Source: Protoeuglena noctilucae (taxonomy: Eukaryota). Taken from it: DNA of 54,115 bases. Both the position numbers and the translations under genes were made by a program. This document shows, in pieces, positions 1 to 54,115 of the stretch. The stretch's first letter is position 1, and each line of letters opens with the position of its first letter. Under the pieces are notes generated by a model. It was not told the DNA's origin and ran no database searches. It saw only the letters and a list, made by a program, of their open reading frames with translations. The stretch lies in contig OY253676.1 of the NCBI GenBank assembly GCA_958009085.1, positions 992,001 through 1,046,115 on the forward strand, in the 5' to 3' direction.

Positions 1-3000
1 CTGGTGGAGGGGCTGGGGGACCTGGGGCGGCGCGTGGGGGAGGTCGAGGGCGCGTCGCAGGAGGCGAGGGCGGCGGGGGACGCGGCAGCGAGGGCAGAGA
101 GGGGTGCGCGCGAGGCGGCGGAGAGGGCGGGGGAGGCGGAGAGGGGCGCGCGGGAGGGAGTGGAGCGCGTGGGGGCGGGGCTGCGTGCCTTGGAGGAGCG
201 GGCGGAGCGGGAGGGGCGCGCGACGGGGGAGCGGCTGGAGAGGGTGGAGAGGGAGGGGCGGGAGGTGCGGGGGCGCCTGGCTGCGGTGGAGGGGCGGGCG
301 GGGAAGGCGGTGGAGGCGGCGGACGAGGCGCGGGAGGTTGCAGGGCGGGCGGAGGCTGCGGGGGAGCGTGCGAGGGTGGCGGCAGAACGCGCAAGGGAAG
401 AGGTGGGGCGTGCAAGAGAGGAAGCGGGGCGTGCGAGGGAGGCGGGGGAGAAGGCGGCGTCGGTGGGGAAGCGCGCCTGCGAGGAGGCGGGGGAGGCGCG
501 GGAGTGGGCGAGGGAGGCGCTGGGGATGCGGGGGGACCTGGAGGCACGCATCGCGGCCAGCGAGGAGGCGAGTGGTGGCGTGGCGTGGTGTGGGAGATGC
601 ACGGGCGGGCAACGCAGATGCGCCTTTCATGGAGTCTTTGGACCCAGCTCTGTTCGCCACTCTAGTTACGACATCAACCGCTCCCTTACCCTGACCTCCC
701 CAGGCCCTGGTGCACCGCTGCTGTGGCTTGGAGTCGCAGATCACCGACCTGGGCCGTGAGGTGCGGGACGCCCGGGAGGCCGCGCGGTCGGACCTGATGA
801 CCCACGCTGCCGAGGCGAGGGCGGAGGCGCGGAGGGGGCGGGAGGCGGCGGCGGCAGACCTGGCAAGGGCAGCGGGGGCGTGGCGGGAGGAGTGGGGGGA
901 GAGCCGGAGGGGTGAGAGAGGCGCTGGCAACAGGAACCGCCGTATGCGTTGCACGTCTTGTGAGAGCGCGCAGCACGTGCGACGGCGCGTGCCTGGCTTG
1001 CCTTGTGCAACGCCTTGCCACCCCCCGCCTCCCCAGCTCTGGCGGCTGACATGGCCCGCGCCCATGCCGAGGCAGGGGACCTCTTGCTCGCGGAGCTGGA
1101 GCGCCACCGGGAGGGAACAGCAGCTGCATTAGCTGAGGCATCGCGGCGGCAGCAGGAGGCGGAGGGGCGGGCGACGCGGCTGGGGGAGAGCCTGGAGGCT
1201 GCGTGGGGGGAGATGCGTGTGCTGGGGAGGCAGGCGAGTGGGAGAGGGTGGCGGTGCGGAGTCATCGTCGTTGCGGGGTGACATGGACCAGATTGACCAG
1301 GGATCGTGGGGTTGCCTTGCAGGTGCTGGGCATGGACGGGCCATTGAAGGAGGCGGGGCGTGCGGTGGCGTTGCATGCCCAGGCCCTGGCGCGGCTGGAG
1401 GAGGACGCCAAGGCAGCGAGGGTCGAAGCGGCAGCAGCCGCGGAGCGGTCGGCGAGGGCGGCGGAGGCGGCAGAGGCGGCCGTGGGTGAGTGGCGCATGT
1501 GTCTCACTGCCTGCATCCCTGTGCGGTTTGCGCCAGACCAGGCATGCGGTGCTAGTCTCCTCCACACACCATTCTCCCACCAACAGCAGCACTCCTCACC
1601 CCCATGTAATCCCCCCCAGAGGCCACGGACCGCCACGCCCAGCAGGCGTCGATCGTGTCAGAGGTCATGGAGGCCTTCGAGCGAGCCCTGGCCGAGTCGC
1701 GTGCCCGGGAGGTCGAGCGCGATGCGGCGGCTGTGCAGCTGCGGGAGGACGTGGACCGCAAGCTGAGGGCCGCGAGGGTGCCCAGGGAGGAGGCCATGCG
1801 CGCCGTGGGGGCCGTGCAGGCGAGGGGGTGTTGGTGTTATGGAGACGCGTGAGGAGTAGAGCAGTCAGTGTGACACCAGATGATTGGATGGAGCTTGGCA
1901 CCAGCATGTTTGTAATGGACTGCAATCAGTTACTGTACTCTGTTCTTACCCCAGGAGGTGGTCACGGCTCAGTCGGAGATGGACGCCCGCCTCCACGCCC
2001 TCGAGCGGCAGATGACCACCGGACAGGGGAGAGCAGAGGGCAGCAAGGTGACGCTGGGTGGCAGCAGTTATCTCTACTGCTGAGTGTGACGACCAACGTA
2101 TGTCTCTTGTAGAACTGCCTCTGTCGCCCCTCTCTGCAGCCTTTGGGCCCCGGGGGAGTGGACCCCGCTGATCATATGGAGGCCATGGCACGCAAGTACA
2201 TGGACATGCTCATCAGCGTGCGGGACCGAGTCAACGGTGAGAAGCGGCGGAATGGTCATGAGGTCACTTTGGGGAGGAGAGGGCGGGAACACGACCGCGG
2301 CAGTGCGTGGATCCCTGACCGGTGGACATTGTAATGTCTCCATCCACTACGTGGCACTCGCTTCTCATCCCCCCGCAGTGCTGGAGAAGCGTCTCACGGA
2401 GGGCGCCACGGATGTGCTGGGCGCGGGCCTGCGCCCAGCCGTGGCCAGCGCACGGGCAGTGGCGGCGGTGGCAGAGCGGCTGGGGGCGCTGGAGGAGAGG
2501 CTGGGGACGAGGGCGGCGGAGGAGCAAGTGAGGGAAGCGAGGAGGTGAGAAAAGAAGGGGGTGGGATTGGGGGGCACTCGCTGGCTGTTAGACAAGGTTG
2601 CGACGTTGGGGAGCTGATGTGTGCATGTGCGTTGCTCGAGGGTCCTGGGCGATGGGGTTGCGATGATTGCTTGCTATCACCGGTGAATGAGTTGGTATTG
2701 GCGTGCAGGGAGGCGGAGGAGGCCCGTCGGGAGGCGGCGGATCTGCGGGAGGAGATGCGGCGGCAGGCGGCGGCAGCGAGGGCCGAGATGGCCGACATGT
2801 GGGAGACGCTGCAGGTGAGGGGAAAGAAAGAGGGCAGTGATGTTGTGGTGGGGGTTTGCCAACAAGCAAGTGTTCGCTCTGCACTGAGGTGTGGGCGCGT
2901 CTCGAACCATCAACGCCACTCTTGTAACCCACGCATCGACGTCACTCATCCCCACGTCTCTGTGTCTCAGGCGCACATGACGCGGGCGGCCCCCACGCAC

Positions 3001-4173
3001 GCCGGCCCCGTGCAGTCCGCCCCTCGCCCCCCGGGGAGCCTGGACGCCTCGGCTGCGGATGCCTATGACAGGCTGGCCGAGTCGGGGCAGGCGACGGCGC
3101 GCGTGGGCCACGGGGACACAAGTGGGGTGCCCGGGGTGGTCGAGGCGCTGGGCAGCCGCGTGGCCAGGGTCGAGAGGGAGATGGCGGCGTACGCGGGGGT
3201 CACGGGTGAGATGGGAGTGGCGGATGACAGATGACAGATGGTGGCCTAATTATAACAAGATTACCGGTGTGCAAGGGGTTGCATGCTTTACAAGCCAGGC
3301 CCAACGACTTCTGCTAGCCCATCCTCACAAACATCACAATGGTGATAGCGGCGCTTGCGTGTCACTGCCCTCGCTCGCCTGTCCCGCCCCGCAGACCGCC
3401 TCCACCAGGCCATCGAGTCCCTGCGCGCCACCCCCACATCGGACAAGGTAGGCGGCGCTGCATCGGACCTGCCGCAGCGGCTGAGTGGGCTGGCGGCGGA
3501 GGTGGACGCGCTGCGGGAGGCGCAGGGGCGGCAGGCCGAGGCCCTGGCGTCGCTGCGGGGGGCGGTGGAGGCGGTGGGGGAGCGGGCGAGGAGGGGCGAG
3601 GAGGCGGCCGAGGGGGTGGCGGAGCTGAGGGGGCGCGTGGGGCGCATCAAGGAGGTGAGGGGAGTTAGGAATGCGAGAGGGGTTAGGACATACAAGCCAT
3701 ACATGCCGCTGCTTTCTCACTGCCACTGCCCCTCCTCTGCCACTGCTTTCTTACTACGTATACCACTACCCCCTCTCTGCCTCTGCTTGCCCAGACGGTG
3801 CGTGCTGTGCGGGAGGCGTCTGCCATGACGGAGAGCAAGTGTGCGGCACTGGCGCAGCACGTGGCGGGTGAGCAGCGGGGGTCGCAAGCGGGGGAGCTGG
3901 TCTCCAGCAGCGGGCGGGTTGCGTGGCTGCGACATGACCGCTCATATATGGCCATCACTTCCGGCTCTCACGGCACCCGCAGCGCACGCCCAGGCCCTGG
4001 CGTCGCACCCTGCTCAAGAGCCCACTGCGCCATCCCACCGGGACGCAGGCGGTGGCAGGGCGGCACGGGAGAGGGGGGCGCGTGGGGCGCAGAGCGGGGT
4101 CGCCAGAGTCGCAGGGGGTGGCGGTGGGCCGGGGTCCGCGAGGGACTTCTTCCAAACGGGAGGGAAGGTGTGA
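1..4173 (+). CDS. Multi-exon Ala/Glu/Arg-rich coiled-coil protein, 5' end outside the window; function unknown
   Basis: Heptad-like exons join in frame through introns 568-703, 1234-1322 and 1820-~1954 (GC donors) plus GT-AG introns. The last exon ends ...DFFQTGGKV* at TGA 4171-4173, followed by TGTAA at 4186. Confidence 0.7.
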
Positions 4174-4185
4174 CTGAAACTCTGT

Positions 4186-4190
4186 TGTAA
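4186..4190 (+). promoter_or_regulatory. Putative UGUAA polyadenylation signal (chlorophyte type)
   Basis: TGTAA lies 12 nt after the stop codon. The same motif follows other stops (29770-29774 on +; TTACA at 43613-43617 for a - strand gene). Confidence 0.55.
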
Positions 4191-4462
4191 TTCCGACTAA
4201 CATTCTAGCAGGCACACTGCATGCGGCCGCGTTGCGCTTGCAATATTCAAACTGTGCTGAATGCTTGAAAATGTGCTTTCGGAGAAAATGATACAGCACG
4301 CGGAGCTGCACGCCGCGTCACAGCAATCCCAGACCAGCCCACTCTGCTGCGCTTCCGCAAACCCTGTGCTTCTCCCACACCACCCTTTGAATCCCTTCGT
4401 GCGCCTGATAGTACCAGCTGCTAGGAATCAAGCCACCCCAGTCCGCATGCGCTTGGCTGTCA

Positions 4463-6490
4463 TCACGACAGGAATGTCTCTCCGAGCAGCTTCTCCGTCT
4501 CGGTCCACAGCTTGCGTGCGTGGTCGCGGTCGGTGACCTTGGCAACCTTGCGGCAGATGCTGGGGTTGATGACGGGCAGGCCGAACATACCCCACGCTGC
4601 GAAGGTGGGGGACACGGTTGCCAATCCGCCATGCTTGTTTGCTAGTAACACTCACTGGCCCCATCTACACACTAACCCCATCTAGTGCCGGACATACGCA
4701 TGCCAGTCACTGCCTCCCTCTGGCAGCCATGCCCACTGCATGTTGTCACTCACCCGGCCCCAAGAAGTCGCGCGGCTTGACTGCCGGGTCCACTGCCGCG
4801 CGGACCTGCGTCAGGGCCCCCGTGGCCGCGGGCATGCCGAACATGTAGTTGATGATGGGCTCGACGAACGAAGGCACGCCCAGGCGATCCTTCTGCGTGA
4901 ACAGACACCAAGGCACGGTGACAGGGACGTGAAAGGGCTAGGGATGGCATGTTGGGGGCTAGCAGCGAAGCTTTGGGTCTGCGAATGTGCTATGCCAATT
5001 GGATTGCAAATAGGCGGCCCCACGCAGCCAGCGCCTTTGCCCATGCCGTCCTTGGCCCTGCGTCCCATGCTTTTGACAATGCCCTCCCCCTGCAGCATCT
5101 CTCGCCTGCAGCCCCGTCCTCGTCCACCCAGGGTGCGATGCCGTGACGGTGACCTTGGACCCACGCGACTCCAAACGCGACTGCGGGGATGGGGCATATA
5201 AGGACAAGTGGCCACAGAGAGAGCGATGAGATGGATGACATAGATATGCTTGACTCGAGGCGCGACTGCGGGGGGGATGGGCATGAAGGGTCGAGTGGTT
5301 ACACACAGAGAGAGCAATGACATGGATGACATGACGTGCCAGGAGAACAGGGACAGAGACAAACAGAGACAAAAGGAACTAGCCTCTCAGATGCTGTCAC
5401 AGCTGTGACTCGGGAGGGTCTGTGTGTGGCACCCTGATCTGTTGTGCTGATGGTGTTCAGCTTGTCCCTTCCCCTCTCTCCTCACCTGCAGCTCCTCGGT
5501 GAAGAGCATGTTGGCGAGCTTGGTCTCCCCGTACACGCGCCACCGGTCGTATGCCTTGGGGCCGTCATAGGTGGGGAAGAGGCCCGGGCCAAAGCGCACG
5601 CCATCAGCGGGGGCCATGGCCTGGGCGGCGCTAGAGACATTCACCACGCGACCAGCTCCCTTCTCGAGCTGCGGACATGGCCACAAGAGGCAGTTCAGTA
5701 CTAGACATGCTTACTTAGAGCACCTGCACAGACTTTCCAGGTGCAACATCACTCACTGCGGGGAGCAGGAGCTTGGTGAGGAGGAAGTGGCCGATGTGGT
5801 TGGTGGCCGTCTGCATCTCCCAGCCCTTGGAGTTCACCTCACGCTGCGAAGGCGAACAGACTGGGTCTCACACAGAGGCGAGCACACAGCGCATCGTGCC
5901 TGCAGTGCTCGCTGCCCCTTGCCTTCGGCAAAGCCATGATCCCCGCGTTCAGCATCCCCACGTGCAGCTCCTTGTGCTTCTTGAGGAACTCCGCCGCTCC
6001 CTTCCTGTGCGCATGGATGAAAGCCATGCAAGGCTCGCGTATTGGAGGGCCAGCCGCGATCGGCCCGACACGCCTGCGCGTTCGTCCGTCCTCTCTCACC
6101 GCTGTCAGGCTCCGAGGTGTCCATCTGAAGGAATTCCAGCTTCCCCACGCCCTTGGTCCCCTTGCAAGAGTCCTCGATGTCCGCCATGGCCTTGCGCGCG
6201 CGCTCCTCGCTGCGGCACGCCATCACCACCGTCGCGCCTTTCTTGTACAAGGCTCTCGCGGACTCCAGCCCCTGCGAAAAGCGGCGCGCGTGCGATGGAA
6301 AACGGATTGAGCGTTCGCGGCCACGGGCCACGGGCCGCCCTCGCGGGGCCGCGCTGGCACATCGGAAAGCAAACACAGCAGAACATGCATCTGTGATGTT
6401 GTTCGCATGCCGCACCAGGCCGGAATTCGCCCCGGTGACGAGGACAACGCGTCCCTCCTGTGAGGGAATGTCGTCGGCCGTCCAGCCCAT
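4463..6490 (-). CDS. Short-chain dehydrogenase/reductase, retinol-dehydrogenase/WWOX-like (tandem copy B)
   Basis: Spliced protein MGWTADDIPSQEGRVVLVTGANSGLG...LNAGIMA...ATNHIGHFLLT...RVVNVSS...YGETKLAN (YxxxK)...SHPGW...LWTETEKLLG. Confidence 0.92.
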
Positions 6491-6704
6491 CCGCGCGGGC
6501 GTTTGGAAGCAGCTGCACCCGACAGAGTGCCACTTGAACGTAGTCACGCGACCGCTACCCCAATACGCGATAGAAATCTTCTCCATCGCCAGGGCATTTT
6601 GAGGGTTTTGTCCACAGCACGCGCAGGGTGGAATCAAGTCATACGGCGTCAGATTCCGAATAAAAGCCAACAGCTGCCTCTGTTCGGTGATTGTACCCCG
6701 ATAC

Positions 6705-8371
6705 TTAGCCGCTCCTGGTCTCGCCCAGCAGCTCCTCTGTCGCCTTCCACAGCCGCTCCGCCAAGGCACGGTCCTTGCTGAGAGGGTTGGCCGGGCTGCG
6801 CGATTCCGACGCCAGGACGGGGTACCCAGACATGCCCCTGTCTGCGAGCCACGTTATGCGGGAAGATTGTGTTGTTACGATCTTATGCACGCCCCACCCA
6901 GCGCTGGCCCTGCCTACGCCCCGCGTCATCTCCCCTCCCCCAGGTGCCTCACCCGGGCCGTAGTAGTCGGCGGGCTTGGCCTCCGGGTCCACGCAGGCGC
7001 GCATCTGCGAGAGGACCCCCTGGGGCAGCCGCATAGCGAAGAGGTAGTTGATGAGGCGCTCCAGGCCGGGGATACCCAACTTGCCCGTCTGGAGGTTGGT
7101 GCCCGTGAAGCCGGGGTGGGCTGCCAGGGCCAGCACGCGCGATCCCTTGGCCGTCAGCCGCGCCTGTGTCGGGCGGGGAGAGGCGAGACGCCACACGTGT
7201 GAGACAAGCACGCAGGTTATCAATAGAGCATAGGCCTGGTTGAGAGTGACTCCATGGCACATCACATGTGATAAACGCCTCACCTGCAGCTCCTCGGTGA
7301 AAAGCATATTCATGAGCTTGGTCTCGCCGTACACCATCCACCGACGGTACGCGCCCTTGCCGTCGTACTGCAGGGCATCGCAGGCATGTGTCTAATGAGT
7401 GGAGTGCATGTCATGAGGCAACGCAGAGTGGCGTGTAGTGGTAACCAGGCTGCCACTGAGCATGCCCGTCACCGTGGGGTATTCGCCGGGCCCGAAGCGC
7501 ACCCCGCACTTGGGGGCGGACGACTGCAGTGAGCTCGACACGTTCACCACGCGGCCGGCGCCCTTCTCGAGCTGCGGACACCCAAGCAAGCGTAGGAGGC
7601 GGCTCAGTACCAGACACGCTTAGTAGTAGTCAAAGCAATCGCACAAACCTCCGTCCGCTTTGTAGCACATGCACATGCACTTGCCGCGGGGAGCAGGAGC
7701 TTCGTGAGGAGGAAGTGGCCGATGTGGTTGGTGGCCGTCTGCATCTCCCAGCCCTTGGAGTTGACCTCGCGCTGCGGGGGTAGAGCGGGTGCGGTCTGGC
7801 GACGAGCTCACAGGCTATGCGGAGACCGTCGGGCAGTCGGCTGGCAGATGCCCCTTGCCTTCGGCAAAGCCATCAGGCCAGCGTTGTTCTGCAGGACGTG
7901 CAGCTCCTTGTGTTTCTTCAGGAACTCCGCCGCACCCTTGTGCACTGCACGCTCAGAAACAAAGCAGGCAGGTCGTGGCCAGGCATCGGAGGGCCAGCCA
8001 CAACGCACTTGCCTGCGCGTCTGCTGAATTCGCTCCCTCACCGCTGTCCGGCTCCGAGATGTCCATCTGCAAGAGCTCCAGCTTCCCCCCGCCCTGGGTC
8101 CCCTGGCAGGACACCTCAATGTCGGCTATGGCCTTGCGCCCGCGCTCCTCGCTGCGGCACGCCATCCACACCGTCGCGCCGCGGCTGTAGAACAATCGGG
8201 CCGACTCCAGGCCCTGCGTGAGTTAATATGCGCGAGGAGCTCAGCGACTGGCCCACACGAGTAATACCCCCGGCACGCAATGCTCCGGCGGCTCACCAGT
8301 CCAGAATTGGCACCGGTGATGAGCACCACGCGTCCATTTTGGGACGGGATATCGTCGGCGGTCCACACCAT
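6705..8371 (-). CDS. Short-chain dehydrogenase/reductase, retinol-dehydrogenase/WWOX-like (tandem copy A)
   Basis: MVWTADDIPSQNGRVVLITGANSGLG...NNAGLMA...ATNHIGHFLLT...RVVNVSS...YGETKLMN...AHPGF...LWKATEELLG; a clear paralog of copy B with mostly shared intron positions. Confidence 0.92.
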
Positions 8372-8647
8372 GGCGAAGATACGTCTCGGCGTCGCTAAAA
8401 TCAACGGATGCTTTTTACGTGAGCAGTGCCCTCGCGCGCTCCCGTCGACCAGCGAGAACCTCAGGATTGCTCTCGCACGAGTTCTCCGTCGTCGGAATAG
8501 CGCGTCACGGCGGCTCGCACGCGCAATGGTTGCGGAACGTGGCCGCTCACACGCGCCAGAACAAGGTTACCCTCATATGCGCAAAACGAGGCGGGTTTCA
8601 ATGCCAATCCGCCGCCAAGCATTCTACGGCATACACTTAGACGTTTG

Positions 8648-11600
8648 CTATCCCTTGAAGTTGTTCTTCACCGCCGCCTTGGCCATCTCCTTGGCGTGCC
8701 GCTCCTCCCGCCGCTTGCGCGTCTCCTGCCACTTGTACAGCAGTCCCCCGCGCGGGACGAGCGCCGCTGCGGAAAGCACGGAGATGTTCATACCACGCCT
8801 CATAGCGCAGGGCGTGCAGCGAAGCCGCGCGGGGGCGCAAGATGACTAAACAGCGATCGCAGGTGCCTGCCCTTCACCCGTGAGCATCCTCGCGGCCGGC
8901 ACGCTCGTCGCCGCGTCTCCCTTGTCCGCGGGCGCCGTCGTGGGCCCCGACACTTCCCCCCCGAAGAGCCCCTTCTCCATGTTCTTCTCGGCATAGGCCA
9001 GCTGGATGGCCAGGCCACTGCAGATGTTGCGGGAGCGGCTCACAGTTGAACGTGCAAAGCAACGAACACGCCAAGCCAGTGATGCACTCTCCCCAGCGAC
9101 CCGTGCCACCGTCACACAGCTCTCCCAGGCCCACAACACCACGCCCCTTTTGTCACACTCGCCTCTTGCGTTGTTCTCATCCACACACACATCGCATCCA
9201 CCCACACACACCTAACACACCCAAATTCGCCTGTTGCGGTACGTCTCGTCTGCCTCCACGGCCGGCCCCTCCCTCCGCGTCATCACGGCCCGGCTCACGT
9301 GCCCCGCCCTCAGCCCCCGTGACTCCCGGGTCTCACGCAAGGCACGGGGCACCTTGAGGGGATTGCGACGCTCGTAGAGACCCACCAGGGAATACACGCC
9401 ATCGCCATCTGCTGCGCCCGCTCCGTCCCCGTCCCCCTCCGCACTGCGATGCGTGGGGGCGGGCAGAAGTACATGTGTGGCGCTGAATGTGCCAAACACA
9501 CTCACGCAGCCCCTCACCAACCCCCCACCCCACCCCATCCCCCACTCACCCCACCCCGCTCGTCGTCTTTCGTGGCGACCTACCCCCTCCCCCACCCCCT
9601 CCCCCTCCCCTGCCCCCCATGTCCCTCCCCCTGGCCATCAGCTGCCCCGCTGACAGCCACACCAGCAGCCCCCCGTCGTATCCCGCGCTGACGTAGTGGT
9701 TGCTGTCTGACAGTTTCTGGACGCCAGAGATGCGGTCCCGGTGGCCCTGGAGGCGGGCCAGGATCTCAAAGGTGGACGCGTGGAACACCCTGGGGGGGAT
9801 GGGAGATGGAAAAAGAATGATGAGGGAATGGTGAAAGAAACTGATGCCGACGAAGGGCCGATGTGATGAGTGAGGCGTGGAGGAGTGCATTGACATTACA
9901 CCCACCCCCTCACCTTACCCCCCCATCTCTCACCTCAGCTGTTCGTCTGCCTTACACCTCAGCTATTTATCTACATACCCCCCTCCCCCCCATCTCTCAC
10001 CTCAGCTGCTTGTCCGCCATCGCCGCCACTAGAAACGCCTGCCTCTCCACCCCCTCCCTCGTCCGCACCGTCTGCCAGTCCAGCAGCATGCTCGTCACGC
10101 TCTGGCCGCTGAACGAGATCGACAGCCTAGGCACGGGCTTACTAGTTTCATTCTCGAAATACCACGCAACTAGCGCCTCGTCTTCCCCCGCCGTGATCCA
10201 CTCCCCCCACCCCCTGCCACGCGCATCGTCTGCCTCAGGCCCTTCTGGGTCTGATTCGGCCCCTTCCCCCCACTCCCCCTCAGACACTTCCTCACTCTCC
10301 AGCATCGCTGCGACGGGCGCAGACACCCCCGCTAAGGGGTCCACCAGTCCCGTGGGCTCCGGGGATGGTCCCTTGCTGCCAGACTCGGTGCCCTTCAGCA
10401 GACCCTCGCTCTGGTGAAGCACTTGTTCTAACATGTCCGCCTTCTGGGGGGATGGGAGATGGTGGGGTGTATGTTTGCAATACGATTGCTGTATGTTGTT
10501 GTTTGTACTTAGTCGAAGCGAGCAGCAGTGTGGTGGAGCGCAATGCGTGACCCATGCACATCTTAACCGGACTAGCACTGACCACAGCACCACCGCCACC
10601 ACCTGTCTCACCTCTTCCATAACACAATCAACCCTCCTCACTCCCCCCTTCTCACCTCATCCACCTTCTTGGCCACCACTTTGACCTCGTTCCCATCCTC
10701 ATCATAACGCGCGCCCTGCAGCATCGGCAACTCTGGCAGGCCCCCGCTCCCCCCCATCCCATCCCACGGATCAGCCAGCGACAAAGTGCGGGCAAACGAA
10801 CCGTCGCCCAGCCCCACGCCACCCCCGTGTTTCTGTCGCTCGCCCCCGCCCGCACCCGCACCCGCACTCGCGCTCGCATTCGGATCGAATCTCACGTGGC
10901 CCCCGTCCCCATCCCCAGTGCTTTTAGCAGCCATGACTGGCGAGGGCCCCAGCCTGGCCCCCACCCCCACCCCCCCCTCCGCCCCCACCCCCTCATTGCC
11001 AGCGATGATGGGGGCGAGGGGCTTCTCCCTCGGCCCGTCCATTCGGATCCCCACAGGCCCCCTCTGCATGCTGGTTTTGGGTAAAGGCTTCGAATCCCGG
11101 CGGGGGGAGGTCTGGGGCACCAGGCGACCCGACCTGGGGGAAATGAGAGTGGGGGAGAGGATCTATAGGGCAGTTTTTTTGTAAAGATGATGGTCAATAT
11201 CTGCAACGATACTAATGTCGATCATTTAACGCTTACCTCGATAAAGGAAGTGCTGGAGCATGTTACTGGTATGTCATTCATAATGTGGTCTTGCTGGTAG
11301 CACCAGCAATACCACCAACACATACCACCACCACCCCACCCTACATCCCACTCACTTGGTGCTCTCCCCGTTCCCGATCCTCCTCAGCTGGTTGATGCGA
11401 TCGTCTAATTCCTTGGCCTTCTTCCTATCTGCCCTCATCTTGGCAATCACGCCCTGCACCACCTTGGCCACCCCCCCCTCCAAACGCTTCTCCATCTGAC
11501 GCAGGTCCCTGAAAGCAGGATAAAAGGGCAATTTGATGATAAAAAGATTTATATCTTTTTATAACATTCATAGAATTAGTGGGGACGTAGTCGGGGTGAA

Positions 11601-14600
11601 CAGCCATGCAAGCCATTCCGTGCATTGAATAAACTCGCCTCTTCAGCGCCGTCTTGCTCCTGACCCCCCCCTCTTCGGACGACCTCTCCTCGTGCATGTC
11701 GCGGTATCGCCGGACGTTGCGCACAAAGGGGGTCCACTGGCGGGGGTGGCGGGGGAGCAGGGGGCGCCACAGGCAACACATCATCTGAGAAGGGAGAGGA
11801 AAGATGGGGAGTGTGTTATGTGTGCGGGGTGAGAGAAGGGGTGGGGAAAGGTGAGTCGTGACCTCACTGCCACCCCCGCTGCCACCCCCACTGCCACCCT
11901 CACTGCCACCCTTAACACCACCCCCACTGCCACCCCCGCTGCCATCCCCGCTGCCACCCCCACTGCCACCCTTAACACCACCCCCGCTGCCATCCCCGCT
12001 GCCACCCCCACTGCCACTGCCACCCCCGCCCCAACCACCCCCTCACCTCTGCCGTGTGCCCCCCTTCCAGTCTGTACAGCAGCTGGTAGGTGGTCGCGCA
12101 CCACACTTTGGCTGCCAGTTCGAATGCCAGAGACGCAAACTCGTTCCTCTCCCCCGCCTCGCACAGCATGGCAATGGGGCTGTCGTGCGCCTCTTCTATG
12201 ACGTGCGCGGAAGTGAGGTGGTCCAGGTCCCACACTGGGGGAAAGAGATGGGGATAAGGGAAAGGGGGATAAGAAGGGAGAGGGTGAGAGGGGACTGTGT
12301 CACTCCGATCACCAATCACAGCACATTCTCGATGCTCCAATGTCGAACTCTCATGCCACTCTCTCCCCTCACCGCGTATGCTTGCGTCGTGGGAGCACGA
12401 TGCCAGGCGGTGGCCACCCAGGTAGAGCACACCCGTCACTGGGAAGACAGAGAGGAGAAAGTAATATGTGTTTAGCATGATGCAGTTGCCGTCTCTAGTC
12501 ATTCACACGTCCCCTAATGCCCCCTCTCCCACCACTCACCCCTCCCCTCACGCCCCATCAATCTCACTCACTCCCTCCCCCATCTCCACTCACCCCTCCC
12601 CTCGTGCCCCCTCATCGCCTCGCATGTGGTGTTCTGCAGCGGCCGCAGGGCATTGCCATCCGCCATCAGATCCTCCGTCCCGTCCTGGACAGACCACACT
12701 GCGAGATTGAAAGAGAGAGAGATGAGGAGTGGATGGGAAGTGGATTACTGGTAATGGGGGTGCGAGATGTGGGGGATGCATGGCGGTGCGTGAGTGGGGA
12801 AGTGGGGTGGCTGACGGCGCAGTTACTTACTAATCCCCACTCTCCCCCCTCACAGTTCACCACAGTCAGTCTCACTCATCACTCACACTCCCCATTCCCT
12901 GTCATCTCACCGCAAATGACCCCATCATCTCCCCCCGTGACGAAGCACCCCAGGTCCTGCACAGAGGTCACGCACAGCACGGCGCCCCGGTGGCCCTTCA
13001 GATCATTGGTGACAGACAGCACGCCCGCGCTCTTCTCGTAGTCCTGATTCCAGAATAACAAGAAACCATCGGAAGTGCCTGGGGGGGGAGTGGAAGTGGG
13101 AGGGGTGTGGGGTTGAGGGGGGGAAAGGTGAGATGACGATGAGCGACGTGTGCGGGTGGTGCGTGGCTGTTACGATTGCTCGTTTGAAGTCTGAGACATA
13201 AAATGACAGTGCTAACTTTCACATATGTATGCTTACAACTACCTCATCCACCCCCGCTCACCCGTCACGACCGTCTCCATCCCCGCCCCCTTCCCCGAGG
13301 TGTCCACGACTGCCAGGCACTCCACTTTGACAGCCGGGGTGGGGAAGGCACGCAAGGGGCGGAACAGGTTCAGCTTCCACACCCAGAGCTCCCTGAAAGG
13401 AGAGGGGGGGGTGAGAGCGAGTGACTTATTGGGAGTGGACAGTTCAGTGAGAGTGGGGCGTGCGGTTGGGGCGAGGGGGTGTGCCGCGCTGGATTGAATT
13501 GCGTATCGCAAACAGCCCGATTCCCTTATCGTATCAACCCCTCGCCTGTCCCTCGTTATCGCAAACACGTGGTCCGAGTCGGGCGGCCGGTGCAGCTGCG
13601 TCATCTTGCACGCCGTCAGCTCGCACAGTATGTCTAAACACTCGGTGTTGTTGCTGCGAGCCATCAGATCTAGACTGCAGTGACAGAGGCGGTAAATGTG
13701 GATGGTGTTGTTGGCAACGGTAGAACAAGCGTACGTGTCTGATGAGCCCATACATGTGTACCTATGCAATCAACCCATACTATTATGCAACCGACTACAT
13801 TCCAAGCATGCATTGGTGGTAACACCCACTTTCAGTCTTATCATCATCCACTCGCCTGTGAATGGTGTTGTTGGGCCCTGAGCACCACAGGCTGCGGATG
13901 TGGGGGATGTACACCACTGCGAGGGGAAGAGAGATGAACAGATCGCACATCCAGCCACACCGACCCATGCCTCTGTCAGCCATGCCATTCATTGCACCCC
14001 GCCCCGCAAAGCTCTGCACCCTCTCCGCCATTCCCACATCCCCTGCCATTCATGCCACCCATCCATCCCCTGCCATCCATCCACTCCACCAAACCCACTC
14101 ACGGCTCTGCACCCGTTCAGCCACCCCCACATCCCCTGCCATCCATCCCTATCCATCTATTACAACCATCCACCCCAACTCACGGCTCTGCACCCTCTCC
14201 GCCACCCCCACATCCCCTGCATCCATCCATCCACTCCCTCACATCCCCTGCCATCCCATCATCCACTCACGGCTCTGCACCCTCTCCGCCACCCCGTCAA
14301 ACGAGTCCAGCAGCCGCCCGTCGTAGCTCCACGTCTTGACAGAACCGTCCAGGCTGCCCGTGATGACGGAGGAGGTGTTCTCGTCCACATCCATGGCGAC
14401 GATCGCAGCCTGGTGATAGGGGGGGAGGGGAACTGATGAACATCTGCCGCTGCCATAGCATCGCTCCACCACTCCATCACTCATTCCCTCACCGTGTGGC
14501 TCTGCACGGACTTGATGAACATCTGCGCCTGCGACCCATCGTCCGAGTCCCAGAACATCACATCGCGCTCGTAGCCTGGGGGGGTGGGGCAGGGAGGAAA

Positions 14601-16171
14601 TGGTGGTTGTGGAGTGCAGGAATGCGGATATATTAGAATTGACAGTCATTAAACACCCACGTATGCGTAATTGGTGCATGCCACGCACAGTTAACAACCA
14701 CTCAATCAACCACTCATCCATCAACCAATAACCAGTCCCTCACCGGCCACGTAGGTCCTCCCCGCGGAGTTGACGGTGACGGTGCGCACAAAGTCACTGC
14801 CGAAGGGGATCTCGTTCACGCGCTTGAGGACCTGGGGGGGGAGAGGTATCGATATGTCATTGCATGAAAGCGAAGGAGACAGGAAAGGTGAGGGACAGGT
14901 GAGGGAAGCCATGACATCACCCACAACACCCCCTCACCGTCACCCTCACTCACACTTCCCATCATACCCCCATCTCCACCCCCTCACCTGCGCCCTCATG
15001 TTGGGCACCAGCTTCACCCCGTCCCCGTCCCCATCGGTGGGCCTGTAGTTCTTTGCCAGCATCTGCTGATTGAGTTCCCGATGTTTCTTCTCATCTAAGC
15101 TGGTCTCCTTAGGGACGTTCTCTTTCACGGCATACACGAACACCACGCCCTGGCCGCCCGCCACCAGGCGACGGCGGTGCTTGTTGAACGCCAGGCAGTG
15201 GATGGGGCCTGAGGGTGGGGGAGAAAGGGAGAGAGTGTGTATGTGTGTGCTTGTGGAGCGCCAGGCAAGTGCCTCCACAGCCATGCATCTAATGCCACTG
15301 CGCCTGCACAGATGCACATCTCCTCACCTGTCCGCGCGTGTAATTCACTCAACACATCCACGCATCCATCCCTTCACCTGTCCTCGTGTGGAAGATGACT
15401 TGCAGCAGCGTGGGCGGCACGTGGCTCCCCGGGTTGGGCACGCTCCCCACCGCCCACACGATAAGGGTGCCGTCGATGCTGGCAGACACGAGCACCTTGA
15501 TGTCCTGGATCAGACATAGAGACGTCAGAGCGCCCCTGGGGAGAGAGGAGATGAGGATGATGATGAGAGAGCGAGGGGGTGCACTCGATGGGGTGTAGTA
15601 CTTGGGAGTGTGTGTGTGTACTGGTATGGCCAGCATAGCAAGAGCGGTAAGTCGACTGGAGCAGAGGAGCAACTGCTGTTCTGCAAAAGTCAATCAGACC
15701 CATGTAGTTGCCCGCAGTACAAGCCCCCAAGCATCAGCCCACACCATTCCCCTCTCATCCCCTCACTTGTGCCCCAGCAGCTTGCGTGGCGGCCCCAGCT
15801 CCGTGCCCTCGTCTCTGTCCAGACTCCACGCGCGTATCTCGCAGTCCTCCGCCCCCGTGAAGAGCATCTTGAGCTTGGGGTCATAGGCCATGCACGTCAT
15901 GCGGGCCTGGGGGCGAGATGGGAGGGGAGATGCATGGGTGCAGGGGAGCAAGGGTGCAGGCGGGGCGAGGTTGGGCAGATGCTGGTGGCATGAATATGAC
16001 TGAGGAAACGCGGACCCTGCCCGGTGCTGCATCTGTCCCTTGGTGAGCACAAACCACCCCGCAACAGGCAAGCACCCCGCTACGCAGCGACTGTTCATCT
16101 ATATATGCAATCCAAGCATCGTCGCTCGCCTCGTGAAGGTGCTGGATCTTCCGAATGACTTGCAGCGACAT
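8648..16171 (-). CDS. Large multi-exon WD40-repeat protein with a low-complexity/coiled-coil C-terminal region
   Basis: Exons encode WD motifs: LFTGAEDCEIRAW, GHKGALTSL...LVSASIDGTLIVW, VITGSLDGSVKTW, GHRGAVLCV...FVTGGDDG, GHRDRISG...YVSAGYDG. The final exon ends ...KNNFKG* at TAG 8648-8650. Confidence 0.85.
11864..12030. repeat. Intronic minisatellite with a ~12-nt unit (GCCACCCCC(A/G)CT variants)
   Basis: Tandem copies are directly visible inside a WD40 gene intron. Confidence 0.85.
14005..14295. repeat. Four degenerate copies of a ~80-95 nt unit containing the exon end/donor of a WD40 exon
   Basis: GCTCTGCACC(C)...GCCA(C/T) recurs near 14011, 14104, 14185 and 14272, the first three followed by ACATCCCCTGC; the last copy is the real exon end. 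Confidence 0.85.
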
Positions 16172-17089
16172 GGCGGGGACGGAAGCACGAGCGGCCGAGT
16201 CGGCGCGTCACCGGAAGCGATGCGGTGCGGCGAGCGTGCGCCAACGCCTGCGACTAGCGCCTGCGTGATGTGAGGAAATAGCGGGACTTAGAGAGGAGCG
16301 CGCTGCATTGCCAAGATGGCTGGAGGTCCCCACCCACCGCGACCATGGCCACTTTTTCGGCTGATTGCTCATCGTCGTGATGCAAAAAAACCCATATAGT
16401 GCAGATGACAACGCTGGTCGGGGCCGCGCGTCACCTTGCGAGGCGCGGAGGACTTCACAGGCACGCGAAGGCTCGGGGCCCCCGCCGGCGCATGGCCGCG
16501 GTCGCAGCGAGCGGTGCGAACGTCCACGGATTCCCGAGTAAGCCAAAGATGAGCTTCGCGAATGACACTGCATGGGAGGCGTTCAGATGGGGTCGCGCCA
16601 GGCGGTCATAGGCTTCGTGTGCGCAGCCCCAGTTTCGGCATCTGCAAAGCAGTAAAACCCCAACAAACATGCGCAAAGGAAACATTATCAGAAGCATAGT
16701 AACGCCTGCAATCGAGGCGCTGTCCCGCTGCCTTCGCGGCACAGAAGTGGTGGAAATGTCGCGCGCTGACACGAGTGTCTGATTGCATCGCTGGGGATCC
16801 GCGGATGCGGCGGACAAGAGAATAACCGTCCTCTAGATACCTGTCTCCGCCCACCGCCTCTGTCTCCTTGTCCGGGGTCGCGAGTATACAAGGCACAAAA
16901 CCTTCCAGCACTTCAATGCACACCCCAACGCATGCCTGGGTCGTCCTCTGCACCTCACACAAAGTTCGCGGTCGAAGAAGCATCGTTCAGCATCGTTCAA
17001 TACCCAGCAACGGCCACATCGGCACTGGCAGCAGCCCCGACGCGGCGCCAGTTGCGACCCCACACACTTTTCACTCTTGTCTCCTACCC

Positions 17090-17194
17090 AAAGCCTGCGA
17101 CAGGTAGCCTTCTGGCGGGTAGGGTTTTGAGGGTGCCCTAGCCGTCATCTCTTTGAATCCTCATTGGCAAAAAAAAAAAAAAAAGCCTGCGACA
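17090..17194 (+). mobile_element. Very short 5'-truncated non-LTR retroelement/SINE-like insertion with poly(A) and a 13-bp TSD
   Basis: AAAGCCTGCGACA (17090-17102), a 66-nt body (17103-17168), a run of 16 A (17169-17184), then GCCTGCGACA completing the second TSD copy (17182-17194). Confidence 0.8.
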
Positions 17195-17245
17195 TCCCAT
17201 GGCCCCTGCGACTGCCTACTTCAACATGCATTCCCCACCGCTCCC

Positions 17246-19324
17246 CTACCCCCGCTTGGCACCCCCTGCCGTGCGTTGCCTGGCCCGCCCCTCCCCGTCC
17301 CCCACCGCCCCCTCCAGCCATGGCCTGCACCACTCCTCCGTCGCGCGCCACAGCCGGGCGGCGTTGTCGTCGTCCGCGCAGAAGGCACTGATGGCCCCGG
17401 ACACGCTGGCCGGCCGGGAGAAGAGTTCCCACTGCGTGACCCACAGGGGGGGGTGAGGTGCAAGGGGGCGTAAACCAGGCATTGCATCTTCGGGGACAAG
17501 CAAGCCAGATGCTGCACGGCAAGTCGGAAGAGCACGAGCAACACTACTTAGCAAGGTAAGGCATCTCCACTGCTACCCTTGACAGGGCCCATCAAGGCAA
17601 GGCATCTCCACTGCCCATCCCTGTCACTCTGCACCCCCGCACCCCCAGCCTCACCATGCTCTTGGGCGCCGGCTGCGGCGGCAGGTGGATGCGGAGGTCC
17701 TCGAAGACGAAGCTGCCCGTCAGCGGCGACAGTTCTGGGGCCAGGCAGCAGTAGACGGGGGGGGGCGGCGCCACGCTGGGGGGACTTGAAGCCGGTGAAC
17801 CGCAGGAGGAGCACGTCGAGGAGTCTGGGAGAAGGAATGAGTGAGTGGGTGAGTGGGTGGGTGAGCTGATATTGACACTGTGAATCGCAGGAGGGGCAGG
17901 TCGAGGAGTCTGAGAGAGATATGAAGATATGAGGAAGTAAGAACACGGCATGCTGAATCACTGCGATGGTACTGCTACTGATCCCAACCAGTGAACCCAG
18001 TCAGCATTGCGTGCATATGCCTCGGTGCTTCTTGTCAAGAGAGGTCCCTAGTCACCTGAGGAGTGGCCACAGCAGGAATCGGATGCGGTTGTAGGTGGCG
18101 ATGCCCCCGGGCAGCCCATCACGCTGAATCTCCGTGACAATACGGCCGGGGTGGAGGCTGTACACACCAATGCCGAGGGGCTGCGGGGGAGGGGGGGCTG
18201 GGGGTGGGGGCTGGGTGCGAGGATGGCAGTGGTCCTATGCTGGCAACTGCTCACGTGAGCGCAGGCACTGTGACAGGTGAGCGCAGGAACTGTGGTCCGC
18301 ATCGCATGCACCCGCACCGCCCATGGATGTCATCCCACACCCCTGCAGGGTCCCCGTAACTCGCCTGCCAGTTGCGGCTCAGTTGCCTGGCGAACATGAC
18401 GTTGGCCGCCTTGGACTTGGCGTAGTGCCAGTGCACGCCCATGCCACCCCCGTAGCGCTCGGGGTGCTTCTGAGAGCGACAGAGACCAAGAGAGAGAGGT
18501 GCGCATGTACGGAACATACATGCTGACCTTGTCTTTTCTTTCTGTGAGACGATGTGAGAGTGCATCTCTTACAAAGAGACGCCCACAGTCGCACCGATAC
18601 CTCACACCACTGCAAGTGAATGTTTCACAAATAGCCATCCATATTTCGCACGCACTCCCACCTCGAACCAGGGATCTTCAAGAAACGCCTCGTCGGGGAA
18701 GGACATGGCCTGGGCCTCACTGGCCACCACCACCACGCGCACACGGCCGAACCGCGCGGCACCGGGGGGGGCGTGCGGGGGGGGCGTGCGCACGGCAGAC
18801 TCCAGCAGCGGACGCAGCCTCGCAGCCATGATGAAGTGCGCCAAGTGGTTGACGGCGAAGGTGCGCTCGAAGCCCTGCGCGGTGTGCTGCAGCGCGCTCG
18901 CAGCTGCGCGGCAGAGGCGGAGCTGTGGATCTGAAACATAGAGCCACCGATGCGATCGTCATTTGTAAAGCTACCCGCATCGCTCAGCCTCACCCGTGCC
19001 GGCATTCAGCACCAACAGATCGATGCGCTTCTCTTCGCGGCACACGTCCTCGCAAAAGCGCGCCACCGCGTCCATATCGGATTGGTCGAGGGGGTAGAAA
19101 CGGACCTCTCGGCCCTCCTTCTCCAGCGCATCGCGGATCGAGGCCCCCGCGGCGCTGTTGCGACCGGTGAAGACCACCCGCGCGCCCGCCCCGGCCAGCG
19201 CCCGCACCACCTCCACGCCGATGCCGCTCGTCCCTCCCGTCACCACCGCCACCCAGCCCCGGAGATCCGCCTGGTAGAACCGCACCACATCCTCCGCGGT
19301 GCTCTTCCGCGTCAAGCACGCCAT
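17246..19324 (-). CDS. Short-chain dehydrogenase/reductase (retinol-dehydrogenase/Tic32-like)
   Basis: MACLTRKSTAEDVV...VAVVTGGTSGIG...IDLLVLNAG...FAVNHLAHF...YAKSKAANVMF...SLHPGRIVTEI...AARLWRATEEW. Confidence 0.9.
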
Positions 19325-19704
19325 GACTGATGCACCCACGCGATGTCGTCGCACGCCGGGACCAGCGCCGTTGCGCGGAGACGGATCGTTAAACGGTGGA
19401 CGCCATCTGGGACCCGGATGATGTTGGACGGGGCCAGAAACCCACACTCTTGCAACGTGGGTCCTGCTCCCTGAAGTTATCAGGCGACGCGTGGCCTGCG
19501 GAGAGTCCGGTGCAAACACATGAAAAAGCGGTGGCTTCCATCACCCATTTGCGCGCGCGGACCCCCAGCAGCTGCCTCTTGCTTGCACGCGGACCTTTGC
19601 TGTGCCACCTGTAGCTGACCCAGGCAAACGACGCTCTCCCACCCGGCGCGGCAGCGCGGTGACGCCGTCCGCTTCGTCGGCCAGAAGCGGGCCAGGTGCT
19701 GGTC

Positions 19705-20617
19705 ATGATCTTGGCCGACCCCGGCGAGCCCACCGTGGCCGAGTTCAAAAGCGTCATCAAGCGGACACTGCAGGAGTGCGGCGCGCTGGACCGGGCGAGG
19801 GGATTGATTCGGGTGAGAGCTGCGTTCGGTCGATGCAGCGTCATGTATGGACCTCGGTGGGTGATAGAAAGCACTGCTTTGTTCGCACATGCAGGCGGAA
19901 CTTTACAAGGCGATTCGCGATGAGACCTTGACCTCGCCACCGCACCTGTCCAACGAGAACCTGGCGAGTGCGCACGCCGTCCTGACCATCGGACTGCGGG
20001 ATATGCGCGCCACGCTGCTCAAGTTTGCCACGTCCCAACAAATCCCCGGGCCCACGCAGATGATCAACGAGCTCATCCGGGAGTACCTCGATTTCAATGG
20101 ATACCGCGACACGATGAGCGTGATGCTCCCGGAGACGGGCCAGCCCGTGGTGCCCGCGTTCTCGCGCTCCTTCCTCGCCCGGCGCCTGCACCTCCCGGAG
20201 ACCCCGGAGACGCGACGGGTGCGTGCAGCTGCAATCATTGATTCATAATAAAGCCGCGTGCTGTGATTTGACTGCTAGTGGACCTCACTTGGGTGTGCTG
20301 CAGGTCCCGCTGCTGTACGTGATGCTGGAGCTGGCGCTCGAGGCTGCGGTGCCGGGCTTGGAGGAGTCGGAAGGCGAGAGACGGCTGCGCGTGCTATGAC
20401 CTGTGTGCAGCGTGCGCCATACCACGCGCTTGCTGCCATCGCTTTCAGTACGCCCCCCCGTAAGCCCTCGCCCCTTTGCATCGCGCTCCCAGGAGATTCG
20501 GGCAGCGTGGAGGACAGCGCACCGACCCTGCGCGAGGCGATGAACCGTGCCAGGGCGCGGGCCCACGCTTTAACCAGCGGGGAACCCAGGCAGCCATCAG
20601 GACGGGACAAGGGCTGA
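19705..20617 (+). CDS. FOPNL: FOR20/FOPNL (CEP20), LisH-like centriolar/basal-body protein
   Basis: Spliced sequence TVAEFKSVIKRTLQECGALDRARGLIR|AELYKAI...PPHLSNENL|MINELIREYLDFNGYRDTMSVMLPETGQP...|VPLLY matches the FOR20 family consensus as I recall it. Confidence 0.88.
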
Positions 20618-20706
20618 GAAGTCGACCGCTGCAGAGTTGCACCCCGTTTACTCGCAAACATGCAGCAGGAGATAAGAGCGCTGTTATCCTGCACCAACCA
20701 CACCCC

Positions 20707-21462
20707 CTACTCGGCTGCCTGGGCCCCCCTCGCCTCCCCCTTGGGCTGCTTCTTGCGCCGCTTCTTCTCCTTCACCATCTCGTCCATATACGACATGCAC
20801 CTCTGCGTGTGAAGAGGTAAAACAAAACATGAGCTAGGTAGCAAGTGCCTTGCAGTCCCGTGAACACGTGTGTGTTGAGCAGGCCCGACTCGATCCGCGT
20901 ACCTCAGACGTGAGTTCCACCAGGGGCTTCTTGGGCTGCATGCCCAGCTGAGCCACCACCTCGCGGAGCCGGAACTCCCATTTGGATTCCGATCCGTTGA
21001 AGTCCACGAGCCTCCCTTGCAAATTGCACTGCAGCAATGGGAGTGGGCGTGGGTGCTGCGTGAGTGCAGCCCGTGCACCACCAGGCGCGGCCCAGCGTCA
21101 CTTGATATCCTCACGTTAACCTTGACGTCCCTCGCCACCAAGGCGCAGAAGGTCTCGTCGAACTGCTCCAAGATCTTGTTGCAAAGGTCCTCGCTGACCT
21201 TCTGCTGATCCTGCAGTCACGAAGGGGATCCGCAGATACTCGGAGTGTCGTGGCAGCCATAGAGGCTATGAAAAAGCATCGGCCAAACGCGCAAGCGCGG
21301 AGCCGCGGCGCGGTGCCAAGCGAAGCACGCAAAAGGGTTCACAGGAGCGCGTCCAAGCCCCCAGACGAGCGCATATCGCACCTGCATCTTCAACAAGACG
21401 ATTTGAAGCGCCTCCCCCGCGACCGAACCCCGGTACATGTCGGTGATCGGCAAGTCCGCCAT
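20707..21462 (-). CDS. Divergent transcription initiation factor IIA small (gamma) subunit-like protein
   Basis: DMYRGSVAGEALQIVLLKMQ|DQQKVSEDLCNKILEQFDETF...DVKVN|CNLQGRLVDFNGSESKWEFRL aligns nearly gap-free to the TFIIA-gamma pattern (ELYRRSTIG...LVQFDKS...KGHLHTYRFCDNVWTF). Confidence 0.72.
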
Positions 21463-22570
21463 CTGCGCGGGCACTGGCGTCCACCTGGTTTGCTGCGCGA
21501 GCTCTGTCCTGACAGCGCAATCAGGTCTCTAGACGTAAGCTTTGAGCCATGATGTATATCGCAACCGCATGGGCAGGCCCATCCATGGCCGAGTGGAGTG
21601 GGTGCAGCAAGTGAGAAATCGCGGCGAGCTCGCACCTTCCCCCAACTGCCACCCGCTGCCCAGCGCGGGCAAGAGGTCTGCAATGCTTAGTCCAGAGCCC
21701 CCTTACACAGCAGCCGCGGCAGCAATTGTAGATACGAGGAGAGGGCGGCGTACAAGCTTCTGAGCAGGCAAATGGAAAGGCAGGGCTCTCGCTGACAAGA
21801 ATGAGTGCGCGTGAAGCAAAAGTGTGATTTGAGATCGTCAAACAGCACGGCGATGGCCTCATCGGGCGTGTCGGATCCTGCACATCGTCGGTGCGTCAGG
21901 GCGTCCACCTCAGACCTGACCTCTGATGCCGTTGGGTGAGCTCCTCGGCGAGCAGCATTTGCATGTTGGATCCACGGAGATCTCGTGGTGACTGCGCTGT
22001 GGCGGCTGGGTCCCCAACCGCGTCGTGGGAGGGGCTGCGGACACCCGCGCATGTGCTGACGTACCCGCGCGCGAGTACCGATAGGACCGGACTTTGGCCG
22101 CTGTCGACGGTGTGCTTGTGCATCGTGCGACTGTGCGGACCCGTTGTCTCCGTCCGAGGTCCCGCAGGCCTCGCGTTTGCCTGAGTCCCTGCCAGCATCT
22201 ATCAAGGCAGGTGGGATGCGCGACAGGCGGCCCTTTGCAAAGCAGAGAGACAGCGTTGCATACCTTCAAGCCTTGTACTATTGCGGCGAGCCCTAGGGCG
22301 TCGTGCGCTTAGCGCGGTCCGATAGAAGCCGACTGTCCGCGCGACATCGGTCAAGGGCCCCCGCGCACCAGCTCCCGCGAAGCTTGTGCCCCTTCTCTTA
22401 ATTCTGCGCGCGTCCTCCGTTCCACTTGTGCGATGCTGAGGCGGGCTGCGGTGCCAAAGATGCACAGCCTCGCCTTGCAAAGCACGGATGCGACCTCCCC
22501 ACCTGCAGGGCCCGGCGCGCGGCGTCTTAGCCCCTCGCGCGCCCGCCCGTCCACTCCGCGGCACACCCGC

Positions 22571-22576
22571 ATAAAA
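22571..22576 (+). promoter_or_regulatory. TATA-like element upstream of the ATG at 22607
   Basis: ATAAAA in a GC-rich background, 36 nt upstream of the ATG in GTCGCCATG. Confidence 0.3.
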
Positions 22577-22606
22577 AGACGCGTCTCGGCGCCCGCGACG
22601 GTCGCC

Positions 22607-25600
22607 ATGAGCCTCGCCCTGCAGTCGTCCGGATCCGCATCCGACCAGCCCCAGGCGAGCACCGCGCGGTTGCCGATGCGGTCGTCGCCACCTGCGTTTT
22701 CGCTCACCATTGCCTCTTTTCGTCTTCCCGCAGCGCACCTATGCTCAGACGAACGACCCCGTGGCCGGGGTGCGGCGCCCCAGCTTCACCCAGCGCCGCC
22801 CCTCGGGCGCGTCTTCGGATTCCCTCTCTCAGCCAGCCGTGGAGCGCCGCGAGTCGGGGGCTCTCGGTTCCGCGCGGGACGTCCCGGCGCCGCTGGTGGA
22901 TGCGCGGGGGGATGGGAGCCAGGGCGACGGGGGCGCGTTGGGTGGGGGTGGCGGTTCGGGAGGGGTGGGGGTGTCAGCAACAGCGGCAGCGGTGGGGGAT
23001 GGGAGCGGAGTGAGAGATGCGCAGATGGGAATGGAGGACCGCGTGGGGAAGGGGGAGGGCGCGGGGGATGCATCGGATGCGCACGTGCGCGCGGGGAAGG
23101 CGGCTAAGGATGGGCCAGCTGGGCCGGGTGCTGAGGTGGTGCGTGGCGCATGCATGGGGTGCATTGGCAATAAACATGCAGATCTCTCGCAGCCTTGCTC
23201 GGCGCTGGGTGGCCATGCAGGTCCTCCTTGCTGCCCCCCTCCCTCCCTCGCCCCCTCATCTCCGGCAGTAGTAATCATTTCATTACCACCTCTCCCCCGC
23301 ACCCTCGTCTGCGCCAGTAGCAATCATTCCATTACCACCTCTCCCTCCCCCGCAGCCGCACCTCTCCTCGGGTCCCCCTTCCTCCTTTGACTCAGCCGCG
23401 CCCCTCCCCAACCACCCCCATCATCACCCCCACCATTCTAGTTATGCGTTGCGGGATGACCCCGTGTCAGAGCCCACCAGTTTCGAGCGCCGCATCGTCG
23501 ATGCCTGGGACCCCGACGCGGAACCGAGGCCGGCCATGCCGACGCACCCCATGGTGAGTACGGGCTGAGGGTACTTGAATGATGACAGTGAGCAGGCGCA
23601 TTCAGAGCATCGTGCAGTCGTGGACGACGATTGCTCGTATTACTCACTAGCAGTGACGGCACTGCTAGCCAAGCACATCGCACCCGCACACATACCGCAT
23701 CCCCACTGCTAACCCTCCCCCTCACCCTCACTCTCCCCGCAGACACTGAAGGAGGCCCTGTCTCACATCCGCAAGCAGCGCGTGGGCCAGGTGCTGGGGC
23801 GTGAAACCCCCCCCCTCCCCCGACACGGACGGCCCAGTCGTGTTGGCATCGATGCGACGCGCCATGTGGCACCGGCACGGCAAGACGGCCAGCCGCAAGC
23901 AGCTGCAGCTGATGGAGAGACAGCCGGGGATGCGCAAGAGGGGGGACGTGGAGGGGAGGGGCAGGGGGGAACAGGTGGGGGTGGAGTGGGAAGGTATCAT
24001 GTCACACTGTGTTAACTCACAATGCTGGCCTGGTGCCTCATTGGAAGATTTAAATGCACCGGAATGCACTGCGCCTCTCACTTACTCCACTCACCCCACT
24101 ATCTCCCCATCCCTCCTCTCCCAGTCCCACACCCTGGACGCCCTCTACCCCCGCGCCTCGTCTGACGGCCGACTGGCACCACTGCCAGAAACGGGGGTGG
24201 ATGCGGATGTGGGGGATGCCCTGCGGCCGTCCACTTCGCTCCCCCGCTACATGCGGCCGTTGCAGAGGGGGGCCAGGCCACTCACGGCGCCGGGCATCGA
24301 GGTGAGGGGCTTTGAGGGAGTGGGGCTGTTGTGCGGTGATGGGTATTGCATGGTGAGGCTGCTTCATAGCACCATGACAGACCTGTGACTGTCAACGTCT
24401 GACTCATTCGTGCCATGCTGTGCACTTTGTCCACCCATCATACCCCATCCACATGCGCTGTCTCACCTCCTCTTTCCCCTCTCTATCAACGCAGGACGCC
24501 ATGCACCTCGCCTCCACGCAACCCAAAGGCGCCCTCCTCGCCACCCTCCCCGCCCCCCGCCCCGCCCTGCACCCCCCCGCCACCCTCCCCGCCCCCGCCC
24601 ACCGCTCCCCCGACCCCCGCACCCGCCCCCGCACCCGCGCTCACCCTGTCGAGGGCACAGTGGACGGTCTGCAGAGCGCGGCCAGCTCTTTGTTAGATCA
24701 CCCGCTGTTCCAGGGACCCAACAGCGGCGCCCAGCCCCGGCGCACCGCCACCGCCCCCCGCCGCCATCGCCCGCCATCAGATGGGGAGGGTATGGGGTCG
24801 GACCAGCCCCGCCGCATGGTGGTGGCTCGCATCAAGAAGCAGACGAATACGATCGCTCAGGACGAGGCTCTCTGGCACAGCAAGGGGATGCTGAGGGCGC
24901 GGGAGGATTTGAAACACGAGGCGGACGCGGTTGTGAGGGTGACGAGTAGTAGGGGTGGAGGTTGTCCAACAGGCATACATCAACCACAGTCCATGCACAC
25001 CTTAACCATCCTCATCCCCCCCCCCCCTTCCCAGGCCGTGGCGTGCAAGGTGCACGACTTGGCCCGCGAGCGTGACTTGCGCAGTACGTCCCGGCAGCAC
25101 TTGGAGGCGATGCTAGAAGAGACGAGGCAAAAGCTGATGACGCAGACGGCCATGATGGAGCACAACATGCAGGTGATGGGGGGTATGTGACAGTGCATGG
25201 TTATATGTGACAGTGGATGGCCATGATGGAGCACAACATGCAGGTGATGGGGTGGGAGGGTACATGGTTTGATGGAGCACAACTTCTTACAGGTAAGGGA
25301 TATGTGTGAGTGATGGTTATGGTGGAACACGAGATGCAACTTGCCTTCTCTCCCACTGCCCAACTCCTGCCTTCTCACTTATCTCATTATCACCATCCAA
25401 CCCATCTCCCGCGGTGCTCCCTCTCAGGAGTACCGCTCCGGCCTGGACCTCAAAGCCCAGCTGTCGGCAGAGCTGGAGGACATCCGCGTGAGGGAGACAC
25501 ACGAGCTGCAGGTGCATTCAGTCGCCACTCTTGTTATCACCACCTCTGCCATCAATGCCGTGCTTGCCATCACCATCACCACCCTTGCCATCCCCACCCT

Positions 25601-28600
25601 TCCTGCGCTGGGCCTGGGTAAGGGTAACTAAACACTTACCGCCGCCTCTCTCTCCCGTTATGCACAGTACCTGCGACCCACGCTGGAGCACCTGCTGTTG
25701 CGCAACAAGGATGACAACGAGCAAATCTACGCAGCGTTGGAGCTAGCCAGAGAAACACAGGGCATGTGGGAACAAGACGTAAAAGCAGCAGAGGGGGAGT
25801 TGGTGTTTGCGGAGGAAGCGAGGATGCAAGCGATGAGGCGACTGTATGACGCGATCGATGCGTTGCAGCTGCAGAGGGCCCAGCAGAAAGCGGAACTGGC
25901 ATCAAGGGAGGCGGTGCTGGGGGGGGTGGAGGGCATACGCAGGCAGGTGGATGCGTGGCTGGGGAGTGCGGGTGGGGGTGGCAGTGGGAGCGGTGGCCAT
26001 GCGAGTGGCAGTGGTGGGAATGCAAATGGGAATGGGATGGCGAGTGCGGGACTGGGCCCGCTCGCCGCTCCCACCCTCGCCAGCCCCACGGCGGCGGGCA
26101 GCGGTCGCGTGCGTGACAGGGAGCGTGGGGGGATGAGGGGTGGCAGCGATGCGGTGTCAAGGGATGAGGAGGGGGAGGGGAGCCGGGCATCCAGCCGAGC
26201 GGTGAGGGGCGGGGGTGGGGGGTTGAAGAATGCATGTGATATTGGTTATTAACACAATATTGGCTATGGATACATGCATTGATCAGTAGATAGGTATGGG
26301 GAGTGTAAACGCACTGCCGGTCCGGTCCATGCCTACCACTGCCCCTGCCCTGCCTGGCACAAAGACCGTCACCATATGTTCAACATTTAAATTTCAAATG
26401 TCCATACGTACACCTCCCCTCCCCCTTCAGGAGGACTCCGGCCTGGCCACCGACCCCTCGCGCCCCCCCCGCTCCCGCCTGGAGAAGTCCTCCGTCCCAA
26501 GACACCCAGCACCACCGCGTTTGCAAGTCGTCGATTCAAATGCGCTGGAGCAGCTGCCGCAGGACCAGCTCATGGAGGCCTACCTGGGGCCGGGGGGGGC
26601 GGCGTTCGCGGCGTTCCTGGACTCGCTCAAGGTGAGTGATGATGGGTGGGGGTGTATGATAGGAGTAGATGTGATGGCATTTCTGGACTCGCTCAGGGTG
26701 AGAGATGGGGAGATGGGTGGGGGTGTTTGAGTGGCATGGGTGTGATGAAGGGTGAGTAACTGGAATGATTGTAACAGTGTAATCCCTCACCCCACCCACC
26801 TCTCCTCTCCCTCCATATCACATCGCCCACACCCCCCTCACCACCAAACCCTCCCTTACCACCCACCCCACCCCCTCTCCACCCCCAGGTTCGCCATGGC
26901 CTGGAGTCTGCCGATGACATGCTCACCCACCTATGGATGGGACCCAGAAAAGTCAAAGAGCAGAGAGCGGCAGTGGAGGCACTGGCGGAGGCGGTGGCGG
27001 CAAGGGAAGCGAGAGTGGCTGCGATGTTGGGGGAGCTGCAGAGCGTGCGGGCGGGGCTGGTGGGGGCGGGGAGGGGGGCGGGGGCGAGGGATGCGGAGGA
27101 GTGGGAGGGGAGGCTGCAGAGGGCCACGGACAGGTGAGGATGATGTGGTGGTGGGGATATTGGTTATGGGAGGTATGGGTGGGTGACAATGGGGGAGTGG
27201 GAGTAACAGGGAAGCTGCAGAGGGCCACGGACAGGTGAGGAGAGGGGTGATTAGTTACTAACTAAGGGCATGGGGTGTGCGGCATGACGCTGCTAGCAGT
27301 ACTCTGCAACTCTCTACCCATCCACCATCATCCCTCCCACTCTAATGTCCCCCCCAGGCTGGTCGAGTCCCAGCGCCGCTGCACCCGCGTGACGCTGCGG
27401 CTGGCGGAGGTGCTGCACGGAATCGAACACCTATCGGATTTAACAAGAGCATTCCACCCCAACGCGCCGCCTGTCAGGGTGAGGAGGAGGGGTTTGCATG
27501 ATGTGGCGCACATGCAACACCAATCAAAGGTATAGAGAGAGTGATGCGTGGCGTGACTGCACACTGCACTGCCCTGGTCACTCTCCATCACCCATGCCAC
27601 ACCCCCTCTGCAACTCCCTCTCCCGCATACCTTAAGCACACTCACACACCCAAACCACCACCTCCCCCCACTCTCCTCGCAGCCCCCACCCCCCCGCGCC
27701 TCCCAGCCTCCCGCCCGCAACCCCAGCCGCGGCTCCCTGCGCCAGAGCTCGTCCCGCCGACTCATGGAGTCATCCGATGGCAGCGCCAACACTACCACGC
27801 GCATGCGACGGCCCACCGATGGGGGCATGGGCGTGAATGTGGGTATGGGTGCCAATGCCACCCCCCGCATAGCAGAGGAGGAGGGGGGCATCACTGCGCC
27901 GCCTTCTGCGGCTGGCGAGGCGCTGAGCGGTGCGCTGGGCAGGGACCGCGCGGCGAGGGTGGTGGGGGAGCTGGATGAGGCGGTGTCGCGGCTGCAGGCG
28001 TTTGCGGGGGCGTTCGTGGAGGCGGCGGCTATACAGAGGCAGAGGTGAGTTGGGGGGGGGGGAGGGGGAGATGGTTGATATGTTGCATGGGTGTGACTCA
28101 CTCACGGCTGCGGTGCTGTGTATATTTCTGGGGATGCGAGGGGTTCGGATCGCCTGTGTGCTGTCCAGGGTTAGGGTTAGGGTTAGTTAACGGTGGGTTA
28201 GTTAACCCACCGTCGCTGCGCTGCACTGTGTCTGCTTGTCGTTGCACTGTCAGTGCTTGCTTGCCGTGCGGTCTCTCTCTCATCCATCATCCCGATTTCA
28301 CATTTCATCATGCTCTTCATCTCCCTTCCCCTTCCCCCCCAGGGGCATGGACAGTGCGGGGTCGGATGTGGCGGCACTGCTGAGGCTGCCGTCCGACGCG
28401 GCTGCGGGGAAGGAGGTGAGGGGGAGGGGTAGCCGTGTTGTACTTACTAGGGCTGAAGAGGGAGGATGGGAGAGAGAGGGGTGTAAGGTAGCACTGGGGT
28501 GCATGTCGCATCCACCCCCATCTCACCTCACACACACCCCCTCCTCTCTCCCCCCCCCCCCCTTTGCAGTCCCGCCACAGCATCTCGCATCCACCCCCAC

Positions 28601-29735
28601 ATCACCTCTCACACCCCCAACTCTTCACATTTACCATCTCTCCCCCCTCCCTTTGCAGTCCCGCCAAAGCGTCTCCCAGCTGCGTGTGCTGGACGCCCCT
28701 TCTCGTGATCGCCTATCCACTGTGCCACTGTGTTTGGCCCCGATTGGGAGGATGCGGTGCTGCAGATCAAAAGACGCGTGGCTGCGGCGGTGGAGGGGGC
28801 GGGGGTGGGCATCGGGGCAGGCAGGCGTGATGGGCGCAGGGGGGCCTTCTCAGGGCGCACCGGTGAGGGGGATGGGTGGTGGGGGGTTGTGTGCGAGTGT
28901 TTGTATAGCATGGAGGCGTGTGTGTGTGTGTGTGTGTGTTTGTGAGGGGAGACAGGACAGTGTGCAAATGTACACACCCTGTCAAGCGTGTTTGTGTGAA
29001 TGGCACTGTGTGCATATGAAGCGTGTCTGTCCCGCCTCCTCCATTCACTCCCCCCTCCTCCATCTCCCCCAGTCCGTTCCCGTGCCGGCCACGTCCCCTC
29101 GATGCTCCTGACCGACGATGTGGACCGACACTCCAGCGACTCCGAGGCGGGGGGGGCACCCGTCATGTGGGACAAGGCGAGTGGTGCATGGAGCATGGAT
29201 GCGTGTGATCATGACCATGGGTTATGGGGGGATGCGCTTGTCGGTATCGATAAACGCATGGATGCACTTTTGTGCCTGACCGTGACCCGCTGCCCCGCTT
29301 GCCCTACGTTAGCCATCTTTGAACACATCCCTCCCATCTCCGTCACCCTGTCTCCCTAATCTGTGCATACAACATCATTCCCTTCTCCCCCCACGCAGCA
29401 CCGTCATGGTGAGCCCAAGGAGGTGGAGGCGGAGGCGGAGCAGACGGCCGTGACAGCACACGCCAAGGAGAGACTGGAGAAGCTGCAGAGGTGAGAGTGA
29501 CAGTAATAGCAGTGACCATGCATGCATGAGCCCCACGTCACTGTCACGATCCCATTACCACGCCACACACTCCCAGCAGTGTCACCATCTCACCCCCCCT
29601 CCACCTCTCCACCCACGCAGGCGCGCGGCGGGCAACGAGCGCATGGTGCGTCAGCAGATGGCCACCCTGCGCGACACCATGGACCGGGTGCACAACCTCG
29701 TGGGCACGCAGGGATTCGAACAGCTGGCCGCGTGA
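22607..29735 (+). CDS. Large multi-exon coiled-coil protein of unknown function (could be more than one gene)
   Basis: The ATG is in a good context, with a first GC-AG intron at 22655. Helical exons include EYRSGLDLKAQLSAELEDIR and EEARMQAMRRLYDAIDALQ. The last exon ends ...GFEQLAA* at 29733-29735, followed by TGTAA at 29770. Confidence 0.6.
28167..28213 (+). repeat. Interstitial telomeric repeat plus a perfect 11-bp inverted repeat
   Basis: AGGG TTAGGG TTAGGG TTAG (28167-28186), then ACGGTGGGTTA-GT-TAACCCACCGT (28190-28213). Confidence 0.8.
28918..28939. repeat. (GT)n microsatellite, intronic
   Basis: Direct reading of the sequence. Confidence 0.9.
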
Positions 29736-29988
29736 TGACACGAGAGTTGTTTGGATGCTTGTCTGTGGCTGTAATCAACGGTGTTCGCATGGCCCTTTCT
29801 TTGGTGACACCAACGTAGCAACGCCTCGGCCCTTTCAAATCGCCGACCTGACCAAATTCCCATCCCCAACAAAGAAACACCACCCACCCACCCCTCTCCT
29901 CCCCTAACATCCATCCCTGTCACACACCCCCACTCCTCACACCCATCCCCGTCATGGGTATAAACACCCCCACTCTTCCCTATTCTCT

Positions 29989-31058
29989 TCACGCTCCCGG
30001 GTAGAAGGACGTCCACCACCCCGTCTTGTAGCGGCCATAGGGCACGGAGCGGCTGAGGTCGCTCTTGTTGCCTGGGAGTTTGGGGGGGAGAGCGACGGAG
30101 TGAGGAGGGTCCTTGTGAGGCAGACGTGGTGGCAACGTGGCAGTGGTGATTGGCAGGACACAGCTGCAGGGCCTGGCACTCATCGCAAACCCCTCATACC
30201 CTCACCCTCGTAGTCGGGCAGCTTCATGTCGCTGGACGCCAGTGCCTCCTCGGGGCTCACGTTGCCCAGCTCCACCAGCGCCACGCGGTCCAGGCGGAGC
30301 TGAGAGGGGGGAAGGGAGAGAGTTGCAGGTGACAAGGGGGCAGCAGGCATGCGTGAAGGGCGCCGCTGCGGTTTATGACCACGCATCCGCCTGCTATTGG
30401 TCTCTTGTTCGACTGCCTCGTTGCAGCGAGACACCAATGCCCTTGCCTTCACTCGCTCACTTAACCATCGCCCACTCCCATCATCTCTCACCTTCATGAA
30501 CTTGACCCACGCCTCGTCTGTCGACACGATGGCCACGGACGGCCGCTGCACGCGGGGGGCCAGGTCGGGGAAGCGGGCGTCGAGCCACGCGGGGTTGGGG
30601 AGGATGTAGAAGTCACGGTCCCAGCCACGCTCCTTGTAGTACCTGGGAGGGGGAGATGGGGATGGTGGATGGGTATGTGACACGAGAGAGGGCTGGCGTA
30701 CGCATATGTCAAATAGAGAGGATATGGAAGGTATACGACGTGCTTTGATAGTCCGTATGTCACTCCCCGCATTGCCACTCTCGCCGCGCTGCCTTGCTCC
30801 TCACCGCAGCCGCTCCCTCAGCTGCTCGGCAAAGGCCTCGTTCTGCAGGTCGTTGAAGAGCCACTCGGCGCTGGTCACGCACGCCATCCACTGCCCCTTG
30901 CGCGCCTGCTCGGGCATGGTGTTGGTCGACCGGCCCTTGGCCTGGCTTGCCTGGTTGGCGGCCTGGTTCGCCGGCGCAGCGGCGCGGCACACCACCGAGG
31001 TCGCCTGCGCGGGACGGAGACGCGCCGGGGTCGGCAGGGTGCGCGCGAATGAAAGCAT
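29989..31058 (-). CDS. YCF54: Ycf54/LCAA (CGL78), auxiliary factor of Mg-protoporphyrin monomethyl ester cyclase, plastid-targeted
   Basis: Transit-peptide-like N-terminus, then SAEWLFNDLQNEAFAEQLRERLR|YYKERGWDRDFYILPNPAWLD...VAIVSTDEAWVKFMK|LRLDRV...PYGRYKTGWWTSF. Confidence 0.93.
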
Positions 31059-32009
31059 GATGAGCTTGCAGTCAGCGCCGAGCGGCCGGGCTGGGTTGGG
31101 ACGGCGGGGGCGCTCGGATGCCCCCGCTCAGAACCGCAGTGTCCGGCCACAGGCAAGCAAGTCGCAGGAGGCCTGGCGCAATCACCCTGGGGCTCGACGC
31201 GGCGCTTACCTGCCGAACAGAAGCGGAGACCGCCACGCGGGCCGGCACTGCCTTCGCGGGGCCGCGAACTGGGGGCAGGTCGAAGGAAGCCAGGGATAGC
31301 AGGCTCGTCAGGGCTCGCGGGGAAGGGAACGATGCAATGACGCGCAAAGAATAATCGCTTTTGCGCATCGACCATCGCAGCAACCCCTCCAGGCACCACT
31401 CACCGCTGGCCTGGGCCGCGATTTGGGAAGGACAGGTGCACGCCTGCATCTTGGCTCTTGCGCCAACACCGGGCCGACCAACGGCTAGTTGAGAAAAGCG
31501 GCGACCAGGGGACGACGCGGCAGCAATGCCGGCGGCTGCAGTCGACCAAGCGAGGCTGGATAAACTCCGAAACTCCGGAACGCTCGGCGCGTCGAATGTG
31601 ACGGGCAGAGGGTCACAAGTACGGTCCGTGGAGGATGGAGTGCCGAGTGGGAGTGCGGGGGAGTGCCATGGAGGCCTCCGGGCGTCGCGCTTGATGCCAG
31701 AGAAAGCCCCGTGTCAGAAGAAGCCGTGTCAAGGCCGCTGAGCCCGCGCATGCGCACTGGTCGTTGTCGTTCGATGCGTTGTGTCTCCGGGCAGCGGGCA
31801 CCCTCGCGCCATCCCTGAGGCCCTCGAGAGCGCGCGCGGTCCCCCGAGAGTGCGAACCATCTGCGCTCCTTCCCGCCCCTGCCCGTCCACGCCAGGGAGA
31901 AGCCGTGTTGCGCAGCTAGCCTGTGGGGTTCACTGTAACGGCGGGGAGACTCGCAGGGGGACAGAAGCGCGGAGACGCGGGGGGCAGGCCCAGCGCCAAA
32001 TACGGACCG

Positions 32010-34941
32010 ATGGGGCGAATCACCGTCGACATGCTCCGCCGGGTGCGTTGCGGTCGCGGTGTTTGCTCCTGCAATTGCAGTTCCCCTTCACCGGGTCTCG
32101 CGCCGGAAGCCCGTTGCTCGAGCCGGGCGAGACGTCCTGCAAGCTTGCCCGGGGCTCCCTCCCGCATCCTCGCGTCTCCCCTCCCCCGCAGCGGGCGGAA
32201 CACAACGAGGGCATGATTACTACGTTGGAGGAGGTGTCTCTCCACCAGCAGAGCATCGAGCGCATTGAGCTGCTCGGCCACGTCTGCCGGCACCTGCGCA
32301 TCCTGTACCTGCAGAACAACTTGATCGGGAAGATTGAGAACCTGCATCGGTTGAAGGAGCTGGAGTACCTCAACATGGCTGTCAACAACATCACGAGGGT
32401 CAGCCGCTGCATGCCGGGGAACGGCGGGAGCCAGGCTGTGCATCTGCGCCGATGCTCACAGTCGCTATCTGTCTGCGCCTGCAGATTGAGAACCTGCAGC
32501 GGTGCGAGAGTCTGCAGAAGCTCGACTTCACCATGTGCTTCGTGGACAAGGTGTGGAGGGGGCCAAACACCGTGCCGGCCGTTTTGTCAGAATAACACAC
32601 CAGCTCCCCACCACGGTAGTCACTCAATCTTTCACTCTCCCCCCGACCCAGGCGGGTCTGCTGACTCTGGCATCCCTGTCTGGCCTGTCCCACCTCCGCG
32701 ACCTCTACCTGGTGGGCAACCCATGCACGGAGTGGGAGGGGTACCGGGCGTATGTGGTGGCCACGCTACCGCAGGTGATGATGAGACACAGCCGATACTG
32801 TGCAGAGCACGTTATGCTGACACTAGCACTGGATAGCACCACACTGCTGCGTTGGGGAGCGGCATCGCTGCTGACAACCGCGGTCGTTGTCAGGTTGACA
32901 TTCGACACTGATGGACATCATTGTTTGCAGTTGGCGCGGCTGGACGGCAAGGACATCAAGCCATCCGAGCGCATCGCGGCGCAGCAGGCGCTGCCAGAAC
33001 TGACGCGGCGGCTGAGGTGGGGAGGGGGGCAGGGAGGGGCAGAGTTGCTACATATGTGCATGGGTGACACTCTCTCTGTGCTTTTTTCAATACAGGGAGG
33101 AGTTGCTTGCTTCTGGCATTGACCCGGACGCGGCGGCTCGCGTGGACAACCAGGGACCGGAGGACGACGATGTGCAGGACCCCGGTCACGTGGACCCAGA
33201 GGTGAGATGAGAGAATGGGGATGGTGATGATCGGATGTGCAGCTTGCAACGTGTCATGAGACGAGGTGCAGGTAGGGATGGGTCTGCCATGCACCGTGCT
33301 GGTATGCGTGACGGTCGGCTACATACAAAGGCGACACCATTCGCCTTTGTCTCTGTCCATCATGCTCATTCACCATTACTCCTGGTCATGTCTCGCAGAC
33401 GGGGGAGTTCGTGCGCCCGTGGTGCCCCGCCACGCGCATTATCGAGCACAGGTGAGAGAGGCACAGGGCATGAGCATGGCGTGTGTGTGAGTGCCGTGAG
33501 CATGAGCATGGCGTGCATGCAACAAGGGGTGTTGCTCTGCACGTGACTCGGTGCATCATTTGTTAATAGTCCCTCCTACACCCGTCGTCCTTTGCAGGGA
33601 GAATGAGGAGCGGGAGCGCAAGGCAGAAGAGGACAGAAAACAGTGAGGACACGCATGGGGGGGCAGGGTGCTGAGCGATTGCATATATGACCACGTTTAC
33701 TCGCCTTACACTGCTGTCATGTCATTCCTCAGCTGTCATCGACAGTCCGCAACCTCACACAGAGCATGTCGCATCGCATGCCGCACCCGTGTTTTGCTGA
33801 CGCCACCCCAGCGCCCGCGCACCCTGTGTATGCACTATAATGCTTCTTCTCATCATCTCAGGAACATGAACAAGCTCTTCGCCGAGGGCCCCAAGCAGCC
33901 CCCTCGTCGGGATGACTTTGACGACATCGCTGAGGGGGAGACGGTGCGGATGCGCAACGAGGGGGGGTACGCCTTCTCACTCGAGGACTCGGAGGTGAGG
34001 GACAATTGCTAGTGAGTGACTGTGTATGATGTATGATAAATGATTGGGGTACGCATTCTCACTCGAGGACTCGGAGGTGAGAGCTGATTGCGACTGAGTG
34101 ACTGTCACCATGTATTATAGTATACAACCCTCTCCTGACCTCACTCACCCCCAACCCCCACCCCCCCACCCCACCAGGACGGCGCCAGCATTGTGCTGGA
34201 GGTGGACGTGGGTCGCTTCGTGGACACCAGCCTCATCAAGGCAGACGTGCGACCCACACTGGTGCGACTGCTCATAAAGGGCCGATTATTGCAATTAATA
34301 TTGCCGGAAGAGGTGCGCGCGGATGACAGCAAAGCAGAGAGGTCTCAGGCGACGGGGCGATTGGTGGTGACGATGCCCAAGGCGGGGAATGGTGGGGAGA
34401 ACCCCATGCTGGCACCTGCGGGGCATCTGAGGGCGGTGAAGGAGGCCAAGAGGAGGGGGAAGGACGTGAAGAGGTGAGGGGGGGGTGGTAGGGGGGTGTT
34501 GTTATTGGTATGAGGAGGGGGAGGGACGTGAAGGAGTGGGTGTGTGTGGGTGGGTGGCGTGGTGAGGGGTGCGGGTGCTGTCGTGGATGCGATGTGGTGC
34601 GGGTTCGTCTGTCAAGCGATTACTGTCTCTCCCTCATGATGCATTATTATACTCTCTAATGGTGCGTACTCACTCCCTTTTACCCCCCCAGGGTACTGGA
34701 GGAGAGGGGCGTGGTCAACTACCGCAACATCGTGGGGGTGAGGCATGCTGTGACATGGCACATGACAGCATATATATGTGCTACGTATAACATATGACAC
34801 GTGCGTGTTGTCTCATCTAGTATCAGCACGCCCCCCTCTTCGCAGGGCAGCAGGGAGGCTGAGGTGGCGCCCGTCCCCAAGGCACGGCTGACGGTGGGGG
34901 AGGGGGAGGGGGAGGGGGATGATGACTTGCCGCCGCTGTGA
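32010..34941 (+). CDS. LRRC6: LRRC6/DNAAF11 (tilB) dynein axonemal assembly factor
   Basis: [37 protein letters not shown]...[14 protein letters not shown]...LYLVGNPC...[26 protein letters not shown], then a CS-like domain ([12 protein letters not shown]...[16 protein letters not shown]) and a C-terminal DDLPPL*. Confidence 0.93.
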
Positions 34942-35131
34942 GGGGCGTGGTTGCGTGATGATATATCCGCATATCGCATATCGCATGGGGGAGTGACCGG
35001 AGAGGCCATGAAAGATTGAAGCGATGCGAGAGAGATGAGATGCGCCAACGGCATATGCAGCGTGACACACAAGCAGCGTTGCATTGCGTGGCACCACACC
35101 GCAACTCCCCCATCTAAGCATCGTCACTCCA

Positions 35132-38100
35132 TCACGCTCCCTCGCTTTTCCCTCCATCCATCCCCTCTGCCCCCCCCATGACGCATGCCCCCCCCTCCCC
35201 CTCCCACGTGGCCTCCCTTGGGTCGCAGGGCTCTGACCCCGTGAAACTGCAAGAAGGGGAGATGATGGTGATATATTCAGTGATGAGAAACCAAGCGAGT
35301 GAGCAACACAATTAACAACGTCAGTGACACAGTCAATGAGCTCATCCGCCACACACACCCACCCACACCCACACTCACCGCCTGTTGCACACGGGGCAGG
35401 GCAGCCCCTGGCACTCCAGCTCGTGGCAGCACCGCAGGCAGCAGGCCGATTGGCGGCAGGGCAGCAGGCGGAAGGCACGGGGCCACTCGCAGCAGAGAAG
35501 GCACAGGCCGGAACCCTGGGGAGTGGGAGACAGGGGTGACTATACGTGTATGGTAAATGGTATGCACCATGATCACAAGCGACGCGACCATCACCATAAG
35601 TAGCAAGTGCAGTGAAGTGGTTGCGCCCTGCTCACTGCCACTGTGTCGCTCCACCCTCACACCCCCTGACCCACACTGCCCATCTCTCACATACAACAGC
35701 AACTCATAGACATCCACCCCACGGCTCACCTCCGGCATGTCCGGGTCCTGGAAGTGGTACACCAAATCGTACCTCCCCCCCGCCCCCACGCGGTAGACGT
35801 TGCTGGTGCCGTCCCTCCACTTGACGCACCACCACCCGTGCCGCACGTGTGGCCCCTCCAGCACCCCTACGATGCCCCTGTCTTGGCCCCCCCACTTCCA
35901 GTCCGCGCCGCGGCGGACGGGGAGGCCGGGGCGGGCGGAGTGGGCGGACACTGGGGTAAGGGGAGAGGGGGGGGATGGGGGGGTGAGTGGATTGGGGGGT
36001 GAGGTGAGTGGAGAGAGACTGGGGGAGTGAGAGATGGGGGATGATGGGGAGGTGCGTGAAAGAGAATAAGGCGGTAAATGCTTAGAGATGGATGCTAAAC
36101 AACCATCCAAACAGGCAGCTGCGTTCCTGATAAGACGACCGATGAATCCATCGCATGCCTGCCCCCGCCCCTCACCCACGTCGTTGTGGCGGGGGCTGCC
36201 GCTGCATGACTTGGCATCCCTGTTGCTGGGATGATTGGCAGAATCCACAACTGCAGTCGTCATTGCCGGGTCGGGTGTGGAGGGGGCAGCACCAACCGCA
36301 CCGTCACTACCCCCACGCACGCGCACGCTGCAAGGGACAAGGGGCGACTGTGCATTGACTAAATGCATGGCCACTGCAGCTTTGGTAGATATGCACATGA
36401 CATGCGAACAATAACAACAACAACGCTAGCAACAACCGCATCCTCATCAGCCCCTCAGTCACCCCACTCGCATCCCTCGCCTGCTGCTGCGCCGCGTGGG
36501 TGGGCCACGGTCACTGGGGCCGTCGCCCGGGGGGGCACGGGGGGTGAATGTGGTGCGGGGGTGGAGAGGTGGGGATGACTGCGCGTCTTGACGCATCAGA
36601 TCATCGATGTCCGCAGAGACAGCAGTTGAGTTGGGGAGAGCGGTTGCAGCGACAGCAGCATGGAATGGGGGAGTGGATTTGTCAGGTGCGGGTGCGGGTG
36701 GTAAGGTGGATGTGGCGGACTCTGTTAGGGTACCCCTGGCAGATGGGATGGAATTGCGTGGCTCATCGCACCCCTCCCCTCTGCTCATGTCTACACACGC
36801 GCCCATTGTAATGCCACCACCCTCGCCACGCCCCTCCCCTGCCACTCTCCCTTCCCCACCCGCACCCGCACCCTCTCCCGCAAACGCAACCCTCCCATCC
36901 CGTGACCCCAACCCCTCATCCCCACCCCCACCATTGCCCTGATCCCTCCCCACACGCCCCCTCTCCCATCTCTCCACCCCTCCCCTCTCCCCCCTCACGC
37001 CCACTCCACCCCCAACCCCCTCCCCCAACCTCTCCACCCACCCCCTCTCTCCCACCCCCACTCTCTCCCCTCTATTCCCCTTCCTCCTCCCTCCACCCCT
37101 CTCTTCCCCATCCCCCACCCCCGCTCTCCTTCCCCCATTACCCCCATCTCTCCCAACCCTCTCCAACCCCCCCCTATCCCCCACCCCCAATCTCCCTTCC
37201 CTTGCACCCCCCTTCCCCCCACCCCTCCCACCCACCCCCCTCCCCCTCTCCCACGCCACCACCTCTTCCCATTCCGGCCCCAGTGCTAAATCCGCATCCC
37301 CCGCCGTGGCCCCCACTCTATACGAATTGACCGACCCATCACTCCACCGCACCCGCCACCACCCGTGCCCATCGGGCTCTATCATCACACCCACCGCGTC
37401 CTCGCCACCCCCCTGCGATCCCCAGGACCAAGCAGGGCCTCTCACCACAAACAGCCCCGGTCTGGCCAGCCACGATGTGACGGGCGCGTTGGGGCGGCGG
37501 CGGGGGGAGGGGTGGCGTGGGGTGGGGGTGGCAGCAGGGACGGCAGCAGGGGTGGCAGCAGGGGTGGCAGCAGGGGTGGCGAGGGCGCGGGTGGCAGCGG
37601 CGAGGATGCAAGTGGGGCAGGTGGAGCGGGGAGAGGGGGAGAGGGGGCGGGGGTGGGGTGTGGGGGAGGAGGGGGGGTGGGTGGCGGTGGGGGGGGGAGA
37701 GGGCATGCGAGGTGGGGCAGTCACTGGTGCTGTGGTGGATGGCACAGTGGCTGTTGCTGTTGTTGATGCTATTATTACATCTCTCTCCGCAGTGCGTGGT
37801 TGCATGTGGGTGTCGGTGTCGTGGGCGATGCGTGACATGGCGCGGCGGAGGGCGGCGGCCATCTGCGGGGATGAGACGAGGGGTGACGTGAATGAGATGA
37901 GATGAGATGAGACAAGTGGGGGTGGCAGTGGAGTGGCATGGGATGAGGCGAGGGCACATGCGGGATGCATGGGACAGTCACTACCTGTACCTGTATCGTA
38001 CTATCCGCCCGTCCCCATCGCCACTCCATATCAATAGTGTCGATACTAACATCCGTCATGCATCCCCTCACATACCATGCACCCCCCCCTCCTTCTCTCA

Positions 38101-40000
38101 CCTCCCCCGCATCCCTGTACCTCTCCTGTACATCTTTCCTCAGTGCCCTGTCCACCACGCGCCGCAGGGGACGGGGCACGCTGTCCCTTGCATGCGAGGG
38201 CCACTGGTGGCGCAGGGAGGGGTCACAGATGGCCTCAAGGGTGCGGAGCTGGGGGGGATGGGGATGGGGTAATATAAGTGATGTGGTTATGCATCACACT
38301 GTTTATTGCATACATCACTTGTCATGGTAGTCTGATACTACGAATACACGCAGACTGCCATGGCATGCTCCGTCGACATCACAGTGTATAACATGCAGCA
38401 TGTCATGACAAGAACACACACGCACAGTGATATGCTCCATTGACATACACGTCTCCCCAGCAGTGTGCCCAGTCTCACCAGGGTCTCCCCCACAAACGGC
38501 CTTCCCCCCGCCAGCGCCTCAAACGCCACCGCGCCCGCACCCCACACGTCGCCACCGGCACCCGCACCAGTGCTTGCATCTGTGTTTGTATCTGTATGTG
38601 CATTTGCACTCGTGTCCCCCCTCACTTGCTCGGGGCTCAGATACCACGCCGTGCCGAAGAGACTCCCCGAGCTGAACAGACCCGCTAGGTCCCCATCCTC
38701 CGCACCACGACCATTGCCGATACTGCTTTTAATAACACCACCGATACTGCCACTGATACTGTTACCAATACCACCACCAATACTGCCACCGATACTGTCA
38801 CCACCACCACCACTGCCGTCGTTGCTGCCACCCCCCGCCCCCTTGCGCATCCCCCTCCCCTCCCTCGCCCTCCGCACCCCCTCTCTCGCTCTCTCCCGCA
38901 CCCCTGCTGCCCACGCGGGCGGGATGGGGCGCGAGAGGGCAGCCGCGGCGCCTGTGCCGAAATCCACCAGCCACGCACGGGGGGGGACGTCCTGTTAGGA
39001 GAAAGAGGGATGAGGGGGTGTGGTGTGAAGACAGCGTGGGGAACACAGCGATAGCGATCGTGGGCGAGGGCAGTGACAGTGATGCTCTAACAGTCACTCT
39101 CCCGACATCATCTCACCCCCTGGTAGTGATGATACTCTAACACTCAACTCTCCCACCGTCACATTCTCTCACCCCCTGTGTTTGCACCACGACATTGGCT
39201 GGCTTGACGTCCCCGTGTGTCAGTCCCTTGGCGTGCAGGGATGCAAGTGCAGTGAGGATGTCAGACAACACAGACGCAGCGTGGGTGAAGGGGAGGGGGC
39301 CGCGGGATGCCAGTATGTGGGACTGGGGGTGAGAGGGGGAGGGGGGGGGGGGGTGGTGACAAGTGCAGGGTGCGGGGGTGGCTGGGTGCGTGTGCGGGGG
39401 TGCAAGTGAGGCAGTCGTGTTTACAAGCAGCCATGGCATGCACATCACTGAATGTATCGCCTAGTTACAGCATGCATAACCATATCTTTCCTGGCCACAC
39501 TTACCAGTGTCTCCCCCCTGACCCTCTCGGTGACAATCACCGAGCAGAGGGGGCGGGCGTGGACGGCCACGTCCAACACGCGGGGGACTGAGAGGAAAAG
39601 GGATCAACATAATGAGAGAATCAAAACGTGGCAGTCACCCATCGCTCACCCGATTGCAAACACCCCATCCCATCCCCCTCACCCGCGCTGCACGCCGCCT
39701 CTGCCATGAGACGCGCCTCGGCAAACGCACGCACCGCACCCTCCTCCGCTTGCATGCCGGACTCAGATGCATGCGGGATCACCTTCACCGCCACCTCTGC
39801 GAGAGTCATCGCCATGCCGGCGTCAGCAGAGCAGTGCTGTGCTGCGCGTGCCACTGCACACGCACGCTCACCCCACGTGCGCGCAGCCCACCTGTCCCCA
39901 GCACCGCGTGTCTCGCAGCCACCACCCACCCGCGGGTGCCCTGCCCAATCATCTCCTCCACCACATATCTGCGGGCGTGGAAGGACAGGCGGGTCGCCAT
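35132..40000 (-). CDS. Ser/Thr kinase (PknB-like, non-RD) + two Mib/HERC2 domains + C-terminal RING-like finger
   Basis: Kinase motifs IGQGTRG, EVAVKVI, HGDVKPAN, LVDFG, GTAWYLSPEQVRG, DVWGAG and RALRKDVQERYRDAGEM. Mib/HERC2 motifs PGLFVVRGPAWSWGSQ...VRWSDGSVNSYRVG and PGLPVRRGADWKWGGQD...VKWRDGTSNVYRVG. RING: CLLC...PCRQSACCLRC...CPVC. The exons join in frame by hand. Confidence 0.78.
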
Positions 40001-40755
40001 CGCAGCAGGTGACTCTAGCCGAAAGTTGGCGCACAGACCGAGAAAGACCACAAATGGGAATGAAGAGGCTAGATTATAATCCGAATTATCGATTGCATGG
40101 ATCGGCGTGATCCCAGGGACCAGCCCGGCGACTCTGCGCCGGTTGTTGCGTGCGGCAGATGTCGTCGCTACGCATCCACGCCCCAGTTTCTGAGCGGACA
40201 CAAGCCTTGCGCTTGCCTGTGACAAATGACATCGTCCGGCCGCGAGAGGGTCGCCCCCCTCGGCGCGGGAGCCGCTTCCGCGCCATCGCTGACATCCATC
40301 GCAGACAACGGCCGACCGCGCCGCCCGCAGGCGCGCACAGGTGCGACTAGCGCCGTCGCCCGACTCTTCGAAGATCAGCAGTGTAATTGCCTGAAAGGGA
40401 CGCGCAAGACATGCGCGATCTCGCCAGACGGGCCCGGGAGCGCCCTGCCAGAAAAGTGCCCATTTCTTTGCCATTCTCATCCAGCTGGCGGCCAGCGCAT
40501 TCCCAGCCCACCGCGCCCATCCAACGTGCGCGGCATCGCGTCCCGTCGCAACTTTAGGCCAACCTAGGCACCGCACAGTGGAAAGAGTCTTTGTCTGCGC
40601 TTGCTTGGGATCCCACACGCTCCCCGCGCCTGCATTAGTGTTTATTTTGAGTTGTAGCTGGCATCCGCTTGCATTGCATAGCTCTACGCTCGACCGGTGC
40701 TCCGAGAGGGACCGTCCCGGGCGCCCCGCCGCACGGCAGCGCGGGTGCGCCCGCG

Positions 40756-43521
40756 ATGGGCGAGGGCGGCGGCGTCGCGAGTGGCTCCGCAGGCAGCGGG
40801 TCGCTCGAGGATGCCCTGGCCGCGGAGCTGTGGTGCGGCGCGGGCGCGGCCGGCAGCTGCACCCATGACCGTGCATGCACATCGCGATGCCCCATTCACC
40901 CCTCGATTCTCCTCGTAGGGGCGCCGAGGATGACGCGGAGGGAGATGCGGCGTCTCCTGGCGTCGTCCCTGCCCCCGCCCCCGACGCCTGCCTTCACCCG
41001 GTGCAGCTGGAGGGCATCTGCACGCACTGCGGGGCGCTGGTGGGGGGGGCGGGGCAGGTGGGCGGGGCGGGGCAGCGATATGCGTGCTGCAGCGTAAGAT
41101 CATTCGCATGCGTCCCTGCTTGCTCCCCTCCCCATGCCTGCAGATGCCGTCTAACTGCCCCACCCTCGCTGTACCGCATCCATTGCTCTGCCCTTCCACC
41201 CTCTCCCTTTCCCCGCATTCCTCACTCTCTCCGCACCCTCCCTTCTCCCACCTAACCTGCCTCACATCTCACTCATCTCCCACTCCCTCTCTCATATCCC
41301 ATCTCTCACTCCCCATCTCTCATATCCCATCTCATACCCCCCACCATCTCCCTCCCCCATACCTCCCCCCCAGTCCGCCGTCCTGCTGGGCCACGTGACC
41401 CCCGGCCTGGCCGCCACCATTGAAGGCGCCGGGCTGCTGCGTGCGATGGGGGCCGCCTCTGCGGTGCGCGAGGGCCGGCTGCACCTGGTGCTGGATCTCG
41501 ACCACACGCTGCTCAACTCGACCGGGGACAGCCGACTGGCGCTGCGGGTGCACGAGAGGGTGGGACTCATGCGCATGCTCAAGGTGGGGAGGGGAGGGGG
41601 GGGTGTTACTATGATACTATGATGGATTTTGATGCTGCCACTGTCGACTAGGAAGTTGGTATCGTGTGCAGGTGTAATGATTGTTATTCGATTGTATATA
41701 TATCTGATATCATTCACTGTGATTCTCCCCACACAGTCGGAGCAGGAGTCTTCGGGGGATGGTCCCGAGGGTCGGTCGCTGTTCTGGTTCCCCAGCACAC
41801 AGAGCGAGGGGATGTGGACGAAGGTGAGAGGGGAGAGTGGGACATGCATGAATGCACATGCGTAGCAACCATAGAGCAGCTACCCTGCATCGCCATCCCC
41901 ACCCCACGCACCTCCTCCCTCATCCCCCCAGCTCCGCCCCGGCGTCCGCCGCTTCCTCCGCGAGGCATCGCAGCGTTTCTCGGTTTCTATCAACACCCTG
42001 GGATCTCGACAGTACGCGTCCGCCATGGCGAGGCTGCTCGACCCCGACAGCCGCACCTTCCGGCGCGTGCTGGGGAAGGAGGACGGGGTGGATGCCTCGA
42101 AAAAGACACTGGCATCGAATCTTGACCTGGATGAGAGGACCACGCTGGTGCTGGACGACTCGCCCGACCGATGGGGGGCGTGCGCCTCCATCGTGGTGCC
42201 CATACACAGGCGAGGGATGCGATTGGGGGGATGAGGGTGAATGGGTGATAGATATAGACATGCATCCATTGTGGTGCCCATACACAGGCGAGGGAGATGG
42301 GCTGATGGGGGTGCATGCATGGGTAATGGTGGTCTATCTTATGCTTGCATGGGTGGTGGTGGTGATGGTGATGGTACCCGTACACAGGCGATGGGTGCAA
42401 CTGCATATTGCAGCAGTCACGCTCTGGTTGCTTGCGTGATGCTCTATGCCACATAATATTCATATTCCCATCCCCACCCACCCAGGTACCACTACTTCCC
42501 CTCCAGCACCCGTGACTTTGGTCAGTCCGAGTCTCTGTGTCACTTGCTGAGGGGGGACGATGAGGCGGAGGAGGGTGGGCCACTGTCGCATGCGCTGCGG
42601 CTGCTGGTGGCCGTGCATGACGAGTTCTTCCGACAGACTAAGGCGGGGGGGTTGCCCACGACCAAGGGGGTGCTGCGGTGAGGAGTGGGGTTGGGGGGGC
42701 AAGTACAGGGGGTGTGAGGGTGCGTGTGATGCGCATGGTTGCATGGCAGTGTTAAGTGCACGGGGTTGATGGAGCCTGTGCTGGGCAGTCAGGGTTACTA
42801 GCAATGTGACGTTAACTAACAGCAACGTGCCCCTCTCTCCCCTCTCCCCCAGTCACTGTCGCCGGGGTGTGCTGGAGGGGGAGGAGATCTGCTTCACACG
42901 CATCATCAGCCTGCGCATGGCGAGTCACGTGTCCTGTGCCATGCCACATGACACACTGCCATTGATAATCACATCCCTGCAGATGTCACGCCATGTTGTG
43001 TCATGTCGTGTCAATCATTGTTCATTCAACATCCATCACCCACTCCCACTCCCCCTCCCCCTTCTCAGCGTGACACCCCCGACCGTCACCCCGAGTGGCG
43101 CCTGGCCCTCTCTTTGGGCGCACGATGCTCCCTCGACCTCACTCCCACCACCACGGTCGTCGTCGCGGGGTCACGGGTGAGCCAGGGGGACTGCTTGCAC
43201 TGTGTGATCGCATGTCATTACATGTTATGAGTCACATGCCATGCCCCTGTGCTTGACTGCTGTTGCTATGCACCCCTCTGCTTACACCACTCCCCCTTCA
43301 CTCACGCAATCTTTGCTTGGATGCAAACAGTTAACAGGTAACAGTTACACCCCATCCCCATCCACCCACCCCCCCAGGGCACCGAGAAGGTCCTGGCTGC
43401 CGAGGCGCGCGGTCTGCCGTGCGTGGGCATTGAGTGGCTGAGGGCGTGCGCGGCGGGGGTAGCCAAGGCAGACCCGGTGCTGTACCCGCCGCCGGAACCC
43501 ACGGACGTGCGGATGCGGTAG
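40756..43521 (+). CDS. RNA polymerase II CTD phosphatase, CPL4/FCP1-like (FCPH + BRCT)
   Basis: CLHPVQLEGICTHCG; LHLVLDLDHTLLNST (DxDxT); TKLRPGVRRFL; LVLDDSPDRW; RYHYF; BRCT-like WRLALSLGARC...GTEKV...IEWLRAC. Confidence 0.9.
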
Positions 43522-43667
43522 ATGATTAAGATATACTTGACACAGATTGAAATGTTACAGACACGAATGAGTACTACTGAGGTTGAATGGCCAAACACAA
43601 CAGTGCCAGCCATTACACCAGCCAACCAAGGCAATGGCAACGCATGCGCACAGCCACACTATTCCAA

Positions 43668-46600
43668 TCACCCCTCCACTCCGCTCCACTCCCCCCCCTC
43701 CGATGCCACGCTGGCCGCTGCGCTGCCCCTCGCGCCCCCCCGCTTCCCCCCCACGCGCGCCGACATGGGCCGCGCCCTGCGTGAGGGCAGGCCCCCCTCC
43801 CCGGGCACCCCCGGGCCCCCCTCCGTGAACGGCGCGCCCCCCCTTTGCTGCCCCATGGCCTCGACCAGGTAGCTGCCTGCTGCTGGCAGCCCCGCGTCCG
43901 CGAAGGACGCGTCGTCAATCGCGTCGTCCATCTCCTCCAGATCGTGGAACGACTCGAAGGACTCCTCGTAAAAGGCACGCTCGCCGGCATCCGCATACTG
44001 CAAGGGCACAAAGAGGGAGGGGCGATCGTCGAGTCGCATACCATCCATGTCCGTGCCGGTACGAACCTGTGCTGCCTGTCACATCCGCTGCCTCACACCA
44101 ACCCCTTTAATCAACTGCTCTCACACCCTCTGCTCCCCTTCACCATCAGCACCTCACCTCAGGCACCTCCTCCTCGAATGTCTCCCCCTCGTAGCTCCCC
44201 TCCCCATCCCCATCCACCGCCTCTTCCATCGCATAATTTATGCGATGACCCCCTTCACCCTCCCCATCCACTGCCTCCTCCATCGCATACCCCTGCCCAT
44301 CCCTATCTCCCACTTCCTCCCCATCCCCCACGCCCCCCACCTCCTCCGTCCCCTCTCCCGCACCCTCCCCCGTACCCACCGCCAACCCCTCCGTCTCCTT
44401 CCCCTTCTCTGCCACCATACCCGCACCCGCACCCTGATCCCGCGCCATCGCCAACTCATGCGCCAGGCTCGCCCGACTCGCATCCAGGCTCACCCCCGCC
44501 ACCCATGTCGTGTGAGCCGCACCCACCCCATCCACGCTCCCCGCCACCTCCCTCGTCCCCGCCGCCCTTCCCTCGCCCTCTCTCTCTTCCATCTCCACCC
44601 CCACACCCACCACCGAGTCATCCCCCACCCGCACCCGGCCCCCATCCCACCCATCCTCGACACTCCGCCTCTCCGCTCCCCGCACCTCCTCCACCCCCGC
44701 ACCCTCCCCCTCCCGCTTGCCACGCCCACCCGCGCTTTTACCCGCACCCGCCACCCCACCGCTCCCCGCCCGAGCGCGCTTGGGCGTCCCCTGCACCTGC
44801 ACCCCAGACCCCGACCCCGCGCTGCTGCCACGGGCGCGCGCCTCGGACGCTGCCGTGGGGCGCGCGGCGTGCGGAGCGGCGGGGGGAGGGGCGCGGGGGG
44901 GAGGGCGGGGGGCGCGCTTGCGGGCGGTTGGGGTGGCGGGGGCGGGGGGCGAGGCGAGGGCGGCGGACGCGGGGCGGGTGCGGCGGCGCGCGTGGGGTGG
45001 CGTGAGCAGCGCCTGCGGGTGCAAGTGGTACGACTGGATCATACCAAGCATCTCTGAGGCTGTCGACTGGCACACGCGGTGGCGGTGTCCCTGCCTGGCA
45101 TCGCATTGGGCTCCTTGCCTGTCGGTCTGCCAGCGGCTGCGCTGCCGACGCGGGTCGGCTCTCTGCCTGCCTGGCGACGCGCAGGTATCGCGGCACGTGG
45201 CCCGGCTGGTGGGGGCGGCGCGTGAGGGCACTCGAGCCGGGGCGAGATGGCAGGGCCTCTGCGTATGGGGGAGGCCGGATGACATCAGCTGATGGCAGTG
45301 ACAGTGACGCTGCACACGGATGAGGCAGAGCCGGCGTGTGAGGGTCAGAGCGGCACCATAGCACTGCAGTGCATTGCAACCTGGTCGCCGTGTGTCATCC
45401 CGTCCCTCACCCGTGTACACGGCCAGCAGCTGCAGTCGCTGCGACATGGGTGCCGCGTGGATGGGCGACCTTGGCCTCCCCTCCCCCGTCCCCTCCCCCG
45501 TCTCCCACGCCTCCCGGACCCCCGCACCCCCCGTGCGGCGCAGTGGCTCCGGGGACTCTCGCCCGGTGGCTGGGGCGGTGCGCTCGGCGATGGTGGGGGG
45601 CGCGGTGGACGCAGACACGGGTCTGCAGTTGAGCCTCATGGTCTCGTAGCTGAAGGCCTCGACGGCGGGGACACCGGGGCCACGGGCCATGCTGCGGGGG
45701 GAAGGGCACGAGAGAGAGATGAGCGGGGTTGGCATAGAAAGGATCGGGATGGATGCTATCCAAGGCAGGCGCGTGGAAACACAGCTTAGAGCACGCGAAC
45801 TGCTGGCTCATCTCGCCTGATGGCCTTGCTGATGGTGCCGAACTGCAGCGACCGGTCGAGGTCCCTTGACTCCAGGCGCTGCTGCTTGATCAGGGCCGTC
45901 TTGGACACCTCGTACCTGGGGCATGTGCACGGACGTGGGGGTTTAGATTCGGAAGAAAGGGTGAGCTGGACGTGCGGGGCGGGGAGTGCATGTCTGATGA
46001 GCGAGGGTGTACTAGCAGCGCCGCCACCACTGCCCGTCACCGGTGCAGCAGCTGCGCGAGTGCCGCCTCCCTCCTCTGCTTCAATTCCGCGAACATGCGC
46101 CCAATGCGCTCGTCCATGGCCTCCGCCTCGCGACGCTGCCGCTCCGACAGGCGCGCGTCCTCCGCCGCCCACCGCTCCTGCTGCCGGGACAGGCACGCGT
46201 CCATCTCCTCCGATTCCAGGGCATCGGCCTCCTCGCGGACCAACTGGGCGGTGCGGGGACGCAGGGGGGTCGAGCAGGCACGACGCGAGCAATGGGCATA
46301 ACACAGGCAATGATGTTGACCGATCCATGAGCGTCCCCTGCGCCCTCCCACCTGTGCGGCGCGGTACTCCTTCTGGCTGACCATCTTGCTCTCCTTGTGC
46401 CTCAGGTCCACCAGCTTGGTCGACGCCTTGAAACGCAGACGCTCCGCCTCCCTGGGGACACCCGGGGCAGCATGCCATGGGACTGCCCTGCCAGTCACTG
46501 CCACAGTGATACCAGACGCGTAACCAGCCCATCTCATCCCCCTCTCACCTCTTCCGCCTCTGCAGCACGTCCTCCTGCAGGTGCTTGGCCCGCATGCCGT

Positions 46601-47418
46601 CCTCGAGTGCCTGCGCCCGCTGCACCAGCTGGTGCTGCTCGGCCTCCCAGCGGGCCTCGAACGACGCCACCTCTGCAGGTGAATTTGCAGCGAAGATGCT
46701 TGCAGATACGGCCATGGCCAGGCCAGTCACCACGCTTGTCCACCCTCTGTCAGCTGCTCTGCCCCATCCCAGTCACCACGCGCATCATCGACCCTGCCCC
46801 TCGCGTCGCCACGCACCGTAGCGGAAGGCCTCCTCGACCGCCGCGCGCTCCTGCAGGTGCTTGGTCTCCAGTGCGTCTCTCCTTCGCTTGTACTCCTCCT
46901 CGCGGATCTGCCGCATCCGCAGCGCCGTCGCGTCCGCCGCTGCGTAGTCCCCACGGCGCTCGCACTGCCGCCTGGGAACAGGAGAGACCGAGACGCATCA
47001 ACGCAACGTGCTCAAGGCATTCATAGCATGTACACGGAACTGCACAGCTGGAAAGAAAGCAGACGGCGCCGCAGAGTCGCGGGGCGCGGAACACGTTGGC
47101 AAGGGAAGGGACGAAGGGGTTTCGCGAGCCGCTGAGACACAGCGCCGGGCCCGCAGCGGAGGATACCATTTCTGAATGGCATAAGTGTTGACATGTCCAC
47201 TTTTCGTTTCCTCCCGGCACCTCTCTGAACCGGGAAAGCCACTCCCATGTGCGGCATTCCAACGGCACCTCACGGGCTGCACGTCCGTCCTCTGCCTCCC
47301 CAACCCACCTGTGCTTCTCCATTTGCAACAGATACTCCTCCACTGCCCGGTTGGGCCGGTGGCCCAGCTCGTGCACCACCGCATGGCCGACGTCCCGGCT
47401 GGGCTTCATGGCGCCCAT
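43668..47418 (-). CDS. Uncharacterised coiled-coil protein with a long low-complexity C-terminus
   Basis: In-frame exons EEYLLQMEKHR|RQCERRGDYAAA...KHLQE...RFKASTKLVDLRHKESKMVSQKEY.... The exact start (47418 or 47409) and the C-terminal exons are uncertain. Confidence 0.65.
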
Positions 47419-48335
47419 CGTCAACGGGCCTAAGGGCTACAAGGCCCGTTCAGCATGCGCATGTCAAATGTTTGTTTGCAGCACGATGCAGTGCGGGCGG
47501 CGGGGTGGACTCTGCGGCAAGCCAGACCCCAAATATCCTGACGTCAGGTGACTGGCGCGATTTCCCCGCGCGATGGGCGCCGTGTCCACCCGCGACGCAT
47601 TCAGAGACTGTGATGCTGCTGTTGCGTCAGGCCGGGACAGGACAGCAGGCGCCAGCGGGCACTGAAAGCATCGCGCAGGAGGGGAATTCGCGAGGTTTCA
47701 GGCGCACCCCGTCGCGTTCGAGCTAGGAGCACCTTGCGGCTTGGCTGGCGTGTGGGGCCCGACAGACGGTGAGACGGCGCTCTGCATGAAATGGCGGGAG
47801 AGGCCAGCTGTCATCGGGGCGACGGGGCCTCCGCGCGTGGCTTTCTCCGAGCGACGTTATCCCGCATAGCTGTGGCTCCGCGTCCCCTGTGTTCTGCGAA
47901 GTCCTGGTGTCGTGACGCGGCGGCTGGAGGCACTCCGCGGACAGTGTCGCATGGGCCAGGCGTGGCCACCGCGCACAAGCCTCCAGCGCACATGCTAGGT
48001 ATCCCGACCAACCCTTTGTTGGTCTTGCTACAGGCGACGCCAGCGGCGGTCGGCGACGCGGCCCATCGCGCTCGGGAGGACGCTCGGCTGAGATCTGGTC
48101 GCCAGCAAGCCGCGCGGGAGCCGCGACCCGGCGAGTCCCCTCGCTGGGCTGACGCGCGAGTAACATCCCCTTTCTTCACGAGCGCGGGCGAGCCGGGTGC
48201 TGAGCCGAGCCGTGCGGGGGCAGGCTGTCTGCACCGCGCTCCGGTGCCCGACCCCCCGCCGCGCCGCCCGTCGCCCGCCCGCAGTCGAAGAGTCCACTTT
48301 CGGCATTTCTGTCGTCGTTTTGGAAGGGCTGTGAC

Positions 48336-51224
<2,889 letters not shown>

Positions 51225-51371
51225 GCACTTTTGCATCGCTGACTGGACTCCACACGAACGATGATTGATGATTGTGTCAATGTTGCCGTATCGGCAAAGC
51301 GTCTCTGCTCACTTGAACGGGCCAGGCCAGCGCAACGGTAACGCCGTCTACCCGTGCACACGAGTGATCCC

Positions 51372-52650
51372 CTACGCCGCCAGTCCAATCTCCCTCTGCA
51401 GCTCCTCCAACTCCTTTTCCTCGTCGGTCTGGGCAGCGGGGGGGGCGCGGCCCTGGGGCACCGTGCGGGGGGCCGAGGGCTGCGGGGAGAGAGGGGAGGA
51501 CAGCATGAGTGCCACTGTCTGCAGCAGGGGTAGCAGCGATCGCCAGGCATCCACGCCAAGTCGCTGCCCCCGTGCTGCGCCCCCATGCATCCCCACCAGC
51601 TGCGTGGCGGGCACGGCAGGCGTGTCGAGCATCTTCTCCTCCAGGACCTGGCCCTCGAGTTCGTCGAGCTCCTTCTGAAGATCGGGGTCCTCCACGTCCA
51701 GGCCAGCTGCGAGCCGAAACCATAAGCAACGGTCGCACAGTAAGTCATGTATGCCACACGCGCACACGCACACGCACGCACCGACCCCCCTCCCAACCCC
51801 TCACCGTTCCCAGCGATGGCCTGCACCACCTCCTCGTAGTCTGCCCGGATGTCCTCCATCTCGTCCTGCATCTTGGTCACGTCCTCCACCTTCATGGACT
51901 TGACGGCCCTCTGCGACGACGAACAAGCACTGGTTGCGGTCGACCCTACCCAGCGCAGTGCGTGTCAGTCAGTCAGCTTCTCTGTCCAATACTCCATCCC
52001 TCTCAACAGCCCCTGCCCCACCTTCTGCGCGTCCGTGGCCAGCTTCTGCGCCGACACGACCTCCTGGGTGTGCGACATGCCCTCAAGCTCCTGCTTCTGC
52101 TTCATCATGTTCAAGATGACGTTCTGCATCCTCTCCACCTCCTGCTCGTACATCTTCTTCTGTTGGAGGCACAGCATGGCCGCCTTCTTGTTCCCCTTGG
52201 CCAAATAGGCCTTGGCCTTCTCCTGCTCCTGCTCCTGCTTCTGCGCGCCGCGGCGACGAAGAGAGAAGGATCATCCGCGACGCCGGGGCGGAGCTGCGCG
52301 CGACGCGCCCGCGCGCAGTGTGCTCTGGCCCGCGTCGCGTCGCTCGCCTTCTCCAGAAGCTCCACCCGCTTCTGCGTCAACTCGATGGTCTCGTCCAGCT
52401 TATGGAGAGCCGAGTGCGGGTCCGAACGGGGCCCTGGACCCGACGGCCCGCTCCCTGCAAGCCACGGTCCGCGAGCGGGGCGCGCGTTTAGGGTACCAGC
52501 GCGACCGTGGGCGCCCGGCACGAGCCCGTCACGACGGCCTAGATCCAGAGCTGACCAGTCATCTCCGAGAGACGGCCCCTTGCCCTGCAACGCGAACTCG
52601 CCTCCCGAGGGTGCATCCCCCTTCCCCCTCCCAAAGAGCCTCGCGAACAT
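51372..52650 (-). CDS. SNF7: ESCRT-III subunit Snf7/Vps32 (CHMP4-like)
   Basis: MFARLFG...ALHKLDETIELTQKRVELLEK|K...NKKAAMLCLQQKKMYE...KVEDVTKMQDEMED...DLQKELDELE...DEEKELEELQREI. Confidence 0.9.
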
Positions 52651-53880
52651 GGGCTGCCCGAGACCCGCCCTGTCCTTTGGCGTTCGCTCTTTCGCGACGC
52701 TGAGCTACAGTCGCCGCGTGCGCGGGCAGGAGCTCCCGTTCAGAACCCGCGGGGGTCGCCTGGGGGAAATTGGATGCAAGTGCCACGCGCGCGCTTCTTC
52801 CTTCAAACAATCCGAATGGTGCAAGCGTCGCGAAGGGCCGAAAGGATGACGCGGCCCATTGCGCTCTGTCAGTTTCTGACGCGGGTCAAAAGGGCTGGGG
52901 GGGGTTCAAATGCCGGCATGTGGCGTGGCTTTGGACCAAGCTTTCGTCCAGGGACTCGCCGGTGTGCCTCCTCGGGCGCGCTGGGGCTCCCCACAGCAGG
53001 CGTTGCATCGTCTTGCGTGCTCCCTGCGAGGGCCCACTGCGGGACTTTTGAGTCTTGTGCCCATCTAAGTTACTTCTGTAGGTGACCGTGACGCCGCGTC
53101 AGCCGCAGGCCGGCCCCAAGATACCGACGACCCCTTCTCCCAAACGAGGCGCGTGGATAAATGGCCTATCGACACGCACCGACCACCACGCCTGGCCGGC
53201 AGTGGTGCCTAAAGGTGATCTTCTGACGAGCTACACCTCTTCCTTCGGTATCCACGTGAGCAGGTCGGCCGTTGCAGCGACGTGTGTCCGCCAGCGCTCT
53301 CGAGCGCGCCGGTGCCTGATGTGGGGCCTGTGCATGCTGCGGCCAGCGACGAGCATCCGCGGGGCCTTTCCAGGCCTGGGGCGCGGGCTGGCGGCGACGC
53401 AGAGCTCCTTTGGGCCCGGCAGCGCACCCGTCCAGCAGAGGCGGAGGCGTCCGTCGTGGCGGGGCCTGAGATGGGCTCCACGGCTGCCCTGACGGATTCG
53501 GGCACCGCCGTCAGCTATGGCGGTCGTGTGCCTAGCAGGGAACCTCAGCAGCCGGGGTGAGCTGAAGGCCGCAGCAGCACATAGCAAGCGCCGCTCATGT
53601 GAGAGGGGCGCAGCGGTCGTCACCGCTGCTCACTGGCATAAGTGGTGGCCACCCAGAGAGATGCGTTTGGACGGGCACACTGCGGCATCCCTGGCGACGG
53701 GGTCGGCCCCCGCAGCCAGGTGTGAAGTTGACGCTCACAGGAGCGCGCGCGCTACGCCTGCCACCGTCGTGGCGCGCGCATTCCAGTCGGCGTCAACTTC
53801 ACACCTGGCTGCGGGCTCACAGCCCCGCGGGTGCCGCGCTCGACTGCGGCACCTGCGCAGCCGATGGGAGAGGTCGGAGG

Positions 53881-54115
53881 AGGGTTAGGTAGGGTAGGGT
53901 CAGGTTTAGAGGCAGGTTAGGTAAGGGTTAGGTTAGGGTTAGGGTAGGGTTAGGGTTAGGGTTAGGGTTAGGGTTAGGGTTAGGGTTAGGGTTAGGGTTA
54001 GGGTTAGGGTTAGGGTTAGGGTTAGGGTTAGGGTTAGGGTTAGGGTTAGGGTTAGGGTTAGGGTTAGGGTTAGGGTTAGGGTTAGGGTTAGGGTTAGGGT
54101 AGGGTTAGGGTTAGG
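53881..54115 (+). repeat. Telomere: degenerate proximal repeats (53881-53949), then a (TTAGGG)n tract to the end of the window
   Basis: Direct reading; the G-rich strand runs 5'->3' toward the terminus, as expected for a true chromosome end. Confidence 0.96.

Follow-up and report, generated by a model that had tools for sequence, protein, structure and literature searches.

The window analysed here, a 54-kb stretch (54,115 nucleotides) at a chromosome end of Protoeuglena noctilucae, contains a Snf7 (ESCRT-III) gene, a WD40 gene, two SDR-like tandem copies, an SDR gene and FOR20/FOP, coiled-coil, MIB_HERC2/RING and CPL-like genes, among others. A purpose-built gene finder run on it predicted 15 genes and 123 introns at a prior of 0.1 for GC donors, about eight introns per predicted gene. 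A preliminary description had listed 22 introns beginning with GC, which we designate by their first intron base. All 22 indeed carry G/GC[AG]AG on the strand given (19 GCGAG and three GCAAG, with G at -1 in every case), and none has the U12-type motif GCATCC (U12 donors being GCATCC or RTATCCTT). The abundance of GC-AG introns in the window is confirmed, with RNA-level support at two sites (52601, 52347), an orthologue at two (13855, 13545), paralogues at three (5922, 7858, 7684) and modelling only at the other 15.

The most direct evidence comes from the Snf7 gene:

51375..52650, minus strand: Snf7 (ESCRT-III) coding region, six exons and five introns (GC, GC, GT, GT, GT); Pfam Snf7; exact spliced mapping of P0001
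52455..52601, minus strand: GC-AG intron 1, 147 nt, donor gag/GCGAGT; missing from P0001 and P0003
52241..52347, minus strand: GC-AG intron 2, 107 nt, donor aag/GCGAGC; missing from P0001 and P0003

Protein P0001 (232 aa, longest contig 922 nt) matches the six exons letter for letter, and P0003 (271 aa, contig 1038 nt) matches five exons equally exactly while retaining the last Snf7 intron (117 nt). As the genomic coding span is 1276 nt, contigs of 922 and 1038 nt cannot be genomic, and the intron-retention isoform further marks both as RNA. For the first intron five placements yield the protein, and for the second three; in each case the sole placement with an AG acceptor begins with GC. The introns at 52601 and 52347 are thus removed from the mRNA. 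Further protein searches, cluster look-ups and metagenome scans yielded no more transcripts over the 22 sites.

Further support comes from comparison of the WD40 gene with its orthologue P0017, whose source is a 20-kb Logan contig and which may represent a predicted gene, not a transcript:

13675..13855, minus strand: GC-AG intron, 181 nt, donor cag/GCGAGT; colinearity with P0017
13393..13545, minus strand: GC-AG intron, 153 nt, in frame and stop-free, donor cag/GCGAGG; P0017 comparison
11509..11638, minus strand: predicted GC-AG intron; gene finder, no good GT alternative
15908..16129, minus strand: uncertain GC-AG intron, preceded by a first exon of 14 codons; reading frames, predicted at a prior of 0.25 only

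At 13855, 22 frame-compatible, stop-free GT/GC-AG combinations exist, and only the GC one gives zero length difference to P0017. At 13545, two of 66 combinations do so, and the GT one deletes a conserved exon; moreover, P0017 lacks exactly the 51 codons of this in-frame intron. On this comparison, only the GC donors keep the gene colinear with the orthologue. A read-through ORF across 13545 (P0016), which requires C, recurs on 19 contigs, and one across 13855 (P0022) on two, its cluster representative being found on 14. Because T would introduce TGA into these recurrent ORFs, the C at both sites is not an assembly error. The other two sites are less clear. Loss of donor 11638 costs 19.8 nats in the gene finder, and P0017 continues reading beyond the equivalent point; at 16129 an internal ATG start offers an alternative, so this site may not be a coding intron.

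Alignment of the two SDR-like copies points in the same direction:

7772..7858, minus strand: GC-AG intron, copy 2, 87 nt, in-frame stop, donor aag/GCAAGG; paralogue alignment, no GT-AG alternative
5844..5922, minus strand: GC-AG intron of 79 nt in copy 1, at the position that 7858 occupies in copy 2; paralogue alignment and gene finder
7572..7684, minus strand: GC-AG intron, copy 2, donor gcg/GCAAGT; paralogue alignment, acceptor read by hand, the gene finder's acceptor being wrong
5621..5756, minus strand: GT-AG intron, copy 1, whose paralogue in copy 2 is the GC intron 7684; paralogue alignment and gene finder
4893..5105, minus strand: predicted GC-AG intron, copy 1; gene finder, no good GT alternative

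Paralogue conservation at 7858 stops about 10 nt past the donor and restarts at the acceptor. At the second shared position, gca/GTGAGT in copy 1 (5756) faces gcg/GCAAGT in copy 2 (7684), and exon identity stops at the donor; the alignment thus shows one GT/GC donor switch between paralogues at the same intron position. Taken with the orthologue, these comparisons place GC donors at conserved exon ends at five sites.

The remaining sites are predicted or candidate introns from modelling:

18181..18364, minus strand: predicted GC-AG intron, SDR gene, donor cag/GCGAGT; gene finder and reading frames, weak GT alternative at 18340
19964..20059, plus strand: candidate GC-AG intron, FOR20/FOP gene, 96 nt, in frame, stop-free; reading frames, no good GT alternative
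20374..20492, plus strand: uncertain GC-AG intron towards the 3' end of FOR20; reading frames
568..703, plus strand: predicted GC-AG intron, coiled-coil gene; gene finder, no good GT alternative
1234..1382, plus strand: predicted GC-AG intron, coiled-coil gene; gene finder, GG decoy 9 nt off when GC is forbidden
1820..1954, plus strand: predicted GC-AG intron, coiled-coil gene; gene finder, GG decoy 6 nt off
22655..22733, plus strand: predicted GC-AG intron, low-scoring gene; gene finder, no good GT alternative
29177..29398, plus strand: predicted GC-AG intron, 15-exon gene; gene finder, no good GT alternative
36328..36480, minus strand: predicted GC-AG intron, MIB_HERC2/RING gene; gene finder, GT alternative at 36462 adds six codons
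42210..42485, plus strand: CPL-like gene, predicted GC-AG intron following the NIF exon; gene finder, GT alternative at 42237
42920..43068, plus strand: predicted GC-AG intron, CPL-like gene; gene finder, no good GT alternative
45692..45816, minus strand: predicted GC-AG intron; gene finder, no good GT alternative

A FOP_dimer/LisH domain begins immediately after the candidate intron at 19964, in a gene that we take to resemble animal FOR20. Read-through at 20374 meets a stop after nine codons; the protein may simply end there, and the site may not be a coding intron. Splicing at GC sites may also restore motifs of FOR20, CPL and SDR proteins, as the preliminary description proposed, although the exons concerned are too short to register in exon-level Pfam and PDB searches.

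The preliminary estimate that 15–20% of some 120 introns begin with GC agrees with the gene finder, which at a prior of 0.1 called 22 of 123 (18%), a share that describes one 54-kb window rather than the genome and has RNA support for two introns. These calls include at least one error, 8012, where the paralogue reading favours GT at 8041. At priors of 0.02, 0.1 and 0.25, GC donors were taken for 15/121, 22/123 and 26/124 introns, and self-training from these three starts converged to a GC share of 0.13–0.17. We infer a window-wide fraction of about 15–18%. The gene finder recovered 19 of the 22 listed sites at a prior of 0.1 and 13 at 0.02; those missed at 0.1 were 16129 and the two in the FOR20 gene (19964 and 20374), which was not predicted. 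It is a rough instrument, recovering 16 of 22 curated donors and misplacing the acceptor of both GC introns proven by RNA, and score losses on removing single donors were small at several sites, proven ones included. Its GC calls at 9230 and 45118 are doubtful. Predicted GC and GT introns have similar median lengths (151 and 153 nt). Acceptors of the GC introns are mostly CAG behind C/T-rich tracts, as in U2-type GT-AG introns, with a somewhat lower median score (2.8 vs 3.7).

The sequence around the donor dinucleotide lies closer to consensus at GC than at GT donors. All seven externally supported GC donors carry the full G/G.RAG consensus, as compared to 8 of 13 supported GT donors, and the median seven-position flank score is 4.8 for the former (n = 7) and 2.8 for the latter (n = 13; one-sided Mann-Whitney p = 0.004). 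Among predicted donors the same tendency appears as A at -2 (20/22 GC vs 47/101 GT) and A at +4 (22/22 vs 78/101), although here it is partly forced by the model penalty and the 7-versus-13 comparison alone is unbiased. Compensation of this kind has been described at GC-AG donors in model organisms (Sheth et al., 2006, PMC1557818), and it fits ordinary U1 recognition rather than an altered U1.

We compared the window with published systems. The preliminary description had taken about 1% as the usual GC-AG share; this holds for five model species (0.37–0.87%, vs about 15–18% here; PMC1557818) but is not universal, the share reaching 56% in Emiliania huxleyi and about 14–17% in pelagophytes. The model eukaryotes nonetheless share the donor logic seen here, in that a stronger remaining 5' splice site offsets the +2 mismatch to U1, as well as subtype switching between GT and GC in homologues (PMC1557818). 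Emiliania huxleyi has 56–60% GC junctions and some GA (Feldmesser et al., 2014, PMC4028052). Like the present alga it is a GC-rich (65%) marine species, with cDNA-verified GC donors, conserved AG acceptors and frequent intron retention, and its first gene set was mis-predicted by GT-only models (PMC4028052). It is, however, a haptophyte, whereas our host apparently belongs to the green lineage and has a primary plastid, and we saw no evidence of GA donors in the window. In the pelagophytes Aureococcus anophagefferens (about 14–17%) and Pelagomonas calceolata (about 14%), the predicted GC-AG share is of a similar order to that of the window and is credited by the authors to high genome GC; these are stramenopiles and intron-poor (0.19–0.92 introns per gene), in contrast to about eight per predicted gene here (bioRxiv 10.1101/2024.10.30.620910). 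Both systems are precedents in which frequent GC-AG introns are linked with a GC-rich genome. The window is likewise rich in GC: its GC content is 63.5%, with 84% at codon position 3 and 57% in introns, where C/(C+T) is 0.54. Chlamydomonas reinhardtii is likewise an intron-rich green alga and of about equal genome GC (PMC12718437); of its EST-supported introns, 532 are GC-AG and 25,053 are GT-AG, a GC share of about 2% (Bartschat and Samuelsson, 2010, PMC2846911, Table 2). In open full text we found no report that GC-AG introns are unusually frequent in prasinophytes or any other green algae.

Given these patterns, we consider it probable that the introns are ordinary U2-type GC-AG introns, at about 15–18% in this intron-dense nuclear region, which arose by GC-ward T-to-C drift at +2 tolerated at strong donors. 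Such introns, handled by the major spliceosome and spread over most genes, would simply have C for T as their second base. The change would likely have originated under the GC-ward pressure that shapes the genome, and it would survive mainly where the remaining donor (AG/G.RAGT) pairs with U1 and U6 well enough to offset the mismatch. The preliminary description had proposed GC-biased mutation tolerated at strong donors; this fits the compensation and the paralogue switch, but GC pressure alone does not explain 15–18%, since Chlamydomonas has about 2% at similar GC. With that qualification, we infer that the cause is mutational and that these introns are recognised through the standard U1 pathway.

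Alternatively, 5' splice-site recognition itself may have changed, as the preliminary description also suggested for U1/U6, with a variant U1 5' end or a variant U6, U5 or Prp8 making C at +2 nearly equal to T, so that the machinery and not mutation pressure would account for the pattern. A share roughly eightfold that of Chlamydomonas and the spread of GC donors across 11 of the 15 predicted genes speak for this, but GC donors need better flanks than GT donors, which is unexpected if C at +2 paired normally, and GT still makes up 82% of donors although neutral intron sequence has similar amounts of C and T. We therefore regard altered recognition as unlikely. The canonical U1 5' end is of the ACUUACCUG type and the canonical U6 box is ACAGAGA; no snRNA gene lies within the window. 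It is similarly doubtful that an intron-rich green-lineage alga independently adopted GC donors on a large scale (about one sixth, vs about 2% in Chlamydomonas at equal GC) through a shift in spliceosome specificity (U1 5' end, U6, U5/Prp8), with mutation pressure not the sole cause.

We judge it quite improbable that most of the GC donors are annotation artefacts, the true donors being nearby GT sites or there being no intron at all. With so much GC in the genome, GGCGAG is a common coding hexamer for Gly-Glu, and among 127 occurrences of G/GCRAG over both strands of the window only 21 are predicted donors, leaving 106 non-donors; the motif by itself proves nothing about donor use. The introns at 19964 and 13545 are in frame and stop-free, those at 20374 and 16129 may be unneeded, and frame-compatible GT-AG alternatives of modest score exist at 18364, 36480 and 42210. 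A good GT-AG alternative is nevertheless absent for 21 of 24 tested GC introns, and seven sites have model-independent support, including the in-frame intron at 13545 whose codons the orthologue lacks. Decoy donors bear on both sides. At priors of 0.02, 0.1 and 0.25 the gene finder took 0, 6 and 15 GG decoys and 0, 3 and 8 GA decoys, and a GG decoy started at 0.25 remained at 0.13–0.155 under self-training, so permissive priors over-call. At the strictest prior, however, 15 GC donors stood against no decoys, and allowing GC raised the total score by 122 nats over a GT-only model. Four of the six GG decoys at 0.1 lay 6–42 nt from a GC donor, positions at which the model requires some donor other than GT. 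Finally, it is hardly credible that true GT donors read as GC through sequencing error, assembly error or polymorphism among strains: although the window comes from a metagenome assembly, we found no support for this idea, runs from a cultured organism and several metagenomes contain 97–99% of the words of 10–20 kb, the read-through ORFs requiring C at 13545 and 13855 recur across contigs, and 22 independent T-to-C errors, every one at donor +2, would be needed.

Abundant GC-AG introns in this alga are real, but they probably represent a known kind of splice-site drift. To the haptophyte and pelagophytes already described they add an alga that is intron-dense and probably of the green lineage. 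Their main importance is practical. With about eight introns per gene and about one sixth of them GC-AG, most genes would carry at least one such intron, and gene models restricted to GT donors, whether for this alga or for its relatives' metagenome-assembled genomes, would truncate, frame-shift or mis-join most proteins. The contrast with Chlamydomonas indicates that GC content is not sufficient, and a comparison of U1/U6 and donor strength across GC-rich algae would thus separate drift from a change in the machinery. If a spliceosome shift did occur, this alga would be a natural system for studying how 5' splice-site recognition evolves, offering GT/GC donor pairs by the hundred in paralogues and sister species.

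Pfam searches of the open frames recovered short-exon genes of typical eukaryotic kind in the window, for which the preliminary description had listed about 22 introns with GC donors:

WD40 protein gene
4463-6027 and 6705-8371, minus strand: two tandem SDR-like genes
Third SDR gene, separate from the tandem SDR-like pair
FOP/FOR20 gene
29989-31058, minus strand: Ycf54 gene, with three GT-AG introns
LRR/CS dynein assembly factor gene
MIB_HERC2/RING protein gene
Kinase gene
NIF/BRCT phosphatase gene
Plus strand: squalene epoxidase gene
Minus strand: Snf7 gene

The sequence G/GC[AG]AG is indeed read at all 22 coordinates (19 GCGAG, 3 GCAAG). Given that this hexamer occurs 127 times over both strands, mostly within coding sequence, the motif by itself is weak evidence.

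Transcript evidence was obtained for the Snf7 gene. A search with one of its exons returned P0001, a protein of 232 aa at 100% identity whose longest contig measures 922 nt; its cluster also holds P0003 (271 aa, contig of 1038 nt) and P0002, a genomic ORF that is unspliced. Residue by residue, P0001 matches six exons from 52650 to 51375 on the minus strand exactly, and because these span 1276 nt of genome, the contigs represent spliced RNA. An AG acceptor is possible for introns 1 and 2 only if they start with GC at 52601 and 52347, and introns 3-5 are GT-AG; two of the five Snf7 introns are therefore proven GC-AG introns. The last Snf7 intron (51480-51596, minus strand; 117 nt, in frame and stop-free) is kept in P0003, which gains 39 residues, and environmental transcript assemblies hold both its spliced and its retained form.

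Two further donors are supported by an orthologue of the WD40 gene. An exhaustive search of representatives, with the ORF running through 13545 as query, found P0017, a 385-aa protein, 61% identical and encoded by a related organism. Eight exon blocks of the window gene are colinear with P0017, which is missing precisely the 51 codons that the proposed intron 13545..13393, in frame with its exons, comprises. We enumerated all frame-compatible, stop-free GT/GC-AG pairs between anchors and compared the resulting length with P0017. At the upstream junction, only one of 22 pairs gave a length difference of zero, and its donor is the GC at 13855; at the second, zero was reached by two of 66 pairs, one with the GC at 13545 as donor and the other with a GT donor whose use would remove the conserved exon. 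As P0017 comes from a 20-kb Logan contig and may be a gene prediction, we counted it as comparative rather than RNA evidence. A JGI metagenome scan yielded no relative of the WD40 ORF. When residues 316-380 of P0017 are set against 11599-11790 (minus strand), the protein continues beyond the equivalent of donor 11638 and soon ends; judged from the protein, its Lys-Arg-Cys-Val there would be compatible with a GTGCGT-type GT donor in the relative, in place of the window's GCGAGT. An intron of the WD40 gene also carries an array of the 12-nt unit CACTGCCACCCC (~13 copies, 11865-12017), and the reverse complement GGGGTGGCAGCA (~5 copies) lies at 37522-37580 in the MIB_HERC2 gene, within its long open frame.

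The tandem SDR-like genes offer an internal comparison, in which exons align well and introns poorly. Copy 2 has a GT-AG intron, 7472..7370, that is precisely absent from copy 1, which confirms that the alignment follows true exon borders; the difference is an intron loss or gain since duplication. Identity between the copies extends to AAG/GCAAGGGGCA in each (donors 5922 and 7858), after which it breaks. At the next donor, in the same position, copy 1 reads GCA/GTGAGTG (5756) and copy 2 reads GCG/GCAAGTG (7684). A mid-intron stretch downstream of these last two donors is conserved between the copies and may be a branch region.

For 15 of the 22 claimed sites, the basis is the gene-finder model and reading frames only. 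The motifs that would be restored at GC junctions of the FOR20, CPL and SDR genes are those we take to be typical of animal and plant homologues. Protein searches limited to longer proteins found no match to exons of SDR-like copy 2 or of the SDR gene, and phmmer against PDB gave 0 matches when queried with the FOR20 region and with two exons of SDR. Pfam searches (E up to 10) with 18 exon peptides placed the long NIF and FOP exons alone, spanning no junction. Cluster look-up, which also covered P0017 and P0016 (the ORF reading through 13545), located 8 of 18 genomic ORFs in the protein collection, in clusters composed of genomic ORFs only. A 1.07-Mb contig carrying these genes is present in the collection. 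Scanning JGI metagenomes with P0001 returned two loci only, at 30% identity, from a collection that does not contain the 922- and 1038-nt contigs.

The window-wide share of GC donors was assessed with a purpose-written generalised-HMM gene finder using 3-periodic order-2 coding scores, for which the Snf7 exons and those parts of exons with Pfam support served as seeds. Donor and acceptor matrices were fixed, with one prior for the share of the alternative second donor base, and GG and GA decoys served as chance control.

Introns called with an alternative second donor base at three priors
Prior 0.02: GC donors 15 of 121 introns; GG decoy 0; GA decoy 0
Prior 0.1: GC donors 22 of 123 introns; GG decoy 6; GA decoy 3
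Prior 0.25: GC donors 26 of 124 introns; GG decoy 15; GA decoy 8

The GC run at prior 0.1 recovered 19 of the 22 claimed sites. Four of the six GG decoys at that prior fall within 6-42 nt of a GC donor, at spots that, by the model, would need an intron with no GT on offer. Self-training begun at three different values brought the GC share to 0.13-0.17; with the GG decoy, a start at 0.25 remained near 0.15, which shows that loose priors over-call. Recall was 16 of 22 curated donors, both proven GC introns were given wrong acceptors, and the FOR20 gene is absent from the predictions. Among the GC calls, 8012 is false and 9230 and 45118 are doubtful. The 529-codon frame at 44149-45735 (minus strand) is open throughout and occurs as a single ORF, P0007, on 6 contigs; the gene finder places two introns in it, including the doubtful GC call at 45118. 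Removing single donors gave score losses that did not discriminate, with proven sites at ~0. For 21 of 24 tested GC introns, GT-AG alternatives all scored below the 10th percentile of the signal scores of GT introns, and 18364, 36480 and 42210 each have one GT-AG alternative reaching it. We estimate from these models that GC donors serve 19-22 of ~125 introns, or 15-18%, in agreement with the ~15-20% of ~120 introns first proposed.

The window itself has 63.5% GC over its 54,115 nt, and a closing (TTAGGG)n array (53881-54115, ~40 copies) identifies it as a chromosome end. Just inside this telomere lies a 48-nt inverted repeat (53709-53815; 88% complementary, 11-nt spacer). The locus was found in marine metagenomes and in sequencing runs of a cultured organism. 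The nuclear-encoded Ycf54 has a short Ala/Arg-rich transit peptide and no signal peptide, which argues for a host with a primary (green) plastid. Together with a squalene epoxidase closest to a plant-type cluster and flagellar genes in the gene set, this presequence points to a flagellate-capable green-lineage alga. The squalene epoxidase gene also contains two tandem duplications that copy splice sites (plus strand, 50089-50179 and 50400-50533): a 45-nt unit repeats an exon end with its GT donor, and a 71-nt unit repeats an acceptor with the first ~30 nt of the following exon, each creating two candidate splice sites. This arrangement is reminiscent of introns being created or lengthened through tandem duplication.

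High GC-AG use as such is already published, and the window would add to cases of that kind. The usual level is given as 0.37-0.87% (PMC1557818), and GC-AG accounts for 56% of 241 curated junctions in Emiliania huxleyi, with RT-PCR checks (PMC4028052). Among pelagophytes, values of ~14-17% in Aureococcus and ~14% in P. calceolata were credited by the authors to GC content (bioRxiv 10.1101/2024.10.30.620910). Chlamydomonas, with a genome GC reported as comparable to the window's (PMC12718437), is listed with 532 GC-AG against 25,053 GT-AG introns (PMC2846911 Table 2). Intron-poor genomes are reported for sequenced picoprasinophytes (PMC13213038 Table 1) and Pelagomonas (bioRxiv 10.1101/2024.10.30.620910), which rejects both as the source of the window. 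Prasinoderma is an unlikely source as well, having 69.8% GC and numbers of exons resembling those of intron-poor chlorophytes, whereas Nephroselmis pyriformis, whose 64.2% GC and 0.27 genes per kb are similar to the window's statistics, may be a candidate. Searches of open full text turned up no paper that describes a raised GC-AG share in green algae.

Apart from one mismatch, the GC donors resemble standard U2-type donors, and a U12-type motif is absent from all those claimed. The full G/G.RAG occurs in all seven GC donors supported by transcript, orthologue or paralogue and in 8 of 13 supported GT donors, with median flank scores of 4.8 and 2.8, respectively (p = 0.004). Predicted donors compare as follows:

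A at -2: GC 20 of 22; GT 47 of 101
A at +4: GC 22 of 22; GT 78 of 101
T at +6: GC 11 of 22; GT 21 of 101

Elsewhere, stronger flanks compensate in GC-AG introns and GT/GC switching between homologues is common (PMC1557818); the window donors follow the same compensation pattern. The preliminary description had suggested either altered U1 or U6 or GC-biased mutation tolerated at otherwise strong donors. That U1 or U6 is altered in this lineage is the less likely of the two; no snRNA or other Rfam family reached gathering score within the 54-kb window. The flank compensation, seen across 7 GC and 13 GT donors, together with a C/(C+T) of 0.54 inside window introns, favours the second reading, under which GC-ward pressure would cause T-to-C drift at +2, tolerated where the donor is strong. 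Since the C share is ~17% at +2 against 0.54 in intron interiors, T is still selected there; this selection is, however, far less strict here than in species with 1% GC-AG.

Follow-up and report, generated by a model that had tools for sequence, protein, structure and literature searches.

The window (the whole 54,115-nucleotide stretch of contig OY253676.1 of Protoeuglena noctilucae that was analysed) contains an intron-split gene on its minus strand, running from about 40299 to 35132. The 11-exon model comprises 3417 nt in one continuous frame with no internal stop and encodes 1138 residues, which carry a kinase domain, two MIB/HERC2 domains (Mib1 and Mib2) and a C-terminal RING-like finger. 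The neighbouring genes are spliced as well and encode DNAAF11-like, Ycf54-like and NIF-phosphatase-like proteins, so that the context of the locus is that of a nuclear eukaryotic genome. The features are as follows, in window coordinates and in the order of transcription:

40217..40299, minus strand: exon 0, the coding exon at the 5' end, with 40217 spliced to 39968 in an RNA contig
39969..40216, minus strand: GC-AG intron (GCAAGC...CCGCAG), defined by the RNA joint 39968/40217 (plus-strand ends CT..GC)
37827..39968, minus strand: kinase domain, exons 1-7, from the spliced product compared with the kinase profile and from RNA joints
39968-39892, 39796-39683, 39587-39505 and 39322-39173, minus strand: kinase exons 1-4
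38991-38479, 38248-38102 and 37862 onward, minus strand: kinase exons 5-7
38690..38960, minus strand: Gly/Ser/Arg-rich low-complexity insert that follows DFG and precedes the P+1 loop in the activation segment
36463..37862, minus strand: exon 7, a single frame open from 37862 as far as its donor, 36463
37284..37457, minus strand: Mib1 (PF06701, E 4.6e-10, 39.7 bits)
35730..36327, minus strand: exon 8, linker and Mib2, entered through the in-frame intron 36462-36328 (GTGACT...TTGCAG)
35760..35927, minus strand: Mib2 (PF06701, E 8.9e-9, 35.6 bits)
35379..35515, minus strand: exon 9, RING-like finger, entered through the RNA joint 35729/35514
35132..35246, minus strand: exon 10, C-terminal tail and stop, from the model only, after an in-frame intron (GTGAGT...TTGCAG)

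The minus-strand position of the gene is a correction to the first-pass annotation, whose start codon, an ATG at 40000, has been abandoned, since that position sits within the RNA-supported GC-AG intron 40216-39969 and the upstream exon ends at 40217. The start codon is probably the in-frame ATG at 40299 of exon 0, from which the reading MDVSDG...DDVICH begins. Upstream of 40244 the RNA contig of this exon leaves the window sequence in a loose end of 16 nt, and the true 5' end of the gene is therefore provisional. The gene is indeed intron-rich, as had been proposed: all ten model introns have consensus ends (GT..AG except for the one GC..AG), and seven of them are seen as joints in RNA contigs (run X1), although such contigs cannot by themselves prove one single transcript. 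Apart from the first and the last of these joints, listed above, they all fall in the kinase region (39892/39796, 39683/39587, 39505/39322, 39172/38990, and 38102/37862). The introns lacking an RNA joint are 38478-38249, 36462-36328 and the one between exons 9 and 10; at the first of these, a contig from the X2 RNA library (38307-38556) continues beyond the donor of exon 5 into intron sequence.

Once spliced, the kinase exons give a product that scores 162 bits over positions 6-275 of the 282-position kinase profile (270 of 282) and contains the motifs GQGTRG, VAVK, FAEAR, HGDVKPAN, DFG, YLSPEQ, DVWGAG and ERYRD. The Hanks-type (PF00069) core is complete, with its G-loop, Lys, Glu, catalytic Asp and Asn, DFG, SPE, subdomain IX Asp and subdomain XI Arg, and this N-terminal Ser/Thr kinase should, judging from its sequence, be catalytically competent. 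Since introns interrupt the domain, Pfam Pkinase recovers only sub-threshold fragments when the exons are taken singly, on two of them (28.8 and 17 bits; cut-off 31.7). The spliced minus-strand product contains every kinase motif quoted at first reading, YLSPEQVRG and GRPFVGET in exon 5 and RALRKDVQERYRDAGE continued by MAAAL across the RNA-confirmed exon 6/7 junction. Two traits mark the domain. It is a non-RD kinase with HGD in place of HRD, a form also found in 13 of 63 bacterial-type kinase relatives, and its activation segment is enlarged by roughly 80 residues, the DFG-to-SPE distance being 109 residues here, where the 63 bacterial-type kinases have a median of 27 and a range of 17-51. 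RNA contigs cross this insert unspliced (38548-38821 and 38587-38741).

The two proposed MIB/HERC2 domains are borne out by Pfam, both scoring above the cut-off of 33.5 bits. Mib1 (residues 182-239 of the ORF translation window:36459-38000:-) lies in exon 7, in the same frame as the last kinase helix, from which it is separated by a Pro/Thr/Ala-rich linker; it is followed by a low-complexity, purine-rich and possibly coding stretch. Mib2 matches the solved domains of HECTD1 (3dkm, E 1.7e-9) and MIB1 (4xi6, E 1.4e-6). The finger begins 12 residues past the second barrel and has the pattern C-x2-C-x11-C-x-Q-x3-C-x2-C-x10-C-x2-C.

Among the best 150 MIB/HERC2 relatives, drawn from 1.84 billion representatives, six contain a kinase, and the order kinase, MIB repeats, RING is found in one, P0003, so that the architecture is not already a common one. 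P0003 is an uncharacterised protein of 2501 aa from the public protein library, with Pkinase at 17-214, several MIB_HERC2 domains and zf-C3HC4_3 at 2443-2490. It aligns to the window in the same order, with 42% identity to kinase exon 4, 50% to Mib1 (P0003 residues 1600-1670), 55% to Mib2 (the last MIB domain of P0003) and 46% to the finger. Like the window protein, it has an N-terminal HGD kinase, a giant activation-segment insert (a DFG-to-SPE distance of 527) and a RING that immediately follows the last MIB domain; in P0003 this last MIB domain and the RING together match the MIB1 structure 4xi6 (E 1.3e-12). The two proteins thus share a non-RD kinase with an expanded activation segment, MIB repeats and a RING. 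In contrast to the window protein, P0003 is more than twice as long, its RING is canonical and retains the His, and its MIB-like repeats are more numerous (three stretches by Pfam, six regions aligned to the window MIB domains by tblastn) and alternate with a further repeated segment that the window lacks. P0003 could represent a paralogue from the same organism, or else a gene prediction. The other five relatives also carry a kinase and MIB/HERC2 domains on one chain, but their order and partners differ: P0018 has a bacterial-type kinase, a hydrophobic segment and three MIB domains without a RING, P0027 is ZZ-MIB-TKL kinase, P0060 MIB-ankyrin-TKL, P0086 VWA-MIB-IRE1-like kinase/RNase, and P0047 has three MIB domains and then a C-terminal partial kinase.

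Taken together, we favour, at a probability of about 0.6, the reading that the locus is one nuclear gene of a flagellated green-lineage alga, for a protein of ~1138 aa in which a PknB-like non-RD kinase, two MIB/HERC2 beta-barrel modules set apart by low-complexity linkers and a Mind-bomb/IAP-class RING-like finger couple phosphorylation with ubiquitination. Like the MZM module of Mind bomb 1, the MIB/HERC2 barrels would dock short peptide motifs of the targets, the RING-like finger would recruit a ubiquitin-loaded E2, and the kinase would phosphorylate either the docked target or its own protein, meaning that both modifications could be coupled in one polypeptide as in plant KEG. The biochemical activities of all parts, and their coupling, are predictions from the domain content.

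The resemblance of the kinase to the PknB type, on which the first-pass annotation had based its suggestion of a horizontally acquired kinase, is real. All 13 solved structures matched by exon 5 at E<=0.01 are mycobacterial PknB or PknA, and the P+1 loop GTAwYLSPEQvRGD is nearly identical to that of PknB (GTAQYLSPEQARGD). How this resemblance arose can be read in two ways. The first takes the domain for a eukaryotic kinase, lineage-specific and evolving fast, whose PknB-like motifs reflect shared Hanks ancestry and the retention of ancestral C-lobe motifs rather than gene transfer; we regard this as a serious contender that falls somewhat short of even odds. It is consistent with the long branches of the window and P0003 kinases in the kinase-domain tree (1.32 and 1.18 changes per column), with their identity of only 28% over 268 columns, with an intron-rich gene of host-like composition, and with the best structures for the N-lobe and catalytic part of P0003, which are MELK, OSR1 and Aurora. 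Exon 4 likewise has the eukaryotic Myt1 in first place (27.5 bits, against 26.7 for PknE), with 19 of its 60 rows bacterial. Against such a eukaryotic origin, bacterial kinases top three independent rankings even though solved structures are overwhelmingly eukaryotic, none of 71 database matches of P0003 residues 1-215 is tagged as eukaryotic (only five carry any tag), and the GTAxYLSPEQxRGD loop is almost the same as in PknB.

The second is that a PknB-family kinase was acquired from a bacterium and anciently fused to a eukaryotic Mind-bomb-like MIB-RING ligase, introns and inserts being gained later, which we hold to be tentative, at slightly longer odds. This proposal refines the main explanation, and its claim concerns origin. 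For the last 74 residues of exon 5, the first 13 of 18 matches are PknB/PknA, matches 14-15 (9ymt, 4eqm) are also among the bacterial top matches of the bacterial control, and the eukaryotic RAD53 and CDPK come later, at E about 0.08. The P0003 C-lobe is closest to PknB as well (51.9 bits, against 46.5 for MELK). The 71 matches of P0003 residues 1-215 are all Ser/Thr kinases, the five organism-tagged ones all bacterial, and some untagged ones carry HDOD, receiver, TPR or PASTA domains. The controls discriminate: P0027, with a eukaryote-type kinase, has no bacterial row in its best 60, and the bacterial kinase P0192 has bacterial rows 1-19. In the kinase-domain tree, the window and P0003 kinases fall inside the bacterial set and apart from four eukaryotic control rows (SH-aLRT 89 and 85), as sisters with weak support (SH-aLRT 61), and the two nearest atlas clusters (0.93, 0.90) are bacterial, which serves as a lead only.

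On the other side, the margins are small: bacterial structures lead the best eukaryotic ones by 5-9 bits, exon 4 being mixed, whereas a true bacterial kinase is 70-110 bits ahead of eukaryotic structures. The kinase shows only ~33% identity with the best bacterial rows, compared with 21-27% for the controls, and the searched databases are dominated by bacterial sequences. The tree is unbalanced, its four eukaryotic rows being all TKL or IRE1-like with CAMK, STE and AGC left out, the target branches being long and the window composition deviant, and the NCBIfam PknB model gives eukaryote-type kinases equal or higher scores. The kinase region has seven spliceosomal introns and the GC content of the gene is similar to that of the rest of the window, so that any transfer would be old. 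The nearest detectable relatives are bacterial, as had been supposed, and horizontal transfer of the kinase is plausible, but with this margin and this tree it stands as a lead. The boldest version, in which a bacterial PknB-type kinase was anciently captured by a green-algal Mind-bomb-like ligase, yielding a lineage-restricted dock-phosphorylate-ubiquitinate machine with two known members that is independent of KEG, appears improbable as a whole.

The C-terminal RING-like finger is present as annotated and its RING homology is clear, but it falls short of a C3HC4 finger. Aligned with related RINGs, it keeps seven of the eight zinc ligand columns, the His column being occupied by Gln (codon CAA, present in the RNA contig too), and its zf-C3HC4_3 (PF13920) score, 21.9 bits, misses the cut-off of 27. 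It might accordingly be viewed as a degenerate RING in a protein that is no ligase and would serve either as a kinase directed to its targets by the MIB/HERC2 barrels or as the regulatory partner of a true ligase, a reading that we consider unlikely. The low score speaks for it, as does the loss of the His, which the related RINGs of P0003, P0006, P0042 and P0068 (4/4) all keep; the tail conserved after C-P-x-C is, moreover, missing or dissimilar here. The tail past the last Cys pair is unlike that of related RINGs, and ligase activity is therefore doubtful; the last exon, which encodes the C-terminal tail, has no RNA support (zero depth over 35102-35368, and no contig bridging exon 9 to exon 10), and if this splice is omitted a stop follows immediately after CPVCNRR. 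The remaining ligand positions and their spacing are nevertheless intact, nearby extra Cys/His residues (CC...CCH) might stand in for the lost ligand, the finger is 46% identical to a canonical RING, and RNA shows exon 9 expressed, with a correct splice to the exon of Mib2, the contig with this joint also spanning 35385-35514 with zero differences. By its ligand pattern, the finger reads as a slightly defective RING of the Mind-bomb/IAP class.

A single gene that joins the kinase to the Mib and RING parts, as first proposed, is supported by the continuous frame and the RNA joints, with exons 7 and 8 probably connected through intron 36462-36328. RNA contigs lie on exon 7 at 37292-37571, 36507-36771 and 36481-36636, with zero depth over 36971-37237, so that an intron may yet lie inside this exon. 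That two genes or transcripts, kinase-Mib1 and Mib2-RING, were wrongly merged by the model would fit this gap, the lack of any RNA contig bridging exon 7 to exon 8 and the loose end at which a contig departs from the window at 36287 in exon 8, but is very improbable, given that a consensus intron connects both halves in frame, the RNA on 36481-36771 falls within the same open frame, no competing long frame is open in that region, and P0003 has kinase, MIB repeats and RING on one chain.

To our knowledge, polypeptides uniting a protein kinase with a ubiquitin-ligase module are few, and the one that has been studied is plant KEG. Another such assembly, with a different domain order and apparently of independent origin, would mean that kinase-ubiquitin coupling via MIB/HERC2 docking arose more than once. 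If the kinase is bacterial in origin, a prokaryotic signalling domain would have been wired into eukaryotic proteolysis, and a capture of this kind would be a rare instance in which the eukaryotic ubiquitin system domesticated a prokaryotic Hanks kinase. The His-to-Gln finger would offer a natural test of the ligand loss tolerated by a Mind-bomb/IAP-type RING. Lineage-specific domain fusions are numerous in algal genomes, and the practical weight of a tiny family in a non-model organism is modest.

KEG, compared here by its published description, is like the window protein in uniting a RING, a kinase and MIB/HERC2-type repeats in one polypeptide; in the part of that description used, its order is RING, kinase, nine ankyrin repeats and 12 HERC2-like repeats, the last being substrate-binding modules (PMC11020294). 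By the same account, the KEG RING is N-terminal whereas that of the window protein is C-terminal, and the window protein has a PknB-like kinase and only two MIB/HERC2 domains against the 12 HERC2-like repeats of KEG (PMC11020294). Pfam finds no ankyrin, ZZ or SH3_15 match in any of the 10 ORF translations that together cover the gene. Membership in the KEG family was rejected on the C-terminal RING, the lack of ankyrin matches in these translations and the two MIB/HERC2 domains.

Mind bomb proteins are defined, in the portion of the source drawn on, by the MZM module (MIB-ZZ-MIB) and the REP (SH3_15) repeats, and the MIB1 MZM is a binding site for the JAG1/Delta N-box peptide (PMC11887331). 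MIB1 and MIB2 resemble the window protein in their MIB/HERC2 domains and C-terminal zf-C3HC4_3 RING, but the window protein is without the ZZ between the MIB domains, the REP/SH3_15 repeats and the ankyrin repeats, adds a kinase and loses the His ligand. Membership in the Mind bomb family was likewise rejected, with no ZZ, SH3_15 or ankyrin match in the translations and only the MIB domains and the zf-C3HC4_3-type C-terminal finger in common.

In the kinase itself, M. tuberculosis PknB and PknA are the best C-lobe structure matches and share the near-identical P+1 loop and the full set of catalytic motifs. Unlike the bacterial PknB family, the window gene is eukaryotic, nuclear and intron-split and has no transmembrane or PASTA part, and its kinase carries long low-complexity inserts. 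Of the earlier proposal of an independently assembled kinase/E3-type hybrid, the single gene is supported, and its domain anatomy supports a hybrid that arose independently of both KEG and Mind bomb.

The kinase motifs are scattered over short minus-strand frames between 40000 and 37800, as judged from the stop-to-stop frames and the sequence, while two minus-strand frames carry MIB/HERC2-like sequence and one a Cys-rich finger. The stretch is found in four DNA runs of one organism, and 35% of its sampled words occur in the metatranscriptome run X1. When three RNA runs and one DNA run were mapped on 33500-41500, the X1 RNA contigs gave six joints with CT..AC ends, that is, GT..AG on the minus strand. 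One further RNA joint has a GC donor, and three consensus introns complete the model:

40217/39968, minus strand, RNA contig joint with GC donor (GC-AG intron 39969-40216)
39892/39796, minus strand, X1 RNA contig joint, GT..AG
39683/39587, minus strand, X1 RNA contig joint, GT..AG
39505/39322, minus strand, X1 RNA contig joint, GT..AG
39172/38990, minus strand, X1 RNA contig joint, GT..AG
38478-38249, minus strand, consensus intron, model only, no RNA confirmation
38102/37862, minus strand, X1 RNA contig joint, GT..AG
36462-36328, minus strand, consensus intron, model only, no RNA confirmation
35729/35514, minus strand, X1 RNA contig joint, GT..AG
35378-35247, minus strand, consensus intron, model only, no RNA confirmation

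These seven RNA-seen and three predicted introns yield 11 exons (exons 0-10), 3417 nt and 1138 codons, with zero internal stops. The last kinase helix (MAAALRRAM) and the first MIB/HERC2 domain (Mib1) are located in the same exon (exon 7) and the same frame, so the fusion of kinase and MIB needs no splice prediction, and the in-frame joining proposed in the first-pass annotation is confirmed for the kinase and Mib1. No RNA contig bridges exon 7 to exon 8 or exon 9 to exon 10, RNA cover is absent over 36971-37237 and 35102-35368, and a single transcript cannot be proven from the contigs. The X1 RNA contigs depart from the window at 36287 (255-nt loose end) and 40244 (16-nt loose end); neither loose-end sequence is present in the whole 54-kb window, and they could stem from chimeric contigs, from differences between strains or from exons lying far away. 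A contig of another RNA run, X2, continues through the donor of exon 5 into intron sequence, which could mean that the RNA was unspliced or that the library contained DNA.

The start codon had at first been placed at 40000, a position that had to be given up, since this ATG falls within the RNA-supported GC-AG intron. The upstream exon ends at 40217, and its ATG at 40299, which is in frame, is a candidate start; upstream of 40244 the RNA contig diverges from the window. A promoter inside the intron, together with the in-frame ATG at 40000, would provide an alternative start with a nearly identical kinase N-terminus.

Inside exon 7, the segment 36830-37250 is purine-rich (GGGGAGG-type), of low complexity, open in frame and devoid of RNA cover, and may be coding or intronic; fragments of it have matches in numerous further contigs of run X3, a DNA run of the organism. 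The purine-rich part contains 441 in-frame GT/GC..AG pairs as possible internal introns, and none of the 25 candidates listed from these has a pyrimidine-rich acceptor like that of the other ten introns. A word-indexed search of proteins, with the linker of exon 7 and Mib1 as the query, returned no relatives, probably because low-complexity words masked them. A similar search with the second MIB/HERC2 domain (Mib2) among proteins of 654-2000 aa found no annotated full-length copy of the gene (35 candidates, none significant); one library entry, P0004, is merely a raw open frame around Mib2.

The GC content is 0.58-0.72 over the window and 0.61-0.65 across the gene, which has the following neighbours:

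30183-30800, minus strand, frame with a Ycf54 domain (E 5e-14), Ycf54-like gene
31742-34474 (region 31742-35100), plus strand, DNAAF11/LRRC6-like dynein assembly factor gene (LRR_4 and CS_DNAAF11_C matches; several RNA-confirmed GT-AG introns)
40512-42231, plus strand, spliced gene with a NIF (CTD-phosphatase-like) domain match

The DNAAF11-like gene is convergent with the kinase gene, their 3′ ends meeting near 35100-35130. Since the NIF gene is divergent from the kinase gene across a gap of only about 200 bp, a bidirectional promoter region probably serves both. Ycf54 is a chlorophyll-synthesis accessory protein, and the Ycf54-like frame fits a nuclear copy in a green-lineage alga. Because these neighbours are spliced eukaryotic genes, the locus belongs to the nuclear genome of a photosynthetic, flagellated eukaryote of the green lineage and is not a bacterial contaminant.

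Pfam, run on ten frames, detected Pkinase only in part, as fragments scoring 28.8 and 17 bits on two exons, both sub-threshold because introns split the kinase domain. Using a kinase profile of 282 positions built from 64 bacterial-type kinases, the spliced product scored 162 bits over profile positions 6-275. It retains the Gly loop (GQGTRG), the VAVK Lys, the alpha-C Glu, HGDVKPAN, DFG, YLSPEQ, DVWGAG and the subdomain XI Arg, and by these motifs should be an active, non-RD kinase. Its DFG-to-SPE spacing is 109 residues; in 63 bacterial-type relatives this spacing ranges from 17 to 51, with a median of 27. Most of this activation-segment insert is spanned by unspliced RNA contigs.

We have compared the kinase exons with solved structures, a set that is overwhelmingly eukaryotic for the kinase fold. 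All 13 matches of exon 5 at E<=0.01 are M. tuberculosis PknB and PknA. With its last 74 residues, the top 13 rows are again PknB/PknA, followed by 9ymt and 4eqm, which rank among the bacterial kinases for the bacterial kinase control P0192, and then by RAD53 and two CDPKs at E about 0.08. The exon 5 alignment pairs GTAwYLSPEQvRGD with GTAQYLSPEQARGD and is broken by a 14-residue insert. Exon 4 gave a mixed result (Myt1 first with 27.5 bits, PknE 26.7; bacterial rows 19 of 60 among those listed), and exon 6 alone gave nothing useful. The ranking can discriminate, since the controls separate: P0027, a kinase-MIB protein with a eukaryote-type kinase, has no bacterial row in its best 60, whereas for P0192 rows 1-19 are bacterial and stand about 70-110 bits above the first eukaryotic structure, PDK1. 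The window's bacterial lead is about 9 bits only, on part of the domain. Thus, the PknB-like motifs noted in the first-pass annotation reflect a real likeness, more than chance, given that the exon 5 structure matches are all PknB/PknA and the controls discriminate.

In a phmmer search of the spliced kinase against 221 collected proteins, bacterial-type kinases rank first, with up to 77 bits, and identity over the profile columns reaches 33% at best for bacterial rows (median 28%) and 21-27% for four eukaryotic control rows. The two nearest Atlas clusters are bacterial (0.93 and 0.90), followed by a streptophyte cluster at 0.88, a ranking that serves as a lead only. In a quick IQ-TREE tree of 70 rows, the window kinase and that of P0003, an uncharacterised 2501-aa public-library protein, are sisters with weak support (SH-aLRT 61) and fall within the bacterial set, apart from the four eukaryotic controls (support 89 and 85); since both target branches are long, the window composition is deviant and the controls are only TKL and IRE1-like, this tree is not counted as a test of kinase origin.

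The NCBIfam library cannot separate bacterial from eukaryotic kinases, since its PknB_PASTA_kin model scores eukaryote-type controls comparably: P0027 (133 bits) and P0060 (116 bits) exceed P0003 (107.9 bits), and P0086 reaches 99 bits. The raw bacterial-profile score does not discriminate either, being higher for P0027 (182 bits) than for the window (162 bits). The HGD triplet that the window kinase has in common with P0003 is no synapomorphy, being present in 13 of 63 bacterial-type rows too. A horizontal origin of the window kinase is no more than plausible, and any transfer would be old, since seven introns cross the kinase region and its composition is host-like.

Pfam recognised two MIB_HERC2 domains, at 39.7 and 35.6 bits, above the curated cut-off of 33.5; ankyrin, ZZ, SH3_15 or other families were absent at E<=0.1 in the ten frames covering the region. 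Among solved MIB/HERC2 domains, Mib2 matches HECTD1 (3dkm, E 1.7e-9) and MIB1 (4xi6, E 1.4e-6). The finger begins 12 residues after Mib2 and scores 21.9 bits with zf-C3HC4_3, under the cut-off of 27. It is 46% identical to the P0003 RING. In an alignment with seven MIB-RING proteins, covering their C-terminal RINGs, the finger retains seven ligand Cys columns and their spacing, but its His column is Gln, compared with His in P0003, P0006, P0042 and P0068. This Gln is encoded by CAA, without any difference in the X1 RNA contig that covers it. No counterpart of the conserved RING tail can be recognised beyond the last Cys pair in the alignment; exon 10, which would supply the tail, has no RNA cover, and the unspliced frame stops right after CPVCNRR. 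The finger, by its alignment, is clearly homologous to RINGs yet falls outside the strict RING definition, and the ligase half of the protein may be degenerate.

With Mib2 as the query, a full HMMER scan covering 1.84 billion representative proteins produced 641 matches at E<=0.001, the best 150 of which were examined, all with our own kinase profile and 89 (30 + 59) with Pfam. Their MIB/HERC2 partners include RING, HECT, U-box, caspase, PARP, ART, WD40, RCC1 and others, and MIB/HERC2 is thus a promiscuous domain. A kinase is present in six of these best 150 of 641:

P0003: kinase, MIB repeats, RING
P0018 (695 aa): bacterial-type Ser/Thr kinase, hydrophobic segment, three MIB/HERC2, no RING
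P0027: ZZ-MIB-TKL kinase
P0047: MIB, then partial kinase
P0060: MIB-ankyrin-TKL
P0086: VWA-MIB-IRE1-like

The window's domain order recurs only in P0003 within the same best 150, and the architecture, called unusual at first reading, is indeed rare. P0003 is identical to the window at 42% of kinase exon 4, 50% of Mib1 and 55% of Mib2, the kinases overall being only 28% identical, and its activation-segment insert is larger still (527 residues). P0003 could represent either an orthologue from a different alga or a paralogue; a metagenome scan for it gave 250 pattern matches, none of them a relative. Between its MIB/HERC2 domains, residues about 1060-2360 contain an extra repeat of roughly 60-80 residues (pattern ...PGxVGxV...W[WY]...A..L...), which has no Pfam name and is absent from the window gene.

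The P0018 kinase shares about 40% identity with kinases of Chloroflexota and Acidobacteriota, and scans with P0018 recovered 80 genome-contig and 79 metagenome-contig loci, all matching the kinase part only. Since none of these 159 loci has a MIB domain by the MIB profile, the prokaryote-style fusion of P0018 looks isolated, and a bacterial donor module of kinase plus MIB finds no support.

Searches of the openly accessible literature found neither a Pkinase + MIB_HERC2 + RING protein in algae nor a PknB-like algal kinase described. The one paper with both Pfam names, PMC2394772, lists MIB_HERC2 only as a hub domain, and the main text of PMC6118397 mentions neither MIB nor HERC2.

Taken together, this is a truly uncommon architecture with clean support. 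Its weight is tempered by the abundance of lineage-specific fusions in algal genomes, by a ligase half that may be degenerate and by a bacterial transfer that is only plausible. By analogy with known systems, the two MIB barrels would dock targets, the finger, if functional, would recruit an E2, and the kinase would phosphorylate the target or its own protein, so that phosphorylation and ubiquitination could be coupled in one protein. Kinase-coupled MIB/HERC2 E3-type proteins are already known, and the arrangement seen here is confined so far to two sequences, the window gene and P0003, with a kinase of possible bacterial ancestry. According to PMC11887331, Mind bomb 1 uses its MIB-ZZ-MIB module to bind the JAG1/Delta N-box peptide, and the module is required for function; according to PMC11020294, KEG combines a RING and a kinase with two kinds of substrate-binding modules, ankyrin repeats and 12 HERC2-like repeats. 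The window gene resembles both in outline only: its domain order and kinase type differ and it has no ankyrin, ZZ or REP parts, and it belongs to neither the KEG nor the Mind bomb family.
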